Source of the DNA: Magnetococcales bacterium DC0425bin3
GTDB lineage: Bacteria > Pseudomonadota > Magnetococcia > Magnetococcales > DC0425bin3
DNA: 64,000 bases
Assembly: GCA_002753665.1 (NCBI GenBank)
Contig: PEAP01000005.1
Span: forward strand, 10,159 to 74,158
Reading direction: 5' to 3'
In this document: positions 1 to 64,000 of the stretch, one piece after another
Numbering within the stretch: position 1 is the stretch's first letter
How the letters are laid out: every line of letters starts with the position of its first letter
The notes under the pieces: model-generated
What the model was told of the DNA's origin: nothing
Seen by the model: the letters and a program-made list of their open reading frames with translations, nothing else
Databases searched by the model: none
Position numbers and translations under genes: made by a program

Positions 1-597
1 CGGAATTTCATCGACCGGATTCTGCTGGAGGCAGTGCAGCGCGGCAAGGGCGGCATCCTCATCTGGCAGCCGGCATCCGTGCCCCGGGCCCGGGACCGCG
101 GCCTGCTCAACCGCGGCTTCCGGGTCGGGGCCACCACCGAGGCGGTGCCCCTGCTGGCCCGCTATGCCGCCCTGGAGCGGCGTCTGGAACAGGCCGATAC
201 CGGCGGCCGGGCCAAACGGGTGCGCTTCGCCGATCTGATCACCTGTCGGCGCGAAGTGATGGAAATGGCCGAACTGCTGGCCCAGCTGACCTGCGTCGAT
301 GGCGCGTTGATCCTCTCCGACCGCTTCCAGGTCCATTCCTTCGGCTCCATGCTCACCGCGCCGCCCTGGCTGGGGGATGTGGTGTCCTGGTCCGAGGACC
401 AGTTGTTCCCCTCCCGGCGCATGGACCTGGGCAAACGCGGCGCCCGCCACAACAGCGCGGTCAACTTCGTCGGTGCCATGCCAGGAACCGTGGCCTTCGT
501 CATCAGCCAGGATGGCCCGGTGGCCGGATTGGCCCGCAAGGACGACCGCACCATCTACTGGTGGCCGGACTGCCTGAGCGGCCTGACCGAGCGTTGA
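1..597 (+). CDS. DisA-N/DAC-fold-like domain protein; 5' end lies outside the window
   Basis: The frame is open from base 1 (the track start at 34 is an internal GTG) to the stop at 595-597. The C-terminal half (DGALILSD..GKRGARHNSAVNF..VAFVISQDGPVAG) resembles the DGA / G.RH.A / VS..G pattern of DisA_N-type domains. This is by-eye similarity only. Confidence 0.4.
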   Translation, partial: RNFIDRILLEAVQRGKGGILIWQPASVPRARDRGLLNRGFRVGATTEAVPLLARYAALERRLEQADTGGRAKRVRFADLITCRREVMEMAELLAQLTCVDGALILSDRFQVHSFGSMLTAPPWLGDVVSWSEDQLFPSRRMDLGKRGARHNSAVNFVGAMPGTVAFVISQDGPVAGLARKDDRTIYWWPDCLSGLTER

Positions 598-625
598 CCG
601 GCCGGTCGCAGCCGGTGATCCCGAA

Positions 626-1681
626 TCACTCCGCCCCCTCGAAGGTGATGCGCGGATCCACCAGAACATAGGTCAAATCCGTCACGATCCGGGTCAGCAG
701 CCCCAGCAGGGTGAAGAAGTAGAGGGTCGCCATCACCACCGGATAGTCCCGGTTCATCACCGAGTCGAACCCCAGCAGTCCCAGCCCGTCCAGGTTGAAG
801 ATGGTCTCGATCAGCAGGCTGCCGCTGAAGAAGGCCGCCACGAAGGAGCCGGGAAAACCGGTGATCAGCGGGATCATGGCATTGCGGAACACATGGCCGT
901 AGAGGACGCTCCGTTCCTCCAGGCCCTTGGCCCGGGCGGTGATGACGTACTGCCGGGACATCTCCTCCAGGAAGCTGTTCTTGGTCAGCATGGTCATCAC
1001 CGCGAAGCTGCCCAGCACCGAGGCGGTGAGGGGCAGGGCCATGTGCCAGAGATAGTCGGCGATGCGCGCCGGCCAGGCCAGGCTCTCCCAATCGTCGGAC
1101 ACCAGGTTTCGGATCGGAAAGAGATCCCAGAAACTGCCACCTCCAAAGAGGACCACCAGCAGGATGCCCAGCACGAAGCCGGGGATGGAATAGCCGACCA
1201 GAACGATGGTGGAAGTGACGGTGTCGAAGCGGCTGCCGTGGCGCACCGCCTTGCGGATGCCCAGGGGGATGGAGATCAGGTAGGTCAGCAGGAAGGTCCA
1301 CAGCCCCAGGGAGATGGATACCGGCAGTTTCTCGATGACCAGATCGACCACCTGCTTGTCGTGATAATAGGACGCGCCGAAGTCGAAGCGGGCGTAGTTC
1401 CACAGCATGCGGACGAAGCGCTCCAGGGGCGGTTTGTCGAAGCCGTAGAGTTTTTCCAGGGCCTGGATCTGTTCCGGATCCAGGCCGTTGGCGCCCCGAT
1501 AGGCGGGTCCGGAGCCCGATCCTCCGCCGCCCACCTCGCCGTCCGGATGGTGTTTCATCTGGGAGATCAGCCGCTCCACCGGGCCGCCGGGGACGAATTG
1601 CACCACGAGGAAGGTCAGGCCCATGATGCCGATCAGGGTCGGGATCATCAGCAGCAGGCGGCGCAGCAGATAGGCGGCCAT
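626..1681 (-). CDS. ABC transporter permease, YejB/OppB-like (peptide/microcin-C type)
   Basis: 351 aa. The N-terminus MAAYLLRRLLLMIPTLIGIMGLTFLVVQFVPGGPVE is typical of OppB/DppB/YejB permeases. It is multi-TM and sits 12 nt downstream of the binding-protein gene. Confidence 0.85.
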   Translation of the reverse strand: MAAYLLRRLLLMIPTLIGIMGLTFLVVQFVPGGPVERLISQMKHHPDGEVGGGGSGSGPAYRGANGLDPEQIQALEKLYGFDKPPLERFVRMLWNYARFDFGASYYHDKQVVDLVIEKLPVSISLGLWTFLLTYLISIPLGIRKAVRHGSRFDTVTSTIVLVGYSIPGFVLGILLVVLFGGGSFWDLFPIRNLVSDDWESLAWPARIADYLWHMALPLTASVLGSFAVMTMLTKNSFLEEMSRQYVITARAKGLEERSVLYGHVFRNAMIPLITGFPGSFVAAFFSGSLLIETIFNLDGLGLLGFDSVMNRDYPVVMATLYFFTLLGLLTRIVTDLTYVLVDPRITFEGAE

Positions 1682-1693
1682 GGACGGGATCTC

Positions 1694-3472
1694 TCAGCGG
1701 TCCTTGACCCACCAGGCGAACAGCCAATCCTCGGGGCTGTAGTACAGGGGCGGGGTGACTGGATGCTCGAAGCGGTTCCAGTAGGCCACCCGGTGGTAGG
1801 GGATGTGGAAGTGGGGGACCAGGTAATGGCCGGCGCGCAGCACCCGATCCAAGGCCCGGCAGGCGGTGAGCAGGGCCGGCCGGTCGCTGACGTAGATGAG
1901 TCGATCCACCAGGGCGTCCACCACCGGGTCCTTCAGGCCCATCAGGTTGCGGCTGCCCGGAATGTCGGCGCTGACGGAATGCCAGGAGTCGCGCTGTTCG
2001 TTGCCCGGGCTCTGGGACTGGCCGTAGGAATGGACGATCAGGTCGAAGTCGAAGGCGTCGATGCGCCGCTGGTAGAGGGCGGGATCCACGGTGCGGTATT
2101 CCAGGCCGACGCCGATCTTCTTCAGGTTGGCCGCGTAGGGGCCCAGCACCCGTTCGAAGTCCGGGGAGACCAGCAGGGCGTCGATGCGCAGGGGGTGGCC
2201 CTTGGGATCGACCAGCAGGCCGTTGGGTCCCATGCGCCAGCCGGCTTCCTTCAGCAGGGCGACGGCCTGGCGCAGGTTGTCGCGCAGGGAGCCGGGGGCG
2301 GCGGTGGAGGGCGGTCGTGGCGCCGGTCCGAACACCGCCGGATCCAGCCGGTCCCGGAACGGCTCCAGCAGGGCCAGCTCCTCCGGGGTGGGAGCGCCGG
2401 TGGCGGCCAGCTCGGAATTGGAGAAATAACTCTCCGAACGGGTGTACTGACCATGGAACAGGTTGCTGTTGCTCCATTCGAAGTCGAAGGCCAGCCCCAA
2501 CGCCCGGCGCACCCGGATGTCCTGGAACAGCGGCCGCCGCAGGTTGAGGACGAAGCCCTGCATGCCGGCGCCGTTGCGGTGGGGCAGGGTGGTCTTGACG
2601 ATCAGGCCCCGGTCGAACTTGTCGCCCTGGTAGTCCCGGGCCCACTGTTTGGAGTTGTTGACGTGGATGAAATCGAATTCTCCGGCCTTGAAGCCCTCCA
2701 GGGCCACCACCGGGTCCTTGAAGTATTTCACCGTGACCTGGTTGAAATTGTGCAGACCGCGCCGCACCGGCAGGTCCCGGCCCCAGTAGTCCGGGTTGCG
2801 TTCGAAGGTGATGGTCTGGCCGGCCTGCACCCGGCCCACCCGGTAAGGGCCGGAGCCCAGGGGCGGGGTCAGGTCGCCCTTGGCGAAGTCGTGTTGGCCG
2901 TGGAAGGCCTTGGAGAACACCGGCAGCTCGCCGGTGATCATGGGCAGTTCGCGGTTCTTGCGGGCGAAGTGGAAGCGGATGCGGTGGGGATCGAGGATCT
3001 CGGCGCGGGCCACATCCTGCCAGTAGGAGCGGTAGAAGGGGTGGGCCTGGTCCGATTTGAGGGTGGCGAAGGAGAAGGCCACATCCGCGGCGGTCACCGG
3101 GCTGCCGTCGGCGAAGCGGGCCTGGGCATCACCTACGAACTTGATGCCCAGGCCATCCGCCGCCACCGCGATGTCCCTGGCCAGCAGTCCGTACTGGGAA
3201 AAGGGTTCGTCCTGACTCTGGACGGTCAGGGATTCGAACACCAGCCGGCCGACCAGGTCCGGGGCGCTGCCCTTGAGGGTGAAGGGGTTCATCTTGTCGA
3301 AGGCGCCGATGGCATGCAGGGTGATCCCGCCGCCGACCTTGGCCTGGGGGGAGGTGAAGGCGAAGCGTTCGAACCCCGAGGGGTATTTCAGATGGCCGTC
3401 CAGGCTCAGACCATGATCGGCCCGGGCCGGCAGGGCCAGGGACAGCAGGATCAGCAATGGCAACAGTTTCAT
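1694..3472 (-). CDS. Extracellular solute-binding protein, family 5 (YejA-like)
   Basis: 592 aa with a signal peptide (MKLLPLLILLSLALPARA). Its size and sequence are typical of YejA/OppA-family periplasmic binding proteins. It lies directly upstream of the permease. Confidence 0.85.
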   Translation of the reverse strand: MKLLPLLILLSLALPARADHGLSLDGHLKYPSGFERFAFTSPQAKVGGGITLHAIGAFDKMNPFTLKGSAPDLVGRLVFESLTVQSQDEPFSQYGLLARDIAVAADGLGIKFVGDAQARFADGSPVTAADVAFSFATLKSDQAHPFYRSYWQDVARAEILDPHRIRFHFARKNRELPMITGELPVFSKAFHGQHDFAKGDLTPPLGSGPYRVGRVQAGQTITFERNPDYWGRDLPVRRGLHNFNQVTVKYFKDPVVALEGFKAGEFDFIHVNNSKQWARDYQGDKFDRGLIVKTTLPHRNGAGMQGFVLNLRRPLFQDIRVRRALGLAFDFEWSNSNLFHGQYTRSESYFSNSELAATGAPTPEELALLEPFRDRLDPAVFGPAPRPPSTAAPGSLRDNLRQAVALLKEAGWRMGPNGLLVDPKGHPLRIDALLVSPDFERVLGPYAANLKKIGVGLEYRTVDPALYQRRIDAFDFDLIVHSYGQSQSPGNEQRDSWHSVSADIPGSRNLMGLKDPVVDALVDRLIYVSDRPALLTACRALDRVLRAGHYLVPHFHIPYHRVAYWNRFEHPVTPPLYYSPEDWLFAWWVKDR

Positions 3473-3553
3473 GGGGAACCCGTCCGACGGCAGGATGATT
3501 TTGGATGCGACGTGAAAGAGACGCGATCAATAGGCAGGGACCGGCCGGAGCAA

Positions 3554-3958
3554 TTATCCCCCATGATCATACACGGTGAAATCACGATCCATCCACACCA
3601 CATGAAATATTGCGCCGTCACGGAACCCAACCATGGGGGCCTGCCCGTGGCAGCGGAACGCGATGATGCGGACCTCCGGGGTGATGACAGGTGGAATTCC
3701 AACCCTCATTGAACTATGAGAGATAATTTCAGAGCCAAGTCCGTGGCGAGGAGCCTGTTGAATTTGTCCCCATGTCATCTTGGATAATTGGTGGAGAGTG
3801 TCGGCAAATGCAGCTTTTTCATTTTTGTTGCATTGATTCAAAGCATGCCTGGGCTGGAGATGGATCAAAGAAAAGACCGGTCTTTCCTGATTGGTCGATC
3901 CGGATGTGCTGGAAGAGGGCCTGATCCGTTGCCCTTGATTGTCGCGACTCTTGATCAT
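3554..3958 (-). CDS. Small protein downstream of the Panacea-domain gene; candidate toxin partner (possibly RelE/ParE-like fold)
   Basis: 134-aa ORF starting 9 nt after the stop of the DUF4065 gene, in a locally AT-richer segment. The C-terminal pattern RIIAFRCHGQAPMVGFRDGAIFHVVWMDRDFTVY is reminiscent of RelE/ParE-type strands. The start codon and family are not certain. Confidence 0.45.
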   Translation of the reverse strand: MIKSRDNQGQRIRPSSSTSGSTNQERPVFSLIHLQPRHALNQCNKNEKAAFADTLHQLSKMTWGQIQQAPRHGLGSEIISHSSMRVGIPPVITPEVRIIAFRCHGQAPMVGFRDGAIFHVVWMDRDFTVYDHGG

Positions 3959-3967
3959 CGCAGACAG

Positions 3968-4453
3968 TTACTGTAACTGGGTCTTGAAGTAATCCTGCAT
4001 GGCCCCGGTCGGAATGATCTCGCCAGGACCACGGGCATAGGCATCACGCCATGGAGGTTCTTCGTGGGTCATGTTGCGCAACTTCCAGGCATCGTATTGC
4101 CCGTAAACATTGTATACTTCGTTCAACAGGTTGCGTACAGGTCCTGGAAGAACATTGGACTGGACTTCCTTCGGTCGTGGAATTGGTCCGGGTCCGTATT
4201 GCTTGAAAAGGTGATAAAGTTCTTCCACAACCGGTCCGTGGGTCCAGGCCTTGATGGGGTCTTCGAAGAGCGGTGTGCCAAACACAGCCAAATGGAAGCC
4301 TTGTGCGTAGTAGACGAGCTTTTGCACTTTCAAATTTGAAATCAAATCGCCCGCCTCCTCATCGGCGAGGCAGAGGAAATGGTTGGCAACATCCAGACTG
4401 GTGATTTCCTTCTGGTCGGAGCTGATGGCGATCATGTTTGTATTTCCTTCCAT
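3968..4453 (-). CDS. Panacea/DUF4065 (SocA/GepA-like) domain protein, putative PanA antitoxin
   Basis: 161 aa. NLKVQKLVYYAQGFHLAVFGTPLFEDPIKAWTHGPVVEELY matches the conserved core of DUF4065/Panacea proteins. Confidence 0.8.
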   Translation of the reverse strand: MEGNTNMIAISSDQKEITSLDVANHFLCLADEEAGDLISNLKVQKLVYYAQGFHLAVFGTPLFEDPIKAWTHGPVVEELYHLFKQYGPGPIPRPKEVQSNVLPGPVRNLLNEVYNVYGQYDAWKLRNMTHEEPPWRDAYARGPGEIIPTGAMQDYFKTQLQ

Positions 4454-4605
4454 ATTCTCGCCAAGTGCGGGGCAAGGGAGCTGCGTCGTTGGCCCGGGTC
4501 ATCCCGGACCGGTCGAACTGGCCGATGCGAGAGGACGATCTCCCGATTACGCGATTCGACCAGCGATGAACCTACCAGAAATTCGTTGACTTTGCATCGG
4601 AAAGT

Positions 4606-4636
4606 TTACCGTGGAAGCCGGGAAGCGGCTTTCGGT
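4606..4636 (-). repeat. Bipartite palindromic repeat (BPR) copy a: hairpin module 2 only
   Basis: TTACCGTGGAAGCCGGGAAGCGGCTTTCGGT. The G/C-run module is absent. Confidence 0.7.
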
Positions 4637-4657
4637 ATTCCGCCGCGCACCGGTTGC

Positions 4658-5392
4658 CTAGCCGGCGAGCAGGGCCTTGAGAATCACCCCCAGTCCCGAC
4701 GCCCCGGCCAGCAGCAGCACCGCGCTGCGCACCCGGCCCCGGTCCAGCCAGCGGGCCAGGGGGCGGGAGAGCAGCAGGCCGGTGAGGGGAAAGGGGATCA
4801 GCCAGGCGCCTTCCCGCAGCTCGGTCCAGCCCAGCAGTCCGGCACCGTGCAACACGGTCATGGCCAGCAGACCGCCCACCGTGAAGACGACGGCCAGCAG
4901 ACCCCGCAGCAGGGGACCGGGCAGGTCCTGGAACAGCAGGGCCAGGGGCGGGCCGCCCATGGTGGTGGTGATGCTCATGAAGCCGGAGAGGAAGCCGGCG
5001 GGCAGCAGGGTGATGGGGCGGGGGCGGATCGTCCAGCCGCCCAGGGACAGGGCCACGGCCACCAGCACCGCGCCGCCGAACAGGAAGGCGGTCTCCCGGG
5101 GCGGCAGGACCGCCAGGGCCGTGGCCCCCAACAGGAAGCCGGGCAGCAGGCCGGCCAGCAGCCAGGCCAGAATGGGCCAATGGTGCAGCCCCTGCCAGTC
5201 CCGGGTGGCCTGGGCCACGTTGGCGGAGAACGCGGCCACCATCAGGGCGCCGGGCACCAGATCGGGACGCAGCAACATGGTCACCGGCGCCGCCACCAGC
5301 GCCGCCCCGAACCCCACCGCCCCCTGCACCAGGGAGCCGAGGATCAGGAACAGGGCCACCGTCAGCCAGGCCGGATCGGCAGGAATTCCCAT
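4658..5392 (-). CDS. TauE/SafE family sulfite-exporter-like membrane protein
   Basis: 244 aa and polytopic. The N-terminal LILGSLVQGAVGFGAALVAAP motif is typical of the TauE/SafE family. Confidence 0.75.
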   Translation of the reverse strand: MGIPADPAWLTVALFLILGSLVQGAVGFGAALVAAPVTMLLRPDLVPGALMVAAFSANVAQATRDWQGLHHWPILAWLLAGLLPGFLLGATALAVLPPRETAFLFGGAVLVAVALSLGGWTIRPRPITLLPAGFLSGFMSITTTMGGPPLALLFQDLPGPLLRGLLAVVFTVGGLLAMTVLHGAGLLGWTELREGAWLIPFPLTGLLLSRPLARWLDRGRVRSAVLLLAGASGLGVILKALLAG

Positions 5393-5401
5393 GCCGCCGG
5401 C

Positions 5402-6085
5402 TCAGGCCTTGGCGCAGATCAGGATGTATTGAAAGACGAACAGATCGCGGAATTCGAAATCGCTCAGCTGACGCAGCACCATCCGCTTGTGGGTGAAATC
5501 GGCCGGATAGGCGGCGGGCTGCTGGGATTCGTAATCGGGGTGGAGATTCTCGAACACATCCAGCAGCCGGAATCCGGCCCCCTGGAACAGGGCGACCATC
5601 TCGCGGATGGTGAAGAACCGCAGATGGGTGCGGTCCAGGATGCCCTGGTCGGCATAGGTCCAGCCACCCTCGACCAGGTGGTTGAGCAGGCCGAAATAGC
5701 GCACGTTGGGGATGGAGGCGATGATCCGGCCGTGACCCGCCAGGGCCGGGCGCAGGCGCGCCAGAGCGGCGCCGGGATCCACCAGATGCTCCAGCACGTC
5801 GGCGCAGATCATCACATCGAAGGCGCCGGGGGCGAAGGGCAGGGGCATGGAGGCGACATCCCCCTGATGGACGGCATCGAGCCGGTCCCGGGCCAGACGG
5901 GCGGCCTCCGGGTTGATTTCCAGCCCTTCCACCCGGGGCACGCCCCGCTCCTTGAGCGCCCGGCCCAGGTTGCCGGCGCCGCAGCCCACGTCCAGCACCC
6001 GCTGGGCCCCGGGCGGCACATGCACCATGACCTCCGGCCGGTCGCCCTGATAATAATCCCCCACTGTCCGGTCTTGCGGGTTCAT
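5402..6085 (-). CDS. Class I SAM-dependent methyltransferase
   Basis: 227 aa. Motif I is VLDVGCGAGNLGRAL, followed by the acidic post-I residue and DVMICADVLEHL. Confidence 0.8.
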   Translation of the reverse strand: MNPQDRTVGDYYQGDRPEVMVHVPPGAQRVLDVGCGAGNLGRALKERGVPRVEGLEINPEAARLARDRLDAVHQGDVASMPLPFAPGAFDVMICADVLEHLVDPGAALARLRPALAGHGRIIASIPNVRYFGLLNHLVEGGWTYADQGILDRTHLRFFTIREMVALFQGAGFRLLDVFENLHPDYESQQPAAYPADFTHKRMVLRQLSDFEFRDLFVFQYILICAKA

Positions 6086-6100
6086 GGCCGGCCTCCGCGC

Positions 6101-6415
6101 TCAATGATCCAAAGGCAGGGCCACCCCATGGCCCAGGGTCACATGTTTGTCCCGGGTGGCCTGCTCCCGCCGCTCCCGCCAGTGGGCGGCCTGGGCGCGC
6201 AGTTCGGCCAACGCCGCCGTCAGGGCCTCCCGCTGCGGGCCGGCGGGGATCTGGCGCAGGTGCCCCTTGATGGCCTCGCCCTGCTCCCGCAGGCGGCGCA
6301 ACTGCGCCAGGGCCTCCAGCTCGGCGGCGGTGAGGGCATCCCGGCTGCTGCAGAAGCCGCCCTTGATCTGCACCGATCCGGCCTCCAGGATCGGAATGGC
6401 GATGGGCTTGGGCAT
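6101..6415 (-). CDS. Hypothetical small helical protein, translationally coupled to ppiD
   Basis: 104-aa ORF. Its ATG overlaps the ppiD stop (TAATG). No motif was recognised. Confidence 0.45.
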   Translation of the reverse strand: MPKPIAIPILEAGSVQIKGGFCSSRDALTAAELEALAQLRRLREQGEAIKGHLRQIPAGPQREALTAALAELRAQAAHWRERREQATRDKHVTLGHGVALPLDH

Positions 6416-8328
6416 TACAGCCGGTCCAGGCGTTCCCGATCGATGTCGATCTTCATGGTGTTGCGCAGGGCGGCCAGATACAGCATGTAGCGCTCCTGGC
6501 CCAGCAGGTCCTCCAGCTGCCGGGTCAGCGCGGCGCGCTGTTGTTCGAGGCCGTCGGCCTCCGGATGGCGGATGCCTTGCAGTCGCACCAGCACCAGCCG
6601 CTGCCCTTCCTGGATGACGCTGGGAAAGATCGGCGCCTCCATGGACAACTGGAATGCCGCCCGCCGGATCTCCTCCGGGGGAGCGCCGGCTCCCGCCTCG
6701 GCCAGGGTGAAGGGTTTGACAGGATCTTCCTGGAGCGCCAGCCCGATGCTCTGGCCGGCGTCGGGTCCCCAGGCCTGTTTGCCGGTGCGGACCGCGGTCA
6801 GCACCTTTTGCAGGCCGGCCAGGGCCAGTTCCCCGGCCTTGCGCTGCCGGTAGGCCTCTTCCACCTTGGCCCGGGCTTCGGCCAGGGTCTGGAGCCGGGG
6901 TTCCCGGCGGTCGGTCACCCGCAGGGCGGCGAAGCGGTTGCCTTCCAGTTCCAGCAGACCGCTCAGGGCGCCCTTGCCGGTGTCGAAGGCCGCTTCCAGG
7001 AATTTTTCCTGGCGTTCGATGCCTTCCAGTTTGGCGCTGCCGCGGTCCAGCCAGTCGGTTTCCCTGTAGCGCAGGTTGAGATCCTTGGCGAGGGCCTGGA
7101 GATCGGCGGCATCGAACAGCTGATCCTCCAGGGGCACCGACTGCTTGTAGACCTCCTCGGCGGCCAGTTCCTCGAACAGGACGGCGCGGATTTCCTCGGC
7201 CGCCTCGTCCAGGGGCTTCTCCCGGGCCGGCTGGATGGCTTCCACCAGAATCAGGTGGTAGCCGAAGGGGGTCTTGACCGGCTCCGAGATCACCCCCGGG
7301 GCCAGGGAGAACGCCACCTCCTCGAAGGCCGGCACCATGGCGCCCCGCCCGAAGCTGCCCAGATCCCCCCCCTCGCCGGCGGTGACATCGTCGGAGTGGC
7401 TCTTGGCCACGGCGGAGAACGAGACCCCCTCGGACAGGCGTTGCCTGGCCTCCCGGATCCGCTCCAGGGCCTGGGCCTCGGTGCGGTGGCCGGCCTCGAT
7501 GGTCACCAGGATGTGCCGCACCCGGCGCTGCTCGGGGGTCCGGTAGTGGGCGATCTGCTCCCGGTAATACTCCTCGATCCGCTCCTGGGGGATGGTCACC
7601 CGTTCCCGCACGCTGTCGCTGTCCAGCACCACATAGGCCAGCTTGACCTCCAGCGGGGTCATGAAGCCGGCGGGATTGTCCTTGAGGAACTGCTCCAGCG
7701 CGTCCTCCGTGGCCTGGATCCTGGCCTGGAGCTGGGCCGGATCCAGGGCCAGGACCGCCACGGAGCGCTTCTCGTTTTCGAGTTCGTAGAGGTCGGTCAG
7801 CAGGGCGTCGGGAATGCCGGGAGCCTGGTCCAGGGCCTGGTGCAGCTGGTCCAGGGTCAGATCGCTGGCCAGGCCGGCCTCGTAGTCCCGCGGGGTGAGG
7901 TGGCTGCTGGCCAGCAGGGTCCGGTAGCGGGTCTCGTCGAACTGTCCATCCCGATGGAAGGTCGGATCGGTGGCGATGGCCTGGGTCAGGGCCGCCGGGG
8001 ACAGGGTCAGGCCCATGTCCCGCACCGCGGTCAGCAATACATGGCGGTTGATCAGCCGGGCCATGGTCTGGTTCTTGAGTCCCAGCAGGTCGGCGGTCTT
8101 GCGATCCAGCTTGCCGCCGAACATGCTCTTCATGCGTTGCAATTCCTGGTCGTAGGTGTGGGTGAATTCCTGGATGGTGATCTCGTGGGCGCCCACCGTG
8201 GCCAGGGGGGCCCGGGTGTCGTTACCGAGATAGTCGCCGACCCCCCAGATCCCGAAGCTGAGTGCCAGCAGCACCAGCAGCGTTTTGATGATCATCGAAT
8301 TGGCGCTGCGACGCAGGACGTTGAGCAT
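6415..8328 (-). CDS. ppiD: Periplasmic chaperone / peptidyl-prolyl isomerase PpiD
   Basis: The N-terminal anchor MLNVLRRSANSMIIKTLLVLLALSFGIWGVGDY, the SurA_N-like region and a parvulin-type segment (GDLGSFGRGAMVPAFEEVAF) support the call. ATG 8328 is preferred over the track start at 8343. Confidence 0.85.
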   Translation of the reverse strand: MLNVLRRSANSMIIKTLLVLLALSFGIWGVGDYLGNDTRAPLATVGAHEITIQEFTHTYDQELQRMKSMFGGKLDRKTADLLGLKNQTMARLINRHVLLTAVRDMGLTLSPAALTQAIATDPTFHRDGQFDETRYRTLLASSHLTPRDYEAGLASDLTLDQLHQALDQAPGIPDALLTDLYELENEKRSVAVLALDPAQLQARIQATEDALEQFLKDNPAGFMTPLEVKLAYVVLDSDSVRERVTIPQERIEEYYREQIAHYRTPEQRRVRHILVTIEAGHRTEAQALERIREARQRLSEGVSFSAVAKSHSDDVTAGEGGDLGSFGRGAMVPAFEEVAFSLAPGVISEPVKTPFGYHLILVEAIQPAREKPLDEAAEEIRAVLFEELAAEEVYKQSVPLEDQLFDAADLQALAKDLNLRYRETDWLDRGSAKLEGIERQEKFLEAAFDTGKGALSGLLELEGNRFAALRVTDRREPRLQTLAEARAKVEEAYRQRKAGELALAGLQKVLTAVRTGKQAWGPDAGQSIGLALQEDPVKPFTLAEAGAGAPPEEIRRAAFQLSMEAPIFPSVIQEGQRLVLVRLQGIRHPEADGLEQQRAALTRQLEDLLGQERYMLYLAALRNTMKIDIDRERLDRL

Positions 8329-8364
8329 GGACCGAATCTCCAATCAACCGGGGAACCCGACATG

Positions 8365-8393
8365 ACCGTGGAAGCCGAGAAACGGCTTTCATC
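8365..8393 (-). repeat. BPR copy b: hairpin module 2 only
   Basis: ACCGTGGAAGCCGAGAAACGGCTTTCATC, between ppiD and ribF. Confidence 0.7.
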
Positions 8394-8546
8394 TAATATT
8401 CAGAGTCAGACCCGGGGACTGTAATCGTCCCGCCTGGCCTTTTCAACCCGCCATGCCGCGTTGACGGGCAGGCGGCCTTCGAGTAGCTTGCCCGCATCAT
8501 GGTGTTTCTCCATGGATCCTGACCAGTCGGCGACATTCCATCGTTC

Positions 8547-9503
8547 ATGGACATCATACGCGGCATCGGCAACCTGCCCCAGCGGCTGTACGGGTCGGTG
8601 ATCACCATCGGCAACTTCGATGGCATCCACCTGGGCCATCAGGCGGTGTTCCGCACCCTGCGGGGCCTGGCGGACCATCATGGCGTGCCGGCCATGGCGG
8701 TCACCTTCGAGCCCCACCCCCGCAGCCTGGTGGCCCCGGACCGGGCCGCCCCGCCGCGCATCACCGGTCTGCGGGGCAAGGCCCTGTGGATGGGGCGTTG
8801 CGGGGTGAACGCCATGCTGGTGCTGCGCTTCACCCGGGAGCTGGCCGCCCTGCCGCCTGAACGGTTCGTCCACGAGTTCCTGGTTTCGGGCCTGGGAGCG
8901 CGGGAGGTGCTGGTGGGGTTCAATTTCCGCTTCGGCGCCGGCGGCCGGGGCACGTTCACCTTGCTCCAGGAGCTGGGCAACCGGTTCGGTTTCGGGGTTC
9001 ACCGGCAGGATGCCCACCGCAGCGGCAGCCTCACCATTTCCTCCACCCGCATCCGGGAGTTCGTGGCCGCGGGGGACTTCGAATCCGCCGAACGGCTGCT
9101 GGGCCGGCCCTTCGAGATCGACAACCGCGTGGTGGGCGGCCACAAGCGCGGCCGGGGGCTCGGCTTTCCCACCGCCAATCTGTCCCTGGCCGGGCGCATC
9201 CACCCGCCGCCGGGGGTCTATGTGGTGTCGGCCCGGGTGGACGACCAACTGTTGCCCGGGGTGGCCAATCTGGGCTGCAACCCCACCTTCGGCAACGAGG
9301 GCATGCATCTGGAGGTTCACCTGCTGGCCGATTGCGGCGATCTCTACCGGCGGCATCTGCAGGTCCGGTTCCACCGCTGGCTGCGGGAGGAAATCCGCTT
9401 TTCCGGCCCCGCGGCCCTCAAGGCCCGCATCGCCCAGGATGTGGCGGAGGCCCGGGCCTATTTCGCCGATCGACTGGATGATCGGGAGTCCCTGGACGGC
9501 TGA
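8547..9503 (+). CDS. ribF: Bifunctional riboflavin kinase / FMN adenylyltransferase
   Basis: 318 aa. It has the GNFDGIHLGHQ motif and a C-terminal riboflavin-kinase region, and it lies in the conserved ribF-ileS-lspA order. Confidence 0.92.
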   Translation: MDIIRGIGNLPQRLYGSVITIGNFDGIHLGHQAVFRTLRGLADHHGVPAMAVTFEPHPRSLVAPDRAAPPRITGLRGKALWMGRCGVNAMLVLRFTRELAALPPERFVHEFLVSGLGAREVLVGFNFRFGAGGRGTFTLLQELGNRFGFGVHRQDAHRSGSLTISSTRIREFVAAGDFESAERLLGRPFEIDNRVVGGHKRGRGLGFPTANLSLAGRIHPPPGVYVVSARVDDQLLPGVANLGCNPTFGNEGMHLEVHLLADCGDLYRRHLQVRFHRWLREEIRFSGPAALKARIAQDVAEARAYFADRLDDRESLDG

Positions 9504-9504
9504 G

Positions 9505-9542
9505 CCGTGGCGGAGGGTGGAGGGAGGCGTCCCCCATCGATC
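9505..9542 (-). repeat. BPR copy c: module 1 only, hairpin module precisely missing
   Basis: CCGTGG|CGGAGGGTGGAGGGAGGCGTCCCCCATCGATC, ending 18 nt before the ileS ATG. Confidence 0.75.
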
Positions 9543-9560
9543 CAAAGGAGTCTGCGAGTC

Positions 9561-12401
9561 ATGGATTACAAGACCACCGTGCATCTTCCCCAGACCCCGT
9601 TTCCCATGCGGGCCGGCCTGCCCCAGAAGGAACCGGAGGTCCTGGCCCGCTGGGATCGGCTGGATCTGTACCGGTTGCAGCGCCAGGCCGCCCGGGGGCG
9701 GGAGCCCTTCATTCTCCACGACGGCCCCCCCTACGCCAACGGCGATCTGCACATGGGGCATGCCATCAACAAGGTCCTCAAGGACGTGATCGTCCGCTCC
9801 CGGCAGATGATGGGGATGGATGCCAACTACGTCCCCGGCTGGGACTGCCACGGTCTGCCCATCGAGACCAAGGTGGAGCAGGAGTTCAAGAAGAAGGGGC
9901 TGGACAAGGGCCGCATGGATCCGGTCACCTTTCGCCAGGAATGCCGCCGCTTCGCCGCCGGCTGGGTGGACCGCCAGCGGGAGCAGTTCCAGAGGTTGGG
10001 CGTGGGCGGGGACTGGCGCAACCCCTACCTCACCATGGACTTCCGCTTCGAGGCCGACACCGTGCGGGAGCTGGGCCGGTTCCTGGCCAACGGCGGGCTG
10101 TTCAAGGGTCTGAAGCCGGTCTACTGGTGCCCCCACGACGTGACCGCCCTGGCCGAGGCCGAGGTAGAATACCAGGATCATGTCTCCACCGCCATTTACG
10201 TCAAGTTCCCGGTCGCCCAGGATGAGGATCTGGCCGGAATCGATCCGGCCCTGGCCGGGGACCAGGTGTCGGTGGTGATCTGGACCACCACCCCCTGGAC
10301 CATTCCGGCCAACCTGGCGGTGGCCCTCAATCCCGAGTTCACCTATGTGGCGCTGCGCATCCACGACCCCCGGGGCAACCCCGGCCTGGGGGCCGGCGAG
10401 GTGCTGATCCTGGCCGAAGGGCTGTGGGAGCCGGTCACCGCCGCCCTGGGACTGGGGGTGACGGATGCCGAGATCCAGGGGCGCTTTCCGGGGCGGAGCC
10501 TGGAGCGCAAACGCTTCCGCCATCCCTACCTGGAGCAGGACGCGCCCATCGTGCTGGGGTCCCATGTGACCCTGGAGGCGGGCACCGGCTGCGTCCACAT
10601 CGCCCCGGGCCATGGTCAGGACGACCATGTGGTGGGCAGCCGCTACGGCCTGGCGGCGTTCAATCCGGTGGACGACCACGGCCGGTTCGTGGCCGGCACG
10701 CCGCACGTCGCCGGCCTGCATGTCGATCAGGCCAATCCGGCGGTGGTGGAGCTGTTGCGGGAGCGGGGCAAGCTGCTGGCCGCCGCTCCCCTGGAACACA
10801 GCTATCCCCACTGCTGGCGCTGCCACCGACCGGTGATCACCCGGGCCACGCCCCAATGGTTCATCGCCATGGAGACCAACGGCCTGCGGGACCGGGCGTT
10901 GGCCGCGATCCGGGCCACCCGCTGGATCCCCGACTGGGGCGAGGGGCGCATCTACAACATGGTGGCCCGGCGGCCCGACTGGTGCGTGTCCCGCCAGCGC
11001 AACTGGGGAGTGCCGATCACGGTCATTACCTGCGCCGCCTGCGGAGAGAATGTCACCGGTCCCGGGGTGGTGGAGACCATCGCCCAGGCGGTGGAACAGG
11101 CCGGGGCCGATGTCTGGTTCCAGAAGACGGCGGCGGAGTTTCTGCCTCCCGGATTCCGCTGCCCCCGCTGCGGGGCCGGGGAGTTCGCCAAAGAGAGCGA
11201 CATCCTGGATGTCTGGTTCGATTCCGGCGTCACCCATGCCGCGGTGCTGGAGCGGCGGGATGATCTGCGCTGGCCGGCGGATCTCTACCTGGAGGGTTCG
11301 GACCAGCATCGGGGCTGGTTCCATTCCAGCCTGCTGACATCGGTGGGAACCCGGGGGGTGGCGCCCTACCGGGCCGTGCTGACCCATGGTTTCGTGGTGG
11401 ACGGCAAGGGGCGCAAGATGTCCAAGTCGTTGGGCAACGTCATCGCCCCGGACAAGGTGATCAAGCAGTACGGCGCCGACATCCTGCGCCTGTGGGTCAC
11501 CGCCGAGGACTATGCCGCCGACATCCGCATCAGCGATGAGATCCTGAAGGGCCTGTCCGACGCCTACCGGCGCATCCGCAACACCATTCGCTTCCTCCTG
11601 GGCAATCTGGCCGGGTTCGATCCCGGCGCCGGCCGGGTGCCCTGGGCCGAGCTGCCCGGTCTGGACCGCTGGGCCCTGCACCGTCTGGCCCAGCTGATCG
11701 ATCAGGTGGAGACGGCCTATCGGCAGTATGATTTCCATCGGGTCTACCAGGATCTGCATTATTTCTGTGCCATGGATCTGGGGGCGTTCTACCTGGATAT
11801 CCTCAAGGACCGGCTGTACTGCGAAGGGGCCACCGCCCCGGCCCGCCGGGCGGCCCAGACCGTACTCCACGAGATTCTGGAAGCCCTGGTGCGGCTGATG
11901 GCGCCCATCCTGGTCTTCACCGCCGAAGAGGTATGGCAGCACATGGACCGGCGGGAGGCACCCTCGGTCCACCTGGCCGACCTGCCCCGGCCGCGGCCCG
12001 AGTGGCTGGACGAGGAGCTGGAGCAGCGCTGGGAGCGCTTCCGCGCGATCCGCGCCGGGGTGTATCGCCAACTGGAACAGGACCGCAACGCCAAGCGCAT
12101 CGGCTCGTTCATGGAGGCCACCGTCATCCTGTGGGCCGATCCGCCGACGCTGGCTTTTCTGGCCGGGTTCGACGATCTGTTCCGCCTGCTCATCGTGGCC
12201 GAGGTGACCGTGGCCCCGCTGGCCAGCTCCCCGCCCACGGCGGTGCAGCTGGAGGAGGAAGCGGGCCTGAGGGTGCAGACCGGCCAGGCCAGCGGGGCCA
12301 AATGCGAGCGTTGCTGGAACCGTGATCCCCGGGTGGGGCAGTTCGCCGATCATCCCCAGCTCTGTCCCCGCTGCCGGGATGTGGTGGGGTCGGCGGCATG
12401 A
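9561..12401 (+). CDS. ileS: Isoleucine--tRNA ligase
   Basis: A HIGH-type motif (GDLHMGHAINK), a KMSKS motif (RKMSKSLGN) and a C-terminal zinc-finger CxxC pair are present. ATG 9561 is preferred, because the track start at 9507 lies inside a repeat copy. Confidence 0.95.
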   Translation: MDYKTTVHLPQTPFPMRAGLPQKEPEVLARWDRLDLYRLQRQAARGREPFILHDGPPYANGDLHMGHAINKVLKDVIVRSRQMMGMDANYVPGWDCHGLPIETKVEQEFKKKGLDKGRMDPVTFRQECRRFAAGWVDRQREQFQRLGVGGDWRNPYLTMDFRFEADTVRELGRFLANGGLFKGLKPVYWCPHDVTALAEAEVEYQDHVSTAIYVKFPVAQDEDLAGIDPALAGDQVSVVIWTTTPWTIPANLAVALNPEFTYVALRIHDPRGNPGLGAGEVLILAEGLWEPVTAALGLGVTDAEIQGRFPGRSLERKRFRHPYLEQDAPIVLGSHVTLEAGTGCVHIAPGHGQDDHVVGSRYGLAAFNPVDDHGRFVAGTPHVAGLHVDQANPAVVELLRERGKLLAAAPLEHSYPHCWRCHRPVITRATPQWFIAMETNGLRDRALAAIRATRWIPDWGEGRIYNMVARRPDWCVSRQRNWGVPITVITCAACGENVTGPGVVETIAQAVEQAGADVWFQKTAAEFLPPGFRCPRCGAGEFAKESDILDVWFDSGVTHAAVLERRDDLRWPADLYLEGSDQHRGWFHSSLLTSVGTRGVAPYRAVLTHGFVVDGKGRKMSKSLGNVIAPDKVIKQYGADILRLWVTAEDYAADIRISDEILKGLSDAYRRIRNTIRFLLGNLAGFDPGAGRVPWAELPGLDRWALHRLAQLIDQVETAYRQYDFHRVYQDLHYFCAMDLGAFYLDILKDRLYCEGATAPARRAAQTVLHEILEALVRLMAPILVFTAEEVWQHMDRREAPSVHLADLPRPRPEWLDEELEQRWERFRAIRAGVYRQLEQDRNAKRIGSFMEATVILWADPPTLAFLAGFDDLFRLLIVAEVTVAPLASSPPTAVQLEEEAGLRVQTGQASGAKCERCWNRDPRVGQFADHPQLCPRCRDVVGSAA

Positions 12402-12868
12402 TGCGCTTCGGACTGCTGCTGGCCAGCGGGGTGGTGGTGCTGGACCAGGCCAGCAAATGGCTGGCGCTGCGGATGCTGGCGGACGGGCCGGTGATCCTGC
12501 TGCCGGGGTTCTTCGATTTCGTGCTGGTCCACAACCTGGGCGCCGCCTTCGGGCTGTTCACCAACCTGCCGGCCACCTGGCGCGTGGCGCTGCTGGCCGG
12601 GGTGGCGCTGGCGGCCATGGCGCTGCTGATCCATTTCCTGCGCCACAGCCACACCGCCTGGAACGCCGTGGCCCTGGGTCTGGTGCTGGGGGGCGCGGTG
12701 GGCAATCTGGTGGATCGCATCCGCTGGGGCTGGGTGGTGGACTTTATCCATGTCCACTGGCATGATCTGTCCTGGCCGGTGTTCAATATCGCCGACAGCG
12801 GCATTTCGGTGGGCATCACCATGCTGCTGTGGGACAGCCTGCGCAATTCCGGAGACGCCACATCATGA
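12398..12868 (+). CDS. lspA: Lipoprotein signal peptidase (signal peptidase II)
   Basis: 156 aa. It has VVLDQASKWLA and FNIADSGISVG motifs and overlaps the ileS stop by 4 nt. Confidence 0.92.
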   Translation: MMRFGLLLASGVVVLDQASKWLALRMLADGPVILLPGFFDFVLVHNLGAAFGLFTNLPATWRVALLAGVALAAMALLIHFLRHSHTAWNAVALGLVLGGAVGNLVDRIRWGWVVDFIHVHWHDLSWPVFNIADSGISVGITMLLWDSLRNSGDATS

Positions 12869-13248
12869 AAGGACGCACCCTGCTCGCCATGACGGCCCTG
12901 CTGCTGACCGGCTGTTCCAGCACCTTCCAGATGCCTTGGGAGGACGATCTGCTGGATCCCCGGCGGGTCGCCACCCGGGAACCTCTGGAAATACCACCGG
13001 ATCTCCATGTGCTGCCGCCGGTGGCGTCCCAGGCGCCGGTGCGGGTCCAGCCCCGGACCGACGACCGGACGGTCGCCAGCGGTCCGCTGGAGAGCGCCGG
13101 TTCCATCCTGTTCGGGATGCCGCCAGCCGAACGGGTCGATCCCCTGGACCGTACCCGCCGGGAGGAACTGCCCGACTGGCTGGGCGGGGAGGGCGATCCA
13201 TCCAACTTCGATGGAGGGGGGAAACCTCCCTCCACCCTCCACCGATGA
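12865..13248 (+). CDS. Small lipoprotein whose C-terminal codons and stop are supplied by a repeat copy
   Basis: MKGRTLLAMTALLLTGCSS contains a lipobox (LTGC). ATG 12865 overlaps the lspA stop. The last ~14 codons (..FDGGGKPPSTLHR*) lie inside repeat copy d. Confidence 0.7.
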   Translation: MKGRTLLAMTALLLTGCSSTFQMPWEDDLLDPRRVATREPLEIPPDLHVLPPVASQAPVRVQPRTDDRTVASGPLESAGSILFGMPPAERVDPLDRTRREELPDWLGGEGDPSNFDGGGKPPSTLHR

Positions 13249-13258
13249 CAGCCGGTGT
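13207..13258 (+). repeat. BPR copy d (5' part intact, 3' hairpin replaced)
   Basis: TTCGATGGAGGGGGGAAACCTCCCTCCACCCTCCACCGATGACAGCCG.. It supplies the C-terminus and stop of the lipoprotein gene. Confidence 0.75.
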
Positions 13259-13340
13259 GGCCATGAGACGGGTTCTGTTGTGGAGCGTCGTGGCGCTGTT
13301 TATGTCAGCGCCAACGTTAGCGTTTACTGAGACGACTGCT

Positions 13341-13398
13341 GAGGGAAGCCTCCCTCCCCCCCCCCACCGATGACAGCCGTGACACGACTTCCACGGTA
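13341..13398 (+). repeat. BPR copy e (5' part missing, C10 tract, 3' end intact)
   Basis: GAGGGAAGCCTCCCT-C10-ACCGATGACAGCCGTGACACGACTTCCACGGTA. It shares a ~30-nt core with copy d. Confidence 0.75.
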
Positions 13399-13440
13399 TC
13401 CCCCGACCTGGAGGCCCGTGAGTTCACCCTGGCCAACGGC

Positions 13441-14715
13441 TTGCACGCCATCCTGGTGCGGGAGGGCAAGGCGCCGGTGGTGGTCACCCATGTCTGGTAC
13501 CGGGTGGGGGCCATCGACGAGGAGTCGGGGCAGAGCGGCCTGGCCCACATGCTGGAGCATATGATGTTCCAGGGCACCGCCACGGTGCCGCCCGGGGAAT
13601 TCAGTCGTCTCATCGCCCGCAACGGTGGCGACGACAACGCCTCCACCAGCCACGATTTCACCAACTATCACATCAATCTCGGCGCCGACCGGCTGGATCT
13701 GGCCATGGGGCTGGAGGCCGACCGCATGCGCAAGCTGGTGCTGGCGGACGAGGAGTTCCAGTCGGAAAATCTGGTGGTGCGGGAGGAACGCCGCAGCCGG
13801 GTCGAGGCCAAGCCCGACGCCCGCATGCTGGAGCGGTATCGCGCCGTGGCCCATGGCCGCCACCCCTATGGCCGTCCGGTCATCGGCTGGATGGACGACA
13901 TCGAACGGCATTCGGTGGCGGCCCTGGAGGCGTTCTACCGGCGCCATTACGCCCCCAACAACGCCGTGCTGGTGGTGGTGGGGGATTTGGACCTGGACGG
14001 CGCCACGGCATTGGTGGAGAAGCATTTCGGTCCCCTGACCAGCCCGGGGGCGATCCAGCGTCGGGCGCCGCCGGCGGCCGATCCCATCACCACGCCGCTG
14101 CATTTCCAGGTGAGCGATCCCGAGGCCAAGCTGCCGTTCTGGCAGGTGGGCTATCGGGTGCCCACCCTGGCCGATGCCGCCGCCGGGGAGGATCCGCTGG
14201 TGCTGGATGTGTTGTCGTCCCTGTTGACCGGCGGGCTGTCCAGTCGTTTGCACAAACGGTTGGTGGTAACGGATCGGCTGGCGGTGGCGGTGGATGCCGA
14301 CTATGCCGCCCTGGCGCGCCATGACACCCTGTTCGGCATTGCCGTGACCCACGCCGCCGATGTGCAGCCCCGGCGGGTGGAGCGGGCGGTTCTGGAAGAG
14401 CTGGACCGTCTGGCCCGGGAGCCGGTGGGGGAGCGGGAACTGCAGAAGGTCAAGAACGGGTTGGTGGCCGGGGCGGTATTCGAGCGGGATTCGGTGGACA
14501 GCCTGGCCTGGACCATCGGCCGGGCGGTGACCAGCGGCGTGCCCTGGCGCTCGGTGCTGGTGGAGTATCCGGCGCGGGTCCGGGCGGTGAGCGCCGGGGA
14601 TGTGCAGCGGGTGGCGGCGAAATATTTCCAACCCAAAGCCCGGGTGGTGGGGCTGCTGGCCACGGCGGATGACCAGGGAACCGGGGCCGCCGCCGGTGGG
14701 GAGGCCAAACCGTGA
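13441..14715 (+). CDS. M16 family zinc peptidase (catalytic subunit), apparently detached from its signal peptide by a +1 frameshift
   Basis: It has the HxxEH motif (HMLEH) and an M16 fold pattern. The track start is a TTG with no signal peptide. A signal-peptide ORF (ATG 13263, MRRVLLWSVVALFMSAPTLA) lies upstream in another frame (see finding). Confidence 0.8.
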   Translation: MHAILVREGKAPVVVTHVWYRVGAIDEESGQSGLAHMLEHMMFQGTATVPPGEFSRLIARNGGDDNASTSHDFTNYHINLGADRLDLAMGLEADRMRKLVLADEEFQSENLVVREERRSRVEAKPDARMLERYRAVAHGRHPYGRPVIGWMDDIERHSVAALEAFYRRHYAPNNAVLVVVGDLDLDGATALVEKHFGPLTSPGAIQRRAPPAADPITTPLHFQVSDPEAKLPFWQVGYRVPTLADAAAGEDPLVLDVLSSLLTGGLSSRLHKRLVVTDRLAVAVDADYAALARHDTLFGIAVTHAADVQPRRVERAVLEELDRLAREPVGERELQKVKNGLVAGAVFERDSVDSLAWTIGRAVTSGVPWRSVLVEYPARVRAVSAGDVQRVAAKYFQPKARVVGLLATADDQGTGAAAGGEAKP

Positions 14716-16031
14716 GGCGTTGGTGGCTGATGCTGCTGGGTCTGTTGTGGCCGCTGGTCGCTTCCGTCCAGGGCGCGGAACGCTATCCGGTGGAGCGCTT
14801 CGTTACCGGTAACGGGATGACCGTGCTGCTGGTGGAGAATCATGCCAACCCCATGGTGGAGGTGCGGCTGTTGATCCGGGCCGGCAGCGTGCTGGATCCG
14901 CCGGACCGGGGAGGAGTGGCGTCCCTGGCGGCCTGGATGTTCAACGAGGGGGCCGGGGATCTGGACGCGGCGGCCTTTCAGGAGCTGCTGGATTTCCATG
15001 GCATCGAGCTGTCCGCCGCCGTCGATCGGGAGAGCTTCGGGGTCGATCTCACCACCCTGACCGAGTCCCTGGACGAGGCGTTCCGGTTGCTGGGCCTGGC
15101 CCTGCAGGCGCCGCGTTTCGATGGGGAGCCGTTCCAGCGGGCCATCGACGAGCATCGGGCGCGGCTGGAAAAGGACCAGGAAAAGCCCGATGTGCGGGCC
15201 AGTCAGGCCCTGTACCGGGAGGTGTTCCGGGGGCATCCCTATGCCCGCCCGGTGGATCCCACCGCGGAGAGCCTGCCCAATCTGACGGCGGCCGATCTGG
15301 CGGCGTTCCGGGCCCGGTATTTCCGGGCGCCGGACATGGTGCTGGCGGTGGCCGGGGATTTGACCCTGGAACGCCTGCGGACCCTGGTCGAGACCCATCT
15401 GGGCGGCCTGGATGCCCGGCCCGCCCACCGGCTCGCGCTGCCCGAGGCCGATCCCCGGCCGCCCGCGCCCCGCCTGCACATCCCCATGACCATCAATCAG
15501 ACCACGATCCGCCTGGGCCGGGTGGGGATCAGCCGCCAGGATCCGGATTATTACGTGCTGACGGTCCTCAACCACATCCTGGGCGGGGGCTTTGCCAGCC
15601 GGCTGTACGAGGAGATCCGGGAGAAACAGGGGTTGGCCTATTCGGTGTATTCGCATTTTTCGCCCCTGGCGGCCCGGGGACCGCTGGTGGTGGGGATGCG
15701 CACCAAGAACAGCTCGGTGGAGCAGGCGCTGGAGCTGCTGCGCCGGGAGCTGGCCCGGATCGCCGCCGACGGGGTGACGGAGCAGGAATTGCAGGACGCC
15801 CGCCTGTATCTCACCGGGTCCTTTCCCCTGCGCCTGGACGGCCTGGACAAACTGGCCGCCACCTGGGCCGCCATCGCCTTCCATGACCGCGGCTGGGACT
15901 ACCTGGAACGCTGGCCCGAGCGGATCCAGGCCGTAACCCGGGACGACCTGTCCCGCACCGCCCGCCGCCTGCTGCAACCGGACGGCTTTTCCGTGGTGAC
16001 CGCCGGGGGGGAGGAATCCGCCACGCCGTGA
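14712..16031 (+). CDS. M16 family peptidase, non-catalytic-type partner subunit
   Basis: 439 aa with a signal peptide (MRRWWLMLLGLLWPLVASVQG). The layout is M16-like but lacks HxxEH. It overlaps the upstream M16 gene by 4 nt. Confidence 0.8.
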   Translation: MRRWWLMLLGLLWPLVASVQGAERYPVERFVTGNGMTVLLVENHANPMVEVRLLIRAGSVLDPPDRGGVASLAAWMFNEGAGDLDAAAFQELLDFHGIELSAAVDRESFGVDLTTLTESLDEAFRLLGLALQAPRFDGEPFQRAIDEHRARLEKDQEKPDVRASQALYREVFRGHPYARPVDPTAESLPNLTAADLAAFRARYFRAPDMVLAVAGDLTLERLRTLVETHLGGLDARPAHRLALPEADPRPPAPRLHIPMTINQTTIRLGRVGISRQDPDYYVLTVLNHILGGGFASRLYEEIREKQGLAYSVYSHFSPLAARGPLVVGMRTKNSSVEQALELLRRELARIAADGVTEQELQDARLYLTGSFPLRLDGLDKLAATWAAIAFHDRGWDYLERWPERIQAVTRDDLSRTARRLLQPDGFSVVTAGGEESATP

Positions 16032-16115
16032 GGATTGTCGTGGCAATGACAGCAAGATCCTGTAGCTGTTTTTAGCATTCGGTTGGTGATTGTTTCAGTG
16101 TTGTTTGGCATCTTG

Positions 16116-16185
16116 TTACCGTGGAAGCCGGAAACCGGATTTCAGCGGAGGGGGGTGGAGGGAGGCTTCCCCCATCCATCGAAAG
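16116..16185 (-). repeat. BPR copy f (complete)
   Basis: TTACCGTGGAAGCCGGAAACCGGATTTCAGCGGAGGGGGGTGGAGGGAGGCTTCCCCCATCCATCGAAAG, ending 16 nt before ATG 16202. Confidence 0.85.
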
Positions 16186-16201
16186 TTAGTATCATCAACC
16201 C

Positions 16202-18094
16202 ATGAGCAGGATCGAAAAGACGCTCGATCGGATGCGGAACAATCCCAATGGTTTGCGGATTGATTCCTTGAAGTCCGTCGCGTCCCACCATGGGATCGAG
16301 TGGCGTCAAAAGGGCACCAGCCATGTGGTCTTTTTACGCACCGATGGGCGAGTCTTGCCTGTCCCGGCTTACAGCGCGATCAACCGGAACCCCAATCCGG
16401 AAACATTTCCGGTAACCCGGGTTCCAAAATCTCTTCAAGAACTGCAATCGATTTTCGGCGAAGAGTGCCAGGGCGAGACCGCGGAAGACTGTGCCCGAAC
16501 CTCTCTGCGTGAGTTCGTGCGCCATGCCGATCGCCTGGAACCGGCCACCGCAGCCCAGGGCGGTCATCGATTGACCGCGTGGGAGGCCTTGTCGAGCTTT
16601 GGCATTCGAATACTTGAAGAGATCTCAAAAAACGGCCTGTTTCGGATCGAAGACTCCCAGGACGTCCTTGCCCGAACCCTGAATGAGCGCATGGCTCTGC
16701 TCGGCTTGAGCGTCGCAGATCTGGCCAGGCACCTGGGCAGGACCCCAGCACTGGTCGAGCAGGCTCTGTCAGGAAACGTCATTCCGGACCATGATTTTAT
16801 TCTGAGCGCCGCCCAGGCTCTGGCTTTGGATGAAACGAAAATCGGTTTTTCTGCTGATACCGGAAATGTTTCCGGATTGGGGTTCCGGTTGCGGGAGTTG
16901 GCGTTCGCTCCGACGCCACTTCGTCCCAGGACGGTTCTGGCCCTCGGCGATGCCGGATGGCTGGCCGGAAAGCAGGGACAATTGGAACGTTGGCTCGCCG
17001 GGACCGAGGCCAGGCCAATCTCCGAACATTTCCAACCGGATCCCTTTTTCGGTGACCGGAACCGTCCAGCTTGGCGTTGTGGCTATGACCTCGCCGGCAG
17101 GACACGGGAAAAAATCGGACTCGATCCCGCTGCTCCCATTCCAAGCCTCCGGGACCTGATCGAAAACCAACTGCATATTCCCGTGATTTGTCTCGAACTG
17201 CCCCTCAAAATAGCGGGCGCCACGATTGCCAATGGCTCGTTCCGGGGAATCATCCTCAACATCCGCGGCCACAACGCAAACGAGTTCATCCGCCGGTCGA
17301 CCATGGCCCACGAGTTCGGCCACCTGCTGTGGGATCCCGATGAGCGTCTGTCGTTCCTGCGTGTCGATCTGTACGAGGACATTGCCCGAAACACGATCCG
17401 GATCAAGGATCCCGTCGAAGCCCGGGCCAATGCCTTCGCGGTGGAATTGTTGGCCCCGCAGAACGCCATGCTCGCCCTGTTCCGCCAGGAAAGCTCTCCA
17501 GAAGCCGGCCTCGGACGGGTCATGGGGCATTTCGGCATCAGTTCGACCAGTGCCCGGAATCATCTGATCAATGCCGCACGCCTCCGGGGCGAAGCCATCG
17601 CGATCGATGCTTCGATCAGAATTGACGCCAAACCAACGGACGAATGGAAAGCCCGGGAGTCCTTTACCCTGGATTGGTTTCCCCTGAAGGACACCCCGCC
17701 CCCCCGCCGGGGCCGGTTTGCCCTGCTGGTTGGACGGGCTTTTGCCGAAGGCCTGGTCTCCCTGGATTCGGCCTGCGCCATGCTGCGCTGCTCCCATGAT
17801 GAATTCTTGCATGGGCTCGACACCCTGTTCGATCTTTTCAACCATGCCGTGGACAGGACGCTTCCGGAGCGGCTCCGGAAAACGCCCAACGTTTGTGGTG
17901 GCGTCCCCTGCCTGGGCGCAACCCGGATTCCAGTCTGGATGCTGGAATATTGGCGTCGTTCCGGCGCCACGGCGGCAAATTTGAAAGAGTATTATCCGTC
18001 GCTGGACGATGAAGACCTGCAAAGCGCCTGGTCCTATGTGAGACACCATCGGGACGAAATCGAACGGCACATCCAGGAAAACGTCGCTGCCTGA
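16202..18094 (+). CDS. Multidomain protein: HicA-like N-terminus + XRE HTH + ImmA/IrrE (COG2856) metallopeptidase + C-terminal DUF433
   Basis: A single 630-aa ORF. Residues ~20-60 (LKSVASHHGIEWRQKGTSHVVFLRTDGRVLPVP) fit the HicA pattern. The HTH is LGLSVADLARHLGRTPALVEQALSG. The metallopeptidase shows HEFGH plus EARANAFAVELLAP. The C-terminus (CGGVPCLGATRIPVWMLEYW..YPSLDDEDLQSAWSY) is DUF433-like. Confidence 0.7.
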   Translation: MSRIEKTLDRMRNNPNGLRIDSLKSVASHHGIEWRQKGTSHVVFLRTDGRVLPVPAYSAINRNPNPETFPVTRVPKSLQELQSIFGEECQGETAEDCARTSLREFVRHADRLEPATAAQGGHRLTAWEALSSFGIRILEEISKNGLFRIEDSQDVLARTLNERMALLGLSVADLARHLGRTPALVEQALSGNVIPDHDFILSAAQALALDETKIGFSADTGNVSGLGFRLRELAFAPTPLRPRTVLALGDAGWLAGKQGQLERWLAGTEARPISEHFQPDPFFGDRNRPAWRCGYDLAGRTREKIGLDPAAPIPSLRDLIENQLHIPVICLELPLKIAGATIANGSFRGIILNIRGHNANEFIRRSTMAHEFGHLLWDPDERLSFLRVDLYEDIARNTIRIKDPVEARANAFAVELLAPQNAMLALFRQESSPEAGLGRVMGHFGISSTSARNHLINAARLRGEAIAIDASIRIDAKPTDEWKARESFTLDWFPLKDTPPPRRGRFALLVGRAFAEGLVSLDSACAMLRCSHDEFLHGLDTLFDLFNHAVDRTLPERLRKTPNVCGGVPCLGATRIPVWMLEYWRRSGATAANLKEYYPSLDDEDLQSAWSYVRHHRDEIERHIQENVAA

Positions 18095-18098
18095 TTCC

Positions 18099-18434
18099 AT
18101 GGTCACGTTCTATTCTAACGAAAACTTTCCCCGACCGGCCGTCAACGCCCTGAAGGAACTGGGATACGACGTGGTGACCAGTGTCGAGTCCGGCAACGCC
18201 AATCGAGGAATCCCCGACCAGGACGTGCTGACATACGCCACCAAAAACGCATGGGCCGTGTTGACCATGAATCGAAAAGATTTTATCAAGCTTCATGACG
18301 ATAATTCAAATCATCATGGAATCGTGGTTTGCCATGCCGACCCGGACTTCCCACGCCTGGCACAGCGCATCCATGCCACCATCCAGGGAATGAACAGTCT
18401 GGAAAGACAACTCGTGCGCATCCATCGCGATTGA
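18099..18434 (+). CDS. DUF5615 (PIN-like) protein, putative toxin partner of DUF433
   Basis: 111 aa, starting 4 nt after the upstream stop. FYSNENFPRPAVNALKELGYDV..IPDQDVLTYATKNAWAVLTMNRKDF matches the DUF5615 pattern. Confidence 0.7.
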   Translation: MVTFYSNENFPRPAVNALKELGYDVVTSVESGNANRGIPDQDVLTYATKNAWAVLTMNRKDFIKLHDDNSNHHGIVVCHADPDFPRLAQRIHATIQGMNSLERQLVRIHRD

Positions 18435-18577
18435 ACGGATGCGCACTGGAGCATCGGGCAAACAATCCGGACCAGGACTTTCCCCACCCTGGGATCTGGC
18501 ATGTCCGGCCGACAGCAGCCACTTCGACTCCTCCATCGACCCTTGACCCGCCCCCCCCCTTTCTGTTAGCTGTGTCC

Positions 18578-18800
18578 CTGTTCCGGTCTGCCCAGTTCGG
18601 GCATCGCAAGAGGGAACCCGGTGCAAATCCGGGACTGACGCGCAGCGGTAACGGAGAACGAACGCCACAGGGTGCGCCAGGCGCGCACCAGGCACTGCCC
18701 AATCCCCCCCCCAGGGGCGGCGGGCGGGAAGCCGTGGCCTAGGCGCCGGGGAAGACGCTTTCCCGGCACGCTCCCAAGTCCGAAGACCTGCCGGAACGGG
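18578..18800 (+). promoter_or_regulatory. Cobalamin (AdoCbl) riboswitch
   Basis: The conserved core AGAGGGAACCCGGTGCAAATCCGGGACTGACGCGCAGCGGTAA is present. So are GCACTGCCC..GGGAAGCC and the B12 box AAGTCCGAAGACCTGCC. A P1 pairing is possible between GTTCCGG (18580-18586) and CCGGAAC (18791-18797). A 7-bp hairpin follows at 18800-18818. The element lies upstream of the cobalt-transport genes. Confidence 0.85.
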
Positions 18801-18963
18801 CCGTCCATGAGGGACGGCTCCGTCAGCGGGCCTTCGCGTCTCCGGGGTCACTCGATGGGCGGTTGCCGTTGTTCCGGCCGCCCCGGTTCCATGTTTCATC
18901 CCCCTGCCAGCCGCGCCGGCCCTGCGTTTCCTTCGTCTCCGTTACGAAAGAAAGGGTTCCGCC

Positions 18964-19740
18964 GTGCCCGTCGTGTTCTGTCTGCTGGTGCTGCTGTTGC
19001 CGCTGCCCGTTCGGGCGCATTTCCAGTTGGTCTACAGCCCCCAGGTCCTCCTGGACCATCCCGCCACCCTGGAGTTCCGGCTGGTCTTCGCCCACCCCCT
19101 GGCCAACGGGGTGGTCATGGACATGGAGCCGCCCCAGGCCTTCTGGTATCACCACAAGGGCCAGCGGGTGGATCTGCTGGCCGCCCTGCGGACAATCGCC
19201 TGGCGCGGGCCGGACAACAGCGCCGCGGCCTACGGGGCCAGCGTGAGCCTCAAACGCAACGGCGACTACGTCTTCGTGGTGGAACCGACGCCCTACCTGG
19301 AAAAGCACGAGGATCTCTACATCCAGCAGATCGCCAAGAGCCATGTCAACAAGGGCGGCCTGCCCACCGGCTGGGAACAGCCCCTGGGCCTGAAAACCGA
19401 AATCGTGCCCCTGGTCAAGCCCACCAGCGTCCTGGTGGGCGGCACCTTCAGCGGGCAGGTGCTGTCCGGCGGCCGGCCGGTGGCCGGGGCCCAGGTGGAG
19501 GTGGAATGGCTCAACGGCCTGCCGGATGTCCAGGCCAACGCCTTCGGTTCCAGCCGGGTCACGCCGCCCGGTGCGGCCCTGGTGGTCATCACCGACGCCA
19601 ACGGGGTGTTCACCTTCGGCATTCCCCGGGCCGGCACCTGGGGCTTCGGCGCCCTGGGGGTGGGGCCGGATACGCACTACAAGGACAAGAAACTCAGTCA
19701 GGACGCCGTACTCTGGATCAACGCCGTCGAACTGCACTGA
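18964..19740 (+). CDS. DUF4198 / COG5266 (CbiK-like) periplasmic component of the cobalt/nickel uptake system
   Basis: 258 aa with a signal peptide (MPVVFCLLVLLLPLPVRAH, GTG start). Its size and its position first in the operon after the B12 riboswitch support the call. Confidence 0.6.
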   Translation: MPVVFCLLVLLLPLPVRAHFQLVYSPQVLLDHPATLEFRLVFAHPLANGVVMDMEPPQAFWYHHKGQRVDLLAALRTIAWRGPDNSAAAYGASVSLKRNGDYVFVVEPTPYLEKHEDLYIQQIAKSHVNKGGLPTGWEQPLGLKTEIVPLVKPTSVLVGGTFSGQVLSGGRPVAGAQVEVEWLNGLPDVQANAFGSSRVTPPGAALVVITDANGVFTFGIPRAGTWGFGALGVGPDTHYKDKKLSQDAVLWINAVELH

Positions 19741-19741
19741 G

Positions 19742-19806
19742 TTCGATGGATGGGGGAGGCCTCCCTCCACCCTCCACTGAAAGCCGCTTCCCGGCTTCCA
19801 CGGTAA
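19742..19806 (+). repeat. BPR copy g (complete, intercistronic)
   Basis: TTCGATGGATGGGGGAGGCCTCCCTCCACCCTCCACTGAAAGCCGCTTCCCGGCTTCCACGGTAA. It begins 2 nt after the DUF4198 gene stop and ends 23 nt before cbiM. Confidence 0.9.
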
Positions 19807-19829
19807 CCGGCAGCGCAAGGAGACTGAAC

Positions 19830-20492
19830 ATGCATATCGTCGATGGAGCCCTGTCCGGACCGGTGCTGGCCGCCGGCGGCGCCGTGACCCTGGCCGGAAC
19901 CGCCTGGGGCCTGCGGTCCATCGGGGAACGGGAGATTCCCCGGGTGGGCCTGTTGAGCGCCGCCTTCTTCATGGCCTCGCTGATCCATGTACCGGTGGGA
20001 CCGTCCAGTGTCCACCTGATCCTCAACGGTCTGATCGGCCTGGTGCTGGGCTGGCGGGCTTTTCCGGCCCTGCTGGTGGCCCTGCTGTTGCAGGCGGTGT
20101 TCTTCGGCTTCGGCGGGGTGGTGGTGCTGGGGGTGAACGTGGCCAACATCGCCCTGCCGGCGGTGCTGATCCACTTCCTGCTCCGGGACGCCCTGGGCCG
20201 TTTCCGGGGGCGCACGGCCGTGTTCGCCATGGGCCTGCTGGCCGGCGCCGGGTCCATCATGGGCACCACCCTGCTGGTGGCCGCCAGTCTGGCCGGCAGC
20301 GGCCAGGAATTCCTGCCCGCCGCCGAACTGGTGTTCTTCACCCACATCCCGGTGATGGTGGTGGAAGGCCTCCTGACCGGGGCGGCGCTGGTGCTGATCC
20401 GGCGGGTGCGGCCGGAGCTGCTGCATCGGGTCGCGGAGGCCGCGCCCCTGGCTGAGCCCGCCCCGGCCCTGGCCGCGGAGGGACGGTCATGA
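19830..20492 (+). CDS. cbiM: Cobalt/nickel ECF transporter substrate-capture component CbiM
   Basis: It has the MHIVDGAL N-terminus and a polytopic profile. The ATG is 23 nt after repeat copy g. Confidence 0.85.
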   Translation: MHIVDGALSGPVLAAGGAVTLAGTAWGLRSIGEREIPRVGLLSAAFFMASLIHVPVGPSSVHLILNGLIGLVLGWRAFPALLVALLLQAVFFGFGGVVVLGVNVANIALPAVLIHFLLRDALGRFRGRTAVFAMGLLAGAGSIMGTTLLVAASLAGSGQEFLPAAELVFFTHIPVMVVEGLLTGAALVLIRRVRPELLHRVAEAAPLAEPAPALAAEGRS

Positions 20493-21301
20493 GCCGCGTT
20501 CTTCTGGCGGTTCTGCTCCTGGGCCTGGCCTGGCCCGGTTCCGGGGCGGCCCACAACATCATCGCCGAGGTCTATGTGGAAGGCACCCTCATCGAGGGCC
20601 AGGTGGGCTTCAGCAACGGCAGCCCCGCCCCCGGAGCCGGGGTGACGGTCCGCGGCCCGGACGGGGACTCCCTGGGCCAGGTCCAGACCGATCCCGAAGG
20701 GGTCTTCCAGTTCCGGGCCACCCGGCGCGTGGCTCACCAGTTCGATGTGGATGCCGGGGCCGGGCATGTGATCACCCTGCGGGTGGCCGCCGAGGACCTG
20801 CCCGAGCATTTGGATCAGGGCCCCCCCGCGCCGGCCGGCGCCACCGACCTGGGCGGCCCACGGCCACCCCATCCGGCAACCGGAGCAGTCACCCCGGTGG
20901 CGGTCACTTCGATGGATGGGGGAGGCTTCCCTCCACCCTCACCCGATGAAAGTCGTTCCGCGACTTTCAAGGTAACACCGGGGGAATCCACGACCCCGGT
21001 GGTGGCCCCGGAGGATCCCATGCCCCCCGAGGCCGAAATGGCCGGGGAAACGGCGTCCGCACCCCCGCCGGTGGCCGCTGCGCCGGCTCCGGTCGGCACG
21101 GCCCTGGACGAACAGTGCCTGAGCGAATTGGTGGAAAAGGCCGTGGCCCGCCAGGTGAAGCCCCTGCGCCAGCGGCTCCAGGCCCTGGAGACCGCGGTGC
21201 GCTTCCAGGACGTGCTGGGCGGGCTGGGCTACATCCTGGGGCTGACCGGCCTGGGGCTGTGGCTGACGGTGCGCCGCAAGGGCGGAGGCGACGCGCCATG
21301 A
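20489..21301 (+). CDS. Cbi/Nik transporter accessory protein (CbiN/NikL-like position): signal peptide, beta-rich domain, C-terminal TM
   Basis: 270 aa, overlapping cbiM by 4 nt and cbiQ by 4 nt. It has an N-terminal signal peptide and a C-terminal TM (LGGLGYILGLTGLGLWLTV). A repeat copy is read through in frame (SMDGGGFPPPSPDESRSATFKV). Confidence 0.55.
   Translation: MSRVLLAVLLLGLAWPGSGAAHNIIAEVYVEGTLIEGQVGFSNGSPAPGAGVTVRGPDGDSLGQVQTDPEGVFQFRATRRVAHQFDVDAGAGHVITLRVAAEDLPEHLDQGPPAPAGATDLGGPRPPHPATGAVTPVAVTSMDGGGFPPPSPDESRSATFKVTPGESTTPVVAPEDPMPPEAEMAGETASAPPPVAAAPAPVGTALDEQCLSELVEKAVARQVKPLRQRLQALETAVRFQDVLGGLGYILGLTGLGLWLTVRRKGGGDAP
20908..20975 (+). repeat. BPR copy h (complete, inside the cbi accessory ORF, in frame)
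   Basis: TTCGATGGATGGGGGAGGCTTCCCTCCACCCTCACCCGATGAAAGTCGTTCCGCGACTTTCAAGGTAA. Confidence 0.9.
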
Positions 21302-22080
21302 GCCATGCCCTGGGCGTGAGCCGACCCCGGGGCCTGGAGGCCCTGCCCGAAGGGCATTGGCTGCAGCGCATCGATCCCCGCACCCGCATCGTGGCGGCCA
21401 TGGCGTATGCCTTTCTGCTGGTGGCCTGTCGGGATCTGCGGGTGCTGGGGATCGGGCTGGGGATCGGGGTGGGCCTGATGCTGGCCGCCCGGCTGCCCCT
21501 GGGACCGACCCTGCGCCGCACCCTGGGGGTGGACCTGTTCATCGTGATGCTGCTGCTCCTGCTGCCGTTCACCACCCCGGGCCAGGTCTGGTTCCAGTGG
21601 GGCCCCCTGACCGCCACCTGGGACGGCCTGTGGCGCGGGGTGGAAATCGGCCTCAAGGCGGCGGGCGTGATCCTCATGCTGCTGGTGCTGGTGGGCACCA
21701 TGGACGCCACCCGTCTGGGCCATGGCCTCCACCGGCTGGGGGTGGCGCCCAAGCTGATCCATCTGCTGCTGTTCACCGTCCGCTACATGGGGGTGCTGCG
21801 GCGGGAGTTCCTGCGCCTGCGCCAGGCCATGCGCGCCCGGGGCTTCGTGCCGCGCAGCGACCTGCATACCTGGACCAGCTACGGCTACCTGTTCGGCATG
21901 CTGCTGGTGCGCAGCCTGGAGCGCTCCGAACGGGTGCTGGACGCCATGCGCTGTCGGGGCTTCGACGGCCGCTTCCACCTGCTGGACAGCCTGCGCCTGG
22001 GCCAGGCCGACTGGGCGTTCGGCACGGTCTTCGCCGCCGGGCTGATCCTCCTGGGCGGCCTGGAATGGGCCGGCGGATGA
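21298..22080 (+). CDS. cbiQ: ECF transporter transmembrane (T) component CbiQ
   Basis: ATG 21298 (ATGA overlap). The LQRIDPRTRIVAA start and the polytopic profile are typical of CbiQ/EcfT. Confidence 0.85.
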   Translation: MSHALGVSRPRGLEALPEGHWLQRIDPRTRIVAAMAYAFLLVACRDLRVLGIGLGIGVGLMLAARLPLGPTLRRTLGVDLFIVMLLLLLPFTTPGQVWFQWGPLTATWDGLWRGVEIGLKAAGVILMLLVLVGTMDATRLGHGLHRLGVAPKLIHLLLFTVRYMGVLRREFLRLRQAMRARGFVPRSDLHTWTSYGYLFGMLLVRSLERSERVLDAMRCRGFDGRFHLLDSLRLGQADWAFGTVFAAGLILLGGLEWAGG

Positions 22081-22727
22081 GCGCCCTGTTCGAGCTGCAG
22101 GGAATCGGGTTCGGCTATGATCCCCAGCGTCCGGTGCTGTCCGGGGTGGATTTTCGTCTGGAGCCCGGCGAGCGGGTCGCCCTGATCGGTCCCAACGGCG
22201 CCGGCAAGACCACCCTGCTGCACCTCATGGTGGGCCTGCGCAGCCCCCAGGCCGGCCTGATCGCCGCCTTCGGCCGGGTGCGCCGGCGGGAGGCGGACTT
22301 CCGCGAGGTGCGCCAGCGCGCCGGCCTGCTGTTCCAGGACTCCGACGACCAGCTGTTCAGCCCTACCGTGGCCGAGGATGTGGCCTTCGGCCCCCTCAAC
22401 CTGGGCCTGGACCGGGTGGCGGCCCTGGAACGGGTCCGGGTCACCCTGGAGCGCCTGGGCCTGACCGGTTTCGGCCCCCGGGTCACCCACACCCTGTCCG
22501 GCGGGGAGAAACGCCTGGTGGCCCTGGCCACCGTGCTGGCCATGGAACCGGAAGTCCTGCTGCTGGACGAACCCACCAACGGCCTGGACCGGGACGCGGC
22601 GGCCCGGCTGTTCGCCATCCTCGACGGCCTGCCCCAGGCCATGGTGGTGATTTCCCACGATCATCTGTTCCTGGAGCGCCTGACCCGGCGCGCGGTGCAT
22701 CTGGAAAGGGGCGGGGGTCGGGACTGA
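22077..22727 (+). CDS. cbiO: ECF transporter ATPase CbiO
   Basis: ATG 22077 (ATGA overlap). Walker A is GPNGAGKTTLL, the signature is LSGGEKR, and Walker B is LLLDEP. Confidence 0.9.
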   Translation: MSALFELQGIGFGYDPQRPVLSGVDFRLEPGERVALIGPNGAGKTTLLHLMVGLRSPQAGLIAAFGRVRRREADFREVRQRAGLLFQDSDDQLFSPTVAEDVAFGPLNLGLDRVAALERVRVTLERLGLTGFGPRVTHTLSGGEKRLVALATVLAMEPEVLLLDEPTNGLDRDAAARLFAILDGLPQAMVVISHDHLFLERLTRRAVHLERGGGRD

Positions 22728-22753
22728 CCGGTCCGGGCCACATCTTTCGTCGG

Positions 22754-23371
22754 CTATCGGGTGAATTCCATCCGGGCCACCCGGTTCCGCCAGTGGGCGA
22801 CGCCATGGACCAACCGCTCCCCCCACAGCAGAGTCAGGACGGCCGTTTCCACCAGGGCGGGCCGGTAGTCGGCCTTGATCAGCCAATAGTGGTGCAGCAG
22901 GGCCAGCAGGGCGATGGGGTGGACCAGACGGTGCAGCCGCCGCCAGGCTGTTGCTCCCAGGCGTCGGGCCACCGCACGCGGGGAGGTGGCGGCCAGGGGC
23001 AGCATGAGCAGCAGGGCCGCCAGGCCCAGGGTCATGAACGGGCGTTTGGTCAGGTCGGCGGCGATGGCCGGCCAGAAGAAGGCCTGGTCCAGCCCCCCAT
23101 AGGCTCCCAGGTGCAGCAGGGCGTAACCGCAGGTCAACAGGCCCAGGGGGCGGCGCAGCACCGCCAGGGGCGGCCAGCCCAGGCGCCGCCGCAGGGGCGA
23201 GACCGCCAGGGTGGCCAGCAGCAGCCACAGGGCGCTCTGGCCCAGCTCCCGGATGACGGCCTCGATGGGATTGGCCCCCAGGGCGCCGTTGGCGAACCGG
23301 ATCCCCAGCCAGCCCAGGGGGGCCAGGGCGATGGGCCACGGCAGGAGTTGCAGGACGGTGGTGGGTTTCAA
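22754..23371 (-). CDS. msrQ: Protein-methionine-sulfoxide reductase heme-binding subunit MsrQ (YedZ)
   Basis: From TTG 23371 the product reads MKPTTVLQLLPWPIALAPLGWL..GANPIEAVIRELGQSALWLLLATLAVSPL, which parallels the E. coli MsrQ layout. The longer track ORF would overlap msrP. Confidence 0.8.
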   Translation of the reverse strand: MKPTTVLQLLPWPIALAPLGWLGIRFANGALGANPIEAVIRELGQSALWLLLATLAVSPLRRRLGWPPLAVLRRPLGLLTCGYALLHLGAYGGLDQAFFWPAIAADLTKRPFMTLGLAALLLMLPLAATSPRAVARRLGATAWRRLHRLVHPIALLALLHHYWLIKADYRPALVETAVLTLLWGERLVHGVAHWRNRVARMEFTR

Positions 23372-23391
23372 GCGGATAGCTCGGATTACAA

Positions 23392-24354
23392 CTAGCGAAG
23401 CGCCGTCGGATCCATGCCCCGGTACAGAGGGGCCACCTGCTGCTCGTAGCCGTTGTAGGGCAGGGTGGGACGCTTGAGGAACTCGCCGATGCGTCGTTCC
23501 CGGGACTGGCTCCAGCGGGGGTGGTCCACCGCCGGATCGACGTTGGCGAAGAAGCCGTATTCCTGGGGGGCGTGGCGGTTCCAGGTGGTGTGGGGACGCT
23601 CGGTGACCAGGCGGATGCGGACGATGGACTTGATGCTCTTGAAACCGTATTTCCACGGCACCACCAGCCGGATGGGCGCGCCGTTCTCGTTGGGCAGCAC
23701 CCGGCCGTACAGCCCCACGGCCAGCAGGGTCAGGGGGTGCAGGGCCTCGTCCAGGCGCAGGGCCTCCTGGTAGGGCCAGGGCAGCAGGCGGCTCTTCTGG
23801 CCCGGCAGGCGCTCCGGGTCGAGAATGGACTGGAACACCACATACCGTGCCCGGGAGGTGGGTTCCAGCCGCTTGAGCAGCCTGCCCAGCGGAAACCCCA
23901 CCCAGGGAATCACCATGGACCAGGCCTCCACGCAGCGCAGCCGGTAGATCCGTTCCTCCAGGGGATGGGCAGCGTGGGGCGAGAGCAGATCTTCCAGGGC
24001 CAGGGTGACGGGACGCTTCACCTCCCCCTCGATGACCAGCGACCAGGGATCGGTCTGCAGGGCCTTGGCGTTGGCCTGGGGATCGGATTTGCCGCTGCCC
24101 AGTTCGTAGAAGTTGCTGTAGCCGGTGATGTCGTCGTAGCTGTTGGATTCTTCGTCGGAGGGAAAGGCGCCGGGCTTGCGATAGTCCAGGATGCGGCCCG
24201 TGGGGGTCCTGGCCAGGGCCAGGGACGGCAGGCCGAGCCCCAGGGCGGCCAGGAGGGAGGCAACGCCGGCGCCGATGAAACGCCGCCGCTGCCGGTAGAC
24301 CCCTTCCGGGGTGATGTCTCTGGCGGGAATCTCCGCCGGTGTGCCGATCAGCAT
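23392..24354 (-). CDS. msrP: Protein-methionine-sulfoxide reductase molybdopterin subunit MsrP (YedY)
   Basis: 320 aa with a twin-arginine signal ([20 protein letters not shown]) and a sulfite-oxidase-family body. It lies upstream of msrQ. Confidence 0.88.
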
Positions 24355-24399
24355 CCTGGCTTACTCCTGTTCGAGATGACCGAGGCTTTCCCCATCCAA

Positions 24400-24813
24400 T
24401 CAGAGTTTATTGCCGGCCAGCAGTTCCTTCAGGTTGGCGAATGGGCTGTGGGTGGCCGCGGCCGGTTCCGGATCCGCCGCCCCGTCATCCCCGCCCCGGG
24501 CCTGGTATTCGACCTGGCGGGCATGCTCGTTGTCGTGGCAATAGATGCAGAGGTTTTCCCAGTTGCTGCCGTCCGGGGGATTGTGGTCGTGGTTGTGATC
24601 CTTGTGGTGGACGGTCAGTTCCACCAGATTGTCCCGTTCGAACACCCGGCCGCAGCGGGCGCAGACCAGCGGATGGATGCGCAGGGACTGTTCCCGGTAA
24701 CCCGCCATGCGGGTATCCCGGTTCTGGCGGGCGTCCCGCACCAGGGAGTCCAGCCGTTCGGGGCGTTTGAGCCCCTTCCTGGGGCGGGGGGTGCTGTAGG
24801 ATCCGATCGCCAT
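24400..24813 (-). CDS. YajD-like HNH endonuclease family protein
   Basis: From ATG 24813 the product is 137 aa. The HNH core is CARCGRVF..LTVHHKDHNHDHN..NLCIYCHDNEH. Confidence 0.75.
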   Translation of the reverse strand: MAIGSYSTPRPRKGLKRPERLDSLVRDARQNRDTRMAGYREQSLRIHPLVCARCGRVFERDNLVELTVHHKDHNHDHNPPDGSNWENLCIYCHDNEHARQVEYQARGGDDGAADPEPAAATHSPFANLKELLAGNKL

Positions 24814-24961
24814 GGGGGAGAACCTCCGTGGAAATGCCATCGCCGGGTCAGGAGTGCCATTGTGACCGAATCCTGGTCCCGGGCCAAGGACAGAACCATG
24901 TTTCCGGTCCGGTCCTGGCGGCGAACCCGGTTGCCAGGGAGTGGAACAACGCATTAACGTT

Positions 24962-25028
24962 GCAGGGATGGGGGAAGCCTCTCCCTCCACCCTCGGACCA
25001 TGAAAGCCGCTCCGCGACTTTCATGGTC
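24962..25028 (+). repeat. BPR copy i (complete)
   Basis: GCAGGGATGGGGGAAGCCTCTCCCTCCACCCTCGGACCATGAAAGCCGCTCCGCGACTTTCATGGTC, between the HNH gene and the CI-like repressor gene. Confidence 0.85.
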
Positions 25029-25104
25029 ATCTGGCAGGATGGTATGATCTCAAGCGAAACGCTGTCGACACAATCCATGCCAGCCAGGAGGTGGTCGAGG
25101 GAAG

Positions 25105-25830
25105 ATGAAGAGGAGCGGCACAATGCCCAACACCCTGAGCGGCCGGATCCGCATCGCCCGGGAGCAGGCGGGGTTCACCCAGAAGGAGCTGGCCGACCGG
25201 GTGGGGATCAGTCAGACGGCGGTGCATAAACTGGAATGCGGCCGGTCCCGTTCCTCCCGACGCACCGTGGCCATTGCCATGTCCTGCGGGGTGGATCCGG
25301 TCTGGCTGGAAACCGGCCAGGGCGAGCGGCTGGTCGGCGGCGTCGTTCCCCTGGGCGGCGCCGAGGCGTTGGACGGTTGTCAGGACCGGATGGCGGGGCG
25401 ACTGGCCCGGTCCCGGGGTTCCGGGGACAGGGATCCCGGTGTGGGTCCGACCCGCATTCCGCTGATTTCCTGGGAGGAGGCCCTCACCTGGGGCAAATCC
25501 CTGCTGGTGCCCCGGGTCGATACCTGGATCCCGGTGTTTCCCCGGGTCAATCCTCTGTCCTACTCCCTGCGGGTGACCGGGGATTCGATGGAAATCGAGT
25601 TCTGCGAAAACGATCTGATCCTGGTGGATCCCACCCGACTGCCGGGACACAATCAGTTCGTGGTGGTGGGGGTGTCCGGAGACGGACAGATCCACACCAC
25701 CTTCAAGCAGCTGGTCATCGATGGCCCCCAGCGCTATCTCAAGCCCCTCAATCCCCGCTATCCCATCATCCCCATCGACGAGCGGACCGTGTTCTGCGGG
25801 GCGGTGGTGGCCAAGTTCAAGGAGTATTGA
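25105..25830 (+). CDS. CI/LexA-like repressor: XRE HTH + S24 peptidase domain
   Basis: The HTH is GFTQKELADRVGISQTAVHKLECG. The S24 region has VTGDSME and a downstream Lys (TFKQL). The start is 25105 or 25123. Confidence 0.8.
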   Translation: MKRSGTMPNTLSGRIRIAREQAGFTQKELADRVGISQTAVHKLECGRSRSSRRTVAIAMSCGVDPVWLETGQGERLVGGVVPLGGAEALDGCQDRMAGRLARSRGSGDRDPGVGPTRIPLISWEEALTWGKSLLVPRVDTWIPVFPRVNPLSYSLRVTGDSMEIEFCENDLILVDPTRLPGHNQFVVVGVSGDGQIHTTFKQLVIDGPQRYLKPLNPRYPIIPIDERTVFCGAVVAKFKEY

Positions 25831-26083
25831 GCGGCCGGGTGATGACCAGCACCACCGGCCCGTCCGGGCGGGGATCGGTGGTCACCGCCAGGCCGCGTTC
25901 CGCCAGGCGCGTGTACAACAGGCAGGGAACCCGGCTATGATGCACGGTCAGGCTTTCCCCCGGCCGCAGCAGCGCCGTGCGCTCCAGGATGCGCCGCAGC
26001 GGTTCCGGGGCCGGGAGGTTGGAGACATCCAGAATATTCCCGGTGGGCGGGATGGCCCCATCGTCGGGGCTGGCGCCACTCAT
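25817..26083 (-). CDS. DUF2249 (TusA-fold-like) small protein
   Basis: 88 aa from ATG 26083. ILDVSNLPAPEPLRRILERTALLRPGESLTVHHSRVP fits the DUF2249 pattern. The long track ORF (to 27772) is an antisense artefact upstream of this start. Confidence 0.6.
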   Translation of the reverse strand: MSGASPDDGAIPPTGNILDVSNLPAPEPLRRILERTALLRPGESLTVHHSRVPCLLYTRLAERGLAVTTDPRPDGPVVLVITRPLNTP

Positions 26084-26152
26084 CGCGTCGGACCTCGTGC
26101 CGTTGGGATGGAAACCGAACCGACAGGATAAGGGATTTCGCACCGCACCGCC

Positions 26153-26836
26153 ATGACCACGCCCACCGATGCCGAATTCATCCCGGCCCTGCCGCTGTTC
26201 CTCGATCTGCGGGGGCGCCCCTGCCTGGTGCTGGGCGGGGAGGGTGCCGAGGGCGCCCGCAAGACCCAGGCGCTGCTGACGGCCGGGGCCCGGGTCACCC
26301 TGCTGGCCCACCGGCCGGACCCGGCCCTGCAACAGGCGGCGGCGGCCGGCCGCCTGCGCTGGTTGCAGGAGGAGTTCCGGCCCGACCATCTGGAGGGCAT
26401 GCGCTTCGTCCTCAGCACCCTGGAGGACGAGGCCGTCAACCGGCGGATGTTCGCGGCGGCGGAGGAGCGGGGCATCTTCGTCAATGTGGTGGACCAGCGC
26501 CGCTTCTGCTCGGCCATCTGGCCGGCGGTGGTGAGTCGCCCGCCGGTGATCGCGGCCCTGTCCACCGGCGGGACCAGCCCGGCCCTGGCCGCCCACCTGC
26601 GCCGGCGTCTGGCCGCCCTGCTGCCGGAGGCCATGGGCGACCTGGCCCGCTGGCTGGGAACCTGGCGCCGCCCGGTGGCGGAGCGGATTCCCGTCCTGGC
26701 GGAGCGCAGCCGGTTCTGGTACGCCCTGATGGAAGACGGGCTGGTGGAGCGCTTTCTCGAAGGCGGCGCCCGGGCGGCGGAAGGCATCCTCCAGCGCCAC
26801 CTGCGGGATCGGGACGCCGGCCCCGGCGCGGATTGA
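26153..26836 (+). CDS. Precorrin-2 dehydrogenase / sirohydrochlorin ferrochelatase (SirC/CysG N-terminal-domain type)
   Basis: 227 aa. LPLFLDLRGRPCLVLGGEGAEGARKTQALLTAGARVTLLA is the typical siroheme synthase N-domain Rossmann start. Confidence 0.8.
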   Translation: MTTPTDAEFIPALPLFLDLRGRPCLVLGGEGAEGARKTQALLTAGARVTLLAHRPDPALQQAAAAGRLRWLQEEFRPDHLEGMRFVLSTLEDEAVNRRMFAAAEERGIFVNVVDQRRFCSAIWPAVVSRPPVIAALSTGGTSPALAAHLRRRLAALLPEAMGDLARWLGTWRRPVAERIPVLAERSRFWYALMEDGLVERFLEGGARAAEGILQRHLRDRDAGPGAD

Positions 26837-27007
26837 GCTTCGTCCCCCGTGCCTGGCGCCTGTTTCGGCCTGATTTTCCTTATGATTCGGTCTTCCCTTA
26901 CAATTTGGCCCCGGAAGATACAGAATCCGGCTTTTCCCGTGGGCAGGGATTGCATTAGACTGCGCAATCCAGGCGGGGAGGCGGGACGATCCCGACTGGT
27001 GGGGAGG

Positions 27008-27075
27008 TTGCCGTGGAAGCCGAAAAGCGGCTTTCATCGGTGGAGGGTGGAGGGAGGCCTCCCCCATCCATCTGA
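27008..27075 (-). repeat. BPR copy j (complete)
   Basis: TTGCCGTGGAAGCCGAAAAGCGGCTTTCATCGGTGGAGGGTGGAGGGAGGCCTCCCCCATCCATCTG, upstream of the Hpt gene. Confidence 0.9.
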
Positions 27076-27169
27076 AATTGGCCAGACTGGTGTGGACGTT
27101 GGGAAGAGGGGGGACTGTGGACAGGTTTTGTTTCGCCATGGGTCGTACTGCCGATCTGGGAGGGGGAGC

Positions 27170-27481
27170 ATGACATCCGGACCCGACAAGGTTGTGGTGC
27201 GCATCGATCATGATCTGGAAGAGATCGTTCCGGGGTATTTGAAAAACCGCTGGAACGATGTCGAAGCCATGCGCAATGCCCTGAAACAGGGTGATTTCGA
27301 ATCGCTGCGGGTGCTGGGACACCGGATGAAGGGCTCGGGGGCCGGTTACGGCTTCGACGCCATCACCGAGATCGGCCGGGGCGTGGAAAATGCCGCCAAG
27401 ACCAGCCAGGCCGGGGAAATCGCACAGGGCATCCAGGATCTGGTGGCTTACCTGGAGCGGGTGGAAGTCGTCTACGAATGA
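27170..27481 (+). CDS. Hpt (histidine phosphotransfer) domain protein
   Basis: 103 aa from ATG 27170, with the RBS GGGAGGGGGAG. The phosphorylatable-His context is LGHRMKGSGAGYGF. The track N-terminal extension runs through repeat copy j. Confidence 0.75.
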   Translation: MTSGPDKVVVRIDHDLEEIVPGYLKNRWNDVEAMRNALKQGDFESLRVLGHRMKGSGAGYGFDAITEIGRGVENAAKTSQAGEIAQGIQDLVAYLERVEVVYE

Positions 27482-27521
27482 GCCCGGTGTACCACCAGCG
27501 GCCGTGAGGGAGATTCCGGCA

Positions 27522-29267
27522 GTGAAAATCCTGATCGCCGACGACTCCCAGGACGACCGACTCCTCCTCGAAACCATCCTGAACAAGGCCGGGTTTCGCG
27601 ATCTGGTATTCGCCGACTCGGGACCGGCGGCCCGGGCGATTCTGGAATCCGCCGTCGCCATCCCGCCGGTGGGCCTGGTGCTGATGGACGTGGACATGCC
27701 CGGGGGCAACGGCCTGGAGACCCTGGTCCTGCTCAAGGGCGCCGACCGCTTTCGCCACCTGCCGGTGATCATGGTGACCGGTCAGGCCGATGTGCAAGAC
27801 GTGGTCCGCGCCTTCGAACGGGGCGCGGTGGACTACATCACCAAACCCTTCAACCGGGTGGAGCTGCTGGCCCGGGTGAAGTCGGTCATCGCCCTGGAAG
27901 AGGCCAACCAGAAAGTCCGGCACAGCGAAAAACGCCTGCGGGATCTCACCTCTGCCTTGGGCGAGGGCCTGGCCAGTCTGGATGCCGCGGGCCGGTTGGC
28001 GTTCCTCAACCCGGCGGGGGAACATCTGCTGGGCCGCAGCGAGGCGGAGCTGTTGGGACGGGAGTTTCACCAGACGGTGCATCCCGACGGTCGCGGTTGT
28101 CCCATCGCAGCCATCGGAGCCGCCGAGACGGACGCCGGCTGTCCCCTGGAAGGGGCGGGGTTGCACCCCGGACAGGTCCGGGTGGGGGAGACCCGATTGG
28201 TCGACGCGGGGGGGGCGGATTTTCCCGCTTCGTATTCCCTGGTCGCCCTGGTGGAGGAACGCCTGGTGCGCGGCGCGGTGGTGGCCTTCCGGGACATCAC
28301 CGCCCTCAAGCGCGACGAGGAACGCCTGCGTTTGGCCGCCAGCATCGTCCGCAACAGCCAGGAAGGCGTGATGATCGTCGATCCCGGCACCATGTGCATC
28401 GTGGACATCAATCCCGCCTTCACCTTCATCACCGGTTATCCCCGGGAGGAGGCCCTGGGCCGCAAGCCCAGTCTGTTGCATTCCGGCCGCCAGGAGGCCG
28501 AGTTCTACCGCGTCCTGTGGGCCCAACTGGAGCGCACCGGCCGCTGGCAGGGGGAAATCTGGAACCGCCGGCGCGACGGGGAGTTGTTTCCCGAATGGTT
28601 GAGCATCACCGCCCTGCGGGATCCCCAGGGTCGCACCACCCATTATGTGGGGCTGTTCACCGACATCACCACCCGCAAGCGCATGGAGGAACGCCTGCAG
28701 CATCAGGCCCACCATGATGTTCTCACCGGTCTGCCCAACCGCATCCTGATGACCGACCGTCTGGGGCGGGCCCTGGCCCAGGCCCGGCGGGACAAGCGGC
28801 AGGTGGGACTGCTCTATGTGGACCTGGATGGCTTCAAGCCCATCAACGACACCCATGGCCACGGGGCCGGGGACGCGGTATTGCGGGAGGTGGCCAACCA
28901 TCTGGGCCGGCTGATCCGCGCCAGCGATACCGCCGCCCGGGTGGGCGGCGACGAGTTCGTCATCATCCTGGGCGGGGTGCAGGGGGAGGCCGACGTGACG
29001 GCGGTGGCGGACAAGGTCCTGGCCGCCCTGTCCCGCACCTTCTGGGTGGATGGCCGGGCCTGCGTGGTGGGGGCCAGCATCGGCATCGCCCTGTTCCCCC
29101 GGGATGCCGAGACCGGGGAAGAGCTGTTGGGCCGAGGCGACACGGCCATGTATCAGGCCAAGCGCGAGGGGCGCAACCGCTACTGCATCTGGCAGCGAAC
29201 CGCCGATCCGGCGGCCTTGTCGGCCGATGAGCGACAAATGGCATTGGGTTATGATGACGGTTTGTGA
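27522..29267 (+). CDS. Response regulator receiver + PAS domains + GGDEF diguanylate cyclase
   Basis: GTG 27522 (VKILIADDSQDD) follows a GAGGGAG RBS. It has a REC domain (LMDVDMPGGNG), two PAS-like segments and a GGDEF core (RVGGDEFVII). Confidence 0.85.
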   Translation: MKILIADDSQDDRLLLETILNKAGFRDLVFADSGPAARAILESAVAIPPVGLVLMDVDMPGGNGLETLVLLKGADRFRHLPVIMVTGQADVQDVVRAFERGAVDYITKPFNRVELLARVKSVIALEEANQKVRHSEKRLRDLTSALGEGLASLDAAGRLAFLNPAGEHLLGRSEAELLGREFHQTVHPDGRGCPIAAIGAAETDAGCPLEGAGLHPGQVRVGETRLVDAGGADFPASYSLVALVEERLVRGAVVAFRDITALKRDEERLRLAASIVRNSQEGVMIVDPGTMCIVDINPAFTFITGYPREEALGRKPSLLHSGRQEAEFYRVLWAQLERTGRWQGEIWNRRRDGELFPEWLSITALRDPQGRTTHYVGLFTDITTRKRMEERLQHQAHHDVLTGLPNRILMTDRLGRALAQARRDKRQVGLLYVDLDGFKPINDTHGHGAGDAVLREVANHLGRLIRASDTAARVGGDEFVIILGGVQGEADVTAVADKVLAALSRTFWVDGRACVVGASIGIALFPRDAETGEELLGRGDTAMYQAKREGRNRYCIWQRTADPAALSADERQMALGYDDGL

Positions 29268-29372
29268 TAAAACGCTACAGAGGGGTGATGGGGGGAGAGG
29301 TTCATGAGGACCTCTTGGGGGCGTTCCGCTTCGGAAGCGACCGGAGCGGCGGACTGACAGCGGACGGTACCC

Positions 29373-30107
29373 ATGGAATCCACGGGCCAGATTCTCGTCG
29401 TCGATGATGATCCGGACATCCGGAAGTTGGTGGGCAGTTTCCTGGAAAAGAACGGCTACCAGGTCGCCCTGGCCGCCGACGGCCGGGGCTTGAACCGGGA
29501 TCTGACCCGGGTGGACTTGGTCATCCTCGACCTGATCCTGCCGGGGGAGGATGGCCTGATCCTGTGCCGCAACCTGCGGGCGCGCTCCAACGTGCCGGTG
29601 ATCATCCTCAGCTCCAAGGGCGAGGAGATGGATCGCATCATCGGTCTGGAGATGGGGGCCGACGACTATGTCGCCAAGCCGTTCCATCCCCGGGAGCTGC
29701 TGGCCCGGGTCAAGAGCGTGCTGCGCCGGACCCGCACCCCGACGGGCGGCGACCGGCCGTCGGATCCCGAGGATGCCCTGTTCCGCTTTTCCGGCTGGAA
29801 GCTGGACGGCCTCTCCCGGGACCTGGTCGCCCCCGACGGCGAGGTGGTGCCCCTCACCGGCAGCGAACATGCCCTGCTGAAGATTTTTCTCAACCATCCC
29901 AACCGGGTTCTGAGCCGGGACCAGCTCCTGGATCTGTCCCACGGCGGGGAAACCGACCATTTCGATCGCACCATCGACATGCAGGTCAGCCGGCTGCGCA
30001 AACGGTTGCGGGACGATCCCCGCAGTCCCCATCTGATCAAGACCGTGCGCAGCGCCGGCTATGTGTTCTGCGCCCGGGTGGAAAAGGTGCAGGGAGAAAA
30101 GAACTGA
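29373..30107 (+). CDS. OmpR-family response regulator (REC + winged-helix)
   Basis: 244 aa. It has ILVVDDDPDIRKL, LDLILPGEDG and the winged helix VSRLRKRL..IKTVRSAGYVF. Confidence 0.9.
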   Translation: MESTGQILVVDDDPDIRKLVGSFLEKNGYQVALAADGRGLNRDLTRVDLVILDLILPGEDGLILCRNLRARSNVPVIILSSKGEEMDRIIGLEMGADDYVAKPFHPRELLARVKSVLRRTRTPTGGDRPSDPEDALFRFSGWKLDGLSRDLVAPDGEVVPLTGSEHALLKIFLNHPNRVLSRDQLLDLSHGGETDHFDRTIDMQVSRLRKRLRDDPRSPHLIKTVRSAGYVFCARVEKVQGEKN

Positions 30108-30179
30108 TCGAACCGCCCTTGGAGCGTCCCCCAGGGTCCTGGGGCGCTTCGGGACAGGCGGGTTTCGAGAGGAGGGGCG

Positions 30180-30560
30180 GTGGCGGACATACTGGTGATT
30201 GACGACGATCCGGTCATCCGGGAGCTGTTGGCGGCCATTCTGGTGGACGCCGGACATGTGGTCCGCGGCGCCGCCGATGGTCGGGAGGGCCTGGACCTGT
30301 TCCGGGCCGCGCCGGCGGAGGTGGTGATCACCGACCTGCTGATGCCCGAGGTGGATGGGGTGGCGGTGATCCGGGAATTGACCGAGGCCCATCCCGACAT
30401 CCGGGTGATCGCCCTGTCCGGCGGCGGGCGGGTCCTCAGCGCCGATACCAGTCTGCACGTGGCGGAAAGGCTGGGGGCCTTCCGCATGTTGAAGAAACCC
30501 TTCGGTACCGATGAGGTGCTGCGGGCGGTGGCCGATGCCCTGGGAGATGCGGCTTCGTGA
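30180..30560 (+). CDS. Single-domain CheY-like response regulator
   Basis: 126 aa with a GTG start after GAGAGGAGGGG. It has ILVIDDDPVIRE and TDLLMPEVDG motifs. Confidence 0.85.
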   Translation: MADILVIDDDPVIRELLAAILVDAGHVVRGAADGREGLDLFRAAPAEVVITDLLMPEVDGVAVIRELTEAHPDIRVIALSGGGRVLSADTSLHVAERLGAFRMLKKPFGTDEVLRAVADALGDAAS

Positions 30561-31006
30561 GGGCGGTGGTGCAGCGGGTGAGCCGGGCGCGGGTGGTGGT
30601 GGGGGAGGAGACGGTGGGGGCCATCGACCGGGGCCTCCTGCTGCTGGCGGCCGTGGAACAGGGCGATGGGCCGGAGCAGGCCGCCTGGCTGGCCCGCAAG
30701 GTGTCCCGCCTGCGGATGTTTCCCGACGACACGGGACGCATGAACCGTTCGGTCCTTGACATCGGCGGCGCCGTGCTGGCCGTTTCCCAGTTCACCCTGG
30801 CCGCCGATCTCCGCAAGGGCGACCGCCCGTCCTTCACCGGCGCCGCGGCCCCGGACCTGGCCCGGCCGCTGTTCGAACGACTCTGCACCCTGCTGGAACA
30901 GACCGGTCTGCCGGTGGCCCGGGGCCGGTTCGGCGCCGACATGGCGGTTCACCTGGTCAACGACGGACCGGTCACGTTTCAGCTGGTGAGCGCCCCGGTG
31001 GACTGA
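30557..31006 (+). CDS. dtd: D-aminoacyl-tRNA deacylase
   Basis: 149 aa. MRAVVQRVSRARVVV..SQFTLAAD..G.RPSF is the canonical Dtd pattern. Confidence 0.92.
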   Translation: MRAVVQRVSRARVVVGEETVGAIDRGLLLLAAVEQGDGPEQAAWLARKVSRLRMFPDDTGRMNRSVLDIGGAVLAVSQFTLAADLRKGDRPSFTGAAAPDLARPLFERLCTLLEQTGLPVARGRFGADMAVHLVNDGPVTFQLVSAPVD

Positions 31007-31025
31007 CCGCCCGCTGCGCTTTCCT

Positions 31026-31077
31026 CTTCCACCGCCCACCCTCCCACCGATGAAAGCCGCTTTTCGGCTTCCACGGC
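31026..31077 (+). repeat. BPR copy k (degenerate module 1 + hairpin)
   Basis: CTTCCACCGCCCACCCTCCCACCGATGAAAGCCGCTTTTCGGCTTCCACGGCG, 20 nt after the dtd stop. Confidence 0.7.
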
Positions 31078-31232
31078 GCTCACACCCCGCGCAGGCCGGC
31101 ATATCTGGGCATCCCTGCCCCGCCCGCAGCCCGTTGATCAACGGGCTGATATCCCAGGACGGTTGGGAATTGAAGCGGATTACATTTTACCCCCAGGGGC
31201 CAAACGGGTAGAATCCCGTGCCATGCAGTCCG

Positions 31233-31303
31233 TTACCGCTGAAAGTCGCTCCGCGACTTTCAGCGGTGGAGGGTGGAGGGAGGCCTCCCCCATCCATCTA
31301 AAG
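31233..31303 (-). repeat. BPR copy l (complete)
   Basis: TTACCGCTGAAAGTCGCTCCGCGACTTTCAGCGGTGGAGGGTGGAGGGAGGCCTCCCCCATCCATCTAAAG, in inverted orientation relative to copy k. Confidence 0.9.
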
Positions 31304-31337
31304 TCAGCCACCCTCTGCTCAGCACAAGGAAGGAGCC

Positions 31338-31826
31338 ATGGCCATGACCACCCACGTCTCTTCACTGGAAGAAGCCCAGGAGTTGATCAACTCCCTCTAC
31401 CGCAAGGCGGAGGAGACCAACCGGGAGCTGGAGCAGGCCATTCAGCACGCCCGCAGCAACTTCGCGGTCATCGAAAAGCTGGCGATGTCCAGTCAGGAGA
31501 TCGGCAAGGCGGTGAAGGTGATCAAGAACATCGCCGGCCAGACCAACATGCTGGCCCTGAACGCCTCCATCGAGGCCGCGGGGGCCGGCGAGGCCGGCAA
31601 GGGCTTCGCGGTGGTGGCCAACGAGGTCAAGGACCTGTCCCGCCAGACCGCCGAAGCCACCAACATGATCGCCGAACGGGTGGACGAGATCCAGACCAAC
31701 ACTTACGAAGCCACCAGCACCGCCAAGGAAATGATCCAGTCCATCCAGCGCATCAGCGCCACCAACAACGAAATCTTCCAGAACGCCGACGCCGAGTTCG
31801 CCAAATCCGACGGCGGCGGGTTCTAG
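31338..31826 (+). CDS. Minimal soluble MCP: only the methyl-accepting-chemotaxis signalling (hairpin-tip) domain
   Basis: 162 aa. [37 protein letters not shown] is the MCP signalling tip. There is no TM, sensor or HAMP region. Confidence 0.75.
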
Positions 31827-31860
31827 CCGGCCAGGATGGTCAACCAGGGGGGGACCCGGG

Positions 31861-32505
31861 TTGCTGTCCGTCATAGATAGGGAGAGACTCTTGGATCTGC
31901 ACCAGCACATTCTGGAAGCCACCGAAGAGAGCGTGATGGAGATCGTCAACACCATGCTCTTTCTCAACGTCGCCCCCAGCGCCGGGGTGGCGAAGCCCAC
32001 CGGGGTGGTCCATGTGGCGGCCCGGGCCGAGGTGTCGGCCATGGTGGGGCTCAACGGCGGCCTCAACGGCGGGGTGCGGGTGGCCTGCTCCGGGCCGGTG
32101 GCGCGCATCCTGGCCGGGGCGCTCTCCGGTGAGCATTACAAGGGCCTCACCGAGGAGGCCAAGGACGGTTTCGCCGAAATCGGCAACATGATCTCCGGCG
32201 GCATCCAGACCCGCCTGATGAACACCACCAACGTGGGGGAGGTCAACCTCACGCCGCCCACCATCATCGTCGGCGGCGATTACGAGGTGGATTACAAGAG
32301 CCAACTGGAAAGCGTGCGCCAGTTCTTCCGGGTCAACGACCAGCCCTTCTATGTGGAGGTTCACTACCAAGTGGAGGCCAAGCCCCAGGTCAACATCTCC
32401 CTGGATCCCGATGTGGTGGCCCAGGTGGATGCCTGGATCGGCCAGTTGGGCTCCGATCGGGCCGAGGTCCTGGCCAACCTGGTCAGGCGAGCCGCCGGGC
32501 GGTGA
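31861..32505 (+). CDS. CheX/CheC-like phosphatase domain fused to a C-terminal ribbon-helix-helix (CopG-like) segment
   Basis: 214 aa (TTG start). The CheX-like core is VMEIVNTMLF..AMVGLNGGLNGGVRVA..DGFAEIGNMISGG. The last ~45 aa (QVNISLDPDVVAQVDAWIGQLGSDRAEVLANLVRRAA) fit an RHH strand-helix-helix pattern. Confidence 0.6.
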   Translation: MLSVIDRERLLDLHQHILEATEESVMEIVNTMLFLNVAPSAGVAKPTGVVHVAARAEVSAMVGLNGGLNGGVRVACSGPVARILAGALSGEHYKGLTEEAKDGFAEIGNMISGGIQTRLMNTTNVGEVNLTPPTIIVGGDYEVDYKSQLESVRQFFRVNDQPFYVEVHYQVEAKPQVNISLDPDVVAQVDAWIGQLGSDRAEVLANLVRRAAGR

Positions 32506-32582
32506 GCGCCGGGGCCGGCAGGGGCCGTCCGGCTTGATGGACGATCCGGTCGGATCCGCCCCGCCCCGCCGCTAGCACTTCG

Positions 32583-32702
32583 CGGTTCCGCCTGCATGCC
32601 GACGGCCGCCGCGAGGAACTCCCGGGTTGCTTTCAGGGTCTGGTGAACGCCGGCGACGCCATCAAGATCCATACCCCGGGCGGGGGTGGTTTCGGGAGCC
32701 CG
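32583..32702 (+). pseudogene. Remnant of the C-terminus of a hydantoinase B / 5-oxoprolinase (HyuB-family) gene
   Basis: The intergenic translation RFRLHADGRREELPGCFQGLVNAGDAIKIHTPGGGGFGSP matches the conserved HyuB C-terminal motif (..GD.l.i.TPGGGGyG.P). There is no start codon and no upstream body. Confidence 0.5.
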
Positions 32703-32730
32703 ATGGCGGCCGGTCCGGTGGGGAGGATGA

Positions 32731-33096
32731 TCAGACCGACAACGGCTGACAGCAGCCCTCGTTCCAGGCGGTCTGCATGCTGGTGTCCAGCATGGCATTG
32801 AATTCATCGCGGTTGACCATCAGCATGTCGAGGGTCTGCCGGGCCTGGTTCAGCAGGCGCTGCCCCAGGGTTTCCGTCAGCTCGGCTTGTTCCCGCACCA
32901 CCTGCTGAAAGTCCATGGGCAGGCCGCCCATGATCCGCCATTGGTCGGATCCGGAACGGACCACATGCCCCACGGCGTCCAGTTGATGGTCGGCCAGATT
33001 GCGCAGGGCTGCGCCATGGATCTCTTGAAACCTGGCCGCGGCGTCGAAGAGGGTTTGGGTCAGGTTGACATTGGTTCGCAACAACGATCTCCCCAT
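32731..33096 (-). CDS. Hypothetical helical protein (phasin-like by composition)
   Basis: 121 aa from ATG 33096 (RBS AGAGAGG). The helical, Q/L/A-rich sequence gives only weak, by-eye similarity to phasin-family proteins. Confidence 0.4.
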   Translation of the reverse strand: MGRSLLRTNVNLTQTLFDAAARFQEIHGAALRNLADHQLDAVGHVVRSGSDQWRIMGGLPMDFQQVVREQAELTETLGQRLLNQARQTLDMLMVNRDEFNAMLDTSMQTAWNEGCCQPLSV

Positions 33097-33242
33097 GGGG
33101 CACCTCTCTGGAAGGCCGATTCCGTCCATACGGAAACCGGATCCGTATCGTGGAATCTGGAGTCAGCATAGCGATCCCCCGCGGACCGCGCAAGGGCATT
33201 TTTTTGCGGCGCGGAAAAATACGCTGGCGCCGTGGGGTGGGG

Positions 33243-33605
33243 CTACAGCAGTTTGACCAGGGCGGCCACCACGGCCACGCCGGTCACCAGCATGCCGCCC
33301 AGGCGCAGGGTCAGGGAGTGGGTCAGGCGCAGTTCGAGTTCCTTCATGTCGCGGCGCAGGTTGGCTTCCATGCTGGTCATGTCGCGGCGCAGGTTGGCAT
33401 CGATGGCGGCAATGTCCCGTTTCAGGTTGGCCTCGATCATGGCCATATCCCGTTTCAGGTCCGCCACGTCTTTTTTGGTGGCCAGGCGTTCCTCCACCAG
33501 GGCGACCAGGGCTTCGGCCTGGACTTCGGCCTGCTGCTCGGAGAAGCCGGCGGTTTTCAGTTTCTTGGCGTAGGCCAGGGTGTCGAAGGCGATGGCGTGG
33601 TCCAT
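33243..33605 (-). CDS. DUF1640-like tail-anchored coiled-coil protein, paralog with 3 hendecad repeats
   Basis: 120 aa. It has the MDHAIAFDTLAYAKKLKTAGFSEQQAEVQAEAL start, three 11-aa units (IEANLKRDIAA/IDANLRRDMTS/MEANLRRDMKE) and a C-terminal TM (LGGMLVTGVAVVAALVKLL). Confidence 0.75.
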   Translation of the reverse strand: MDHAIAFDTLAYAKKLKTAGFSEQQAEVQAEALVALVEERLATKKDVADLKRDMAMIEANLKRDIAAIDANLRRDMTSMEANLRRDMKELELRLTHSLTLRLGGMLVTGVAVVAALVKLL

Positions 33606-33627
33606 GATCGGTTCTCCCGTGGCGCGG

Positions 33628-34056
33628 CTACAGCAGTTTGACCAGGGCGGCCACCACGGCCACGCCGGTCACCAGCATGCCGCCCAGGCGCAGGGTCAGG
33701 GAGTGGGTCAGGCGCAGTTCGAGCTCCTTCATGTCGCGTTTCAGGTTGGTTTCCATGGCGGCCATGTCGCGTTTCAGGTTGGTTTCCATGGCGGCCATGT
33801 CGCGGCGCAGGTTGGCTTCCATACTGGTCATGTCGCGGCGCAGGTTGGCATCGATGGTGGCCATATCCTGCCGCAAGTTGGCCTCGATCATGGCCAGATC
33901 CCGCTTCAGATCCGCCACGTCCTTCTTGGTGGCCAGACGTTCCTCCACCAGGGCGACCAGGGCTTCGGCCTGGACTTCGGCCTGCTGCTCGGAGAAGCCG
34001 GCGATTTTCAGCTTCTTGGCGTAGGCCAGGGTGTCGAAGGCGATGGCGTGGTCCAT
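33628..34056 (-). CDS. DUF1640-like tail-anchored coiled-coil protein, paralog with 5 hendecad repeats
   Basis: 142 aa. Its termini are near-identical to the neighbours and it has five NL(K/R)(R/Q)DM units. The 22-nt spacer upstream is identical to that of the next gene. Confidence 0.75.
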   Translation of the reverse strand: MDHAIAFDTLAYAKKLKIAGFSEQQAEVQAEALVALVEERLATKKDVADLKRDLAMIEANLRQDMATIDANLRRDMTSMEANLRRDMAAMETNLKRDMAAMETNLKRDMKELELRLTHSLTLRLGGMLVTGVAVVAALVKLL

Positions 34057-34078
34057 GATCGGTTCTCCCGTGGCGCGG

Positions 34079-34474
34079 CTACAGCAGTTTGACCAGGGCG
34101 GCCACCACGGCCACGCCGGTCACCAGCATGCCGCCCAGGCGCAGGGTCAGGGAGTGGGTCAGGCGCAGTTCGAGTTCCTTCATGTCGCGGCGCAGGTTGG
34201 TTTCCATGGCGGCCATGTCGCGGCGCAGGTTGGCTTCCATGCTGGTCATGTCGCGGCGCAGGTTGGCATCGATGGTGGCAATGTCCCGTTTCAGACTGGC
34301 CTCGATCATGGCCATATCCCGTTTCAGGTCCGCCACGTCTTTTTTGGTGGCCAAGCGATCTTCCACCAGGGCGACCAGGGCTTCGGCCTGGACTTCGGCC
34401 TGCTGCTCGGAGAAGCCGGCGATTTTCAGTTTTTTGGCGTAGGCCAGGGTGTCGAAGGCGATGGCGTGGTCCAT
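34079..34474 (-). CDS. DUF1640-like tail-anchored coiled-coil protein, paralog with 4 hendecad repeats
   Basis: 131 aa. It is the first gene of the tandem trio on the minus strand and has four hendecad units. Confidence 0.75.
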   Translation of the reverse strand: MDHAIAFDTLAYAKKLKIAGFSEQQAEVQAEALVALVEDRLATKKDVADLKRDMAMIEASLKRDIATIDANLRRDMTSMEANLRRDMAAMETNLRRDMKELELRLTHSLTLRLGGMLVTGVAVVAALVKLL

Positions 34475-34544
34475 GACTCTATCCTCCCGATTCTGGATCG
34501 TACCATATCCGGGCCGACCGGCACAGAAAGAGTGGATGGCTTTT

Positions 34545-35516
<972 letters not shown>

Positions 35517-35722
35517 GGTCGGTCGGGGTCCTTGGGAATGGCAGTGGGTCACGGGATCATCCTCCATCCGCCACGGTAACCCAGGCCCCGGCCGCCGGCA
35601 AGACCGGCCGGCCCTGGACCCGGACCCGGGGAAGGTCTATAAAGTGAACCCGGGGGCCGGAGGATTCCCGGTCCCCGCCTGACCGGCCGGGGGGCGGCGG
35701 AACCGAACACGGAAGAATCAAG

Positions 35723-36994
35723 GTGGTCGACAATCCCAAAATCTGCGTCATCGGGCTGGGGTATGTGGGGCTGCCCCTGGCGGTGGCCTTCGGGCGCACG
35801 CTGCCCACCGTGGGCTACGACCGCAACCGGGAGCGGGTCCACGAACTCGCCCAGGGGCGGGACAGCACCCTGGAGGTGACCCCGGCGGATCTGGCCACGG
35901 CCCGGCATCTGGTCTACACGGCCGAGCTGGAGGAAACCCGCCCTTGCGATGTCTACATCGTGGCGGTGCCCACTCCCATCGACGAACACAAGCGGCCGGA
36001 CCTGGGACCGCTGCTGTCGGCCTCCCGGGCGGTGGGGGAGGTGTTGAGCCCCGGCAACGTGGTGGTGTTCGAATCCACCGTCTATCCGGGCGCCACCGAG
36101 GAGGACTGCCTGCCGGTGCTGGAGGAGGTCTCGGGGCTGGTGGGCAACGAGGACTTCTTCGTGGGCTACAGCCCGGAGCGCATCAATCCGGGGGACAAGG
36201 AACACCGCCTGGAAACCATCACCAAGATCACCTCCGGCTCCACCCCCGCCGCAGCGGACTGGGTGGATCGGCTCTACCGGCGCATCATCCGGGCCGGCAC
36301 CTTCCGGGCCAGCTCCATCCGGGTGGCCGAGGCGGCCAAGGTGATCGAGAACACCCAGCGGGATGTCAACATCGCCCTGATCAACGAATTGGCGCTGATC
36401 TTCCAGCGCATGGGCATCGACACCCAGGAGGTGCTGGAGGCGGCGGGGACCAAGTGGAACTTCCTGCCGTTCCGTCCCGGCCTGGTGGGCGGGCATTGCA
36501 TCGGCGTGGATCCCTACTACCTGACCCACAAGGCCCAGGCCATCGGCTATCACCCGGAGGTGATCCTGGCCGGCCGGCGCATCAACGACCATATGGCCAT
36601 GAATGTCGCCGCCCAGGTGGTGAAGCTGATGACCCGCAAGGGGATCCTGGTCAGCGCGGCGCGCATTCTGGTGCTGGGGCTCACCTTCAAGGAGAACTGT
36701 CCCGACCTGCGCAACACCAAGGTGGTGGACATGATCCGGGAATTCCACGACTACGGCGCCCGGGTGGAGGTGCATGATCCCTGGGCGGATCCGGTCCATG
36801 CCCGCCACGAGTACGGGTTGGAGCTGATCGCCGATCCGCCCGCGGGCAGCTACGATGCCGTGGTGGTGGCCGTGGGCCATGCCCGGTTCCGGGACATGGG
36901 TCCGGAACGGATCCGCGCCCTCGGCCGGGACCACGCGGTGATCTACGATCTCAAATACATCCTGCCGGCCAGCCAGGTGGATGGCCGGCTGTAG
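35723..36994 (+). CDS. Nucleotide-sugar (UDP-GlcNAc/GalNAc-type) 6-dehydrogenase, TviB/WbpO-like
   Basis: 423 aa. It has the [17 protein letters not shown] Rossmann start and the catalytic region [11 protein letters not shown]. Confidence 0.85.
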
Positions 36995-37042
36995 GCGGGC
37001 CAGGTGGATGGCCGGCAGGCGGGGAAAAGGAGTGCCAGCGGC

Positions 37043-38050
37043 ATGAAGGTTCTCATCACGGGCGCGGCCGGGTTCATCGGCTACCATCTCGGCACCCGGT
37101 TGCTGCAGCGCGGCAACCAGGTGGTGGGACTGGACAACGTCAACGACTATTACGACGTATCCCTCAAGGAGGCGCGCCTGCAGCGCCTGCAGAAGAACCG
37201 GAAGTTCCGGTTCGTGCGCCTGGATCTGGCCAACCGGGACGGGGTGATGGCCCTGTTCCGGGCCGAGAAGTTCGACCGGGTGGTCAACCTGGCGGCCCAG
37301 GCCGGGGTGCGGTATTCCCTGGAGAACCCCCAGGCCTATGTGGACGCCAATCTGGTGGGCTTCACCAACGTGCTGGAGGGCTGCCGTCACAGCCAGGTGC
37401 GGCACCTGGTGTTCGCCAGCTCCAGTTCGGTCTACGGGCTCAACACCAACATGCCGTTCTCGGTGCATGACAATGTGGACCATCCCATCAGCCTCTATGC
37501 CGCCAGCAAGAAGGCCAACGAGCTGATGGCCCACACCTACGCCCATCTGTTCAATCTGCCCTGCACCGGCCTGCGGTTCTTCACCGTCTACGGTCCCTGG
37601 GGCCGGCCGGACATGGCGCTGTTCCTGTTCACCAAGGCCATCCTGGAAGGCCGGCCGATCCGGGTGTTCAACCACGGCAACATGCTGCGGGATTTCACCT
37701 ACATCGACGACATCGTGGAAGGGGTGGTGCGGGTGCTGGACCGGACCCCGGTCGCCAATCCCGACTGGTCCGGGGCCCGGCCGGATCCCGGCTCCTCCCC
37801 CGCGCCGTTCCGGATCTACAACATCGGCAACAACCAGCCGGTGCGCCTGATGGACTTCATCGCGGCCATCGAGCAGAAGCTGGGACGCACCGCCGAGAAG
37901 GAAATGCTGCCCATGCAACCCGGCGATGTGGCCGCCACCTACGCCAACGTGGACGACCTGATCCGCGACGTGGATTTCCATCCCCGGACTTCCATCGAGG
38001 AGGGGATCGGCCGGTTCATCGAGTGGTACCGGGACTATTACGGCGCCTGA
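37043..38050 (+). CDS. NAD-dependent nucleotide-sugar 4-epimerase (UDP-glucuronate/GalNAcA epimerase type)
   Basis: From ATG 37043 the product reads [16 protein letters not shown] and carries YAASKKANE (YxxxK). The neighbouring dehydrogenase gives TviB/TviC-like pairing. Confidence 0.85.
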
Positions 38051-38062
38051 CCGGCTTTCGCC

Positions 38063-38290
38063 TCACCCGGCGGCCGCCATGCGCACATCGCCCCGCAATT
38101 CCTGCAGCACCAGGGTCATGAGGCCGACCAGGCGCTTGGTTTCCAGATCGGTCAGATGATCGATCCGATCCAGGTTCTCCAGATCCTTCAGCTGCTGGCT
38201 GGAGAAGGTCCGCAGCACCCGGCGGTAATCGTTCTCGTTCTTGCCGAGGCTTTCCACGGCGTCGAGGATGCTGAGCAGTTTCTTCTTCAT
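38063..38290 (-). CDS. Hypothetical small helical protein
   Basis: 75 aa from ATG 38290 (MKKKLLSILDAVESLGKNEN..), AT-richer than the flanks. No motif was recognised. Confidence 0.4.
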   Translation of the reverse strand: MKKKLLSILDAVESLGKNENDYRRVLRTFSSQQLKDLENLDRIDHLTDLETKRLVGLMTLVLQELRGDVRMAAAG

Positions 38291-38672
38291 GGTCGAACTC
38301 CCATTCGAGGCCGAAGCGGGCGCTGTGATCCGCCGGTTCGGCAATTTTTTCCTGGCCATTCTTTCCGGGCGGTCGGCCGGCAGGCCGGCCCGGAGCGGGC
38401 AGGGGGGTGACTGTTCCCCCTCAGAGGCGGAAATCAGCAATAACCATGCCTGGGGGAGAATTCTCTGGCGCCACGCTGGTTCATATGGTCTGGGAGAAAA
38501 TGGACGCCAAGAATTTCGACAGTGACGAGCAGCACGCTGACAGCTCAATTTCGTTGCACGCTGTCCAGAAACTTTCTGCCGTTGCTCCGATGGATGCGCA
38601 CTATTTTCCGTCCCATATCACCTGGTGGCCCCCCTTGGGGTTGGAAAGAGCAGGCCTGTTTTCTGTTGTGAC

Positions 38673-38742
38673 TTTGATGGATGGGGGAGGCCTCCCTCCA
38701 CCCTCCACCGATGGAAGCCGGTTCCCGGCTTCCACACGGTAA
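38673..38742 (+). repeat. BPR copy m (complete)
   Basis: TTTGATGGATGGGGGAGGCCTCCCTCCACCCTCCACCGATGGAAGCCGGTTCCCGGCTTCCACACGGTAA, ending 3 nt before ATG 38746. Confidence 0.9.
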
Positions 38743-38745
38743 AGG

Positions 38746-39192
38746 ATGGATGACATGACCGAATTTGACTGGACCCCGCCCGGAAACGCGGACGATTGTT
38801 TCGACCTCATTGAACCATTGGAGGTTCTTTACGATTTCGATGGTCCTGGTCTGTTCACCTTCACATGGCGGACCGGCCTGTATCTGGCTTGTTTTTGTGA
38901 CGAAATCCCTGGATCTTTTCGCCATCTCATCGTTCCGACCACCAACAGGACGGTTCGGCAATTGAAAGAGGGCTCATGCGCCGTCCGGGATGCCCTGATC
39001 CAGGAGCAGGACCGGATGTGGATTGCCGACCTGGATGGACAAGGCCGGTGCAAGACCCTGTGGAAACTGACCAGCCTTGACTTTCCAGAGGATGTGTTGC
39101 CTGTGGAGGGCGCGATCCTCACCGGATTTTTTGCAGAGCATCAGGCCAAATTTTTCAAACCCAGCCTGAACTCCGTCATCGATCCCTTCTGA
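38746..39192 (+). CDS. Hypothetical protein
   Basis: 148 aa. The ATG is 3 nt after repeat copy m, whose terminal GGTAAAGG supplies a stop plus a Shine-Dalgarno-like AAGG. The sequence looks globular (EVLYDFDGPGLFTFTWRTGLYLACFCDE). No family was assigned. Confidence 0.55.
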   Translation: MDDMTEFDWTPPGNADDCFDLIEPLEVLYDFDGPGLFTFTWRTGLYLACFCDEIPGSFRHLIVPTTNRTVRQLKEGSCAVRDALIQEQDRMWIADLDGQGRCKTLWKLTSLDFPEDVLPVEGAILTGFFAEHQAKFFKPSLNSVIDPF

Positions 39193-39250
39193 TCTTTCGG
39201 ATTTTTTCAACCTTCTGACGAGGGTTCATCCCCTCGAATCCGACCCGGCC

Positions 39251-39736
39251 ATGACCCATCTTCCCCCGCGCCTGCCCTTTCCGATTCTGCTTCCGCTGCT
39301 GCTGGCGGGCTGTCTGCCCGATCCTTATCCCCCCGTGCCCCTGGCGGCCGATCCGCCCCTGGCCCGGGAGGAGGCCCTGGCCGTGGTCCGGCAGTCCCTG
39401 TGGCATGCCCCCTACCCGGGCAAGATGCCCTGCCAGGGGGTGACGGAGCAGGGTGTGACCCTCCAGCAGGGGGGCGTCACCCTGCCGTTCGCGCAATCGA
39501 AGCTCTTCGCCTACATCAAGGCCAGGACCCCGGACGGCATCTTCCTCGAAGTGCAGAGTCTGGAGTTCGACAACGCCAAGCGAACCTATTACGGGGGGCA
39601 GCGCTGTACGCTGAGTTTCATCTCGGCCCGGGGGGACCCGCGCTTCAACCCGGTGCTGGCCGCCGCGGAGGCGGACCGGCTGGCGGCCCTGAAGCGCATC
39701 GTCACCGCCCTGGTTTCCCTGGGGGCGCGGCTGTAG
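39251..39736 (+). CDS. Lipoprotein, unknown function
   Basis: 161 aa with the signal/lipobox LLPLLLAGCLPDP. Confidence 0.6.
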   Translation: MTHLPPRLPFPILLPLLLAGCLPDPYPPVPLAADPPLAREEALAVVRQSLWHAPYPGKMPCQGVTEQGVTLQQGGVTLPFAQSKLFAYIKARTPDGIFLEVQSLEFDNAKRTYYGGQRCTLSFISARGDPRFNPVLAAAEADRLAALKRIVTALVSLGARL

Positions 39737-39743
39737 CCGCCGG

Positions 39744-39798
39744 TTGCCGCAGCGGCCGAAAAGCGGCCCGCAGCGGTGGAGGGAGGCTTCCCCCATCC
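39744..39798 (-). repeat. BPR copy n (variant hairpin, shortened module 1)
   Basis: TTGCCGCAGCGGCCGAAAAGCGGCCCGCAGCGGTGGAGGGAGGCTTCCCCCATCC. It fills the gap between two convergent genes. Confidence 0.75.
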
Positions 39799-39800
39799 GG

Positions 39801-40064
39801 TTACTGCATGGATTTGCCGGTCGGGGGGGTGCAGATCACGGTCTGGGCCATTTCGTTCACGTCCGGGTCGTCGAGGATTTCATCGATGATGCGGATGGCC
39901 CGTTCGCCGATGCGCGCCGGGGACAGATCCGCGTCGGCGTCCACGGCCATCTGGAAGGCCAGGGCGGTGAGCGCCTCCCGCAGCAGGACCGGGGAGGCCT
40001 GATGCAGCCGGGCCAGCACGTGATGGATTTCTTCCTTGGACATGCGCCGGGGCCGGTCGGTCAT
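39801..40064 (-). CDS. Hypothetical small acidic protein
   Basis: 87-aa ORF, last gene of a minus-strand trio. No motif was recognised. Confidence 0.4.
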   Translation of the reverse strand: MTDRPRRMSKEEIHHVLARLHQASPVLLREALTALAFQMAVDADADLSPARIGERAIRIIDEILDDPDVNEMAQTVICTPPTGKSMQ

Positions 40065-40106
40065 GGTGGGGTTCTCTTCATTCCGGATGGCATTGGGTAC
40101 TGATGA

Positions 40107-40580
40107 TCAGGGAGGGTTCCCGTGAACGCACTGCTCCAGGAGATACATTTCCGACGCCAGGGTTTCTGCCACCACCGGGCAGCGGCGCAGGTTGTAGATG
40201 AAGTGTCTGATGTAGCCCGGGGAAATGATATCTGGGTGCAGTTTCATAAAGACCAAGCCAGCATGCAACGCATAGATTTCATTGATCATCATTTTTCCGA
40301 TTGTTGATCCAGGGTCGGCACCAAGCAATTGGATTGGCCTGAGTTTGACAATCCATTTGATGGTAAAGGCAGCCTTCTTGTGATGATCGAAATGATTGAC
40401 TTTGGGATGGTCGACTTTATAGCGGAAAGTATCGTCAAGATAACCATGAACACACAGCGTTAGAATCCGCTTATCCAGTTCTACACCAGAATAGCCGCCT
40501 TGCAGGACCAGAAGGCGGTACACTTCGACAAGAGATTCGAGTCTTTGTTTGGCTTTTTCACGGTAGCTCTTCATTACCAC
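40107..40580 (-). CDS. Hypothetical protein (AT-rich islet)
   Basis: 157 aa in a clearly AT-richer segment. It overlaps the upstream 76-aa ORF by 23 nt. No motif was recognised. Confidence 0.5.
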   Translation of the reverse strand: MVMKSYREKAKQRLESLVEVYRLLVLQGGYSGVELDKRILTLCVHGYLDDTFRYKVDHPKVNHFDHHKKAAFTIKWIVKLRPIQLLGADPGSTIGKMMINEIYALHAGLVFMKLHPDIISPGYIRHFIYNLRRCPVVAETLASEMYLLEQCVHGNPP

Positions 40581-40788
40581 GATCCATCTGAATCTGTTCG
40601 AATACAGTTTTCATTTTTTCAAAAAAGGCCGGTGCGTATTGGCGGGCCCTGGCTCTATATTCCATTTCATCGATTGGCTCACCAGAGTTCGGTTCACGCC
40701 AAGCGGCCAGAGCGTTCAGGACAGGATCATTCAGCAGAGATTCGAATTCATCGATCTCATCACCTGACAGGGGTTGATCGGGGTTCAT
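40558..40788 (-). CDS. Hypothetical small acidic protein
   Basis: 76 aa (MNPDQPLSGDEIDEFESLLND..). It overlaps the 157-aa gene downstream. Confidence 0.45.
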   Translation of the reverse strand: MNPDQPLSGDEIDEFESLLNDPVLNALAAWREPNSGEPIDEMEYRARARQYAPAFFEKMKTVFEQIQMDRGNEELP

Positions 40789-40935
40789 GGTTCGATCCTC
40801 TTCGGGCAGGCCGCAGCGAGCCGTGCTGACGGATTTGACCCGGCGGCGATAGTGCCATCATGCTGCAGTCCATCATGCACTAAAGAAACATTATGTGGCA
40901 ATTTCCCAAAACACTCAAGAAAGAAACATCAACGA

Positions 40936-40956
40936 CGGTGGATGGGGGAGCCTTCC
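40936..40956 (+). repeat. BPR fragment o1 (module 1 fragment)
   Basis: CGGTGGATGGGGGAGCCTTCC, 60 nt upstream of copy o2. Confidence 0.5.
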
Positions 40957-41015
40957 TTGGCTGGGGCATGCCTCGGACCGGGAGCGACGGTTTCGGAACG
41001 AATTTTGCTGACTTG

Positions 41016-41083
41016 TAGATGGATGGGGGAGGCCTTCCGCCACCCTCCACCGGTGAAAGTGGCGGAGTGAGTCTCACCGGTAA
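41016..41083 (+). repeat. BPR copy o2 (complete, variant hairpin)
   Basis: TAGATGGATGGGGGAGGCCTTCCGCCACCCTCCACCGGTGAAAGTGGCGGAGTGAGTCTCACCGGTAA, ending 17 nt before ATG 41101. Confidence 0.85.
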
Positions 41084-41100
41084 TCGTTGGAGCGGTCACC

Positions 41101-42495
41101 ATGGATCTTCAGACCACGCTGCGGGACGCGCTGTTGGCCCACAAGGCCGGCCATCTGGCCCAGGCCGAGGCGGGCTATCGGCGCATGCTGGATCTCAACC
41201 CCGACGACGGGATGATCCTCAAACTGCTGGGGCAGCTGCTGGCCGGGTCGGAAGCCCCCGAGCGGGGCGAGGAGATCCTGCGCCGGGCGGTGGGGCTCAT
41301 GCCCCGGGATGCCACGGTGCATTTTTTGCTGGGCCATGCCCTGCTGGGGGCCAGGAAGGCGGACGAGGCCCTGGCGTCGTACCGCCAGACCCGGGCGCTG
41401 CAACCGGACTTTCCCCGCATCCATTATTTCATGGGCACGGCCCTGGTCGAGTTGGGCCGGGTGCAGGAGGCCAGCGACCTGTTCCTCCACGAAATCACCC
41501 ACAATCCCGACGATGCCGGCACCTGCTACCGGGTGGGGCGCATCCTGCTGGACCGGGGTCTGCTGCACCAGGGCATGGGATTCATCAACCAGGCCCTGAC
41601 CAACCAGCCGGAGCTGCTGGGGGTGACCCCCATCGATCTGACCGACCTGGGGCAGTACCTGCGCCACCAGCGGCAGCATGCGGATTTTCCTGCCGCGGCG
41701 CCCCAACCGGTGCCGTTTTCCTGCTATTCGTATCCCAAATGCGGCACCCATCTGCTGTCCGACGTGCTGCAATTGGTCACAGGCCACACCTTCTATTGGC
41801 CCACCGACATCCCCTCCAACGAAACTGACGGGACCATGCTGGAACGGATTCCCCGCCAGCATTTCCTGATCGGCCACTGGCATGCCAATCCGACCTTCGT
41901 CGCCGCCCTGCGCGCCCGGGGGCATCGGGTCATCGTCCAGTACCGAGACCCCCGGGACCAGGTGGTCTCGTTTTATTTCTATTACCGCAATCTGGTGGAA
42001 CAGACGGAAAACGCCATCACCCGGGTCCTGAAGGACACCCAAACCGAAGAGGGGCTCAACCGGGTCATCGCCGGGGCCGATCCCGAGGGGGACCGCATTT
42101 TCAGCCAGCCGCTGTCCATGATGCGCTGGATGAGCCGCTGGCTGCGCTCGGAGCTGCCGGTGTTGTTCGTGTCCTTCGATGAAATGGTCAACGACAAGCC
42201 GGCCACCATCGGCCGCATCGCCCGCTTCCTGGGGCGGCCCCTGGCTGTGGACCAGTGCCTGGAGATTGCCCGCCAGACCGGCTTCGACCGCGCCTCCGCC
42301 ACCATGACCGCCAACAAGACCCCCGACCGCTTCAAGCGCAAGGGCGTGGCCGGCGACTGGCGCAACCACTTCACGCCGGCCAACATCGCCCTGTTCAAGG
42401 CGGTGGCCGGGGACCTGGTTCCGGCCCTGGGCTTCGACCTGGCCGGCTGGCAGGATCCGGAACCGACCCCACGTCATCCCCGGCCGTTGCCGTGA
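41101..42495 (+). CDS. TPR-repeat + sulfotransferase domain protein
   Basis: 464 aa. The N-terminus has TPR-like repeats. The 5'-PSB-like loop is YPKCGTHLL, and the sulfotransferase C-terminal half is RKGVAGDWRNHF. Its stop overlaps the next start (GTGA). Confidence 0.75.
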   Translation: MDLQTTLRDALLAHKAGHLAQAEAGYRRMLDLNPDDGMILKLLGQLLAGSEAPERGEEILRRAVGLMPRDATVHFLLGHALLGARKADEALASYRQTRALQPDFPRIHYFMGTALVELGRVQEASDLFLHEITHNPDDAGTCYRVGRILLDRGLLHQGMGFINQALTNQPELLGVTPIDLTDLGQYLRHQRQHADFPAAAPQPVPFSCYSYPKCGTHLLSDVLQLVTGHTFYWPTDIPSNETDGTMLERIPRQHFLIGHWHANPTFVAALRARGHRVIVQYRDPRDQVVSFYFYYRNLVEQTENAITRVLKDTQTEEGLNRVIAGADPEGDRIFSQPLSMMRWMSRWLRSELPVLFVSFDEMVNDKPATIGRIARFLGRPLAVDQCLEIARQTGFDRASATMTANKTPDRFKRKGVAGDWRNHFTPANIALFKAVAGDLVPALGFDLAGWQDPEPTPRHPRPLP

Positions 42496-42845
42496 CGATC
42501 ATCCAGTTGATCGTCGATGCCCATGGCTGCGAAGGACCGTTGAACGACGCGGCAACCCTGCTCGCCCGGATGGAGGCGGCGGCCCGTGCGGCCGGCGCCC
42601 AGACGGTGGGCCAGGCCCAGGCCCGCTATGTGCCCCATGGCGTGACGGCCATTGTGTTTTTGGCCGAATCCCATATCCTGATCTCCACATGGCCGGAATA
42701 TCGCCTGGCGCTGGTCGATATCCTGCTCTGCAACCCGCGGATGGATCCCGAAGGGGTGTGGGACCGGTTGGCCCGCACGCTGCGCCCGGCCGGGGAGGTG
42801 CGGATTCGGCGCAGCGAGCGGCAGGTCGGGGCGACTCCGGAATGA
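42492..42845 (+). CDS. S-adenosylmethionine decarboxylase proenzyme, small SpeD/SpeH type
   Basis: 117 aa from GTG 42492. The self-processing motif LAESHILISTWPE matches the ESH..TWPE pyruvoyl-forming site. Confidence 0.7.
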   Translation: MTIIQLIVDAHGCEGPLNDAATLLARMEAAARAAGAQTVGQAQARYVPHGVTAIVFLAESHILISTWPEYRLALVDILLCNPRMDPEGVWDRLARTLRPAGEVRIRRSERQVGATPE

Positions 42846-42847
42846 CT

Positions 42848-42905
42848 TTTTGATGGATGGGGGGGGCTCCCTCCACCCTCGTACCGTGAAAACTGCAACT
42901 TCGAA
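42848..42905 (+). repeat. BPR copy p (module 1 + degenerate module 2)
   Basis: TTTGATGGATGGGGGGGGCTCCCTCCACCCTCGTACCGTGAAAACTGCAACTTCGAACC. It begins 3 nt after the AdoMetDC stop. Confidence 0.75.
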
Positions 42906-42925
42906 CCTCGAAAGGGCGGTCCGTC

Positions 42926-43330
42926 ATGTCCAACGACCATTTCACCAAGGTGAGGGATTATCTCGTCCAGCTCGACATCAGCATCGATCGGGAAGATGTT
43001 CGCGAGACCCTGTTTCTGGTCTCGGACGAATCCCGCGGCATCCGGGACTGCCTGATCGACTGCGAGGACGATCTGCTGATCCTGGAGCAGATGATCATGA
43101 AATTATCCTGTGATCAGCCGGAGTTCTTCAAGAAACTGCTGATCATCAACCGGGAGCTGACCCACGGCGCCTTCGTGCTGGACGCCAGCGGACGGATGGT
43201 GCTGTTCCGGGACACGCTGCAACTGGAAAATCTGGACCTCAACGAGCTGGAGGCCTCCATCAACGCCCTGGCCATGGGGCTGGCCGAACACGCCGAGACC
43301 TTCATCCACATGGCCCGGGACCGGGCCTGA
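42926..43330 (+). CDS. YjfI/DUF2170-like (YbjN-fold) protein
   Basis: 134 aa. Its layout (LFLVSDES..LILEQMIMKL....GAFVLDASGRMVLFRDTLQLENLDLNELEASINALAMGLAE) parallels E. coli YjfI. It lies directly upstream of a PspA-family gene. Confidence 0.55.
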   Translation: MSNDHFTKVRDYLVQLDISIDREDVRETLFLVSDESRGIRDCLIDCEDDLLILEQMIMKLSCDQPEFFKKLLIINRELTHGAFVLDASGRMVLFRDTLQLENLDLNELEASINALAMGLAEHAETFIHMARDRA

Positions 43331-43357
43331 ACCGGGACGCGACGGGGAGACACCGCC

Positions 43358-44056
43358 ATGAGCAGCTTTCTGCACCGACTCTTCACCTGGGGCAAGGCCG
43401 AGGCCCATGCCGCCATGGACAAACTGGAGGATCCGACCCGCATGGCCGAACAGGGGATTCGCGACCTGCAGGCCGACCAGGTCAAGGCCATGGAGGGTCT
43501 GGCCCAGATCAAGGCCCAGACGGTGCGCCTGCGCCGGGATAGCACCCAGGAGAAGGAAACCGCCACCGGCTACGAACGCAAGGCCATGCTGCTGCTGCAG
43601 AAGGCCCAGAGCGGGGCCTTGGCCACCGCCGAGGCCGAGCGTCTGGCCACCGAGGCCCTGGCCAAACGTGACGGCGCCCTGGAACGCGCCCGGCTGCTGG
43701 AGGCCGACCTGCACAAGATGGAAGCCATGACCGCCCAGCTGGAGGGCAACGTGCAGAAGATCAGATCCCAGATCGGCAAATGGGAAAACGAACTGCGTTC
43801 CCTCAAGGCCCGCGCCCAGGTGGGCCAGGCCACTCGCAAGCTCAACGAGCAGTTGGCCAAGGTGAACGGCGACGGCACCATCGCCATGCTGGAGCGGATG
43901 AAGGACAAGGTGGCCACCGAGGAATCCCTGGCCGAGGCCTACGGCGACCTCGCCGCCGTGGAGACCTCCGTGGATGCCGAGATCGATCGGGTGTTGAGCC
44001 AGCCGGCGGCGGCGGCCGATTCATTGGCCGCCCTGAAGCAGAAGATGGGCCTCTGA
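43358..44056 (+). CDS. PspA/IM30 family protein (YjfJ-like)
   Basis: 232 aa. LFTWGKAEAHAAMDKLEDPTRMAEQGIRDLQ is the typical PspA/IM30 N-terminus, followed by long coiled coil. Confidence 0.88.
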   Translation: MSSFLHRLFTWGKAEAHAAMDKLEDPTRMAEQGIRDLQADQVKAMEGLAQIKAQTVRLRRDSTQEKETATGYERKAMLLLQKAQSGALATAEAERLATEALAKRDGALERARLLEADLHKMEAMTAQLEGNVQKIRSQIGKWENELRSLKARAQVGQATRKLNEQLAKVNGDGTIAMLERMKDKVATEESLAEAYGDLAAVETSVDAEIDRVLSQPAAAADSLAALKQKMGL

Positions 44057-44078
44057 ATTCCACCGGAGCCCGCCATCC

Positions 44079-44714
44079 ATGGACGCCATCTCCCTCTTTC
44101 TGCTCATCGTCGCCGGCGTGACGCTGCGCTTTCTCTACAAGGCGCAGCAGAAACGCGGGGACCGGCAGCCCGATCCGCCGCGGATCCGGCCCCCGACCAT
44201 CGAAGACCTGCAGCCCGGGGGGGTGCTGTCCCTGCGCGGCATCGGCGCCGATCTCGAAGACCTGGATGTCACCGTGACCGGGCGGCATTCCTACAGCGAG
44301 GAGGGCTTCGAATGGCTGGAACTGGAGGGGGAAACCGGCGACCGCAAGGTCTGGATCGGCGTGGAGCGGGATGACGAACTGGAGGTGTCCATCACCCTGC
44401 GGAAAGTGGACCTCGAAACCCTGGGGCTCACCCCGGAGCGGCTGGAGGAATTCCGGCGTCAGCGGAAGGGCGCGTTCGCGTTCGAGGGTCAGACCTACCG
44501 GTTCGACGAGAGCGGCCGGGCCACCTTCTTTCGCGACGGCAACCGGTTGCAGGGCGAGCCGTTCGAATACTGGGATTTTGTCTGCGCCAAGGACGACAGC
44601 GCCATCAGCATCGAGTCCTGGAAACCGGGCGGCGCCCCGGAGTGCCATGTGTCCCAGACGCTCAAGCCTTCACAATACACGGTGTATGCCACCCGTGGGG
44701 ACGGGAACCCATGA
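44079..44714 (+). CDS. DUF4178-like protein with N-terminal TM
   Basis: 211 aa with the TM MDAISLFLLIVAGVTLRFLY and a duplicated beta-rich pattern (..GFEWLELEGETGDRKVWIGVE.. / ..FEYWDFVCAKDDSAISIE..). Confidence 0.55.
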   Translation: MDAISLFLLIVAGVTLRFLYKAQQKRGDRQPDPPRIRPPTIEDLQPGGVLSLRGIGADLEDLDVTVTGRHSYSEEGFEWLELEGETGDRKVWIGVERDDELEVSITLRKVDLETLGLTPERLEEFRRQRKGAFAFEGQTYRFDESGRATFFRDGNRLQGEPFEYWDFVCAKDDSAISIESWKPGGAPECHVSQTLKPSQYTVYATRGDGNP

Positions 44715-45562
44715 CGGCGACGACCTGGTTCGACGGCCTTCTCTCCCTGCTGGCCATCATGGGGCTCTATACCCTGCTGCTGTTCGTGGCCAGGAAGCTC
44801 AAGGATCATCTGACGCCCTACAGGCTGACCGAGCAGCTGGGGATCCGCGACAATCCCGCCGTGGGCCTGGCCCTGATCGGCTATCTGCTGGCGGTCACCC
44901 TGATCTTCATCGGCGTCCATATGGGCCCCTCTGCCGGATCGCTGCTGGAGGACCTGCTGATCATGGCCGGCTATTCCCTGCTGGGCCTGCTGTTCCTCAC
45001 CCTGTCCCGCTGGTCCCTGGACCATCTGATGTTCAAGAAATTCGGCAATCTTGCCGCCATCGTCGAACAGCGCAGCATGGGCATGGCCATGGTGCGGTTC
45101 GGCGTGTATGTGGCCACCGGTCTGGTGGCCGCCGCCAGCCTGGCCGGCAGCGGCGGCGGGGTGCTGAGCGCGGTGGTGTTCTTTCTGCTGGGCCAGGGGG
45201 TGCTGATCCTGTTCACGCGCCTCTACGACCTGGCCACGCCCTATGATCTGCAGCAGGAGGTCAGCGCGGGCAACACCGCCGCCGGCATCGCCTTCGGCGG
45301 CTCCATCATGGCCCTGGGCCTCATCATCGCCAAGGGCATCTTCGGCGACTTCGTCTCCTGGTCCCGCAGCCTGCTGGAATTCGCCGAAGTCGTCATCCTG
45401 GGGATCGTCCTGCTGCTGCTGGTGCGGCAGATCATCGACTTTCTGCTCATGCCCGGCCATGACCTCGACAAGGAGATCGTCGAGGACCGCAACGTGGCGG
45501 CCGGGTTGTTGGAACTGGGCGGCTCGCTGTGCTTCGCCCTGGTGCTGGCCGCGCTGCTGTAG
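44711..45562 (+). CDS. DUF350 (YjfL-like) membrane protein, duplicated domain
   Basis: 283 aa from ATG 44711 (ATGA overlap). It has two DUF350-like halves (..NPAVGLALIGYLLAVTLIF.. and ..NTAAGIAFGGSIMALGLII..). Confidence 0.65.
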   Translation: MTATTWFDGLLSLLAIMGLYTLLLFVARKLKDHLTPYRLTEQLGIRDNPAVGLALIGYLLAVTLIFIGVHMGPSAGSLLEDLLIMAGYSLLGLLFLTLSRWSLDHLMFKKFGNLAAIVEQRSMGMAMVRFGVYVATGLVAAASLAGSGGGVLSAVVFFLLGQGVLILFTRLYDLATPYDLQQEVSAGNTAAGIAFGGSIMALGLIIAKGIFGDFVSWSRSLLEFAEVVILGIVLLLLVRQIIDFLLMPGHDLDKEIVEDRNVAAGLLELGGSLCFALVLAALL

Positions 45563-45591
45563 CGGCCATTCCGCGACCGGCTTGAGAGGAC

Positions 45592-46233
45592 ATGGGAATG
45601 TTCACCCCCTTGGGTCTGGGCCGCCTGGCGCTGGTCAGCGCCGGCTGCGCCATCTTCTATATCCTGACCGGGATGTCTCTCACCCTGGGTTCCCAAACCA
45701 GCGCTGGCAGCCTCCAGGCCAACGAAACCTATGGCCCCATCGTCATCGACCGGCCGGGGCGGATCGTCGATATCCGGATCCATGTCCACAATCTGCAGCA
45801 GAGCTGGGCCAATGTGGAGGTGGAGCTGTACAGGGGGCAGGACCGGGAGACCCCCCTGCTGGTGCTGGCCGGGGAGCAGTACCACGAGAGCGGCTCCGAC
45901 GACGAAGGCCAGTGGGTCGAAAGCGAAGGCGTCACGGACAAACGTCTGGTCCTCGATGAACCCGGCGACTATTACCTGACATTCGCCGTCGCCGGCGGGA
46001 CCATGGACAGCGTGGAGGAGGGGACCGACCAGACCGCGACCTCCCGCCTGGGCGTCGAGATCACCACGCTGCGGGGCAGTTCCGCCCTGTTCAACCGGGG
46101 CGCCATCGCGCTGCTGGTGCTGGCCCTGCTGTTCAACCATCAGGCCAACCGGCTCGATCTTCCGCCCCGGATGGCCGGGTTCCCCGACCCGGGGCGTGGA
46201 CGGCAGGGAAAAGGGCGCCGCCATGAACCTTGA
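45592..46233 (+). CDS. Bitopic membrane protein, unknown function
   Basis: 213 aa with N- and C-terminal TM segments flanking a beta-rich domain. It lies within the Psp cluster. Confidence 0.5.
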   Translation: MGMFTPLGLGRLALVSAGCAIFYILTGMSLTLGSQTSAGSLQANETYGPIVIDRPGRIVDIRIHVHNLQQSWANVEVELYRGQDRETPLLVLAGEQYHESGSDDEGQWVESEGVTDKRLVLDEPGDYYLTFAVAGGTMDSVEEGTDQTATSRLGVEITTLRGSSALFNRGAIALLVLALLFNHQANRLDLPPRMAGFPDPGRGRQGKGRRHEP

Positions 46234-46471
46234 AAAATGGCTGCTGGTCGGGCTGGTGGCCGTCGTCTTCTGGGGGTGGTATGTGATGCTGCCGGCGTCG
46301 CAACAGGGGTATGGCTATACCGGCTACCGGGGCAACTACCGGATTCCCGGCGGCGGCTTCTTCTACCAGGGTGGCAATGCCACCACCTTTCCCACCGGGG
46401 ATGGCAGCGTCCGCACCGGCAGCGTGCGCGGGCCGTCCACCGGTGGCCGCGGTCTGCATGGAGGCAAGTAG
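46223..46471 (+). CDS. Small Gly/Tyr-rich membrane protein
   Basis: 82 aa from ATG 46223 (MNLEKWLLVGLVAVVFWGWYV..GYGYTGYRGNYRIPGGGFFYQGG). Its stop overlaps the next start (TAGTG). Confidence 0.45.
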   Translation: MNLEKWLLVGLVAVVFWGWYVMLPASQQGYGYTGYRGNYRIPGGGFFYQGGNATTFPTGDGSVRTGSVRGPSTGGRGLHGGK

Positions 46472-48054
46472 TGCCCGCCCCCCCGGTCCTGGCGGACGAC
46501 CGGCAACGCGCCCGGGACGTGTTCACCCTGATCTACGTGGTGTTCGCTGCCGGGCTGTGTTCCATCATCTACGAGCTGCTGATCGCCACCACCGTGGTCT
46601 ATTTCATCGGCGACAGCGTCCGCTGGTTTTCCCTCACCATCGGGCTCTACATGGCCGCCATGGGCCTGGGCGCCTATGTCTCCAAGCTGGTTACCGGCAA
46701 CCTGATGCCGTGGCTGATCCTCACGGAAACCGCCCTGGGCCTGGCGGGGGGGCTGTGCGTGCCCCTGCTCTATCTGGCCCATGTCGATGGCGAGGCCTTT
46801 CTGCCGATGTATGGGGTCGTGACCCTGCTGGTGGGGGTCCTCATCGGTCTGGAGGTTCCCTTCCTGACCCGGATCCTGGAGCAGTACGACTCCCTGCGGG
46901 TCAGCATCGCCCATGTGCTGTCGCTGGACTATCTGGGTGCCCTGGTGGCCACCATCGCCTTTCCCCTGGCGCTGCTGCCCCTGTTCGGCATCTTCCGCAG
47001 CGGCCTGTATTTCGGGCTGGTCAACATGACCATCGGCCTGCTGCTGGTGTGGCGCTTCGGCGACCGCCTGGGGACCCGGGCGCGGCACTGGTTCCGGGGC
47101 GCCTCCGTGGCGATCGTCCTGGTCATCGTCGCCGGCCTGGTCAGCGCGGACTTTCTGCTGGCCCAGTGGAATCAGACGATTTACGGCGACCGCATCGTCC
47201 ATGCCGCCCGCTCCAAGTATCAGGAGTTGGTCCTGACCCGCTATCGCGACGATCTGCGTCTGTACCTCAACGGCAGCCTGCAGTTTTCGACCATCGACGA
47301 ATTCCGCTACCACGAGGCCCTGATCCATGTCCCCATGGCCTATCTGGGGGGGGGGCCGCAGCGCAAGGACTGGGACGTGCTGGTGCTGGGCGGCGGCGAT
47401 GGCCTGGCGGTGCGGGAACTGCTGCGCCATCCCACCATCGCCCGCATCACCCTGGTGGATCTGGACCCGGCGGTGCTGGATCTGGCCCGCAACAATCCCC
47501 ACCTGCGGGCCGCCAACCAGGACGCCCTGACCCGGGATGCCCGGGTGCGCGTCCTGGTGGGGGACGCCATGACCCATCTGACCCGCAGAGCCAGTCTCCA
47601 CGATCTGATCGTGGCGGATCTGCCCGATCCGGCCTCCACCGATACCGCCCATCTCTACACCACCGAGTTCTATCGCCTGGTGCGGGCCAACCTGGCTCCC
47701 GGCGGCCTGTTCGTCACCCAGGCGGCCAGCCCGTTCCATGCCCGGGAGGCGTTCTGGACCATCCACGCCACCCTGGGCCAGGTCTTCCCCGTCGCCCGGC
47801 CCTACCATCTGCTGGTGCCGTCCTTCGGCGATTGGGGCTTCGTGCTGGCCGGGAGGGAATCCCTGACGCCGGAGCCCGGGGCGCTGGCCGGCGCGTTGCC
47901 AGCGGGGCTGCGCTTCCTGAAGGCGCGGATGATCCCCTCCCTGTTCCTGTTCGGCGGCGATGTCGATGATCCCGGCGGCCTGTCGGTGAGTACCCTGGAC
48001 CGGCCGGTGGTGCTGGAGCGCTATCTGGCCGGCTGGCGGTATTGGGGGAATTGA
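46471..48054 (+). CDS. Membrane-anchored polyamine aminopropyltransferase (spermidine/spermine-synthase-like)
   Basis: 527 aa from GTG 46471. About 7 N-terminal TM helices are followed by an aminopropyltransferase domain (YHEALIHVP, VLVLGGGDGLAVRELL, DLIVADLPDP). Confidence 0.8.
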   Translation: MPAPPVLADDRQRARDVFTLIYVVFAAGLCSIIYELLIATTVVYFIGDSVRWFSLTIGLYMAAMGLGAYVSKLVTGNLMPWLILTETALGLAGGLCVPLLYLAHVDGEAFLPMYGVVTLLVGVLIGLEVPFLTRILEQYDSLRVSIAHVLSLDYLGALVATIAFPLALLPLFGIFRSGLYFGLVNMTIGLLLVWRFGDRLGTRARHWFRGASVAIVLVIVAGLVSADFLLAQWNQTIYGDRIVHAARSKYQELVLTRYRDDLRLYLNGSLQFSTIDEFRYHEALIHVPMAYLGGGPQRKDWDVLVLGGGDGLAVRELLRHPTIARITLVDLDPAVLDLARNNPHLRAANQDALTRDARVRVLVGDAMTHLTRRASLHDLIVADLPDPASTDTAHLYTTEFYRLVRANLAPGGLFVTQAASPFHAREAFWTIHATLGQVFPVARPYHLLVPSFGDWGFVLAGRESLTPEPGALAGALPAGLRFLKARMIPSLFLFGGDVDDPGGLSVSTLDRPVVLERYLAGWRYWGN

Positions 48055-48172
48055 CACCTTCCGGGAAACCGCCGCAGAATGCGGCAGGTTCTGTCATCGT
48101 CATGCTTCCTTGGTTTCCAACCCGGAATCATGCACCGTCAGGAGGCCGATGCCACACCTCGCTGAAACTCAA

Positions 48173-48203
48173 AAGAAAATTCTTATCCAAGTGCCATTGG
48201 ATG
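48173..48203 (+). repeat. Direct repeat copy 1 flanking the fic cassette
   Basis: AAGAAAATTCTTATCCAAGTGCCATTGGATG recurs at 49627-49658 with one substitution and one extra G. Confidence 0.8.
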
Positions 48204-48275
48204 TTGCCCCCAATGCGCTCCCTTCCTGCCCGGTGCCGCCGGCACTCTGAGGGCAGGCCCTGGACACATTTTAAT

Positions 48276-48328
48276 TCGGTATAATCCGGTCATTTTTCAG
48301 GCTGGACAATCCGGTATAATCCGGTATA
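48276..48328 (+). promoter_or_regulatory. Putative fic promoter/operator: reiterated ATCCGGTATA decamers containing TATAAT
   Basis: TTCGGTATAATCCGGT lies at 48276-48290. The tandem ATCCGGTATA-ATCCGGTATA lies at 48309-48328, ending 9 nt before the fic ATG. Each junction creates a TATAAT hexamer. Confidence 0.4.
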
Positions 48329-48337
48329 TTTGCGGGT

Positions 48338-49387
48338 ATGATTCACACCGATTCCATTCAGATCACGCCGGAATTGCTGGCTTTGATCGCCGAGATCGAC
48401 GAGTTCAAGGGCGCGTGGCGCGCCCTGGGAACCCTTGCGCCCGAGCGCCTGCGGGCGCTGCGCCACATCGCGACGATAGAAAGCATCGGCTCCTCCACCC
48501 GGATCGAAGGCAGCAAGCTGACCGACCGCGAGGTGGAGCAACTCCTGGGCAAGCTGGAAATCAAAAAATTCACCAGCCGCGACGGGCAGGAAGTCGCCGG
48601 TTATGCCGAGGCGATGGAGACGGTCTTCCATGCCTGGAAGGACATCCCCATCACCGAGAACCACCTCAAACAACTGCACCGCGACCTACTGCGCTACAGC
48701 GAGAAAGACGAGCGGCACCGAGGCGAATACAAGACCCTGCGCAACGATGTCGGCGCATTCGACGCCGCCGGGAAGATGATCGGCATCGTCTTCGAGACGG
48801 CCACGCCCTTCGACACGCCGCGCCGGATGCAAGAGCTTGTCGCCTGGCTGAGCGAGGCCCGCGAGTTGGGCCGGATTCACCCCTTGCTGATCGTCGCCGT
48901 CTTCACCGTCGTCTTCCTGGAAATCCACCCCTTCCAGGACGGCAACGGCCGTCTCAGCCGCATTCTCACCACGCTGCTGCTGTTACAGGCTGGCTATGCC
49001 TATGTGCCCTATTCGTCGCTTGAGAGCGTGATCGAGAACAGCAAGGAAGGCTATTATCTGGCCCTGCGCCAAACCCAGGGCACGATCCGCAGCGAAGCCC
49101 CGGACTGGCAGCCTTGGCTGATGTTCTTCCTGCGCGCCTTGCAGCAGCAAAAGCGCCGCTTGGCCGAGAAGGTAGAGCGCGAGAGGAAGGCGATTGCCGA
49201 CCTGCCGGAGCTGGCAATCAAGATTCTGGACTATGTCCGGGATCATGGCCGTGTTACGACCCGCGATATAGTGCGCGAACACGGCGCGAGCCCAAACACC
49301 CTGAAGGCCACTTTTACGTCCCTGGTTGATAAAGGGCTGCTGGCGCGCCACGGTGGCGGCAGGTCAACCTGGTATGGCCTGCCATGA
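48338..49387 (+). CDS. Fic family protein (class II, N-terminal inhibitory motif) with C-terminal winged-helix
   Basis: 349 aa. The Fic motif is HPFQDGNGRLSR. The upstream STRIEG fits the (S/T)xxxE(G/N) auto-inhibition motif. The C-terminus is wHTH-like (ILDYVRDHGRVTTRDIV). Confidence 0.9.
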   Translation: MIHTDSIQITPELLALIAEIDEFKGAWRALGTLAPERLRALRHIATIESIGSSTRIEGSKLTDREVEQLLGKLEIKKFTSRDGQEVAGYAEAMETVFHAWKDIPITENHLKQLHRDLLRYSEKDERHRGEYKTLRNDVGAFDAAGKMIGIVFETATPFDTPRRMQELVAWLSEARELGRIHPLLIVAVFTVVFLEIHPFQDGNGRLSRILTTLLLLQAGYAYVPYSSLESVIENSKEGYYLALRQTQGTIRSEAPDWQPWLMFFLRALQQQKRRLAEKVERERKAIADLPELAIKILDYVRDHGRVTTRDIVREHGASPNTLKATFTSLVDKGLLARHGGGRSTWYGLP

Positions 49388-49412
49388 GAGCGAGAAGAGG
49401 AAGCAACGCCCG

Positions 49413-49644
49413 ATGAATCTCATCAAGTCAAAAAAAGCGCGTCGCCGACCACGGGGAGGTCTTCACCCCCGCGTGGATGGTTGAGGCCATGCCTGCGCCG
49501 CCAGTTGGGTGATACCGAAGGGGGGCCTTCACCCCCGCGTGGATGGTTGAGGCCATGCTTGATCTGGTCAAGGGCGAAACCGAACGCATTGATTCCCGCT
49601 TTTTGGAGCCAGCCTGCGGCAGCGAGAAGAAAATTCTTATCTAA
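49413..49644 (+). pseudogene. Decayed 5' stub of an N6-adenine DNA methyltransferase (type II/IIG-like)
   Basis: It encodes ..VADHGEVFTPAWMVEAM.. and again ..FTPAWMVEAMLDLVKGETERIDSRFLEPACGS. The body is out of frame with the ATG at 49413, and removing one A from the A7 run would restore the frame. A 32-bp stretch is exactly duplicated (49461-49492 = 49527-49558). Homology stops inside SAM motif I (EPACGS) where direct repeat copy 2 begins. Confidence 0.7.
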
Positions 49645-49658
49645 GTGCCATTGGGATG
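49627..49658 (+). repeat. Direct repeat copy 2 flanking the fic cassette
   Basis: AAGAAAATTCTTATCTAAGTGCCATTGGGATG. It starts where the methylase homology breaks off and ends 7 nt before the ATG of the next operon. Confidence 0.8.
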
Positions 49659-49665
49659 CTGGACA

Positions 49666-50808
49666 ATGAGTCATTCAACAGCCTTGATGATCAGATATCT
49701 GCGCCGTGCCTTTGACGCAGCACGCCACGACCATGGTCAGAAGGTCGCCTATGCCTATATTGGAGAAATCATCCTCGCCAACCTGCTTGATGGGTTGGAG
49801 CAGGAACTCTTCGACAAGACATTCGCCAATGGCTTGATCCAGTGCTGGATGCGCAATTATGACCGGCAAAGGCAGGCGATCGGGAAGGCGGACGTCCCAT
49901 CCGGGACCCAATCCCTCTTCAAAGACCCGACGCCCTCTGAAATGCTCGCCGACAGTTTCGACCTGGTGTGCGGCATGCCCTCTCCCGACTGTCCTGAAGC
50001 CCCCCACAGGCAAAGGGGGTTCCGAATTCGGTGTACTCGTCCGCTTGATAATGCAACGGTGAAAGGGGATTATGTCAGCATCACCGGTGCCAAGGATTTC
50101 GTGGATGAAATAATGGATCCCGAAGAGAAGCGCAAGAAAATTGGCGAAAACTGGATCCCCACAATACTCAGTTCCGGGAATATCGACTGGGCAGGCTGGA
50201 GGCCACCCAAGAAAATCCCGGTGAAGCTCAAGAATGCCCCGACAGGAAACCCGACTTCCACCATCGGTAATCCAGCGAGAGTCTTGTGGATCACTCCAGA
50301 AGCAGGACTCACCTTGATGGATGGGGGAGGCCTCCCTCCACCCTCCACCGATGGAAGTCGCGGAGCGACTTCCACTCCCGCCCATCTGCTCCGGGATCGA
50401 TTGGGTCTCGTGCATCATTTCGAGAAACCGCTTCTCGCCATGACGCTGCCCGCCGCCACGGTACACGCCATGACTCACGGCCGTCCGACCTGCGCGGATG
50501 CCGGCAGCCAGCGCCGTCACATGGCCAGGGGAGCCGGCAAGTCCGCTCCCACCGACCCCTGGGGCAGAACGGCGGACCTGTCACGCATCACCCCCACAGC
50601 GGTGGATTTCGACGGATTGCCGGAACGAATCGTGGAACCGATCCCGGTCGGCGAACTCCCGGAGATCGAGGTCCAGCCACTGGGCTTCTGTGGCCCGGAA
50701 CGGGGTAACTCGCCGCAGGATGACAACCGGGTTTTCGCCGACCATTTATGCCGCCGGCATGGAGGGGTCGACGGCGTGGTGGATACCTTGGAAAGGGTAC
50801 TGGCGTGA
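49666..50808 (+). CDS. Hypothetical protein A of a three-gene operon (repeat copy read through in frame)
   Basis: 380 aa from ATG 49666. The AT-richer N-terminal ~215 aa and the GC-richer C-terminal ~140 aa are joined by repeat copy q (TLMDGGGLPPPSTDGSRGATST). No domain was recognised. Confidence 0.55.
   Translation: MSHSTALMIRYLRRAFDAARHDHGQKVAYAYIGEIILANLLDGLEQELFDKTFANGLIQCWMRNYDRQRQAIGKADVPSGTQSLFKDPTPSEMLADSFDLVCGMPSPDCPEAPHRQRGFRIRCTRPLDNATVKGDYVSITGAKDFVDEIMDPEEKRKKIGENWIPTILSSGNIDWAGWRPPKKIPVKLKNAPTGNPTSTIGNPARVLWITPEAGLTLMDGGGLPPPSTDGSRGATSTPAHLLRDRLGLVHHFEKPLLAMTLPAATVHAMTHGRPTCADAGSQRRHMARGAGKSAPTDPWGRTADLSRITPTAVDFDGLPERIVEPIPVGELPEIEVQPLGFCGPERGNSPQDDNRVFADHLCRRHGGVDGVVDTLERVLA
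50314..50375 (+). repeat. BPR copy q (complete, inside ORF A, in frame)
   Basis: TTGATGGATGGGGGAGGCCTCCCTCCACCCTCCACCGATGGAAGTCGCGGAGCGACTTCCAC. Confidence 0.9.
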
Positions 50809-51941
50809 GCAGTGATTCCCAAGAGAGCAGGGAACCATGGGAAGAGTCCGAAGAACATTGGGGGTTCGATACCGTGGACGCCGGGAACCGGCTTCCATCG
50901 GCGGAGGGTGGAGGGAGGCTTCCCCCATCCATCACAGTCAGTCCGGTCGTCCCCGAACGCCGACGGGCCGACTCCAATATTCCCGGCTTCGAACGATGGC
51001 TCCGTGATGGCCTGGAGGGGCACCTCCTGGACCATCTCACTCTGGAAGAAGCCTTTCCCGAACTGGCGCCCATCCTGAGCCGCAGCCACTCACTGTCCGC
51101 CACTCTGCAGGAACTCATCGATCGCCAGGACAGCGTCAGACGCAGCGATTTCAAACAGGCTCTGGCCAACCTGTTGGCATCCCTGGCCCCCCAGCCACGG
51201 AATATCCCCCTGTTCGAAACGATCCTCCAGATCGCGGTGGCGGTGAAAGCCCATGAGATCTTCCATCCCCTGGTGTTCCGTATTCGGGAAGGGTTCTGGG
51301 ACCGATGGACCACGGCGCAAGGCAATTCCCTGTTGACCGAGGCGATGCTGGCCGTCTCGCAATTGGCCGCGCCGCGCCCCGATGCCTTGGACTGCCTCAA
51401 CGGGTTGATCGATTCCGTCCCTTTCCAGCAGAAGCCTTACCCGCACACACTGATCGCCCTGGAATCCCTGTGTCGCTGTGAACCCAAGCGTTTTCCCCAA
51501 CACTTCGAACGGCTGCGGACCATGTTGGAGATCCAAATCCGCCAGTTCCAGCCTGCAGCCGAGCATCTGCGCTGGACCGCGGCCGCCCTGATCACCCTGG
51601 TGGGACCCGCTCGCTTTCTCGAAGATTTGATCAGCATCGTGGGGGGGGGAACTTTTCGCGGGGGCGATGACCAGGTTTTCTGGGTATTGAAAGCGGTCTT
51701 CTCTCCCCTGGACGATCTGCCCCCTCTTCTTCTCTGCCAGGAAGCGGATACCGAGGGCGAGTGGAAATTTTATCTTTCCGGCAACCCGACCGCGCTTGAT
51801 TTTTCAATTTCGAGTCACCTGGGTTGGAGTCGTTTGCTTGAGCTGTTCATACAACAGGGTTGGGTGCCCCAGATGGTGCTGCCGGAGGGAGCAAATGAGC
51901 AGGTCAACGACTTTTTTCGCATGAAGCCGATCGCCGCATGA
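50805..51941 (+). CDS. Hypothetical protein B of a three-gene operon (all-helical, repeat copy near the N-terminus)
   Basis: 378 aa from GTG 50805 (GTGA overlap with gene A). Repeat copy r is translated (DAGNRLPSAEGGGRLPPSIT). The remainder looks like helical repeats. No motif was recognised. Confidence 0.55.
   Translation: MSSDSQESREPWEESEEHWGFDTVDAGNRLPSAEGGGRLPPSITVSPVVPERRRADSNIPGFERWLRDGLEGHLLDHLTLEEAFPELAPILSRSHSLSATLQELIDRQDSVRRSDFKQALANLLASLAPQPRNIPLFETILQIAVAVKAHEIFHPLVFRIREGFWDRWTTAQGNSLLTEAMLAVSQLAAPRPDALDCLNGLIDSVPFQQKPYPHTLIALESLCRCEPKRFPQHFERLRTMLEIQIRQFQPAAEHLRWTAAALITLVGPARFLEDLISIVGGGTFRGGDDQVFWVLKAVFSPLDDLPPLLLCQEADTEGEWKFYLSGNPTALDFSISSHLGWSRLLELFIQQGWVPQMVLPEGANEQVNDFFRMKPIAA
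50870..50934 (-). repeat. BPR copy r (complete, inside ORF B, in frame)
   Basis: TACCGTGGACGCCGGGAACCGGCTTCCATCGGCGGAGGGTGGAGGGAGGCTTCCCCCATCCATCA. Confidence 0.9.
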
Positions 51942-51954
51942 ACATGCATATGCA

Positions 51955-54393
51955 ATGGGTAATGCCATGAATCCATCGGATCCCCCCTCTCGACTGGCTG
52001 ATCTGTTCGAGGCCGCGGTCCGACAGCGGCGCCTGATGGATGGCTGGATCGACGATCAGAAATTGACGGAAGAGGGCGGTCGGGTCTGGTATGCGGTCGA
52101 TGCCGATGTCGTGGCTCTTTTCACCAAGCCGACTGAGATCGCCGTTGGGAGGATCGACCGGGAAGGTTACGCGGTGGTGTTTCCTGGTGACGAAGCCGAT
52201 GAAGAGAACAAGGAGGCGACCATCGCCCTTGGCCATGCCCTGGCGCGCCATATATTCTCAATGTCGCGTGAGGTTCCATTGTTGGCACTGCCCCCGACCC
52301 GGACGGAGCTGCGCCGGATATATACCGCTGTTGTCCAGGAAGCCGAGGAAGAGAAATACAACGCCCAGAAGGATCTGGATGACCTCTTGAACATCCAGGC
52401 CGCACTCGGCAGGATTGTCGACCAGCAGCAGTGCAGACAATGGCTGGAAAGGAATGTTCCTGCCATCAGTCGCCTCTTGTTCGGATTGGGTACCACGGGA
52501 CAGCTATTGCGATTATCCCACCTGTTCCGCGAGAAGAGGTTGGCGAACATGAGCCAACTGGTCTCGACGCCCGGGCTGCCCGTCTCTCTCGCCAACGCTC
52601 TGCGGGGGCCAGTTGCCTCTGCCGATGTCATTGAGTTTTCCAAAGTCAAGGAAAAATGGCTCCACGGATTGGTCGATCAATACTGCGAACGGACAAAAAC
52701 AAAACCGAAGGATATGCCTCAACGGGTCTTGAATAACTTCATTAATGATGCCGAGCTGCTTGCCTGGATCCAGTGGATCAACCACCATCTGGCAGAAACC
52801 AGACAGCGCATGGTCCTGGTGACAGGTTCAGTCAACCTGTTTCACCTGACCCGTGGGACCGATCCCCATGGGATCTTTTCCGGGACGGGCAGGAGTTTTG
52901 CCGATCTTTACCTGCGTCACCCGAAGGCATTCCTGGCCGAGCCTTCGGTCCTGTTTCCCTCCCCTGATGCCGGGCGCCAGGGCGACGGCGACGCCCCGGT
53001 TCCCAAAAAGAAACGATTTTTCGATTGGCTGGAGACCTTGCTCTCCTATTCGAAGGGCTACAGGGAAGAGAGCAGCCGGACGCAGCTGGAAAGGAATGCC
53101 CAGGAGGCGTTGACAACCCAACCGGACCTGTTGCGGGATTTCGAAAAGGATTGGGCGGCCTATCGTTTTTCCGTTCTGCCCACCCACCAGATCAGCGACC
53201 CGGCGCTGAATGGCAATCAGGGCGTTCGCCTGCCAATCGATACCAGGCTTTTCGATCTGTTCAAGGCTTCCCAGGCAATCGATCAACTGCGGGATGGAAT
53301 TCGGTCACTGGTGAATAACCAGCTGGAACTGAACTGGAATGCCTGTTTCAATATCGCCACCTTGGCCGGTTATGGCCTGCTGTCCCAGAAGGGGAAAGAC
53401 GAGGAGATCCCCACCCGCAATCCACCCCCCATCTACTTCTCCAGCCTGCCCGAGGCCTCCCGGTTCATTACCGGACTCCCATTCTTCAAACGGTTGATCC
53501 AAGCCCGGGAGGAGAGACAGCCTCTGGACTCTGGAGATTTTGAGAAGGCCCTGGCCAGGCTCCGGGGCGAAGATCCTTCCGGTTACACATTCAGCTTGGG
53601 GTTTGCCCAACTGTATGCCATGGAAGGCGATTGGATCGTCTCCAACATTCAAGCCAAACGGGCCTTTCACATCGCCGAAAACAGTTCCCAGGAACTGATC
53701 TCCGGACGGGAAGCCGCCTATATGCGGGCGGTGGCCCGGCGTCATTCCGCGAAAGGCATGGAAGATCTGCTGCGGGTGCGGAACCACCTGGCAACGGCCC
53801 GGGAGCGGCTGGAGCGGGACCTTCGCCGTGCCAACCCCACCACCACCACGGACCTGCGCTTTCAGGCCGAAGAGTTGGCCGTGTCTGTCACGGCCCATCT
53901 CTTTCGGATGTTCTGCGGTCACAGTATTCCCTCCGAGCTGGAGGTACCACCGTCCCTCGTGGAAACCGAGAGCCTTCTGGAATCCTTGATCAATGCAATG
54001 AAGGAGAAGACATATGCCAGCGAGAACAACCTGGTGAAATTGCAGGTCGAACAGCATCTCCTGGTCAATCTGCTCATGGTCGCCCTGCTGCGCCACAGGC
54101 ATGATCCCGAATCCATCCATGGAAGTGATTATCTGCCCTGGTACCAGAAACTGAACCAGAATATCGATGCGAGCGGCTCCATCATTCGGACCACATTCTT
54201 TGTCAGTGTCATCCGCAGCACGGTTCGGTGGTTGGTCGGTGAGGATCGGAAAGATCGTAAGGAAGCGATGGGAGAACTGAATCGTCTGCTGACCGACATG
54301 GCCATCGACGATCGCACCCGGTCGATCTTTCCCTACGACAAGGCGCGCTATCGTTATTTGCGGGATCTGGTCAACGGGAAACCGGACCGGTGA
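51955..54393 (+). CDS. Hypothetical large protein C of a three-gene operon
   Basis: 812 aa, starting 13 nt after gene B. The N-terminal segments VWYAVDADVVALF and FINDAELLAWIQWI..RMVLVTGS are faintly PIN-like. The C-terminal half is helical and TPR-like. No confident family was assigned. Confidence 0.65.
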   Translation: MGNAMNPSDPPSRLADLFEAAVRQRRLMDGWIDDQKLTEEGGRVWYAVDADVVALFTKPTEIAVGRIDREGYAVVFPGDEADEENKEATIALGHALARHIFSMSREVPLLALPPTRTELRRIYTAVVQEAEEEKYNAQKDLDDLLNIQAALGRIVDQQQCRQWLERNVPAISRLLFGLGTTGQLLRLSHLFREKRLANMSQLVSTPGLPVSLANALRGPVASADVIEFSKVKEKWLHGLVDQYCERTKTKPKDMPQRVLNNFINDAELLAWIQWINHHLAETRQRMVLVTGSVNLFHLTRGTDPHGIFSGTGRSFADLYLRHPKAFLAEPSVLFPSPDAGRQGDGDAPVPKKKRFFDWLETLLSYSKGYREESSRTQLERNAQEALTTQPDLLRDFEKDWAAYRFSVLPTHQISDPALNGNQGVRLPIDTRLFDLFKASQAIDQLRDGIRSLVNNQLELNWNACFNIATLAGYGLLSQKGKDEEIPTRNPPPIYFSSLPEASRFITGLPFFKRLIQAREERQPLDSGDFEKALARLRGEDPSGYTFSLGFAQLYAMEGDWIVSNIQAKRAFHIAENSSQELISGREAAYMRAVARRHSAKGMEDLLRVRNHLATARERLERDLRRANPTTTTDLRFQAEELAVSVTAHLFRMFCGHSIPSELEVPPSLVETESLLESLINAMKEKTYASENNLVKLQVEQHLLVNLLMVALLRHRHDPESIHGSDYLPWYQKLNQNIDASGSIIRTTFFVSVIRSTVRWLVGEDRKDRKEAMGELNRLLTDMAIDDRTRSIFPYDKARYRYLRDLVNGKPDR

Positions 54394-54458
54394 ACCGCTG
54401 CCCTGCTTCCATGCCACCCGCAACTTGACGAACAGTTCCCACTATGGGATAACCTTGC

Positions 54459-57224
54459 ATGGAAGGCTTTGAAAATCATGTTGTTGTCATAAGGAAACCT
54501 TCTTTGAATACCCAACCCCCCCGCGCCATCCGTCTGCAGGACTACACTCCGTATCCGTACCTGGTGCAGCGGATCCGGCTCACCGTCCATCTGGACGAGA
54601 CCCCGGTGCGGGTGGAGAGCCGTCTGGAGATGACGGCCAACCCGGCCATCGCCGGTGGTCCCCATCCCCTGTGGCTGGACGGGGCGGAGCTGGATCTGGC
54701 CGCCCTGGCCCTGGATGATCACTCCATCGATCCGGGTCGTTACGACCGCGGCCGGGAAGGCCTCGAACTGCCGGCCCCGCCGCCGGGGCCGTTCGTGGTG
54801 ACGGTCAGCACCCGGCTGCAGCCGGAGAACAACACCAGCCTGGAGGGGCTCTATCGGGTCAAGGGTCTGTTCTGCACCCAGTGCGAGGCCCAGGGGTTCC
54901 GCAAGATCACCCTGTATCCCGACCGGCCCGACGTGATGGCGCGCTTCACGGTGGAGATCATCGCCCGGCGGGACGCCTGCCCGGTGTTGTTGTCCAACGG
55001 CAATCGCGTCGCCCAGGGCGAACTGGACGGTGGGCGGCACTGGGCGCTGTGGGAGGATCCGTTTCCCAAGCCCAGCTACCTGTTCGCCCTGGTGGCCGGG
55101 GATCTGGCACGCCGCGACGGGGAGTTCATCACCCGCTCCGGCCGGCGGGTGGGATTGGAGTTCTACACCGAGGCGGCCAACGTCGAGCGCTGCGGCCATG
55201 CCCTCCAGTCCCTGCGGGAGGCCATGGCCTGGGACGAGCGACGCTTCGGGCGGGAATACGATCTGGACCTGTACATGGTGGTGGCCACCGACGATTTCAA
55301 CATGGGGGCCATGGAGAACAAGGGCCTCAATATCTTCAATACCCAGTATGTCCTGGCCCGGCCGGAGACCGCCACCGACGACGATTACGAAGGCATCCAG
55401 AGCGTCATCGCCCATGAATACTTCCATAACTGGACCGGCAACCGCATCACCTGCCGGGACTGGTTCCAGTTGAGCCTCAAGGAGGGGCTGACGGTCTTTC
55501 GGGATCAGGAATTCAGCGCCGATTTCATCGATCCCGGCGTGCAGCGGGTGCGGGACGTGCGGCTGCTGCAGACCCAACAATTCGTGGAGCTCGCAGGCCC
55601 CACCGCCCATCCGGTGCAGCCGGATTCCTACGTCGAGATCAACAATTTCTACACCACCACCGTCTACAACAAGGGGGCGGAGGTGGTGCGCATGCTGCAA
55701 ACCCTGCTGGGCCGGGATGGCTTCCGGGCCGGCATGGATCGTTATTTCGAACGCCACGACGGCCAGGCGGTCACGGTGGAGGAGTTCGTCCGGGCCATGG
55801 AGGACGCCAACGGGCGGGACTTCCGGCAGTTCCGCCGCTGGTACCGGCAGGCCGGCACGCCGGTGGTGCGGGCCAGCACCGCCTTCGACGCGGCCCGGGG
55901 GCAATTGACCCTCACCCTGCGCCAAAGCTGTCCGGCCACGCCGGGCCAGCCCACCAAGGAGCCGTTCCACATTCCGGTGGTCATGGGCCTGCTGGACGGC
56001 GCCAGCGGTGCGCCCCTGCCGCTGACTTCGATGGAGGGGGGAGGCCTCCCTCCCCCCTCCGCCGGTGAAAGTCGCGGAGCGACTTTCACGGTCATGTCTC
56101 CCGGGGATGCCCCGGCCGGCGCGGCCGTCCTGGAGCGGGTGCTGGAACTGCGGGAAGAACGTCAGGACTGGACCTTCACCGGTCTGCGCCAGGCGCCCCA
56201 GGTGTCGCTGTTGCGGCATTTTTCCGCCCCGGTGCGGCTGGTGTTCGAGGATGTGCGGGCCGATCCGGCTTTTCTGTGGGGGCATGATCCCGACCCGTAC
56301 AACCGGTGGGCCGCCGGTCAGGAGCTGCTCACCCGCCACATCTTCCGGCTGATGGCCGGGGAGTCCCTCGGGGAGGCGGTGGCGGCCGGCCTGGCGGCGG
56401 CGGCCGGTCGGGTATTGGCCGACGGGCGCCTGGAGCCGGCCATGAAGGCCCTGGCCCTGACCCTGCCGTTCGAAAAATGGCTGCTGGATCGCATGGCGCA
56501 GGCCGATCCGGCGGCGGTGCATCAGGCCCGGAACCGTATCCGCCGGCTGCTGGCCCAGGGGCTGGAACAGCGGCTGCTGGACACCCACGCCGCCCTGGTG
56601 GGCCTCGAGCCCTATCGCTATCACCCGGCCGCCGCCGGCCGCCGTACCCTGAAGAACCACTGCCTGGCCCAACTGGCGTTGCTGGAGCGGCCCGGGCATT
56701 GGAGCCTGGCCTGGGAGCAATTCCGGCACAGTGACAACATGACCGACCAGGCCGCGGCCCTCACCACCCTGGTCCACACCGGCGCTCCCCAGGCCGGAGA
56801 GGCCTTGAAGGACTTCCATCACCGCTGGCGCGAAACCCCGCTGGTGATCAACAAGTGGTTCACCATCCAGGCCACCAACCCCGGGGAGGATTGTTTCAAG
56901 CGGGTGGTGGAACTCACCGAACACGCGGATTTCACCGAACGCAATCCCAACCGGGTGCGGAGTCTCATCGGCGCCTTTTCCGCCGGCAATCCCCACCGCT
57001 TCCACGCTCCCAACGGCGAGGGCTACGAGTTCCTGGCCTATTGGGTGTTGCGGCTGGACAGCCTCAATCCCCAGATCGCCGCCCGCATGGTGGCCCCCCT
57101 GCTGCACTGGCGTCGCTTCGAACCCGTGCGCCAGGAACGCATGCGGTCCGTCCTGTCGGACATCGCCCAGCGCCCGACCCTGTCCCGGGATCTGCTGGAG
57201 ATGGTCGCCAAGGGGCTGGGGTGA
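54459..57224 (+). CDS. pepN: Aminopeptidase N (M1 family)
   Basis: It has GAMENKGLNIFN, HEYFHNWTGNRITCRDWFQLSLKEG and the C-terminal ERAP1-like region. The true start may be TTG 54504. It contains an in-frame 66-bp repeat copy at 56027-56092. Confidence 0.93.
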   Translation: MEGFENHVVVIRKPSLNTQPPRAIRLQDYTPYPYLVQRIRLTVHLDETPVRVESRLEMTANPAIAGGPHPLWLDGAELDLAALALDDHSIDPGRYDRGREGLELPAPPPGPFVVTVSTRLQPENNTSLEGLYRVKGLFCTQCEAQGFRKITLYPDRPDVMARFTVEIIARRDACPVLLSNGNRVAQGELDGGRHWALWEDPFPKPSYLFALVAGDLARRDGEFITRSGRRVGLEFYTEAANVERCGHALQSLREAMAWDERRFGREYDLDLYMVVATDDFNMGAMENKGLNIFNTQYVLARPETATDDDYEGIQSVIAHEYFHNWTGNRITCRDWFQLSLKEGLTVFRDQEFSADFIDPGVQRVRDVRLLQTQQFVELAGPTAHPVQPDSYVEINNFYTTTVYNKGAEVVRMLQTLLGRDGFRAGMDRYFERHDGQAVTVEEFVRAMEDANGRDFRQFRRWYRQAGTPVVRASTAFDAARGQLTLTLRQSCPATPGQPTKEPFHIPVVMGLLDGASGAPLPLTSMEGGGLPPPSAGESRGATFTVMSPGDAPAGAAVLERVLELREERQDWTFTGLRQAPQVSLLRHFSAPVRLVFEDVRADPAFLWGHDPDPYNRWAAGQELLTRHIFRLMAGESLGEAVAAGLAAAAGRVLADGRLEPAMKALALTLPFEKWLLDRMAQADPAAVHQARNRIRRLLAQGLEQRLLDTHAALVGLEPYRYHPAAAGRRTLKNHCLAQLALLERPGHWSLAWEQFRHSDNMTDQAAALTTLVHTGAPQAGEALKDFHHRWRETPLVINKWFTIQATNPGEDCFKRVVELTEHADFTERNPNRVRSLIGAFSAGNPHRFHAPNGEGYEFLAYWVLRLDSLNPQIAARMVAPLLHWRRFEPVRQERMRSVLSDIAQRPTLSRDLLEMVAKGLG
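56027..56092 (+). repeat. BPR copy s (complete, 66 bp, inside pepN, in frame)
   Basis: TTCGATGGAGGGGGGAGGCCTCCCTCCCCCCTCCGCCGGTGAAAGTCGCGGAGCGACTTTCACGGT, translated as SMEGGGLPPPSAGESRGATFTV. Confidence 0.9.
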
Positions 57225-57449
57225 ACCGGGCGGCCCACCAGCGTCACTGGAACGCCATCAGGTTACCAAGGATTTTCCCCGGGCGGATGCCGCTTGTCGC
57301 ACCGGAGCCGATGGACTATCGTGAAGCCTGTGAACAGTTTTTTCCCGGGAAGCCATCTCCTTCAACCGCCAGGATGCCCTGGCCATGGCAGACGGCAGCT
57401 ATCGCGAAGAGCGCATCACCCTGTGAAACGCAGCGAACTGGTGTCCCCC

Positions 57450-57980
57450 TCACTTCTTCGACGGTCCCCAGCGCTTGATGTGGATGTCCGAATAGAGCCG
57501 GTCCATGTGATTGATGTGGGAAAACAGCCAGTCGATCACCATGAAGAAGAGTTCCACCACATAGCTGACGCTTTCGTTGCGCACCCGCTCCTCCACCTCC
57601 AGCACCTTGCTGACGAACCTAGCGTGGGCCGCCTGGTGGTCCGTCACCCCCGGAAAGTTCGTCTGCTGCATGTAGCGCTCCTCCTCCCGGAAATGGGTGG
57701 CGGCGTACTGTTTGAACTCGCCCAGCATCTTGAACAGGGCCTGCCGCTCCTCCGCGGTGGGCCGGCGGCGCTGCATGGTGCGGATCAGCATGTAGAGTTC
57801 GCTGATCATGTCGATCAGCTTCTCATGCTGTCGGTGGAACTGGCGGGGCTCCACCGGCCGCAGTTTCTTCATGAGATTGCTGCGGAACTCCTCCTGGGAC
57901 AGGTCGCGGACATACTCTGCCGCCAGATCTGCGGTGTCGGATTCTTCGTTATTATTTATATTTTTATCTTGATGTTTCAT
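57450..57980 (-). CDS. Hemerythrin-like (bacteriohemerythrin) metal-binding domain protein
   Basis: 176 aa. The His/Glu/Asp ligand pattern is FHRQHEKL..HFREEERYM..HQAAHARF..WLFSHINHMD. Confidence 0.75.
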   Translation of the reverse strand: MKHQDKNINNNEESDTADLAAEYVRDLSQEEFRSNLMKKLRPVEPRQFHRQHEKLIDMISELYMLIRTMQRRRPTAEERQALFKMLGEFKQYAATHFREEERYMQQTNFPGVTDHQAAHARFVSKVLEVEERVRNESVSYVVELFFMVIDWLFSHINHMDRLYSDIHIKRWGPSKK

Positions 57981-58099
57981 GTTCCGCTGACCTCCATCCC
58001 GTTCCGACCTCCGAGTTGCGATGGGATCTTTTCATGATGGGCAAATGATTGTAACGGATCGACGGCCGGATTGACATCGTATTCGATGGTTGCCCCCTT

Positions 58100-60319
58100 T
58101 TATTTGCCCCACGGTTCGAAAACCGCCTCCCAGCCCGGGCCCGGGGGATGCTGACGGAAGCGGAAGCAGCGGTTCAGAAAGACCCGGGAGGGACCATCGT
58201 CCGGCAGCACGGCCAGGACCTTTTCGAAGCAGCCGATCGCCTGCGCGAAATCGCCCTGTGTGTACAGGTCCAATCCCCTGGCGAACAGGGGCAGCAGGTC
58301 GGCCAGGGGCGGGCGCAGTTCCCCCTTGCGGGCCAGCAACTGGTAGAGCCCTTCCGGATGCTTGCGGCCGCGCACCTGAATGGGACCCAGGGGCCGCACA
58401 TCCACCCCATCCTGGACCCGCTGCCAGGTGGATTCCGAAATCAGGATGCCGGTGCCGTAATACTTGTTGGCCCCCTCCAGACGCGAGGCCAGGTTCACCG
58501 CATCGCCGATGATGGTGTAATCTATGCGCTGCCGGCCGCCCATGTTGCCCACCACCATGGGACCGGTATGGACGCCGACGCGCATGAACAGGCGCTGCCA
58601 GGGGATGATGTCCCCCGGACGCTGGCGGATTTCCTCCAGGCAGGCCTGCATGTCCATGGCCGCATGGCAGGCGGCCAGGGCATGGTCCGGCTGGATCAGG
58701 GGCGCGTTCCAGAACGCCATCACCGCATCGCCATGGAACTTGTCGATGGTGCCGTGATGGGCGAGAACCACCCCGGACATGGCGGTCAGATAGCCGTTGA
58801 GCATCTCCACCAGGCGCGGGGCGCTCATGCTTTCGGCAATGCCGGTGAAACCGGACAGATCGGTGAACAGGGCGGTCATCTCCCGTTCCTCGCCTCCCAG
58901 TTTCAATTGGGCGGGATCCCGCACCACGATATCCACCACCGCCGGCGCCAGGTATTGGCTGAAGGCGTCGCGGGTCCAGCGTTTTTCCCGTTCGGAACGG
59001 ACGTGCTGGGGCACCGAGAGGCTCAGGAACAGCAACAGGCAGGCCAGGGTCGGGAAGGACGGATCCACCAGCAGGCGCAGCTCCAGGAAGGCGTTCCAGG
59101 CGGCATACCAGGTGCTGCCCACCACCAGCAGCATGGCCAGGGCCGACCACAGGGCGCCGGAGCGGTTCTGGATCAGCACCATCACCAGCCACAGGATGAC
59201 CACATAGGGCACCGTCAGCCCGTCCACCCAGGCCGGGCGGCGCAGATAGCTGTCCTGGAGCAGTTGCTCCACCATCTGGGCATGGATCTCCACCCCGGGG
59301 ATCTCCCGGCCCAGGGGCGTGAACCGCAGGTCCATCAGACCCTTGGCCGAGGTGCCCACGAACAGGATGTGGCCGGCCACCTGGTCGGGGTCGATGGCGT
59401 TGGCCAGCACCTTCCAGGCGGGAATGTAGCGGGAGGGCTGGGGCTTGCTGTAATGCAGCCACACCTCGCCCCGGGAATCGGTGGCGGCGGTGATCTCCCC
59501 GATGGTGATGGATTCGATGCGCAGAGGGCCGCTGTTGTCGGGACCACCGGCGGTATCGATGCGGATGTTGGCTTCCCCCTGGGCCACCCGCACCGCCTCC
59601 ACCAGCAGGGTCGGGTAGATGTGGTCGCCGAAACGCAGCACCAGCGGCACCTTGCGGATCACGCCATCGTCGTCCAACTTGATGAAACTGAATGCGCCGT
59701 TGCCATCGGCGGCCTCTTCCAGGGCCGGGAGGTTGGTCACGCTGGACGGGAACGGAAACAGCAGGGGCCGGGGATCCGGCCCCCGGATGACGAACCGCGC
59801 CTTCCGGGCCGGCAGGCGCGGGGCGGGCGGTTCCATGCGCGCCATGAAGCCGGTCACCACGCCGCCGGCCTCGGCGAAGGTCCGGGCCAGCACCGCGTCG
59901 TTGTCCGGCAGCCGGTTCAGGAGTTCGGCCAGGGCGGGCTGATCGGGCCACTGCCTGGCCAGGTTGGCGGGCGAGAGCCGGTCCGGCTCGGCGAAGGTGA
60001 TGTCCAGGGCCACCACCCCGGCGCCCATGTCCAGCAGCCGCTCCACCAGCTGCGCCACCTGGGTGCGGGGCCAGGGCCACTGGCCGAGACGACCCAGACT
60101 CTCCTCGTCCAGATCCACGATCCGCACCGGCACCGGCAGGTAGGGGCGGGGATGGAGCCGCTGGAAGGTATCGAAGGTGGCATGGCGCAGACGCGCCAGC
60201 AACGGGGGGTCCAGCCAATAGACGGCCAGGAGCATGACCAGCAGCGCACAGGACAGCGCCACATGCCAGTGGGTCCGCATGGCTTCGGACCACATGTCCC
60301 ACCGGTGCCGGAACGACAT
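58100..60319 (-). CDS. CHASE2 sensor + class III adenylate/guanylate cyclase (+ C-terminal TPR-like tail)
   Basis: 739 aa. The CHASE2 region is VRIVDLDEESLGRLGQWPWPR..VVALDITFAEPDR. TM helices follow, then the cyclase core TALFTDLSGFT..KFHGDAVMAFWNAP..GDAVNLASRLE. Confidence 0.88.
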   Translation of the reverse strand: MSFRHRWDMWSEAMRTHWHVALSCALLVMLLAVYWLDPPLLARLRHATFDTFQRLHPRPYLPVPVRIVDLDEESLGRLGQWPWPRTQVAQLVERLLDMGAGVVALDITFAEPDRLSPANLARQWPDQPALAELLNRLPDNDAVLARTFAEAGGVVTGFMARMEPPAPRLPARKARFVIRGPDPRPLLFPFPSSVTNLPALEEAADGNGAFSFIKLDDDGVIRKVPLVLRFGDHIYPTLLVEAVRVAQGEANIRIDTAGGPDNSGPLRIESITIGEITAATDSRGEVWLHYSKPQPSRYIPAWKVLANAIDPDQVAGHILFVGTSAKGLMDLRFTPLGREIPGVEIHAQMVEQLLQDSYLRRPAWVDGLTVPYVVILWLVMVLIQNRSGALWSALAMLLVVGSTWYAAWNAFLELRLLVDPSFPTLACLLLFLSLSVPQHVRSEREKRWTRDAFSQYLAPAVVDIVVRDPAQLKLGGEEREMTALFTDLSGFTGIAESMSAPRLVEMLNGYLTAMSGVVLAHHGTIDKFHGDAVMAFWNAPLIQPDHALAACHAAMDMQACLEEIRQRPGDIIPWQRLFMRVGVHTGPMVVGNMGGRQRIDYTIIGDAVNLASRLEGANKYYGTGILISESTWQRVQDGVDVRPLGPIQVRGRKHPEGLYQLLARKGELRPPLADLLPLFARGLDLYTQGDFAQAIGCFEKVLAVLPDDGPSRVFLNRCFRFRQHPPGPGWEAVFEPWGK

Positions 60320-60379
60320 GGATGAACTCCCTTCCTTTGGAAAGCCCCCCCGAGCCTGCCGCGGAACGCGGGAGTCGCC

Positions 60380-61510
60380 TCAATCGGAAAACCGGTCACG
60401 CACCGCCAGCACATCGTCCAGATGGTCCATGAACGCCTGCACCACCCGGGGATCGAAATGGGAGCCGCTCTGGCGCCGCAGCAGGTCCAGGGATTTGTCC
60501 ACGCTCCAGGCCTTCTTGTAGGGTCGATCGGAGGTGAGGGCGTCGAACACGTCCACCACGGCGCAGATGCGTCCCTCCAGGGGGATCGCCTCGCCCTTGA
60601 GACCGGCTGGATACCCACTGCCGTCCCATTTTTCGTGGTGGGTCAGGGCGATGGCATGGGCGGTCTGCAACAGTTCCACCCCCTCGGTTTCCAGGATCCT
60701 GGCGCCGATTTCCGAATGCCGCTTCATACTTTCGAATTCCAGCGGATGCAGCTTGCCCGGTTTGAGCAGGATGTTGTCCGGAATGCCGATCTTGCCCAGG
60801 TCGTGCATGGGGACGGCGTTTTCCAGCATGGCCACCCGGTCCGGATCCAGTCCCAGGGCCCGGCCGACGATGCCGGCGTATTTGCTGACCCGGGTGACAT
60901 GGCGGCTGGTTTCGTTGTCCCGGTATTCGGCGGCGCGGCCCAGCCGTTCGATGATCTCCAACTGGGCGCGTTCCAGCTCGGCGGTGCGGCGCCGCACCTG
61001 CTCCTCCAGCCGGCTGGTGAGCATGCGCACCCGCAGGATGCCGGTGATCCGGGGCACCACCTCCAGGGGATCGATGGGCTTCTGCAGAAAATCCTGGGCG
61101 CCGGCCCGCAGGGCGTCCAGACGGACGGCCCGGTCGGTGTGGGCGGTGATGACCACCACCGGGATGTAGGAATTGTCGGCATGGCGCCGCACCGCCGCCA
61201 TCACCTCGCCGCCGCTCAGATGGGGCATCTCCCAATCCAGCAGCAGCAGGTCGCAGGGCTGCTCGGCGTACAGCCGCACCGCCTCCCGGGAATCGGTGGT
61301 GGTGGTGAGATTGGTGAAGCCCTCCCGGGCCAGAATGGTCTCCAGCAGCCGGTTGTTCACCGGCTGGTCGTCCACGATCAGGATCCGGGCCTTGAGGATC
61401 TCTTCGCCACAGTCGAATTGTCGCATCACCGCGATGGTTCCATTGCCGTTGCTGGTCTCTTCCTCCCCCCCGTCGGCTCCGTGGCCCCCCCCCGGGGGCC
61501 CCTGGTCCAC
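60380..61510 (-). CDS. Response regulator receiver + HD-GYP phosphodiesterase (RpfG-type)
   Basis: It has a REC domain (ILIVDDQPVNNRL, LLDWEMPHLSG) and an HD-GYP domain (HDLGKIGIPD, HHEKWDGSGYP). The alternative start is ATG 61426. Confidence 0.88.
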   Translation of the reverse strand: MDQGPPGGGHGADGGEEETSNGNGTIAVMRQFDCGEEILKARILIVDDQPVNNRLLETILAREGFTNLTTTTDSREAVRLYAEQPCDLLLLDWEMPHLSGGEVMAAVRRHADNSYIPVVVITAHTDRAVRLDALRAGAQDFLQKPIDPLEVVPRITGILRVRMLTSRLEEQVRRRTAELERAQLEIIERLGRAAEYRDNETSRHVTRVSKYAGIVGRALGLDPDRVAMLENAVPMHDLGKIGIPDNILLKPGKLHPLEFESMKRHSEIGARILETEGVELLQTAHAIALTHHEKWDGSGYPAGLKGEAIPLEGRICAVVDVFDALTSDRPYKKAWSVDKSLDLLRRQSGSHFDPRVVQAFMDHLDDVLAVRDRFSD

Positions 61511-61511
61511 G

Positions 61512-64000
61512 TCAGCTGATGATATGCCGCACCCGGGGCAGGAAATCGTGGACCACCACCGGTTTGACGGCGAAGTCCACCGCCCCCATGCGGAAGGCCC
61601 GATCCCGGGTTTCGGTCTTCTCGTCCCCGGTGATGAGGATCACCGGAATATGTTCGGTTTCCGGGCGGCGTTTCAGTTCCCGGAGCAGTTGGAAACCGTC
61701 CATGGCCGGCATGGCGATGTCGGTGACCACCAGGTGGGGCAGGTGCATGTCCACCAGGGCCAGGGCCTCGGCACCGCTTTCGGCCTCCATGATCTCCACG
61801 TCCAGGGATTCCAGGAAGGCGCCGATCATCAGCCGGTCCATGGCGCCGTCGTCCACCAGCAGCACCCGGGGCCGCATGGGCGGCAGACGCACGGTGAAGG
61901 TGCTGCCGGCGCCCGGGGTGGACTCCACCGTCAGGCTGCCGCCATGGGCCTCGACGATGTCGAAGCTGAACGGCAGGCCGAAACCGGTGCCGGTCTCCCC
62001 CAGGGTGCCCGGGGTGGAGACCTTTTCCTCCACATGGAACAGCCGGGGAATCACCTCGTCCGGAATGCCCACCCCGTAATCCACCACCGCCAGGGCGGTG
62101 TCGTCGTCCGGCAGGCGCAGCAGTTGGATGCGGCCGCCCGGATGGCTGAACTTGACCGCGTTGGACATCAGGTTGAACAGCACCTCGCCCAGCAGGGTGG
62201 GATCGCCGTACAGACGGGTTTCCTCGGGGATCTGGTTGGTGATCTGCAGGCCCTTCTTGCGGCTGATGAAATCCAGGCGCTGGATCACTTCCTCGCTGAG
62301 GAAATGACCGTCGAAGAAGCTCTTCTCCAGGCGGATCTTGCCCGACTTGAGCCGGCCGATGTTGAGGATTTCCTCGATCATCAGGTTGAGGTTGCGCCCG
62401 GTGGCCAGCACGTCGCTCAGCAGGTCCCGCTGGGTGGGGGACAGGGGCGGGTCCTGATCGTCCCGCAGGAACTCCAGCAGGCTGACGATGGAGCTGATGG
62501 GCGCCCGCAGGTCGTGGGCCACCAGGGAGACGAACTTGTCCTTGAGCCGGCTGGCCTCCTCGGCGGATTCCTTGGCGCGGATCAGGGCGGCTTCGGTTTC
62601 CTTGCGTTTGGTGATGTTGCGGGCCGAGGCCAGCACCGTTTCCTGGTCGTCGCCGCCCGCCAGGCGCAGGTTCACCTCCACCGGAAAGCTGCTGCCGTCC
62701 TGTCGGCGGTGCAGGCCCTCCACCGACAGGGAGCCGGACTCCCGCAGACCCTGCACCAGGGCGTCCCAGTCCTGGGCGCCCCCCAGGGCCAGGGTCTGGA
62801 ACTGCCCGGCCCGCAGCCGGAACAGCTCCTCCCGCCGCATGCCCAGGCTGGTCCAGGCGGTGCCGTTGGCGTCCAGCACCCGGCCGTCGGCGGGATCCAG
62901 GACCAGGAAGGCATCCCCGGACTGGTCCATCAGGTCCCGGAATTTTTTCAGGTCCGCCTCGCGCTTGAGGCGTTCGCTGATGTCCCGATAGGCGCCGATG
63001 AGCTTCTTGCGGCCGCCGGAAACGAACGAGCCGGCGCTGATTTCCACCGGCACCACCGTGCCGTTCTTGTGGCGCAGATGGCAGAGGGGGATGTGATGGC
63101 CGGAACTCAGGTTCTCGGCGCAATCGGCCAGTTGCTTCAGCTCCGACTCCGGCCGGTCGGTGTAGCGGGTGACCTGCATCCGCAGCAGTTCGTGGCGCCG
63201 GTAGCCCAGCATCAGCTCCACCGCCGGATTGCAGTCCTCGATGGTCAGGGTTTCGGCGTCCAGCACCAGGATGCCATCGGTTTCGCCCTCGAACAGGCGG
63301 CGGTAGCGTTCCTCGCTTTCCCGCACGGCCCGCCCCGCCCGGCGCCGCACCGTGACATCGTGTCCCACCCCCAGCACCTCCACCACCATGCCCTGGTGGT
63401 TGCGGATGCCCTTCATGGTCCAGGACACCCACAGCCGGTCGCCGTTGCGGTTGATGATTTCGTATTCCCGGGGAATGGCGGATTCCGGCTGGATGATGAT
63501 CTCGCTCACCACCTGGGTCATCTCGCGGCCGTCCAGGCAGCGCTCCGGCATGATGGTGCCCACCACGCTGCGGCCCTGGATCTCCTCGGCCCGGTAGCCG
63601 AACAGCTCCCGGGCGAAGCGGTTGAAGAAGATCACCCGCCCCATGGTGTCCATGTGCAGGATGATGCTGTTGGCGTTTTCCACCAGCTCCCGGTACTGGT
63701 TTTCCCGCCGGGCCAGGGCGTCCAGGGTGCGTTTTTCGGCGGTGATGTCGATGAAGAAGCCCCGCAGGCCCACCGTGGTCCCGCCTTCGCGCACCAGCAC
63801 GCCCACGGTGCGGGTCCAGACCACCTCGCCGTTGGCGGTCACCAGGCGGCAGGCGAAGGAGAAGTCCAGCCCCTGGGCCAGATGTTCCCGGACCATCGCC
63901 CTCGCCCGGGGCCGATCCTCGGCCTGAATGCGGCCGGACAGCACCTCGAAGGTGGTCCAGCTGTCGGGCGGATAGCCGGTCCAGGGCTGGATGCCGGAGC
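61512..64000 (-). CDS. Hybrid sensor histidine kinase: multiple PAS + HisKA/HATPase + C-terminal receiver; 5' end outside window
   Basis: The H-box is VAHDLRAPISS and the ATP-lid is GTGFGLPFS. The REC domain is VLLVDDGAMDR..VVTDIAMPAMDG. The frame stays open upstream of the listed GTG (..TGYPPDSWTTFEVLSGRIQAEDRP, PAS-like) to the window edge. Confidence 0.88.
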   Translation of the reverse strand, partial: SGIQPWTGYPPDSWTTFEVLSGRIQAEDRPRARAMVREHLAQGLDFSFACRLVTANGEVVWTRTVGVLVREGGTTVGLRGFFIDITAEKRTLDALARRENQYRELVENANSIILHMDTMGRVIFFNRFARELFGYRAEEIQGRSVVGTIMPERCLDGREMTQVVSEIIIQPESAIPREYEIINRNGDRLWVSWTMKGIRNHQGMVVEVLGVGHDVTVRRRAGRAVRESEERYRRLFEGETDGILVLDAETLTIEDCNPAVELMLGYRRHELLRMQVTRYTDRPESELKQLADCAENLSSGHHIPLCHLRHKNGTVVPVEISAGSFVSGGRKKLIGAYRDISERLKREADLKKFRDLMDQSGDAFLVLDPADGRVLDANGTAWTSLGMRREELFRLRAGQFQTLALGGAQDWDALVQGLRESGSLSVEGLHRRQDGSSFPVEVNLRLAGGDDQETVLASARNITKRKETEAALIRAKESAEEASRLKDKFVSLVAHDLRAPISSIVSLLEFLRDDQDPPLSPTQRDLLSDVLATGRNLNLMIEEILNIGRLKSGKIRLEKSFFDGHFLSEEVIQRLDFISRKKGLQITNQIPEETRLYGDPTLLGEVLFNLMSNAVKFSHPGGRIQLLRLPDDDTALAVVDYGVGIPDEVIPRLFHVEEKVSTPGTLGETGTGFGLPFSFDIVEAHGGSLTVESTPGAGSTFTVRLPPMRPRVLLVDDGAMDRLMIGAFLESLDVEIMEAESGAEALALVDMHLPHLVVTDIAMPAMDGFQLLRELKRRPETEHIPVILITGDEKTETRDRAFRMGAVDFAVKPVVVHDFLPRVRHIIS

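Follow-up and report, generated by a model that had tools for sequence, protein, structure and literature searches.

A palindromic repeat of about 69 nt, composed of two different adjacent hairpins, occurs at 19 loci within the 64-kb stretch of DNA analysed here (hereafter the window). The repeat is probably a selfish DNA element that is rich in palindromes, non-autonomous and specific to its lineage; it is REP/BIME-like in form and similar to the Rickettsia palindromic elements (RPEs) in behaviour. The host is an uncultured magnetotactic bacterium represented by a Magnetococcales MAG (GCA_015233965.1).

Copy number and anatomy of the repeat

Searches with nhmmer and with a covariance model agree on 10 full-length and 9 truncated or degenerate loci, distributed over both strands between positions 4603 and 56097. 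The original prediction of about 20 copies was thus right, as were the positions at which it placed them. Three further loci were found in the left flank of the same contig. Of the resulting 22 loci in 79 kb (about one copy per 3.6 kb), 17 lie outside called genes. The 27-nt core GGGGGAGGCCTCCCTCCACCCTCCACC is matched 12 times with at most three mismatches (0 expected from shuffled sequences), and the hairpin pattern 14 times (0.31 expected). Two independent assemblies are identical at every copy except for one base in a poly-C run. Since no copy is present in one of these assemblies and absent from the other, current activity of the element is only putative, and as all copies are known from one contig, a genome-wide spread is an extrapolation. 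The clusters of differences that set the window apart from the NCBI record were tested as hairpin-associated inversions and are not inversions.

The unit, whose modal length of 69 nt after TGAC is a multiple of three, starts with TT(C/T)GATGGATGG and ends with CACGGTAAC, its right terminus being GGTAAC. A tetranucleotide T(G/A)AC usually lies just 5′ of the unit, separated from the hairpin foot by 3 nt only; in most copies this left flank reads TGAC, TAAC or TCAC. The sole multimer among the loci of the window and the left flank is a head-to-tail dimer (junction ...CACGGTAAC|TTTCGATGG...), in which TAAC plays the part of the flank. T(G/A)AC may belong to the element rather than to its target.

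The consensus and bipartite layout originally proposed hold, as does the occurrence of the loop as CGGAG or its complement. The palindromic modules measure about 36 and 31 nt: module 1 pairs over about 15 bp with two bulges, and the second hairpin over 9 to 13 bp. The latter had been described with a 9-bp stem; the hairpin is there, but its stem reaches 13 bp with one bulge. Mean pairwise identity is 90.6% in the 27-nt core of module 1 versus 71.7% in the hairpin. Folding is strong on both strands (z-scores −3.4 to −6), with the G-rich strand the better folder in 14 of 16 copies, and G.U pairs on this strand stand opposite A.C mismatches on the other. Only one forward frame is open through the unit. 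The idea that the modules are diverged inverted copies of one REP was dropped because their alignment (score 17) is no better than that of shuffled sequences (mean 16.6, p 0.49).

Placement of the copies and their effect on genes

The insertion sites are unrelated to each other and were entered in both orientations. Coding DNA is strongly depleted in copies: 4 of 19 are intragenic, versus 91% of the window being coding (p ∼6e-13). The expectation that copies lie between genes or at gene starts therefore describes most of them, but not the four at 20905, 50311, 50866 and 56023, which are located within called genes.

From the left end of the window, the first two copies consist of the hairpin only, and the third of module 1 only, as the original prediction had recognised (at 4604, 8362 and 9509). 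The copy at 4603..4643 (minus strand; nhmmer E 2e-4, CM 21 bits) is located 24 nt 3′ of a TauE stop codon and 5′ of a SocA-like gene, and that at 8362..8393 (minus; nhmmer and CM) in the divergent PpiD/ribF spacer, 33 nt 5′ of the PpiD-like start. The module-1-only copy at 9509..9547 (minus; nhmmer and CM) fills the ribF-ileS spacer; its hairpin was lost at CCGTGG|CGG, and an AAGGAG stands 8 nt ahead of the ileS ATG. At 13205..13258 (plus), module 1 with a decayed hairpin provides a 127-aa ORF with its final 13 residues (FDGGGKPPSTLHR) and its TGA stop codon; a degenerate full copy follows at 13340..13400 (plus; nhmmer E 2e-10, CM 46 bits), 40 nt 5′ of an M16 peptidase gene. Between the latter and an HTH-M78-DUF433 gene lies a full copy (16113..16190, minus), 16 nt before the start of the second gene. 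Another full copy, with a 3-nt deletion, separates a DUF4198 gene from cbiM (19736..19809, plus), and the TGA of its left flank is the DUF4198 stop.

Further along, a degenerate full copy with a U.G hybrid stem pair and a flipped loop occupies a divergent HNH/LexA-like spacer (24957..25032, plus), and a full copy (27005..27081, minus; CM 90.5 bits) lies between siroheme synthase and Hpt genes. A 5′-truncated copy made of the C-rich arm of module 1 and the hairpin (31025..31082, plus) begins 29 nt past the dtd stop. Full copies precede an MCP-domain gene by 34 nt (31231..31308, minus, with a perfect 14-bp hairpin), a 145-aa ORF by 13 nt (38667..38743, plus) and, with a decayed hairpin, a TPR-sulfotransferase gene by 17 nt (41007..41085, plus). 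The diverged copy at 39741..39805 (minus), in which GCGG/CCGC replaces GAAA/TTCC in the lower stem, fills the gap between convergent genes, as had been noted for position 39742; its left-flank TAA is the stop of an 87-aa ORF. Similarly, the left-flank TGA of a module 1 with partial hairpin (42843..42901, plus) is the stop codon of an AdoMet decarboxylase gene. The stop codons in use thus derive from left-flank TGA or TAA and from an internal CGATGA. The terminal GGTAA, originally thought to supply a stop, is used by no gene in the window.

Five copies lie inside called ORFs and all are read in-frame, which the original prediction had missed. Four are in the window and one is in the left flank, where it forms part of a lipoprotein signal peptide (L083). 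Within the window, a full copy (VTSMDGGGFPPPSPDESRSATFKV; 20902..20978, plus) is part of a Pro/Ala-rich linker in a 270-aa gene adjoining cbiM. A full copy without the GGTAAC end (LTLMDGGGLPPPSTDGSRGATST; 50307..50383, plus) lies in a 380-aa ORFan, and one in reverse orientation (50866..50942, minus) is read as TVDAGNRLPSAEGGGRLPPSITV in the 5′ part of a 378-aa ORFan. The fourth (SMEGGGLPPPSAGESRGATFTV; 56021..56097, plus) is found in the Ig-like domain of aminopeptidase N, where about 29 extra residues are added in a loop between positions corresponding to E. coli PepN residues 521 and 527, with the alignment resuming on either side. In either orientation, the palindromic core encodes GGG-x-PPPS, a flexible loop.

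Both orientations occur within transcripts. Of 18 oriented copies, 13 have the G-rich, better-folding strand antisense to the mRNA (13:5, p ∼0.10).

Distribution in related genomes and sequence collections

The repeat family had no matches in species-representative genomes, JGI metagenomes, viral contigs or plasmids, and it is missing from 80 IleRS loci and from the loci of the DUF1640 paralogues P0125 and P0144 of other organisms. A hairpin-only pattern matched 9 metagenome contigs, once each and without module 1, which we estimate to be about chance level. A six-frame concatenated translation gave 2348 word candidates in a collection of 5.8 billion proteins but none at E ≤ 10, short Gly/Pro-rich matches being too weak for such an approach. 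A literature search returned no description of such repeats in Magnetococcales.

The original prediction had proposed following the consensus into related genomes; it is absent from the loci of related Magnetococcales. The nearest relative found is Magnetococcus sp. WYHC-3 (IleRS 71% identical), and its orthologous ribF-ileS and lspA-hyp-M16 junctions carry no copies. Between ribF and ileS, WYHC-3 has TGA-CC-ATG, whereas in the window a copy makes up a spacer of 57 nt. The hyp116 and M16 genes overlap in WYHC-3; here 192 nt lie between them, with two copies in this spacer and a C-terminus encoded by the element. The WYHC-3 ortholog of the 127-aa ORF terminates in ...HWMEK*, in place of the element-encoded tail. 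Likewise, the PpiD/ribF spacer of WYHC-3 measures 154 nt and holds no copy, compared with 218 nt here.

Competing readings, mobilisation and significance

One alternative is that selection acts mainly on a cis-acting RNA structure, so that the element would stabilise mRNA, mark a site of processing or terminate transcription between cistrons, and its compensatory changes would reflect selection on RNA folding. The hairpins are indeed stable, most copies sit in operon spacers near starts or stops, the orientation relative to transcription is mildly biased, and two stem pairs stay paired through changes. These two covarying positions, already pointed out in the original prediction, are borne out by the counts: the first pair is C-G in 9, U-A in 5, U.G in 3 and other in 2 of the 19 copies, and the second is G.U in 7, A-U in 6, G-C in 4 and C-G in 1. 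The stem covariation is therefore real, but it is thin. The C-G/U-A pair coincides with the split into loop-type subfamilies, module 1 shows zero double changes, and support from shuffling is weak, the covariation score of the 19-copy alignment (0.180 versus 0.142) being reached by 15 of 500 shuffles. Two pairs, one of them a subfamily split, do not support well the earlier conclusion that compensatory changes show a selected structure. DNA-level palindrome processes account just as well for loop flips and for U.G / C.A hybrid copies.

Other observations argue against an RNA-level role, such as the stabiliser or processing site originally suggested. The better-folding strand is mostly the antisense one, transcripts contain both orientations, and five copies are translated in-frame. 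No T-tract follows the hairpins, which continue with ACGGTAAC or GAAGTCAG, and none of the 12 terminator-like sites in the 4–24 kb region is overlapped by a copy. At gathering score, Rfam identified only a cobalamin riboswitch in the window; the best Rfam hit on a copy scored 19.7 bits, where the gathering score is 95. Together with the copy-free orthologous junctions in relatives, these results make selection on RNA structure improbable as the primary explanation.

Slightly less probable still is a classical MITE, that is, an internally deleted derivative of an IS with a DDE transposase that moves by cut-and-paste. Small size, multiple copies in both orientations, truncated variants and a sequence that is itself non-coding would suit such an origin. 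However, terminal inverted repeats are missing (aligning the two ends gives a best local score of 6, at a place that is not terminal), no direct repeat that could represent a target-site duplication recurs consistently in 13 copies, and a parent IS is absent from the 79 kb. The original description as a REP/BIME- or MITE-like non-autonomous family with no transposase nearby is supported by the unrelated sites, both orientations, the depletion in coding DNA and the copy-free junctions of WYHC-3, but does not hold for MITE features in the strict sense.

Lowest in probability, marginally below the MITE, we place a DNA-level or protein-binding site kept by the host, which could be bound by a nucleoid protein or gyrase, as has been proposed for BIMEs, or be an uptake-signal-like sequence or a G-quadruplex/i-motif. 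The core of module 1 is extremely conserved relative to the hairpin, and the G-tract spacing of its G-rich arm appears compatible with a quadruplex. Yet recent spread explains this conservation equally, relatives have no counterpart, some copies are read as part of genes, and halves left by truncation have survived. Integron attC sites were dropped on account of ends that, judged from the sequence, misfit RYYYAAC / GTTRRRY and a context of housekeeping operons.

The selfish-element interpretation accords with many traits of REP, BIME and REPIN sequences. Like these, the repeat is a short imperfect palindrome, very dense and mostly extragenic, found in operon spacers in both orientations and in singlet and composite forms; it has a conserved tetranucleotide at the hairpin foot, lacks terminal inverted repeats and target-site duplications, and has no transposase beside most copies. 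In contrast to this group, the flank is T(G/A)AC forward and GTTAC reverse, the classical GTAG is absent, and the unit joins two unrelated hairpins where a REP doublet has the same REP twice in inverted orientation. A further difference is that roughly one copy in five is intragenic and read in-frame. In this last respect the family behaves like the RPEs, selfish palindromic repeats found in-frame in protein-coding genes of unrelated kinds, to which they add a peptide at tolerated places (PMC10969869). The peptide-adding insertions into pepN, the linker, the signal peptide and the two ORFans are comparable. The likeness is one of behaviour: RPEs measure ∼100 to 150 bp and form Rickettsia-specific families, whereas the present unit has 69 nt, is mostly intergenic and resides in a free-living magnetotactic lineage, and kinship in sequence is not expected.

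PATE-like elements derived from IS200/IS605 may be comparable: they too lack terminal inverted repeats and duplications and carry different subterminal hairpins at their two ends. They also have a short conserved sequence directly 5′ of the left end, a part that T(G/A)AC, and in the dimer the right-end TAAC, could play here unless it belongs to the element itself. The Magnetococcales repeat is far smaller than the described PATEs, and the geometry of IS608 differs from the 3-nt spacing between T(G/A)AC and hairpin.

The repeat has spread to many unrelated sites in both orientations, persists mostly in short operon spacers and, within genes, is tolerated only where the reading frame stays open; copies have displaced native stop codons and gene junctions. 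Under the selfish-element interpretation, a transposase whose gene lies elsewhere in the genome would mobilise it in trans. The likeliest candidate is an HUH/Y1 enzyme acting on single-strand DNA (RAYT or IS200/IS605 TnpA-like), which would recognise the hairpins together with the T(G/A)AC beside them. In agreement with the original prediction for the window, no transposase family, neither Y1_Tnp/RAYT nor TnpA/TnpB, is among the Pfam calls across 79 kb of this contig, and both the enzyme and the HUH mechanism are therefore purely inferred. Paired changes in the second hairpin and loop flips may indicate that the hairpin is kept for mobilisation, that quasi-palindromes are corrected by template switching, or both; effects on mRNA stability or translation would be secondary. 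A bolder version, which we regard as unlikely though somewhat less so than the RNA-level alternative, holds that the family is a new class of single-strand-transposase repeat that uses T(G/A)AC plus a hairpin as its signal instead of GTAG, that its two-hairpin unit evolved to be translation-neutral (69 nt, one open forward frame, open reverse frames, GGG-x-PPPS in both orientations), and that it colonises coding sequences as well as spacers, remodelling proteins in an RPE-like manner outside Rickettsiales.

These results do not overturn current understanding, and the family is a further example of a familiar element type. It provides a clean, datable case of a small palindromic element entering operon junctions (ribF-ileS, lspA-M16, DUF4198-cbiM) and protein loops (pepN, the linker, the signal peptide) in a deep and poorly sampled Magnetococcales lineage. 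Annotation requires care because ORF ends, starts and ‘hypothetical’ extensions are element-encoded here, and repeats at intervals of about 3.6 kb affect both the assembly and the binning of MAGs. Strains could be told apart by the family, which may thus be useful as a marker, and the discovery of a cognate HUH transposase with a non-GTAG signal would extend the known range of REP/RAYT-like systems.

Census and structure of the repeat family

In the window, the 27-nt core of module 1, a G-run/C-run palindrome, is matched 12 times at ≤3 mismatches (0 expected from shuffled sequences), and the pattern of the second hairpin 14 times (0.31 expected). The same 19 loci between positions 4603 and 56097 were returned by a profile of ten full-length copies and by a covariance model including both hairpins, so that the description of the family in the original prediction, a dense set of bipartite palindromic repeats, proved accurate. 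Named by the window coordinate of their left end, ten copies are full-length (16113, 19736, 20902, 27005, 31231, 38667, 41007, 50307, 50866, and 56021) and nine are truncated or decayed (4603, 8362, 9509, 13205, 13340, 24957, 31025, 39741, and 42843); 4603 and 8362 consist of the hairpin only, 9509 of module 1 only. The G+C content of the window is 60–71%. Over the contig stretch covered (record positions 5516 to 84339, ~79 kb), three further copies were found on the left side of the window, among them a head-to-tail dimer in which ...CACGGTAAC is directly followed by TTTCGATGG..., and none in the rpsB-tsf-pyrH-frr-uppS-cdsA block to its right. The repeat family is real, well delimited and, though of a familiar kind, previously undescribed.

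Aligning the copies with their flanks placed the start of the unit at TT(C/T)GATGGATGGGGGAGGCCTCCCTCCACCCTCCACCGATG and its end at ...CGGCTTCCACGGTAAC, usually preceded by the tetranucleotide TGAC, TAAC, or TCAC. The modal length from GATGG to GGTAAC is 66 nt, that is, 69 nt counted after the flank tetranucleotide. Terminal inverted repeats are lacking, and the copies are not consistently flanked by target-site duplications. Module 1 forms a stem of ~15 bp interrupted by two bulges; the second hairpin has a 9-bp core that, if one bulged base is allowed, can reach 13 bp. The two modules show no detectable relationship in sequence, share an ACCG and compete for it. Folding is better than that of shuffled sequences on both strands (z-scores –3.4 to –6), and the G-rich strand is the more stable one in 14 of 16 copies; its G.U pairs, one of them invariant in module 1, are A.C mismatches on the C-rich strand. 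Judged by sequence, the closely spaced G-tracts of GGTGGAGGGTGGAGGGAGG on the G-rich strand of module 1 (e.g., window 27036–27054) would permit a two-tetrad G-quadruplex in competition with the hairpin.

Insertion between and within genes

Gene calls supplied with the contig assign ~91% of the window to coding sequence, yet only 4 of the 19 copies fall within a called gene (p ~6e-13), and many occupy almost the whole of a very short operon spacer. With respect to the direction of transcription, 13 copies run forward, giving a C-rich RNA, and five in reverse (p ~0.10). Two junctions can be compared with Magnetococcus sp. WYHC-3, the nearest relative found. Between ribF and ileS, WYHC-3 has TGA-CC-ATG, whereas the window has 57 nt made of the module-1-only copy, with an AAGGAG that precedes the conserved ATGGATTACA by 8 nt. 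The element consensus lacks this AAGGAG (window 9548–9560, 8 nt before the ileS start), which may have restored a ribosome-binding site once translational coupling had been disrupted by the insertion. Likewise, a small ORF following lspA overlaps the start of the M16 peptidase gene in WYHC-3, whereas the two are 192 nt apart in the window, with two copies between them.

Only one of the three forward frames of the repeat unit is open; stop codons interrupt the others, namely the TGA of CGATGA in one and the flank TGA plus the terminal TAA in the other. Three genes terminate at the flank TGA or TAA (the DUF4198 gene, the AdoMet decarboxylase gene, and an 87-aa ORF), while a 127-aa ORF stops at the internal TGA of the element, which encodes its last 13 residues.

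The open frame is used inside proteins. Copy 56021–56097 lies within pepN (aminopeptidase N), in the Ig-like DUF3458 domain. E. coli PepN aligns to residues 10–523 and 558–920 of the product while its own position advances only from 521 to 527, which leaves ~29 extra residues in the window protein; 22 of these, SMEGGGLPPPSAGESRGATFTV, are the element's translation in the open frame. The same frame recurs in copy 20902, which lies in the Pro/Ala-rich linker of the CbiM-adjacent 270-aa protein, and in copy 50307, within a 380-aa ORFan. Two reverse-oriented intragenic copies read ...EGGGR(L/P)PPSI..., one in a 378-aa ORFan and the other in a lipoprotein-like 223-aa ORF (13267–13938 of L083, the contig part left of the window), where, in-frame, it separates the MKHRL n-region of the signal peptide from the ALVAGLWLSGC h-region/lipobox. 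Given these in-frame copies in both directions, the palindromic core specifies a Gly3-x-Pro3-Ser loop whichever way it is inserted. The original prediction had missed these coding insertions.

Several neighboring features deserve mention. A cobalamin riboswitch (window 18567–18809, plus strand, 79 bits) lies upstream of the cobalt transport operon DUF4198-cbiM-(270 aa)-cbiQ-cbiO, within which there are two repeat copies. A 630-aa HTH-Peptidase_M78(IrrE-like)-DUF433 fusion (window 16202–18434) is followed by a DUF5615 gene, and DUF433/DUF5615 looks like a toxin-antitoxin-type pair. The region 48000–56000 has a lower G+C content (~0.60) and holds, besides a Fic gene, three large ORFans (380, 378, and 785 aa) lacking any Pfam match, with two repeat copies inside these ORFans; this block may be acquired DNA. 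Upstream of the Fic gene and of the next ORF lies an AT-rich direct repeat of 28 nt (96% identical; 48173–48200 and 49627–49654), which may be a shared promoter or operator.

Stem covariation and loop inversion

The original prediction took compensatory stem changes to mean that the structure is selected, with a possible role in RNA. In the 19-copy alignment, one pair of the second hairpin is C-G in nine copies, U-A in five, U.G in three, and otherwise in two; another is G.U in seven, A-U in six, G-C in four, and C-G in one. In addition, the diverged copy 39741 has GCGG/CCGC as its lower stem in place of GAAA/TTCC. The covariation score of the 19 copies (0.180 versus 0.142 for shuffles) was reached by 15 of 500 shuffles, a control that is lenient for related sequences; for the 12 best copies it exceeds all shuffles, yet the signal comes from two pairs only. 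Module 1 shows no double changes, and 8 of its 15 pairs are invariant. Because the C-G/U-A change coincides with loop type (purine-rich versus CTCCG/CGGAG, in G-rich-strand orientation), it is essentially one subfamily split plus three hybrid copies. The argument is thus weak: the pattern shows that the hairpin is maintained, not that an RNA is selected.

Template switching in quasi-palindromes yields both loop flips and concerted changes. As CTCCG and CGGAG are reverse complements, the loop was flipped while the bulge stayed put, and a U.G copy with one loop orientation is the exact inversion equivalent of a C.A copy with the other. Besides the weak covariation, the in-frame translated copies and the absence of the element from the orthologous WYHC-3 junctions argue against a primary RNA function. 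Furthermore, no Rfam family matches the element and no terminator-like site coincides with any copy. A primary function in RNA is therefore unlikely; secondary effects on mRNA are possible.

Distribution and mode of spread

A second assembly, contig JADFWZ010000004.1 (112 kb; GCA_015233965.1, a “Magnetococcales bacterium” MAG), is 99.9% identical to the window. The two agree on every repeat copy but for a single base within a poly-C stretch, so the copies did not arise as artefacts of assembly. A tandem DUF1640/CCDC90-like gene array (33236–34513, minus strand) is longer by two units in the window, where it comprises three genes (120, 142, and 131 aa) in units of ~418–451 nt; the GCA_015233965.1 contig has one unit only (869 nt fewer), and all three proteins are also encoded on a separate 87.5-kb NCBI contig. 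The assemblies also differ in short patches (15–30 nt) of clustered substitutions at 3127–3141, 16386–16414, 28243–28265, 55577–55595, and 63326–63340. None of these is an inversion; they may reflect strain variation or consensus error.

The core pattern had no exact match in viral contigs, JGI metagenomes, or GTDB species-representative genomes; blastn of a full copy against plasmids gave no match either. Nor was a family member found in the loci of WYHC-3, nWRX1bin3, and two other MAGs or in 80 IleRS neighborhoods. The nearest IleRS outside this MAG, that of WYHC-3, is only 71% identical (63–70% in other Magnetococcales). Given these absences and this distance, the family, with copies known from one contig, appears on the evidence of public data to be confined to an isolated lineage.

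In form, the element is nearest to REP/BIME sequences, in behavior to the Rickettsia palindromic elements, which insert in-frame (summarised in PMC10969869). It falls outside the strict definition of MITEs and differs from REPs in lacking the GTAG tetranucleotide and in not being an inverted doublet of one REP. Mobilization by an HUH/Y1 single-strand transposase would fit the lack of inverted repeats and duplications, the two different end hairpins, and the conserved flank tetranucleotide, which is imitated in the dimer by the end of the element itself; the 79 kb of contig showed no transposase. In support of the earlier mobile-element reading, the repeat behaves like a selfish, non-autonomous DNA element that spread within this lineage, persisting where it does little harm and sometimes being absorbed into gene ends, linkers, and loops.

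Follow-up and report, generated by a model that had tools for sequence, protein, structure and literature searches.

The closest known analogue of the gene organization described here is the Bdr family of Borrelia. Bdr proteins, a family with no assigned function, are multi-copy paralogues found at the inner membrane. They have a conserved N-terminal domain and central 11-residue repeats that vary in number, and a transmembrane segment forms their C-terminus (PMC10016077). Two adjacent bdr genes on lp28-7 encode proteins of 189 and 284 residues. The CCDC90B/MCUR1 proteins, which are membrane coiled coils of head-neck-stalk-anchor design found in prokaryotes and organelles, provide a second point of reference. 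The stalk of DUF1640 proteins opens with a beta-layer motif, [aliphatic]-A-T-K-[polar]-[DE] (Hartmann et al. 2016, PMC4786415). The length of the MCUR1 stalk is functionally relevant according to the passage of a review that cites Adlakha 2019, Structure 27:464 (PMC8224590). In yeast, the homologues Put6 and Put7 are oriented toward the mitochondrial matrix (PMC7519068). Trimeric rods with short repeats, non-heptad periodicities, and beta-layers are also known from Tcar0761 and from trimeric autotransporter adhesins, where they form the stalks (PMC4786415).

Three consecutive CCDC90-like (DUF1640) genes are located head to tail on the minus strand of the window, which is the whole analyzed stretch of 64,000 nucleotides from Magnetococcales bacterium DC0425bin3. 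Gene 1 (34079-34474) encodes a protein of 131 residues, gene 2 (33628-34056) of 142 residues, and gene 3 (33243-33605) of 120 residues. The genes are separated by spacer 1 (34057-34078) and spacer 2 (33606-33627), which have the same 22-nt sequence, CCGCGCCACGGGAGAACCGATC, containing a GGGAGA Shine-Dalgarno-like site. The 22-mer occurs exactly twice, where none is expected by chance, and no match was obtained in 100 shuffled controls even when three mismatches were allowed. A Shine-Dalgarno-like GGGAG(A/G)A is positioned 7 nt ahead of the ATG of each of the three genes. The composition of the genes, with GC3 of 0.85–0.88 and GC2 of 0.35–0.36 as in the neighboring real genes, supports the minus strand as coding. 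A scan for promoters and terminators found nothing inside the array, so it is only from the 22-nt spacers that we infer the three genes to be co-transcribed.

The three proteins are 95–97% identical in pairwise comparisons, and their lengths differ only by 11- and 22-residue gaps in the central repeats, which correspond to gaps of 33 and 66 bp in the DNA. Tandem Repeats Finder describes the array as a 451-bp period with 2.2 copies (91% matches, score 1662) and finds a 33-bp period within every gene. The copies have exact repeats of 162, 124, and 98 bp in common. The numbers of synonymous and non-synonymous codon differences are 13 and 7 between genes 1 and 2, 10 and 6 between genes 2 and 3, and 3 and 4 between genes 1 and 3, gene 2 being the most diverged copy at synonymous sites. 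A sequence-only reading of the window had described three consecutive genes with near-identical N-termini and C-terminal anchors, a common repeat consensus, length steps of exactly 11 residues, and identical spacers; all of these features were recovered as it had quoted them.

By sequence, the three genes are tandem paralogues belonging to a known family, the prokaryotic CCDC90/MCUR1-like PF07798. The Pfam profile PF07798 (CCDC90-like, formerly DUF1640) scores 35.8 bits with gene 2, 35.1 bits with gene 1, and 32.4 bits with gene 3, which falls 1.1 bits short of the gathering score of 33.5 bits. Precomputed annotation lists PF07798 for all three proteins, a search of NCBIfam gave no match for them, and the 142-residue protein has no record in the contig index. 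The family comprises 10,864 cluster representatives at E ≤ 0.001. The best PDB match identified by phmmer is 6h9m, a fusion of the CCDC90B head to GCN4 with three identical chains; the match is weak (E = 0.0045) and covers residues 4–99, including FDT...GF...QAE. The head, formed by residues 1–40 (34355-34474 in gene 1), is followed in all three proteins by the sequence LATKKD at residues 41–46 (34337-34354 in gene 1, 33919-33936 in gene 2, and 33468-33485 in gene 3). Across 92 homologues, conservation of L41, A42, T43, K44, and D46 is 90% or higher. LATKKD fits the published beta-layer motif, and the proteins thus have the neck expected of the PF07798 family.

The AlphaFold2 monomer model (pLDDT 89.5) contains helices 9–18 and 23–40, a break at residues 41–43, and a single helix spanning residues 44–141. 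A Foldseek search of the model against the PDB returned no match at E ≤ 0.001, as is expected of one long helix. The final 19 residues are hydrophobic and close the protein with the sequence LGGMLVTGVAVVAALVKLL; this C-terminal transmembrane anchor is encoded at 34082-34138 in gene 1, 33631-33687 in gene 2, and 33246-33302 in gene 3. None of the three proteins has an N-terminal hydrophobic segment. The earlier description of the proteins as DUF1640-like and tail-anchored agrees with the profile scores, the 6h9m match, the predicted helix, and the position of the hydrophobic residues. By analogy with homologues, each protein would form a homotrimer with the head and stalk in the cytoplasm and the anchor in the inner membrane.

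The stalks are built of hendecads of the type L(K/R)(R/Q)D(M/I/L)xx(I/M/L)(E/D)xx. There are five units in gene 1 (34163-34327, minus strand), six in gene 2 (33712-33909), and four in gene 3 (33327-33458). This LxRDM counting gives 4, 6, and 5 units in ascending coordinates; the counts of 3, 5, and 4 reported previously are correct in the frame used by the sequence-only reading, in the same order. In gene 2, the 33-bp unit CGCGACATGGCCGCCATGGAAACCAACCTGAAA is perfectly duplicated in tandem at 33739-33804 of the minus strand (copies 33772-33804 and 33739-33771), which is the latest length change. The hydrophobic periodicity peaks at 3.64–3.65 in the three stalks, with a power of 42–52 at 3.67 and 0.5–10 at 3.50, which bears out the proposed hendecad coiled coil. 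Sequence identity at lag 11 is 0.49–0.58 and does not exceed 0.13 at other lags except 22. A hydrophobic period of 3.60–3.74 is also found in 88% of 99 stalks of the family, the unit consensus of which is L-(K/R)-(R/H)-D-(M/L/I)-K-E-(L/M)-E-x-x. Hydrophobic residues occupy positions 1, 5, and 8, and form a stripe about 66° wide (3 of 11 positions).

The proteins of the array resemble CCDC90B and MCUR1 in having an A-T-K-x-D neck that leads into a long coiled-coil stalk and, at the C-terminus, a membrane anchor; their predicted N-terminal helical head aligns weakly with that of 6h9m. However, they are far smaller (120–142 residues) and lack a targeting sequence. Furthermore, their stalks are near-perfect hendecad repeats, and the genes lie in tandem, with head and anchor constant and the number of units varying from copy to copy. 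The array shares with Bdr, including the two adjacent bdr genes on lp28-7, the variable number of 11-residue repeats, the C-terminal anchor, and the multiple copies, which is a functional resemblance and does not prove membership of one family. The stalk repeats are similar (DLRKDMSNLAQ in Bdr and NLRRDMTSMEA in the array), and the similarity is detected by tblastn (E = 3e-5) and hhalign (probability 93%) in the repeats only; it could be convergent. The hhalign alignment connects profile columns 43–106 to Bdr residues 65–144 and covers the stalk only, leaving the N-terminal domain of Bdr, which has no clear A-T-K-x-D neck, unaligned. Bdr proteins score 23–69 bits with the KID repeat (PF02524), whereas this repeat is absent from the Pfam matches of the three array proteins at E up to 1. 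In Borrelia, bdr genes are dispersed among plasmids and prophages, whereas the genes in the window form a chromosomal head-to-tail array. Tcar0761 has nonad MATKDD repeats with alternating alpha and beta layers, whereas the window proteins carry a single neck motif, after which the hendecads are entirely helical. Trimeric autotransporter adhesins are exported to the surface, unlike the putatively cytoplasmic, tail-anchored proteins of the window. We found no description of such tandem arrays, in which only the number of units varies, in the papers mentioning DUF1640 that were consulted.

The best explanation of the locus, which we consider likely, is a tandem array of PF07798 genes encoding hendecad rods, in which stalk length changes in frame by 33 bp and gene number changes by unequal crossover. 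Each protein begins with a two-helix head and the LATKKD beta-layer neck, continues as a hendecad coiled-coil stalk, and ends in a transmembrane tail. The array would have originated by tandem duplication, and the near-identity of the copies at both ends may reflect either the recency of the duplication or gene conversion. The patterns of repeat and gene number suggest that slippage or unequal recombination adds or removes whole 33-bp units of the stalk, and that unequal crossover between copies changes the number of genes. Since one hendecad corresponds to three helical turns, every unit would preserve the register of the core while adding approximately 1.6 nm. Going by residue counts and standard helix geometry, the three products would carry the same head at distances of roughly 8, 10, and 11 nm above the membrane. 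The earlier view of the locus as a graded set of rods is plausible. Analogy with MCUR1 suggests that the head would bind a partner, the distance of which from the membrane would be fixed by the stalk.

No conserved neighbor or partner was identified in a Pfam scan of 99 flanking open reading frames from 33 loci, in which no family was found more than three times; the functional part of the explanation therefore leans on analogy with eukaryotic homologues of approximately 20–25% identity. Upstream of the array, 70 nt from gene 1, is a gene for a NAD-dependent sugar epimerase/dehydratase resembling UDP-xylose synthase (34545-35567, minus strand). Sugar-nucleotide genes adjoin the arrays in the window and in two other loci, L031 and L037. 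Given the null result of the neighbor survey, this adjacency is probably coincidental. One Magnetococcales homologue adjoins MamX/MamZ-like genes. A general link to magnetosomes was considered and rejected, as the family occurs in many non-magnetotactic lineages and no such genes are located near the array in the window.

The sequence-only reading had proposed that the locus is a substrate for slippage or recombination-driven length variation, and had suggested comparing gene and repeat numbers among related genomes. In addition to the perfect duplication in gene 2, both numbers vary among relatives at flank identities of 96–99.9%. Magnetococcales orthologues at a fixed locus, with flank identities of 96–98%, encode proteins of 165, 174, and 192 residues. 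Of two loci whose flanks are 99.9% identical, L031 and L032, one has a gene copy more than the other. In another bacterium, contigs that were judged to be of long-read origin from their hifiasm names contain 13–14 tandem copies encoding proteins of 87–170 residues, nearly all of different lengths. Such contigs, at 99.5–99.7% identity, are an 87-bp stalk change apart, and one of them has an extra gene, so that these arrays, as assembled, differ between co-occurring strains. Pairs with the same head and anchor and unequal repeat counts were found at no fewer than seven further metagenome loci with unrelated repeat sequences, and the lengths of homologues form an 11-residue series. To judge from these comparisons, tandem rods with the same head are a recurrent organization in many bacteria, and one that changes rapidly. 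Loci with two or more copies make up 10–25% of those sampled.

It is possible, and would be the main alternative, that the genes are real and the differences in stalk length are functionless, the product of dosage amplification or neutral drift of repeat number. The gain or loss of a hendecad would not break the coiled coil, and as a 33-bp unit never shifts the reading frame, the integrity of the frames is of little help in judging selection. Single-copy loci predominate (24 of 27 species representatives and 65 of 80 metagenome loci), repeat number varies in single-copy orthologues too, and neither a partner nor a conserved context was found among the surveyed loci. Three observations may speak against neutrality: the recurrence across many lineages of same-head, same-anchor pairs with different stalks and unrelated repeats, the retention of 13–14 intact copies of nearly all distinct lengths in one array, and the relevance of stalk length reported for MCUR1. 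A wider proposition, which we put forward tentatively and regard as doubtful, is that selection maintains, in a wide range of bacteria, sets of tail-anchored trimeric rods that have one head and one anchor and vary in stalk length by hendecad steps of 1.6 nm, together forming a length-series device. Such a series would hold the same binding head at several set distances from the cytoplasmic side of the membrane, and would be created and reshuffled by unequal recombination fast enough for co-occurring strains to differ, with Borrelia Bdr as another instance.

The array could also be an assembly artefact, in which the real genome has one gene and the three copies are a mis-join of strain alleles with 3, 4, and 5 repeats. 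The sequence-only reading had named a different structure in long reads, or a fixed single-copy gene in related genomes, as evidence against an array, and this is partly the case in a near-identical assembly, L038 (JADFWZ010000004.1), which is 99.9% identical over approximately 20 kb of flanks and has one gene encoding 120 residues. However, that gene is a chimera that switches from the gene 1 to the gene 3 type within a 60-nt stretch identical in all copies. A chimera is the product expected of array collapse or unequal crossover, and not an ancestral single gene; the L038 gene may have arisen by a genuine unequal crossover or by collapse of the array during assembly. The exact repeats shared by the copies are difficult for short-read assemblers, and an exact search for the junction in JGI metagenome contigs gave no match. 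On the other hand, the 22-nt junction, which is present twice in the window and absent from L038, cannot be constructed from single-copy flanks, so reads with the stop-spacer-ATG junction must exist. Moreover, gene 2 differs from the other copies at 13 and 10 synonymous codons, in contrast to 0.1% in the flanks, and equivalent arrays are present in the apparently long-read contigs of other bacteria. Taken with the chimera, these observations make an artefact improbable.

It is very improbable that the 11-residue repeats are amphipathic surface-binding helices, like those of apolipoproteins, perilipins, or LEA proteins, that coat a lipid or polyhydroxyalkanoate granule together with an adjacent phasin-like protein. 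Such proteins share the 11-residue periodicity, weak Pfam Apolipoprotein matches occur in the array and related proteins, and the gene downstream of the array (32731-33129, minus strand, 113 nt from gene 3) matches Phasin_2 weakly, with 25.8 bits and a cut-off of 24.9. Nevertheless, phasin adjacency was not seen at other loci in the neighbor survey, and the Apolipoprotein score in the array is 12.9 bits versus a cut-off of 90. The narrow hydrophobic stripe corresponds to a coiled-coil core and not to a wide lipid-binding face; in addition, the structure of a trimeric coiled-coil relative has been solved, and the family possesses a beta-layer neck. An origin from phage, with a role in lysis or superinfection exclusion of the holin or antiholin kind, is equally hard to credit: although 42 IMG/VR contigs and phage APSE carry members of the family, and the proteins match phrog_17872 (E = 2.6e-10), which has no assigned function, the match to a holin PHROG (E = 0.005) does not rise above noise and is limited to the helix and transmembrane tail, the surroundings are ordinarily chromosomal without phage genes within 10 kb, and PADLOC anti-phage defense models gave no match at E ≤ 0.01.

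Short-read metagenome assemblies of one population disagree at this locus, with three genes in one and one gene in the other, and the copy number in families such as PF07798 is therefore probably under-counted. If the locus is a tandem array of hendecad rods, a natural series of proteins that differ in stalk length alone is a ready-made experiment on the role of length in the MCUR1/CCDC90B family. The series could also reveal what the conserved head binds.

The window carries three tandem genes on its minus strand, which in order of transcription encode proteins of 131 (gene 1, 34474..34079), 142 (gene 2, 34056..33628), and 120 amino acids (gene 3, 33605..33243). The feature is real, and the sequence-only reading described it correctly, including its position, its length steps of exactly 11 residues, and its identical spacers. 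The three proteins are 95–97% identical in pairwise comparisons, and their length differences are confined to 11- and 22-residue gaps in the central repeat region of the protein alignment, matched by gaps of 33 and 66 bp at the DNA level. The two 22-nt spacers between the genes are identical to each other and have no further copy in the window; 100 shuffled sequences yielded no match to the 22-mer, not even at three mismatches. Tandem Repeats Finder detected a 451-bp period, which corresponds to one gene plus spacer (91% matches, score 1662), and a 33-bp period within each gene. The genes have a GC3 of 0.85–0.88 and a GC2 of about 0.35, like real genes nearby, and a GGGAG(A/G)A site is positioned 7 nt upstream of each ATG. 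Codon-position composition identifies the plus-strand ORFs overlapping the array as shadows. Inside gene 2, one 33-bp unit is perfectly duplicated in tandem, which is a recent event in the window.

Judged by profile, neck motif, stalk, and anchor, the array proteins belong to PF07798 (CCDC90-like, formerly DUF1640); the homology of the head is weak. The PF07798 scores are 35.8, 35.1, and 32.4 bits for genes 2, 1, and 3, respectively, around the gathering score of 33.5. The top solved relative by sequence is the human CCDC90B head fused to GCN4 (6h9m), which aligns weakly to residues 4–99 (E = 0.0045). There are three chains in this entry. As members of the family, the array proteins may form trimers. 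The neck LATKKD, residues 41–46, fits the beta-layer motif [aliphatic]-A-T-K-[polar]-[D/E], which in DUF1640 membrane proteins reportedly features prominently where the C-terminal stalk begins (Hartmann et al. 2016, PMC4786415), and its residues are at least 90% conserved among 92 homologues. An AlphaFold2 model calculated from the homologue alignment (pLDDT 89.5) contains helices 9–18 and 23–40, a break at 41–43, and then one helix from 44 to 141 that includes the hydrophobic C-terminus. The hydrophobic periodicity of the stalk peaks at 3.64–3.65 residues, near 11/3 = 3.67, and power at 3.5 is close to nil. Both the DUF1640-like identity and the hendecad period of a non-canonical coiled coil, proposed from the sequence alone, thus hold. 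Hendecad-like periodicity is present in 88% of 99 family stalks. The consensus of the family unit is L-(K/R)-(R/H)-D-(M/L/I)-K-E-(L/M)-E-x-x, in which positions 1, 5, and 8 are hydrophobic and the R/H-D pair is at least 95% conserved. The array proteins share the head-neck-stalk-anchor architecture attributed to MCUR1/CCDC90B in the review PMC8224590 with reference to Adlakha et al. 2019. Since the array proteins lack a signal peptide, end only three residues after the hydrophobic tail, and have yeast homologues oriented towards the mitochondrial matrix (PMC7519068), the head and stalk are predicted to be cytoplasmic, with the tail anchored in the inner membrane.

A second Magnetococcales assembly (GCA_015233965.1, MAG contig JADFWZ010000004.1), reached through a protein that clusters with the 120-aa one, matches the window in gene order and is 99.9% identical to it for ~10 kb on either side of the locus, which there holds a single 120-aa gene. 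In a four-way alignment, this gene has gene-1 variants (AAAAAA, ATC) at its 5' end and gene-3 variants from codon 38 on, and the switch falls within a 60-nt stretch identical in all copies. The chimeric pattern rules out an ancestral single gene. An unequal crossover joining gene 1 to gene 3 would be expected to give this product, and so, equally, would an assembler that collapsed the array. The 22-nt junction, which was not found in the second assembly, cannot be composed from single-copy flanks. Gene 2 differs from its neighbours by 13 and 10 synonymous and 7 and 6 non-synonymous codons; the flanks differ by 0.1%. The junction and the divergence of gene 2 support the array. The copy number calls for caution, however, because the copies have exact repeats of 162, 124, and 98 bp in common, and their true number could be three or more.

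Lengths of homologues fall in 11-residue series (87/98/109/120/131/142 and 94/105/116/127/138). When all fetched loci were searched with a profile, two or more family genes turned up in three of 27 species-representative loci, 10 of 42 viral contigs, and 15 of 80 metagenome contigs, many of them short. At least seven multi-copy metagenome loci contain pairs that share head and anchor but differ in the number of 11-residue units, with quite different repeat sequences (for example KKDIEQIRSDT and MTEQSAEFRQA). The largest arrays, of 13–14 tandem copies encoding 87–170 aa with identical heads and anchors, were found in three contigs of 1–5.7 Mb from one sample (ENA ERZ19489113: s246.ptg000271l, s41.ptg000043l, and s58.ptg000060c), the hifiasm-style names of which suggest long-read assembly. 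Combinations of 11 and 18 (7+11) residues account for the differences in length between their stalks; the 18-residue steps correspond to 7-residue inserts (RDIQELK) between the hendecads of some stalks. An IS1595-family transposase interrupts these arrays. Support for recurrence of the organisation comes from many lineages and includes assemblies that are apparently long-read. In the viral IMG/VR contigs L044–L048 (4068–5264), four well-diverged paralogues of the family lie side by side and end in anchors of two types (…ALVKLL and …LVLKAFFPS); this locus differs in kind from recent length variants.

Two of the three large-array contigs are 99.5–99.7% identical and differ by 87 bp (29 codons) in the stalk of one gene; the third has one extra gene. 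One gene copy separates two JGI contigs whose flanks are 99.9% identical. The orthologue located between citrate synthase and acetolactate synthase in other Magnetococcales MAGs is single-copy and has 165, 174, or 192 aa at 96–98% flank identity, and equal length in a pair at 99.6%. Together with the duplication in gene 2, these differences indicate that the numbers of repeats and of genes both change within very short evolutionary times. The length variation anticipated from slippage- or recombination-prone nested repeats is therefore present among related genomes, at 96–99.9% flank identity, in both repeat and gene number.

Because a hendecad makes three turns of helix, the register would be kept with every added unit, and the stalk would grow by about 11 x 0.15 nm = 1.6 nm. 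With stalk lengths near 55, 66, and 77 residues, the three proteins would place the same head ~8, 10, and 11 nm from the membrane. The most likely mechanism is a physical one, in which stalk length would set the distance between head and membrane. The interaction of MCUR1 with MCU reportedly depends on stalk length, according to PMC8224590, which cites Adlakha et al. 2019. It is possible, though less likely than not, that the length differences are not selected and arose as a neutral side effect of a repeat that is tolerant but unstable. That the 11-mers are amphipathic lipid-binding helices is unlikely, as just 3 of 11 unit positions are hydrophobic and the Pfam Apolipoprotein score is 12.9 bits against a cut-off of 90.

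No conserved neighbour was identified, as no family occurs more than three times among 99 flanking ORFs from 33 loci. The window neighbours encode a UDP-xylose-synthase-like epimerase, a TviB-like dehydrogenase, a phasin-like protein, CheX, and a small MCP-signalling protein; these are common only to the near-identical second assembly. The MCP-signalling protein (31338–31826, 162 aa) consists of the signalling domain alone, with no transmembrane or sensor part, and is followed by the CheX-like phosphatase (31861–32505). PADLOC and NCBIfam gave no match for the array proteins, and their PHROG matches are families of unknown function. Family members are present on viral contigs and in phage APSE; no phage genes are near the window locus. 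In Magnetococcales MAG contig JADGCI010000019.1 (4674–7459), a single 231-aa member with a proline-rich tail beyond the transmembrane segment is flanked by MamX/MamZ-like genes (MamS_MamX; MFS plus ferric reductase) and an OmpA-like gene. The magnetosome link suggested by this context is not general.

The window also contains a REP/BIME-like dispersed intergenic repeat of about 50–80 nt, with two palindromic parts, GAAAGCCG...CGGCTTTC and GGTGGAGGGTGGAGGGAGGCCTCCCCCATCCATC. It occurs in both orientations in at least 12 places (about 13205–13256, 16109–16186, 19738–19808, 20903–20976, 27010–27077, 31036–31077, 31233–31308, 38669–38735, 41007–41083, 50311–50371, 50872–50940, and 56021–56092), none of which touches the array. 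A 630-aa ORF (16202–18094) has HTH_31, IrrE/M78 peptidase, and DUF433 domains, and a Fic-domain protein is encoded at 48338–49387. Long ORFs at 49645–50808 (387 aa), 51955–54393 (812 aa), and 60422–61519 (365 aa), which may be genes, lack Pfam matches at E ≤1e-5.

The closest analogue of the organisation is Bdr of Borrelia, a gene of which was matched in a tblastn search of plasmids (E = 3e-5). Two adjacent bdr genes on lp28-7 encode proteins of 189 and 284 aa with a common N-terminus, 11-residue repeats in differing number (the KID repeat of Pfam, a model of length 11), and a C-terminal transmembrane segment. Profile comparison with the window family gave 93% probability, in the repeats only, and the Pfam KID model has no match in the array proteins; Bdr is therefore an analogue and not a member of the same family, and possibly a distant relative.

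The array genes are thus new members of PF07798, with an analogue of their organisation already known. A coiled-coil specialist would find nothing surprising in their anatomy. Among the papers searched, none of those mentioning DUF1640 describes tandem length-variant arrays in bacteria, and the organisation, with one head, one anchor, and stalks differing by whole hendecads, appears to be undescribed. Such a natural length series provides a direct handle on a very large uncharacterised prokaryotic family.

Follow-up and report, generated by a model that had tools for sequence, protein, structure and literature searches.

We found that the aminopeptidase N gene, pepN, of the Magnetococcales bacterium DC0425bin3 carries a copy of a dispersed two-hairpin repeat, which very probably inserted in frame and is retained as a tolerated, probably near-neutral loop passenger. 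We give this reading, taken as a whole, a probability of about 0.85. The analysis covered 64,000 nt of a metagenome-assembled genome (MAG), hereafter the window. The initial annotation had proposed that a mobile-palindrome-type copy is tolerated as an extra PepN peptide, in the pattern of the Rickettsia palindromic elements (RPEs). That proposal is supported by the absence of the segment from 119 orthologs, the preserved fold of the protein, the presence of the insert in a second assembly, and the recurrence of in-frame insertion in copies h, q and r of the repeat.

The host gene (54459..57224, + strand) encodes an aminopeptidase N of the M1 family and is, as had been described, a single open reading frame (ORF) of 921 codons; the NCBI annotation also treats it as one gene. 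Its GC content at the three codon positions (GC1/2/3 = 0.70/0.46/0.85) is a normal coding GC3 signature. The protein matched TIGR02414, the pepN_proteo equivalog, at 1151 bits against a curated cutoff of 718, with the match falling in two stretches, one on each side of the insert. Both M1 signatures, the GAMEN exopeptidase motif and the HEXXH-(18)-E zinc site, are present, and the motif columns G283, A284, M285, E286, N287, H319, E320, H323 and E342 were invariant across 120 sequences. The columns and the TIGR02414 score bear out the earlier statement that the M1 motifs are intact. Residue 378 is Leu in the window allele and Asp in at least 90% of orthologs.

The repeat copy within pepN, copy s, was aligned with 12 other full copies of the family, and the family profile placed it at 56022..56094 on the + strand (model positions 2-74; nhmmer 70.5 bits, E = 4e-21). 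Within these bounds lie 22 extra codons, SMEGGGLPPPSAGESRGATFTV, which correspond to PepN residues 524-545 (56028..56093, +) and are missing from the 119 orthologs. The interval first given for this copy, 56027-56092, had the right sequence and length (66 nt), but was 1 nt off the codon phase. The inserted length may truly be 66-75 nt, each boundary being uncertain by about 6 nt. The bordering pepN sequence reads ...CCGCTGAC on the left and ATGTCTCCC... on the right, and GATFTVMSPGDAPAGAAVLER is an example of a peptide that spans a junction. The insert peptide is rich in Gly, Pro and Ser. The pepN frame stays open because the insert length is divisible by three and no stop codon occurs in the frame used.

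Copy s forms two hairpins. Hairpin 1 (56033..56060, +), GGAGGGGGGAGG-CCTC-CCTCCCCCCTCC, has a perfect 12-bp stem; the T.C and G.A mismatches of the family consensus are both repaired, and it is the most stable hairpin among the copies. Hairpin 2 (56062..56091, +) has an 11-bp stem, GTGAAAGTCGC/GCGACTTTCAC, with a GGA loop and a CC/GG extension. Copy s folded much more stably than shuffled sequences, with z = -6.9 as DNA and -5.7 as RNA, at -51.7 kcal/mol. A predicted mRNA structure of this stability (-52 kcal/mol) could impair translation of pepN.

The 22-residue segment was present in none of the 119 PepN orthologs (at most 59-61% identity), and a homologous segment of the same length in orthologs from unrelated lineages had been named beforehand as an observation that would speak against an insertion. 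In the orthologs, the loop at this site is typically 13 residues long (range 2-26), compared with 38 in this PepN; a loop of such variable length tolerates insertions and deletions. When the 22 residues were removed, PLPLT|MSPGDAPAGAAVLERVLELR lined up with PLPLA|LPGEDPAAAPRERVLELR in the nearest orthologs from Magnetococcales. In the alignment to E. coli PepN, query residue 523 corresponds to E. coli residue 500 and query residue 558 to about residue 506, so that 34 residues stand against 5, in agreement with the earlier statement that the E. coli loop is about 30 residues shorter. An AlphaFold2 model of PepN reached a pLDDT of 91.8 and a pTM of 0.92. Its confidence dropped at the insert alone (68/59/80/74 for the blocks across residues 521-560), falling below 50 just at residues 528-530. 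The four-domain fold was kept, with a Foldseek TM of 0.94 between the model and E. coli PepN (2dq6/2hpo). The alignment, the model and the domain limits of PfA-M1 (PMC3244404) place the insert in the middle beta-domain III. The structural mapping called for in the initial annotation placed the segment in a domain III loop of an otherwise confident fold.

We also compared the window with a sister assembly that is 99.9% identical to it and has the same pepN insert. Across copies q, r and s the two assemblies were 99.96% identical without gaps, and across the pepN insert they matched base for base. When the sister assembly was rebuilt over the whole window from four loci, all 19 copies of the repeat were present. 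P0148, the second member of the P0001 cluster, also carries the PepN insert. An 870-nt difference in length between the assemblies was considered as presence or absence of the repeat and was ruled out, because it consists of two extra units of an unrelated tandem array of about 435 nt; clustered differences between the assemblies were tested as small inversions and proved not to be so. An empty pepN allele was sought in the accessible data and none was found, both near-identical assemblies holding the insert. The ortholog alignment called for at the outset showed the segment to be missing from all 119 orthologs; the nearest other ortholog is 59% identical, no insertion-free allele of a close relative was found, and the insertion event is consequently deduced from distant comparison.

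The pepN copy belongs to a family that is frequent in this genome. A 28-nt core of the repeat was found at 8 sites with three or fewer mismatches, compared with 0 expected from shuffles, and an iterated nhmmer profile recovered 19 distinct copies in the window, the same ones that had been lettered a to s. Fourteen are intergenic, one overlaps a gene end, and four (h, q, r and s) lie in frame within genes; the density is about 1 per 3 kb in the sequence examined. The full element, about 70-75 nt long, joins two GC-rich hairpin modules that differ from each other, always follow in the same direct order, and also occur alone. Hairpin 2 is maintained by compensatory changes (5 pairs, with 15 cells changed on both sides), and 1 of 500 shuffles reached the observed score. 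Tandem copies run head to tail and abut as GGTAAC|TTTCGATGG, the element ending in TAAC, and a semi-conserved T-R-A-C motif stands directly 5' of about 13 of 17 full copies.

The intergenic copies lie on both strands. Copies e (13333..13399, +; 130 nt from d), f (16116..16189, -), i (24964..25028, +), j (27008..27076, -), l (31235..31306, -), m (38669..38735, +) and o (41008..41082, +) lie between genes, as does copy g (19737..19806, +), whose neighbors are the stop of a DUF4198 gene (19740) and the start of cbiM. Copy g had been considered as an in-frame case with the region upstream of cbiM, and was rejected because it is intergenic. The hairpin-1 module alone makes up copies c (9509..9549, -; between ribF and ileS) and p (42847..42896, +), and a fragment of it copy n (39775..39798, -). 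Copies a (4606..4633, -) and b (8364..8393, -) consist of the hairpin-2 module only, and copy k (31036..31076, +) is likewise a hairpin-2 module.

We examined the element for the marks by which known mobile repeats are recognized. Terminal inverted repeats were not found, the left end and the reverse complement of the right end sharing 7 of 14 ungapped identities, and its sole inverted repeats are the two internal hairpins. The best flanking direct repeat averaged 2.6 nt, compared with 2.1 nt for mismatched flanks, with copy boundaries not fixed by an empty site. Since neither terminal inverted repeats nor target duplications were found, it is the dispersed pattern of the copies that suggests that the element is or was mobile. 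The tetranucleotides GTAG, CTAC, CGTC and GACG are all missing from its consensus. No transposase gene of any kind, including Y1/RAYT (PF01797), TnpA and TnpB, was among the Pfam annotations of the called genes in about 122 kb of the genome.

Searches elsewhere returned the element, where its source was traced, from this lineage. An exact 27-mer of the core had 0 matches in GTDB representative genomes and 0 in JGI metagenomes, as did an exact 22-mer, and one related Magnetococcales locus (L002, 11 kb) held no copy. A peptide profile gave 7 matches among 1.84 billion representative proteins; 5 carry the element peptide, and the 4 whose contigs were traced (the fifth is P0149) all come from this lineage. 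In the main reading, the family is specific to this Magnetococcales lineage. Rfam gave no match to the element at gathering score. Below that threshold, the element resembled a FinP-like two-hairpin RNA (26.6 vs 45 bits).

The other copies within genes show the same outcome as pepN. Copy h (20904..20975, +) lies in the Pro/Ala-rich linker of a nickel-transport accessory protein (ORF 20489-21301, PF27549) and is read in frame there (F0: VTSMDGGGFPPPSPDESRSATFKVT). A conserved hypothetical protein of Magnetococcales, 380 aa long (49666-50808), contains copy q (50308..50375, +) in frame (F0: LTLMDGGGLPPPSTDGSRGATST). This host has 29 residues where four homologs have 15, so that a 68-nt copy adds just 14 residues and not every event is a clean insertion. 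Copy r (50869..50941, -; DTVDAGNRLPSAEGGGRLPPSITVS) is in frame in the adjacent gene, which encodes a 378-aa hypothetical protein (50805-51941, +) with 41 residues where orthologs have 18; the N-terminal part that precedes the copy is conserved. For all four host proteins (h, q, r and s), the homologs are without the inserted segment. Copy d (13203..13270, +) overlaps a called gene for a hypothetical protein of 127 aa (12865-13248) at its 3' end, and the stop codon of this gene falls within the element. Elsewhere in the MAG we found three further in-frame cases, P0150, P0153 and a hemerythrin-like gene, with the element peptide forming a C-terminal extension in P0153. Among 22 copies in about 73 kb that was not chosen for carrying the element, four in-frame cases were verified.

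The initial annotation had stated that copies h, q and r give near-identical MDGGG peptides and that one open frame is used again and again. The first statement holds for h and q; the host of copy r reads the opposite strand of the element (AEGGGRLPPSI). The second holds for h, q and s, but copy r uses another frame and the hemerythrin-like gene reads a third. We considered frame preference as a sign of selection on the peptide and rejected it, as the bias does not reach significance when cases detected by means of the F0 peptide profile are left out (F0 in 3 of 5 copies, with about 4 frames open).

These results bear on three other explanations of the pepN segment. The peptide or the RNA hairpins could have been recruited, with the GGGxPPPS loop serving as an interaction or modification motif, or the hairpins controlling mRNA stability or translation. 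Frame F0 is indeed read in PepN, the nickel-transport protein, the host of copy q, P0150 and P0153, and the repaired stem of copy s is in keeping with a functional hairpin. Nevertheless, we consider recruitment very unlikely, given the lack of a significant F0 bias, the other frames read in copy r and the hemerythrin-like copy, the 14 of 19 window copies that are intergenic, host proteins unrelated in function, and a peptide that the profile search did not find outside this lineage (four of five carriers traced). An artefact of assembly or binning, in which a repeat was wrongly spliced into pepN, might be suspected because the sequence comes from a MAG, and because clustered patches and a collapsed tandem array distinguish the two assemblies. 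We regard this as extremely unlikely: at about 70 nt the element is shorter than a sequencing read, pepN is contiguous and in frame on both flanks, and the second assembly has the same insert, identical in every base.

It could also be that pepN was recently inactivated by the insertion, perhaps together with D378L, and that the ORF is still open for lack of elapsed time. Few copies are as well preserved as copy s, as would fit a young insertion, and Leu378 departs from the ortholog consensus. Yet the sister assembly pairs the insert with the consensus Asp378, the ORF, catalytic motifs and coding GC3 signature are all intact, and the model is confident outside the insert. In addition, orthologs tolerate length changes in this loop, and all four intragenic window copies keep the frame, which is unexpected for unselected recent hits. 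Inactivation is therefore improbable in our judgment. In the main reading, PepN with the insert is probably expressed and active.

Taken together, the results favor a tolerated passenger in PepN. In the model that we propose, small lineage-specific non-coding repeats would have spread through the Magnetococcales genome, mostly between genes, and one copy would have entered pepN where the gene encodes a loop of variable length, part of the middle beta-sandwich domain III and away from the catalytic GAMEN/HEXXH-E domain. PepN most likely still folds, the insert forming an excursion of 22-24 residues borne by a short beta-hairpin stalk. The insert would be a probably near-neutral passenger that survived selection rather than an adaptation. 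Most intragenic insertions would disrupt the frame or the fold and disappear, while those in frame in loops and linkers remain; such survivorship would account for the in-frame pattern of the intragenic copies.

In behavior the element resembles the RPEs, palindromic repeats of about 105-150 nt from an obligate intracellular alphaproteobacterium (Ogata et al. 2000, 2002). As summarized in PMC10969869 and PMC3184786, these are likewise dispersed, with copies in intergenic regions as well as within unrelated housekeeping genes, and the intragenic copies leave the frame intact and supply a conserved peptide that the protein fold can accommodate. The present element differs in being half the size (about 70-75 nt), GC-rich, and built of two distinct hairpin modules also found singly, and in having a free-living Magnetococcales host. 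Because size and host differ, we call it RPE-like in behavior, claim no kinship in sequence, and do not file it as an RPE.

Like REP/BIME/REPIN sequences, which are mobilized by RAYT transposases, the element is a short, imperfect, GC-rich palindrome present in many copies, mostly in extragenic positions, with stems kept by compensatory change (PMC3733652, PMC3116915, PMC2817692); its mosaics of different hairpin modules, back-to-back copies among them, recall BIMEs. Unlike REPs, it has no GTAG/CGTC tag at the hairpin foot, and an unusually large share of its copies lies in genes (4/19). It also lacks the inverted-pair arrangement of REPINs, having two different modules in direct order and head-to-tail tandem copies, and no Y1/RAYT gene was seen in the 122 kb. 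The BRE of Bordetella, the ERIC/RU-type enterobacterial repeats and the pneumococcal BOX/RUP/SPRITE occur as in-frame fusions, either within genes or at their 5' or 3' ends (PMC3184786); the C-terminal extension of P0153 and copy d are the equivalents here. Those families have unrelated sequences, sizes and architectures, and several have terminal inverted repeats or a terminator-like function, which the present element is without.

Its lack of terminal inverted repeats also separates the element from MITEs. It is a feature shared, together with the apparent lack of target duplications and the hairpins near both ends, with IS200/IS605-derived PATEs, and the 5' T-R-A-C and terminal TAAC recall, by analogy, the way in which PATEs insert 3' of a fixed short target. 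Unlike PATEs, the present element is much shorter, and its two hairpins are unrelated in sequence, whereas a single type of hairpin is common to both ends of IS608-type elements, and neither TnpA nor TnpB was seen in the 122 kb.

A bolder reading, which we hold to be doubtful, is that the lineage carries about a thousand copies of a previously undescribed element outside the known mobilization classes (no terminal inverted repeats, target duplications or GTAG tag), with a substantial share in frame in proteins at a density maybe above that of the Rickettsia RPEs. If true, this would amount to a natural experiment, on a large scale, on the insertion of loops and the birth of peptides, and would involve a new transposition mechanism. 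For annotation, the finding is a warning that such repeats make lineage-specific indels, split HMM matches, C-terminal extensions and spurious small ORFs in MAGs. PepN, an enzyme of characterized structure, offers a well-defined test case for comparing a protein that has the 22 residues with one that lacks them. When protein-coding palindromes in frame were first described, they were regarded as peculiar to Rickettsia and linked to reductive intracellular evolution. The present case shows the same in-frame outcome at high density in a magnetotactic lineage that is free-living, and supports small palindromic repeats as a general route by which bacterial proteins may gain loop segments.

The pepN gene forms a single open reading frame of 921 codons (54459-57224, + strand), as the initial annotation had described, and re-reading of the window recovered the repeat sequence that it had placed at 56027-56092. 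That interval was otherwise correct but lay one base out of codon phase, with the peptide SMEGGGLPPPSAGESRGATFTV encoded by codons 56028-56093. An iterated nhmmer profile of the repeat delimited this copy, copy s, at 56022-56094 (70.5 bits, E = 4e-21). The window belongs to a Magnetococcales metagenome-assembled genome (MAG). The protein scored 1151 bits against TIGR02414 (cutoff 718), and the M1 motifs were indeed intact, GAMEN and H319/E320/H323/E342 being invariant in an alignment of 120 sequences.

Alignments of 24 and 120 sequences agreed with the claim that the segment is an insertion, since its 22 residues were absent from every ortholog. Two database proteins are nearly or fully identical to the window PepN: P0001, from the sister assembly (GCA_015233965.1, contig JADFWZ010000004.1), differs at two residues, and P0148, encoded on an 87.5-kb NCBI contig, at none. 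With these aside, the nearest ortholog is just 59% identical. From conserved P521 to R560 there are 38 residues here, compared with typically 13 (range 2-26) in orthologs, and the E. coli PepN loop, described earlier as shorter, has 5 residues compared with 34. When the 22 residues were taken out, PLPLT followed by MSPGDAPAGAAVLERVLELR matched PLPLA followed by LPGEDPAAAPRERVLELR of the closest Magnetococcales orthologs. The left boundary of the insertion is ambiguous, because the left-end CTGACT of copy s codes for the Leu-Thr of PLPLT. Given a surplus of 24-26 residues over the nearest orthologs and a profile span of 73 nt, the true inserted length may be 66, 69, 72 or 75 nt.

An AlphaFold2 model of PepN, built with the 120-sequence alignment (pLDDT 91.8, pTM 0.92), resembled E. 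coli PepN with a TM score of 0.94. The insert site falls in an all-beta segment (~469-596), and residue 518 aligns to residue 702 of PfA-M1, within the span of its middle domain III (650-746; PMC3244404), which places the insert site in domain III. Over 521-560 the mean pLDDT of successive 10-residue blocks was 68, 59, 80 and 74, with values below 50 only at 528-530. DSSP assigned short strands at 522-524 and 542-545, and the model suggests a beta-hairpin stalk bearing a Gly/Pro loop at the insert.

The reality of the repeat was confirmed: its 28-nt core matched 8 sites at three or fewer mismatches with 0 expected, and a general repeat search of the window also recovered the family. The iterated profile found 19 distinct full or partial copies, corresponding to copies a-s of the initial annotation. 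The consensus of ~75 nt is cTGACTT-yc-GATGGATGGGGGAGGCCTCCCTCCACCCTCCACC-GATGAAAGyCGs-nnnn-sCGrCTTyCAC-GGTAAC, and each element contains two hairpins that differ from each other. Hairpin 1 is nearly invariant; 11 of the 13 copies keep its T.C and G.A mismatches, and copy s alone has both repaired, giving a perfect 12-bp stem. Hairpin 2 shows compensatory variation (5 pairs, 15 cells altered on both sides), with a covariation score reached by only 1 of 500 shuffles. Hairpin 2 occurs alone in copies a, b and k, and hairpin 1 alone in copies c, n and p. Copy s folded much more stably than shuffled sequence both as DNA (z = -6.9) and as RNA (-51.7 kcal/mol, z = -5.7). Back-to-back copies were seen in two loci (L005 12995-13135; L009 6545-6628 and 11744-11861), joined at ...CACGGTAAC to TTTCGATGG..., and tandem hairpin-1-only modules were present as well.

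We rejected REP or REPIN identity because the element has neither a GTAG or CGTC tag nor REPIN pairing. Terminal inverted repeats are likewise missing, which excludes a classical MITE. No Rfam family matched the element at gathering score. Direct repeats flanking the copies were no longer than those of mismatched flanks (2.6 nt compared with 2.1 nt). A semi-conserved T-R-A-C motif lies 5' of most copies, and the element's own end is TAAC. This pattern gives no more than a pointer to insertion in the manner of IS200/IS605; the resemblance of left flank to element end hints at target-specific insertion beside existing copies.

According to the annotators' gene calls, 14 of the 19 copies fall between genes, four (h, q, r and s) are intragenic and in frame, and one, copy d, overlaps a small hypothetical gene at that gene's 3' end. 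Copy q is read in forward frame F0 in a 380-aa Magnetococcales-conserved protein, where the segment has 29 residues compared with 15 in four homologs. In the adjacent 378-aa protein, whose N-terminus upstream of the copy is conserved, copy r lies in a segment of 41 residues compared with 18 in orthologs; the peptide first given for it was wrong in detail, as the host reads R1 (AEGGGRLPPSI), on the element's opposite strand. Copy h, in F0, sits in a variable Pro/Ala-rich linker of a PF27549 nickel-transport protein and is absent from homologs of 190-231 aa. The gene overlapped by copy d (12865-13248, + strand; 127 aa) has no Pfam match, a weak coding signal and a TGA stop inside the copy. Either the ORF is spurious or the repeat may have remodelled the 3' end of a real gene.

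Almost every copy reads through without a stop in frame F0 (..SMDGGGLPPPSTDESR..), and F1 and F2 mostly contain stops. A profile of the F0 peptide had only 7 matches among 1.84 billion representative proteins, including the q and h hosts and two further proteins of the same MAG, P0150 (3761 aa), with three tandem partial copies in frame, and P0153, in which the element forms a C-terminal extension. Scanning their loci revealed 17 further copies. One of these, a full copy, lies in a hemerythrin-like gene (L008 28487-29002, - strand) and is read in a third frame, R0 (YRESHRATFIGGGWREASPIHQSS), in the loop between helices 1 and 2. The proposed reuse of one frame thus stands for h, q and s but not for r or the hemerythrin-like gene, and the F0 preference (3 of 5, with cases found through the F0 profile excluded) is not significant. 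The P0150 gene (L008 10001-21286, contig 1 of GCA_015233965.1) encodes a repetitive, coiled-coil-like protein and is near a magnetosome gene region, ~8 kb from MamK-like (MreB_Mbl) and MamF/MmsF-like genes.

A cobalamin riboswitch (RF00174, 79.4 bits, 18567-18809, + strand) precedes an operon of a DUF4198 gene, cbiM, the PF27549 gene, cbiQ and an ABC ATPase gene; copy g lies between the first two and copy h inside the third. The q and r hosts belong to a three-gene cluster (49666-54393; 380, 378 and 785 aa, no Pfam match) that has repeat copies in two of its three genes, a GC3 of ~0.68, below its surroundings, and an order and 4-nt gene overlap kept in other Magnetococcales MAGs (L002, L003, L004). 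Just upstream of the q-host gene is a 42-nt direct repeat (49454-49495 and 49520-49561, 93% identity, spacing 66 nt) with no relation to the hairpin family.

We rebuilt the sister assembly over the whole window from four loci (L005, L006, L007, L001) and found it ~99.9% identical, with all 19 copies present and collinear; the sole repeat-associated difference was 1 nt in the C-run of copy e. Differences between the assemblies are not scattered SNPs but are nearly confined to five short patches (3127-3141, 16386-16414, 28243-28265, 55577-55595 and 63326-63340), each with a cluster of 4-17 changes. Small inversions were tested and ruled out; the patches may stem from local gene conversion or from a consensus drawn over mixed strains. 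The patch at 55577-55595 falls in pepN, giving Q373 and L378 in the window compared with H373 and D378 in the sister assembly; Asp378 is conserved in at least 90% of orthologs, making L378 an unusual catalytic-domain substitution. A tandem array of ~418-451-nt units over small phasin/CCDC90-like genes (33236-34513) has two units (870 nt) more in the window, either real copy-number variation or assembly collapse.

The reading of an in-frame palindrome akin to Rickettsia palindromic elements is supported, with corrections to phase, copy r and frames. The observations are best explained by a selfish, lineage-specific repeat of REP/MITE-like type that would have spread in the genome, with one copy tolerated in frame in a domain III loop of PepN that varies in length. 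The insert is not an assembly artefact, because both assemblies carry it and the same copies. Neither a recent pseudogenization of pepN nor recruitment of the inserted segment for a function is well supported. Intragenic repeats with the same outcome are known from Rickettsia palindromic elements, BRE and ERIC (PMC10969869, PMC3184786); the present element is like the Rickettsia elements in behaviour but is not classed as one of them.

The exact core had no match in GTDB species representatives or JGI metagenome contigs, 11 kb of a related MAG (L002) held no copy, and the literature searched yielded no description of palindromic repeats in Magnetococcales. Across the window and the 9.4 kb upstream of it, taken as an unbiased sample, there are 22 copies in ~73 kb. 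These results bring a free-living lineage into the range of 'protein-coding palindromes', with copies at notable density; PepN with its insert offers a clean enzyme test case.
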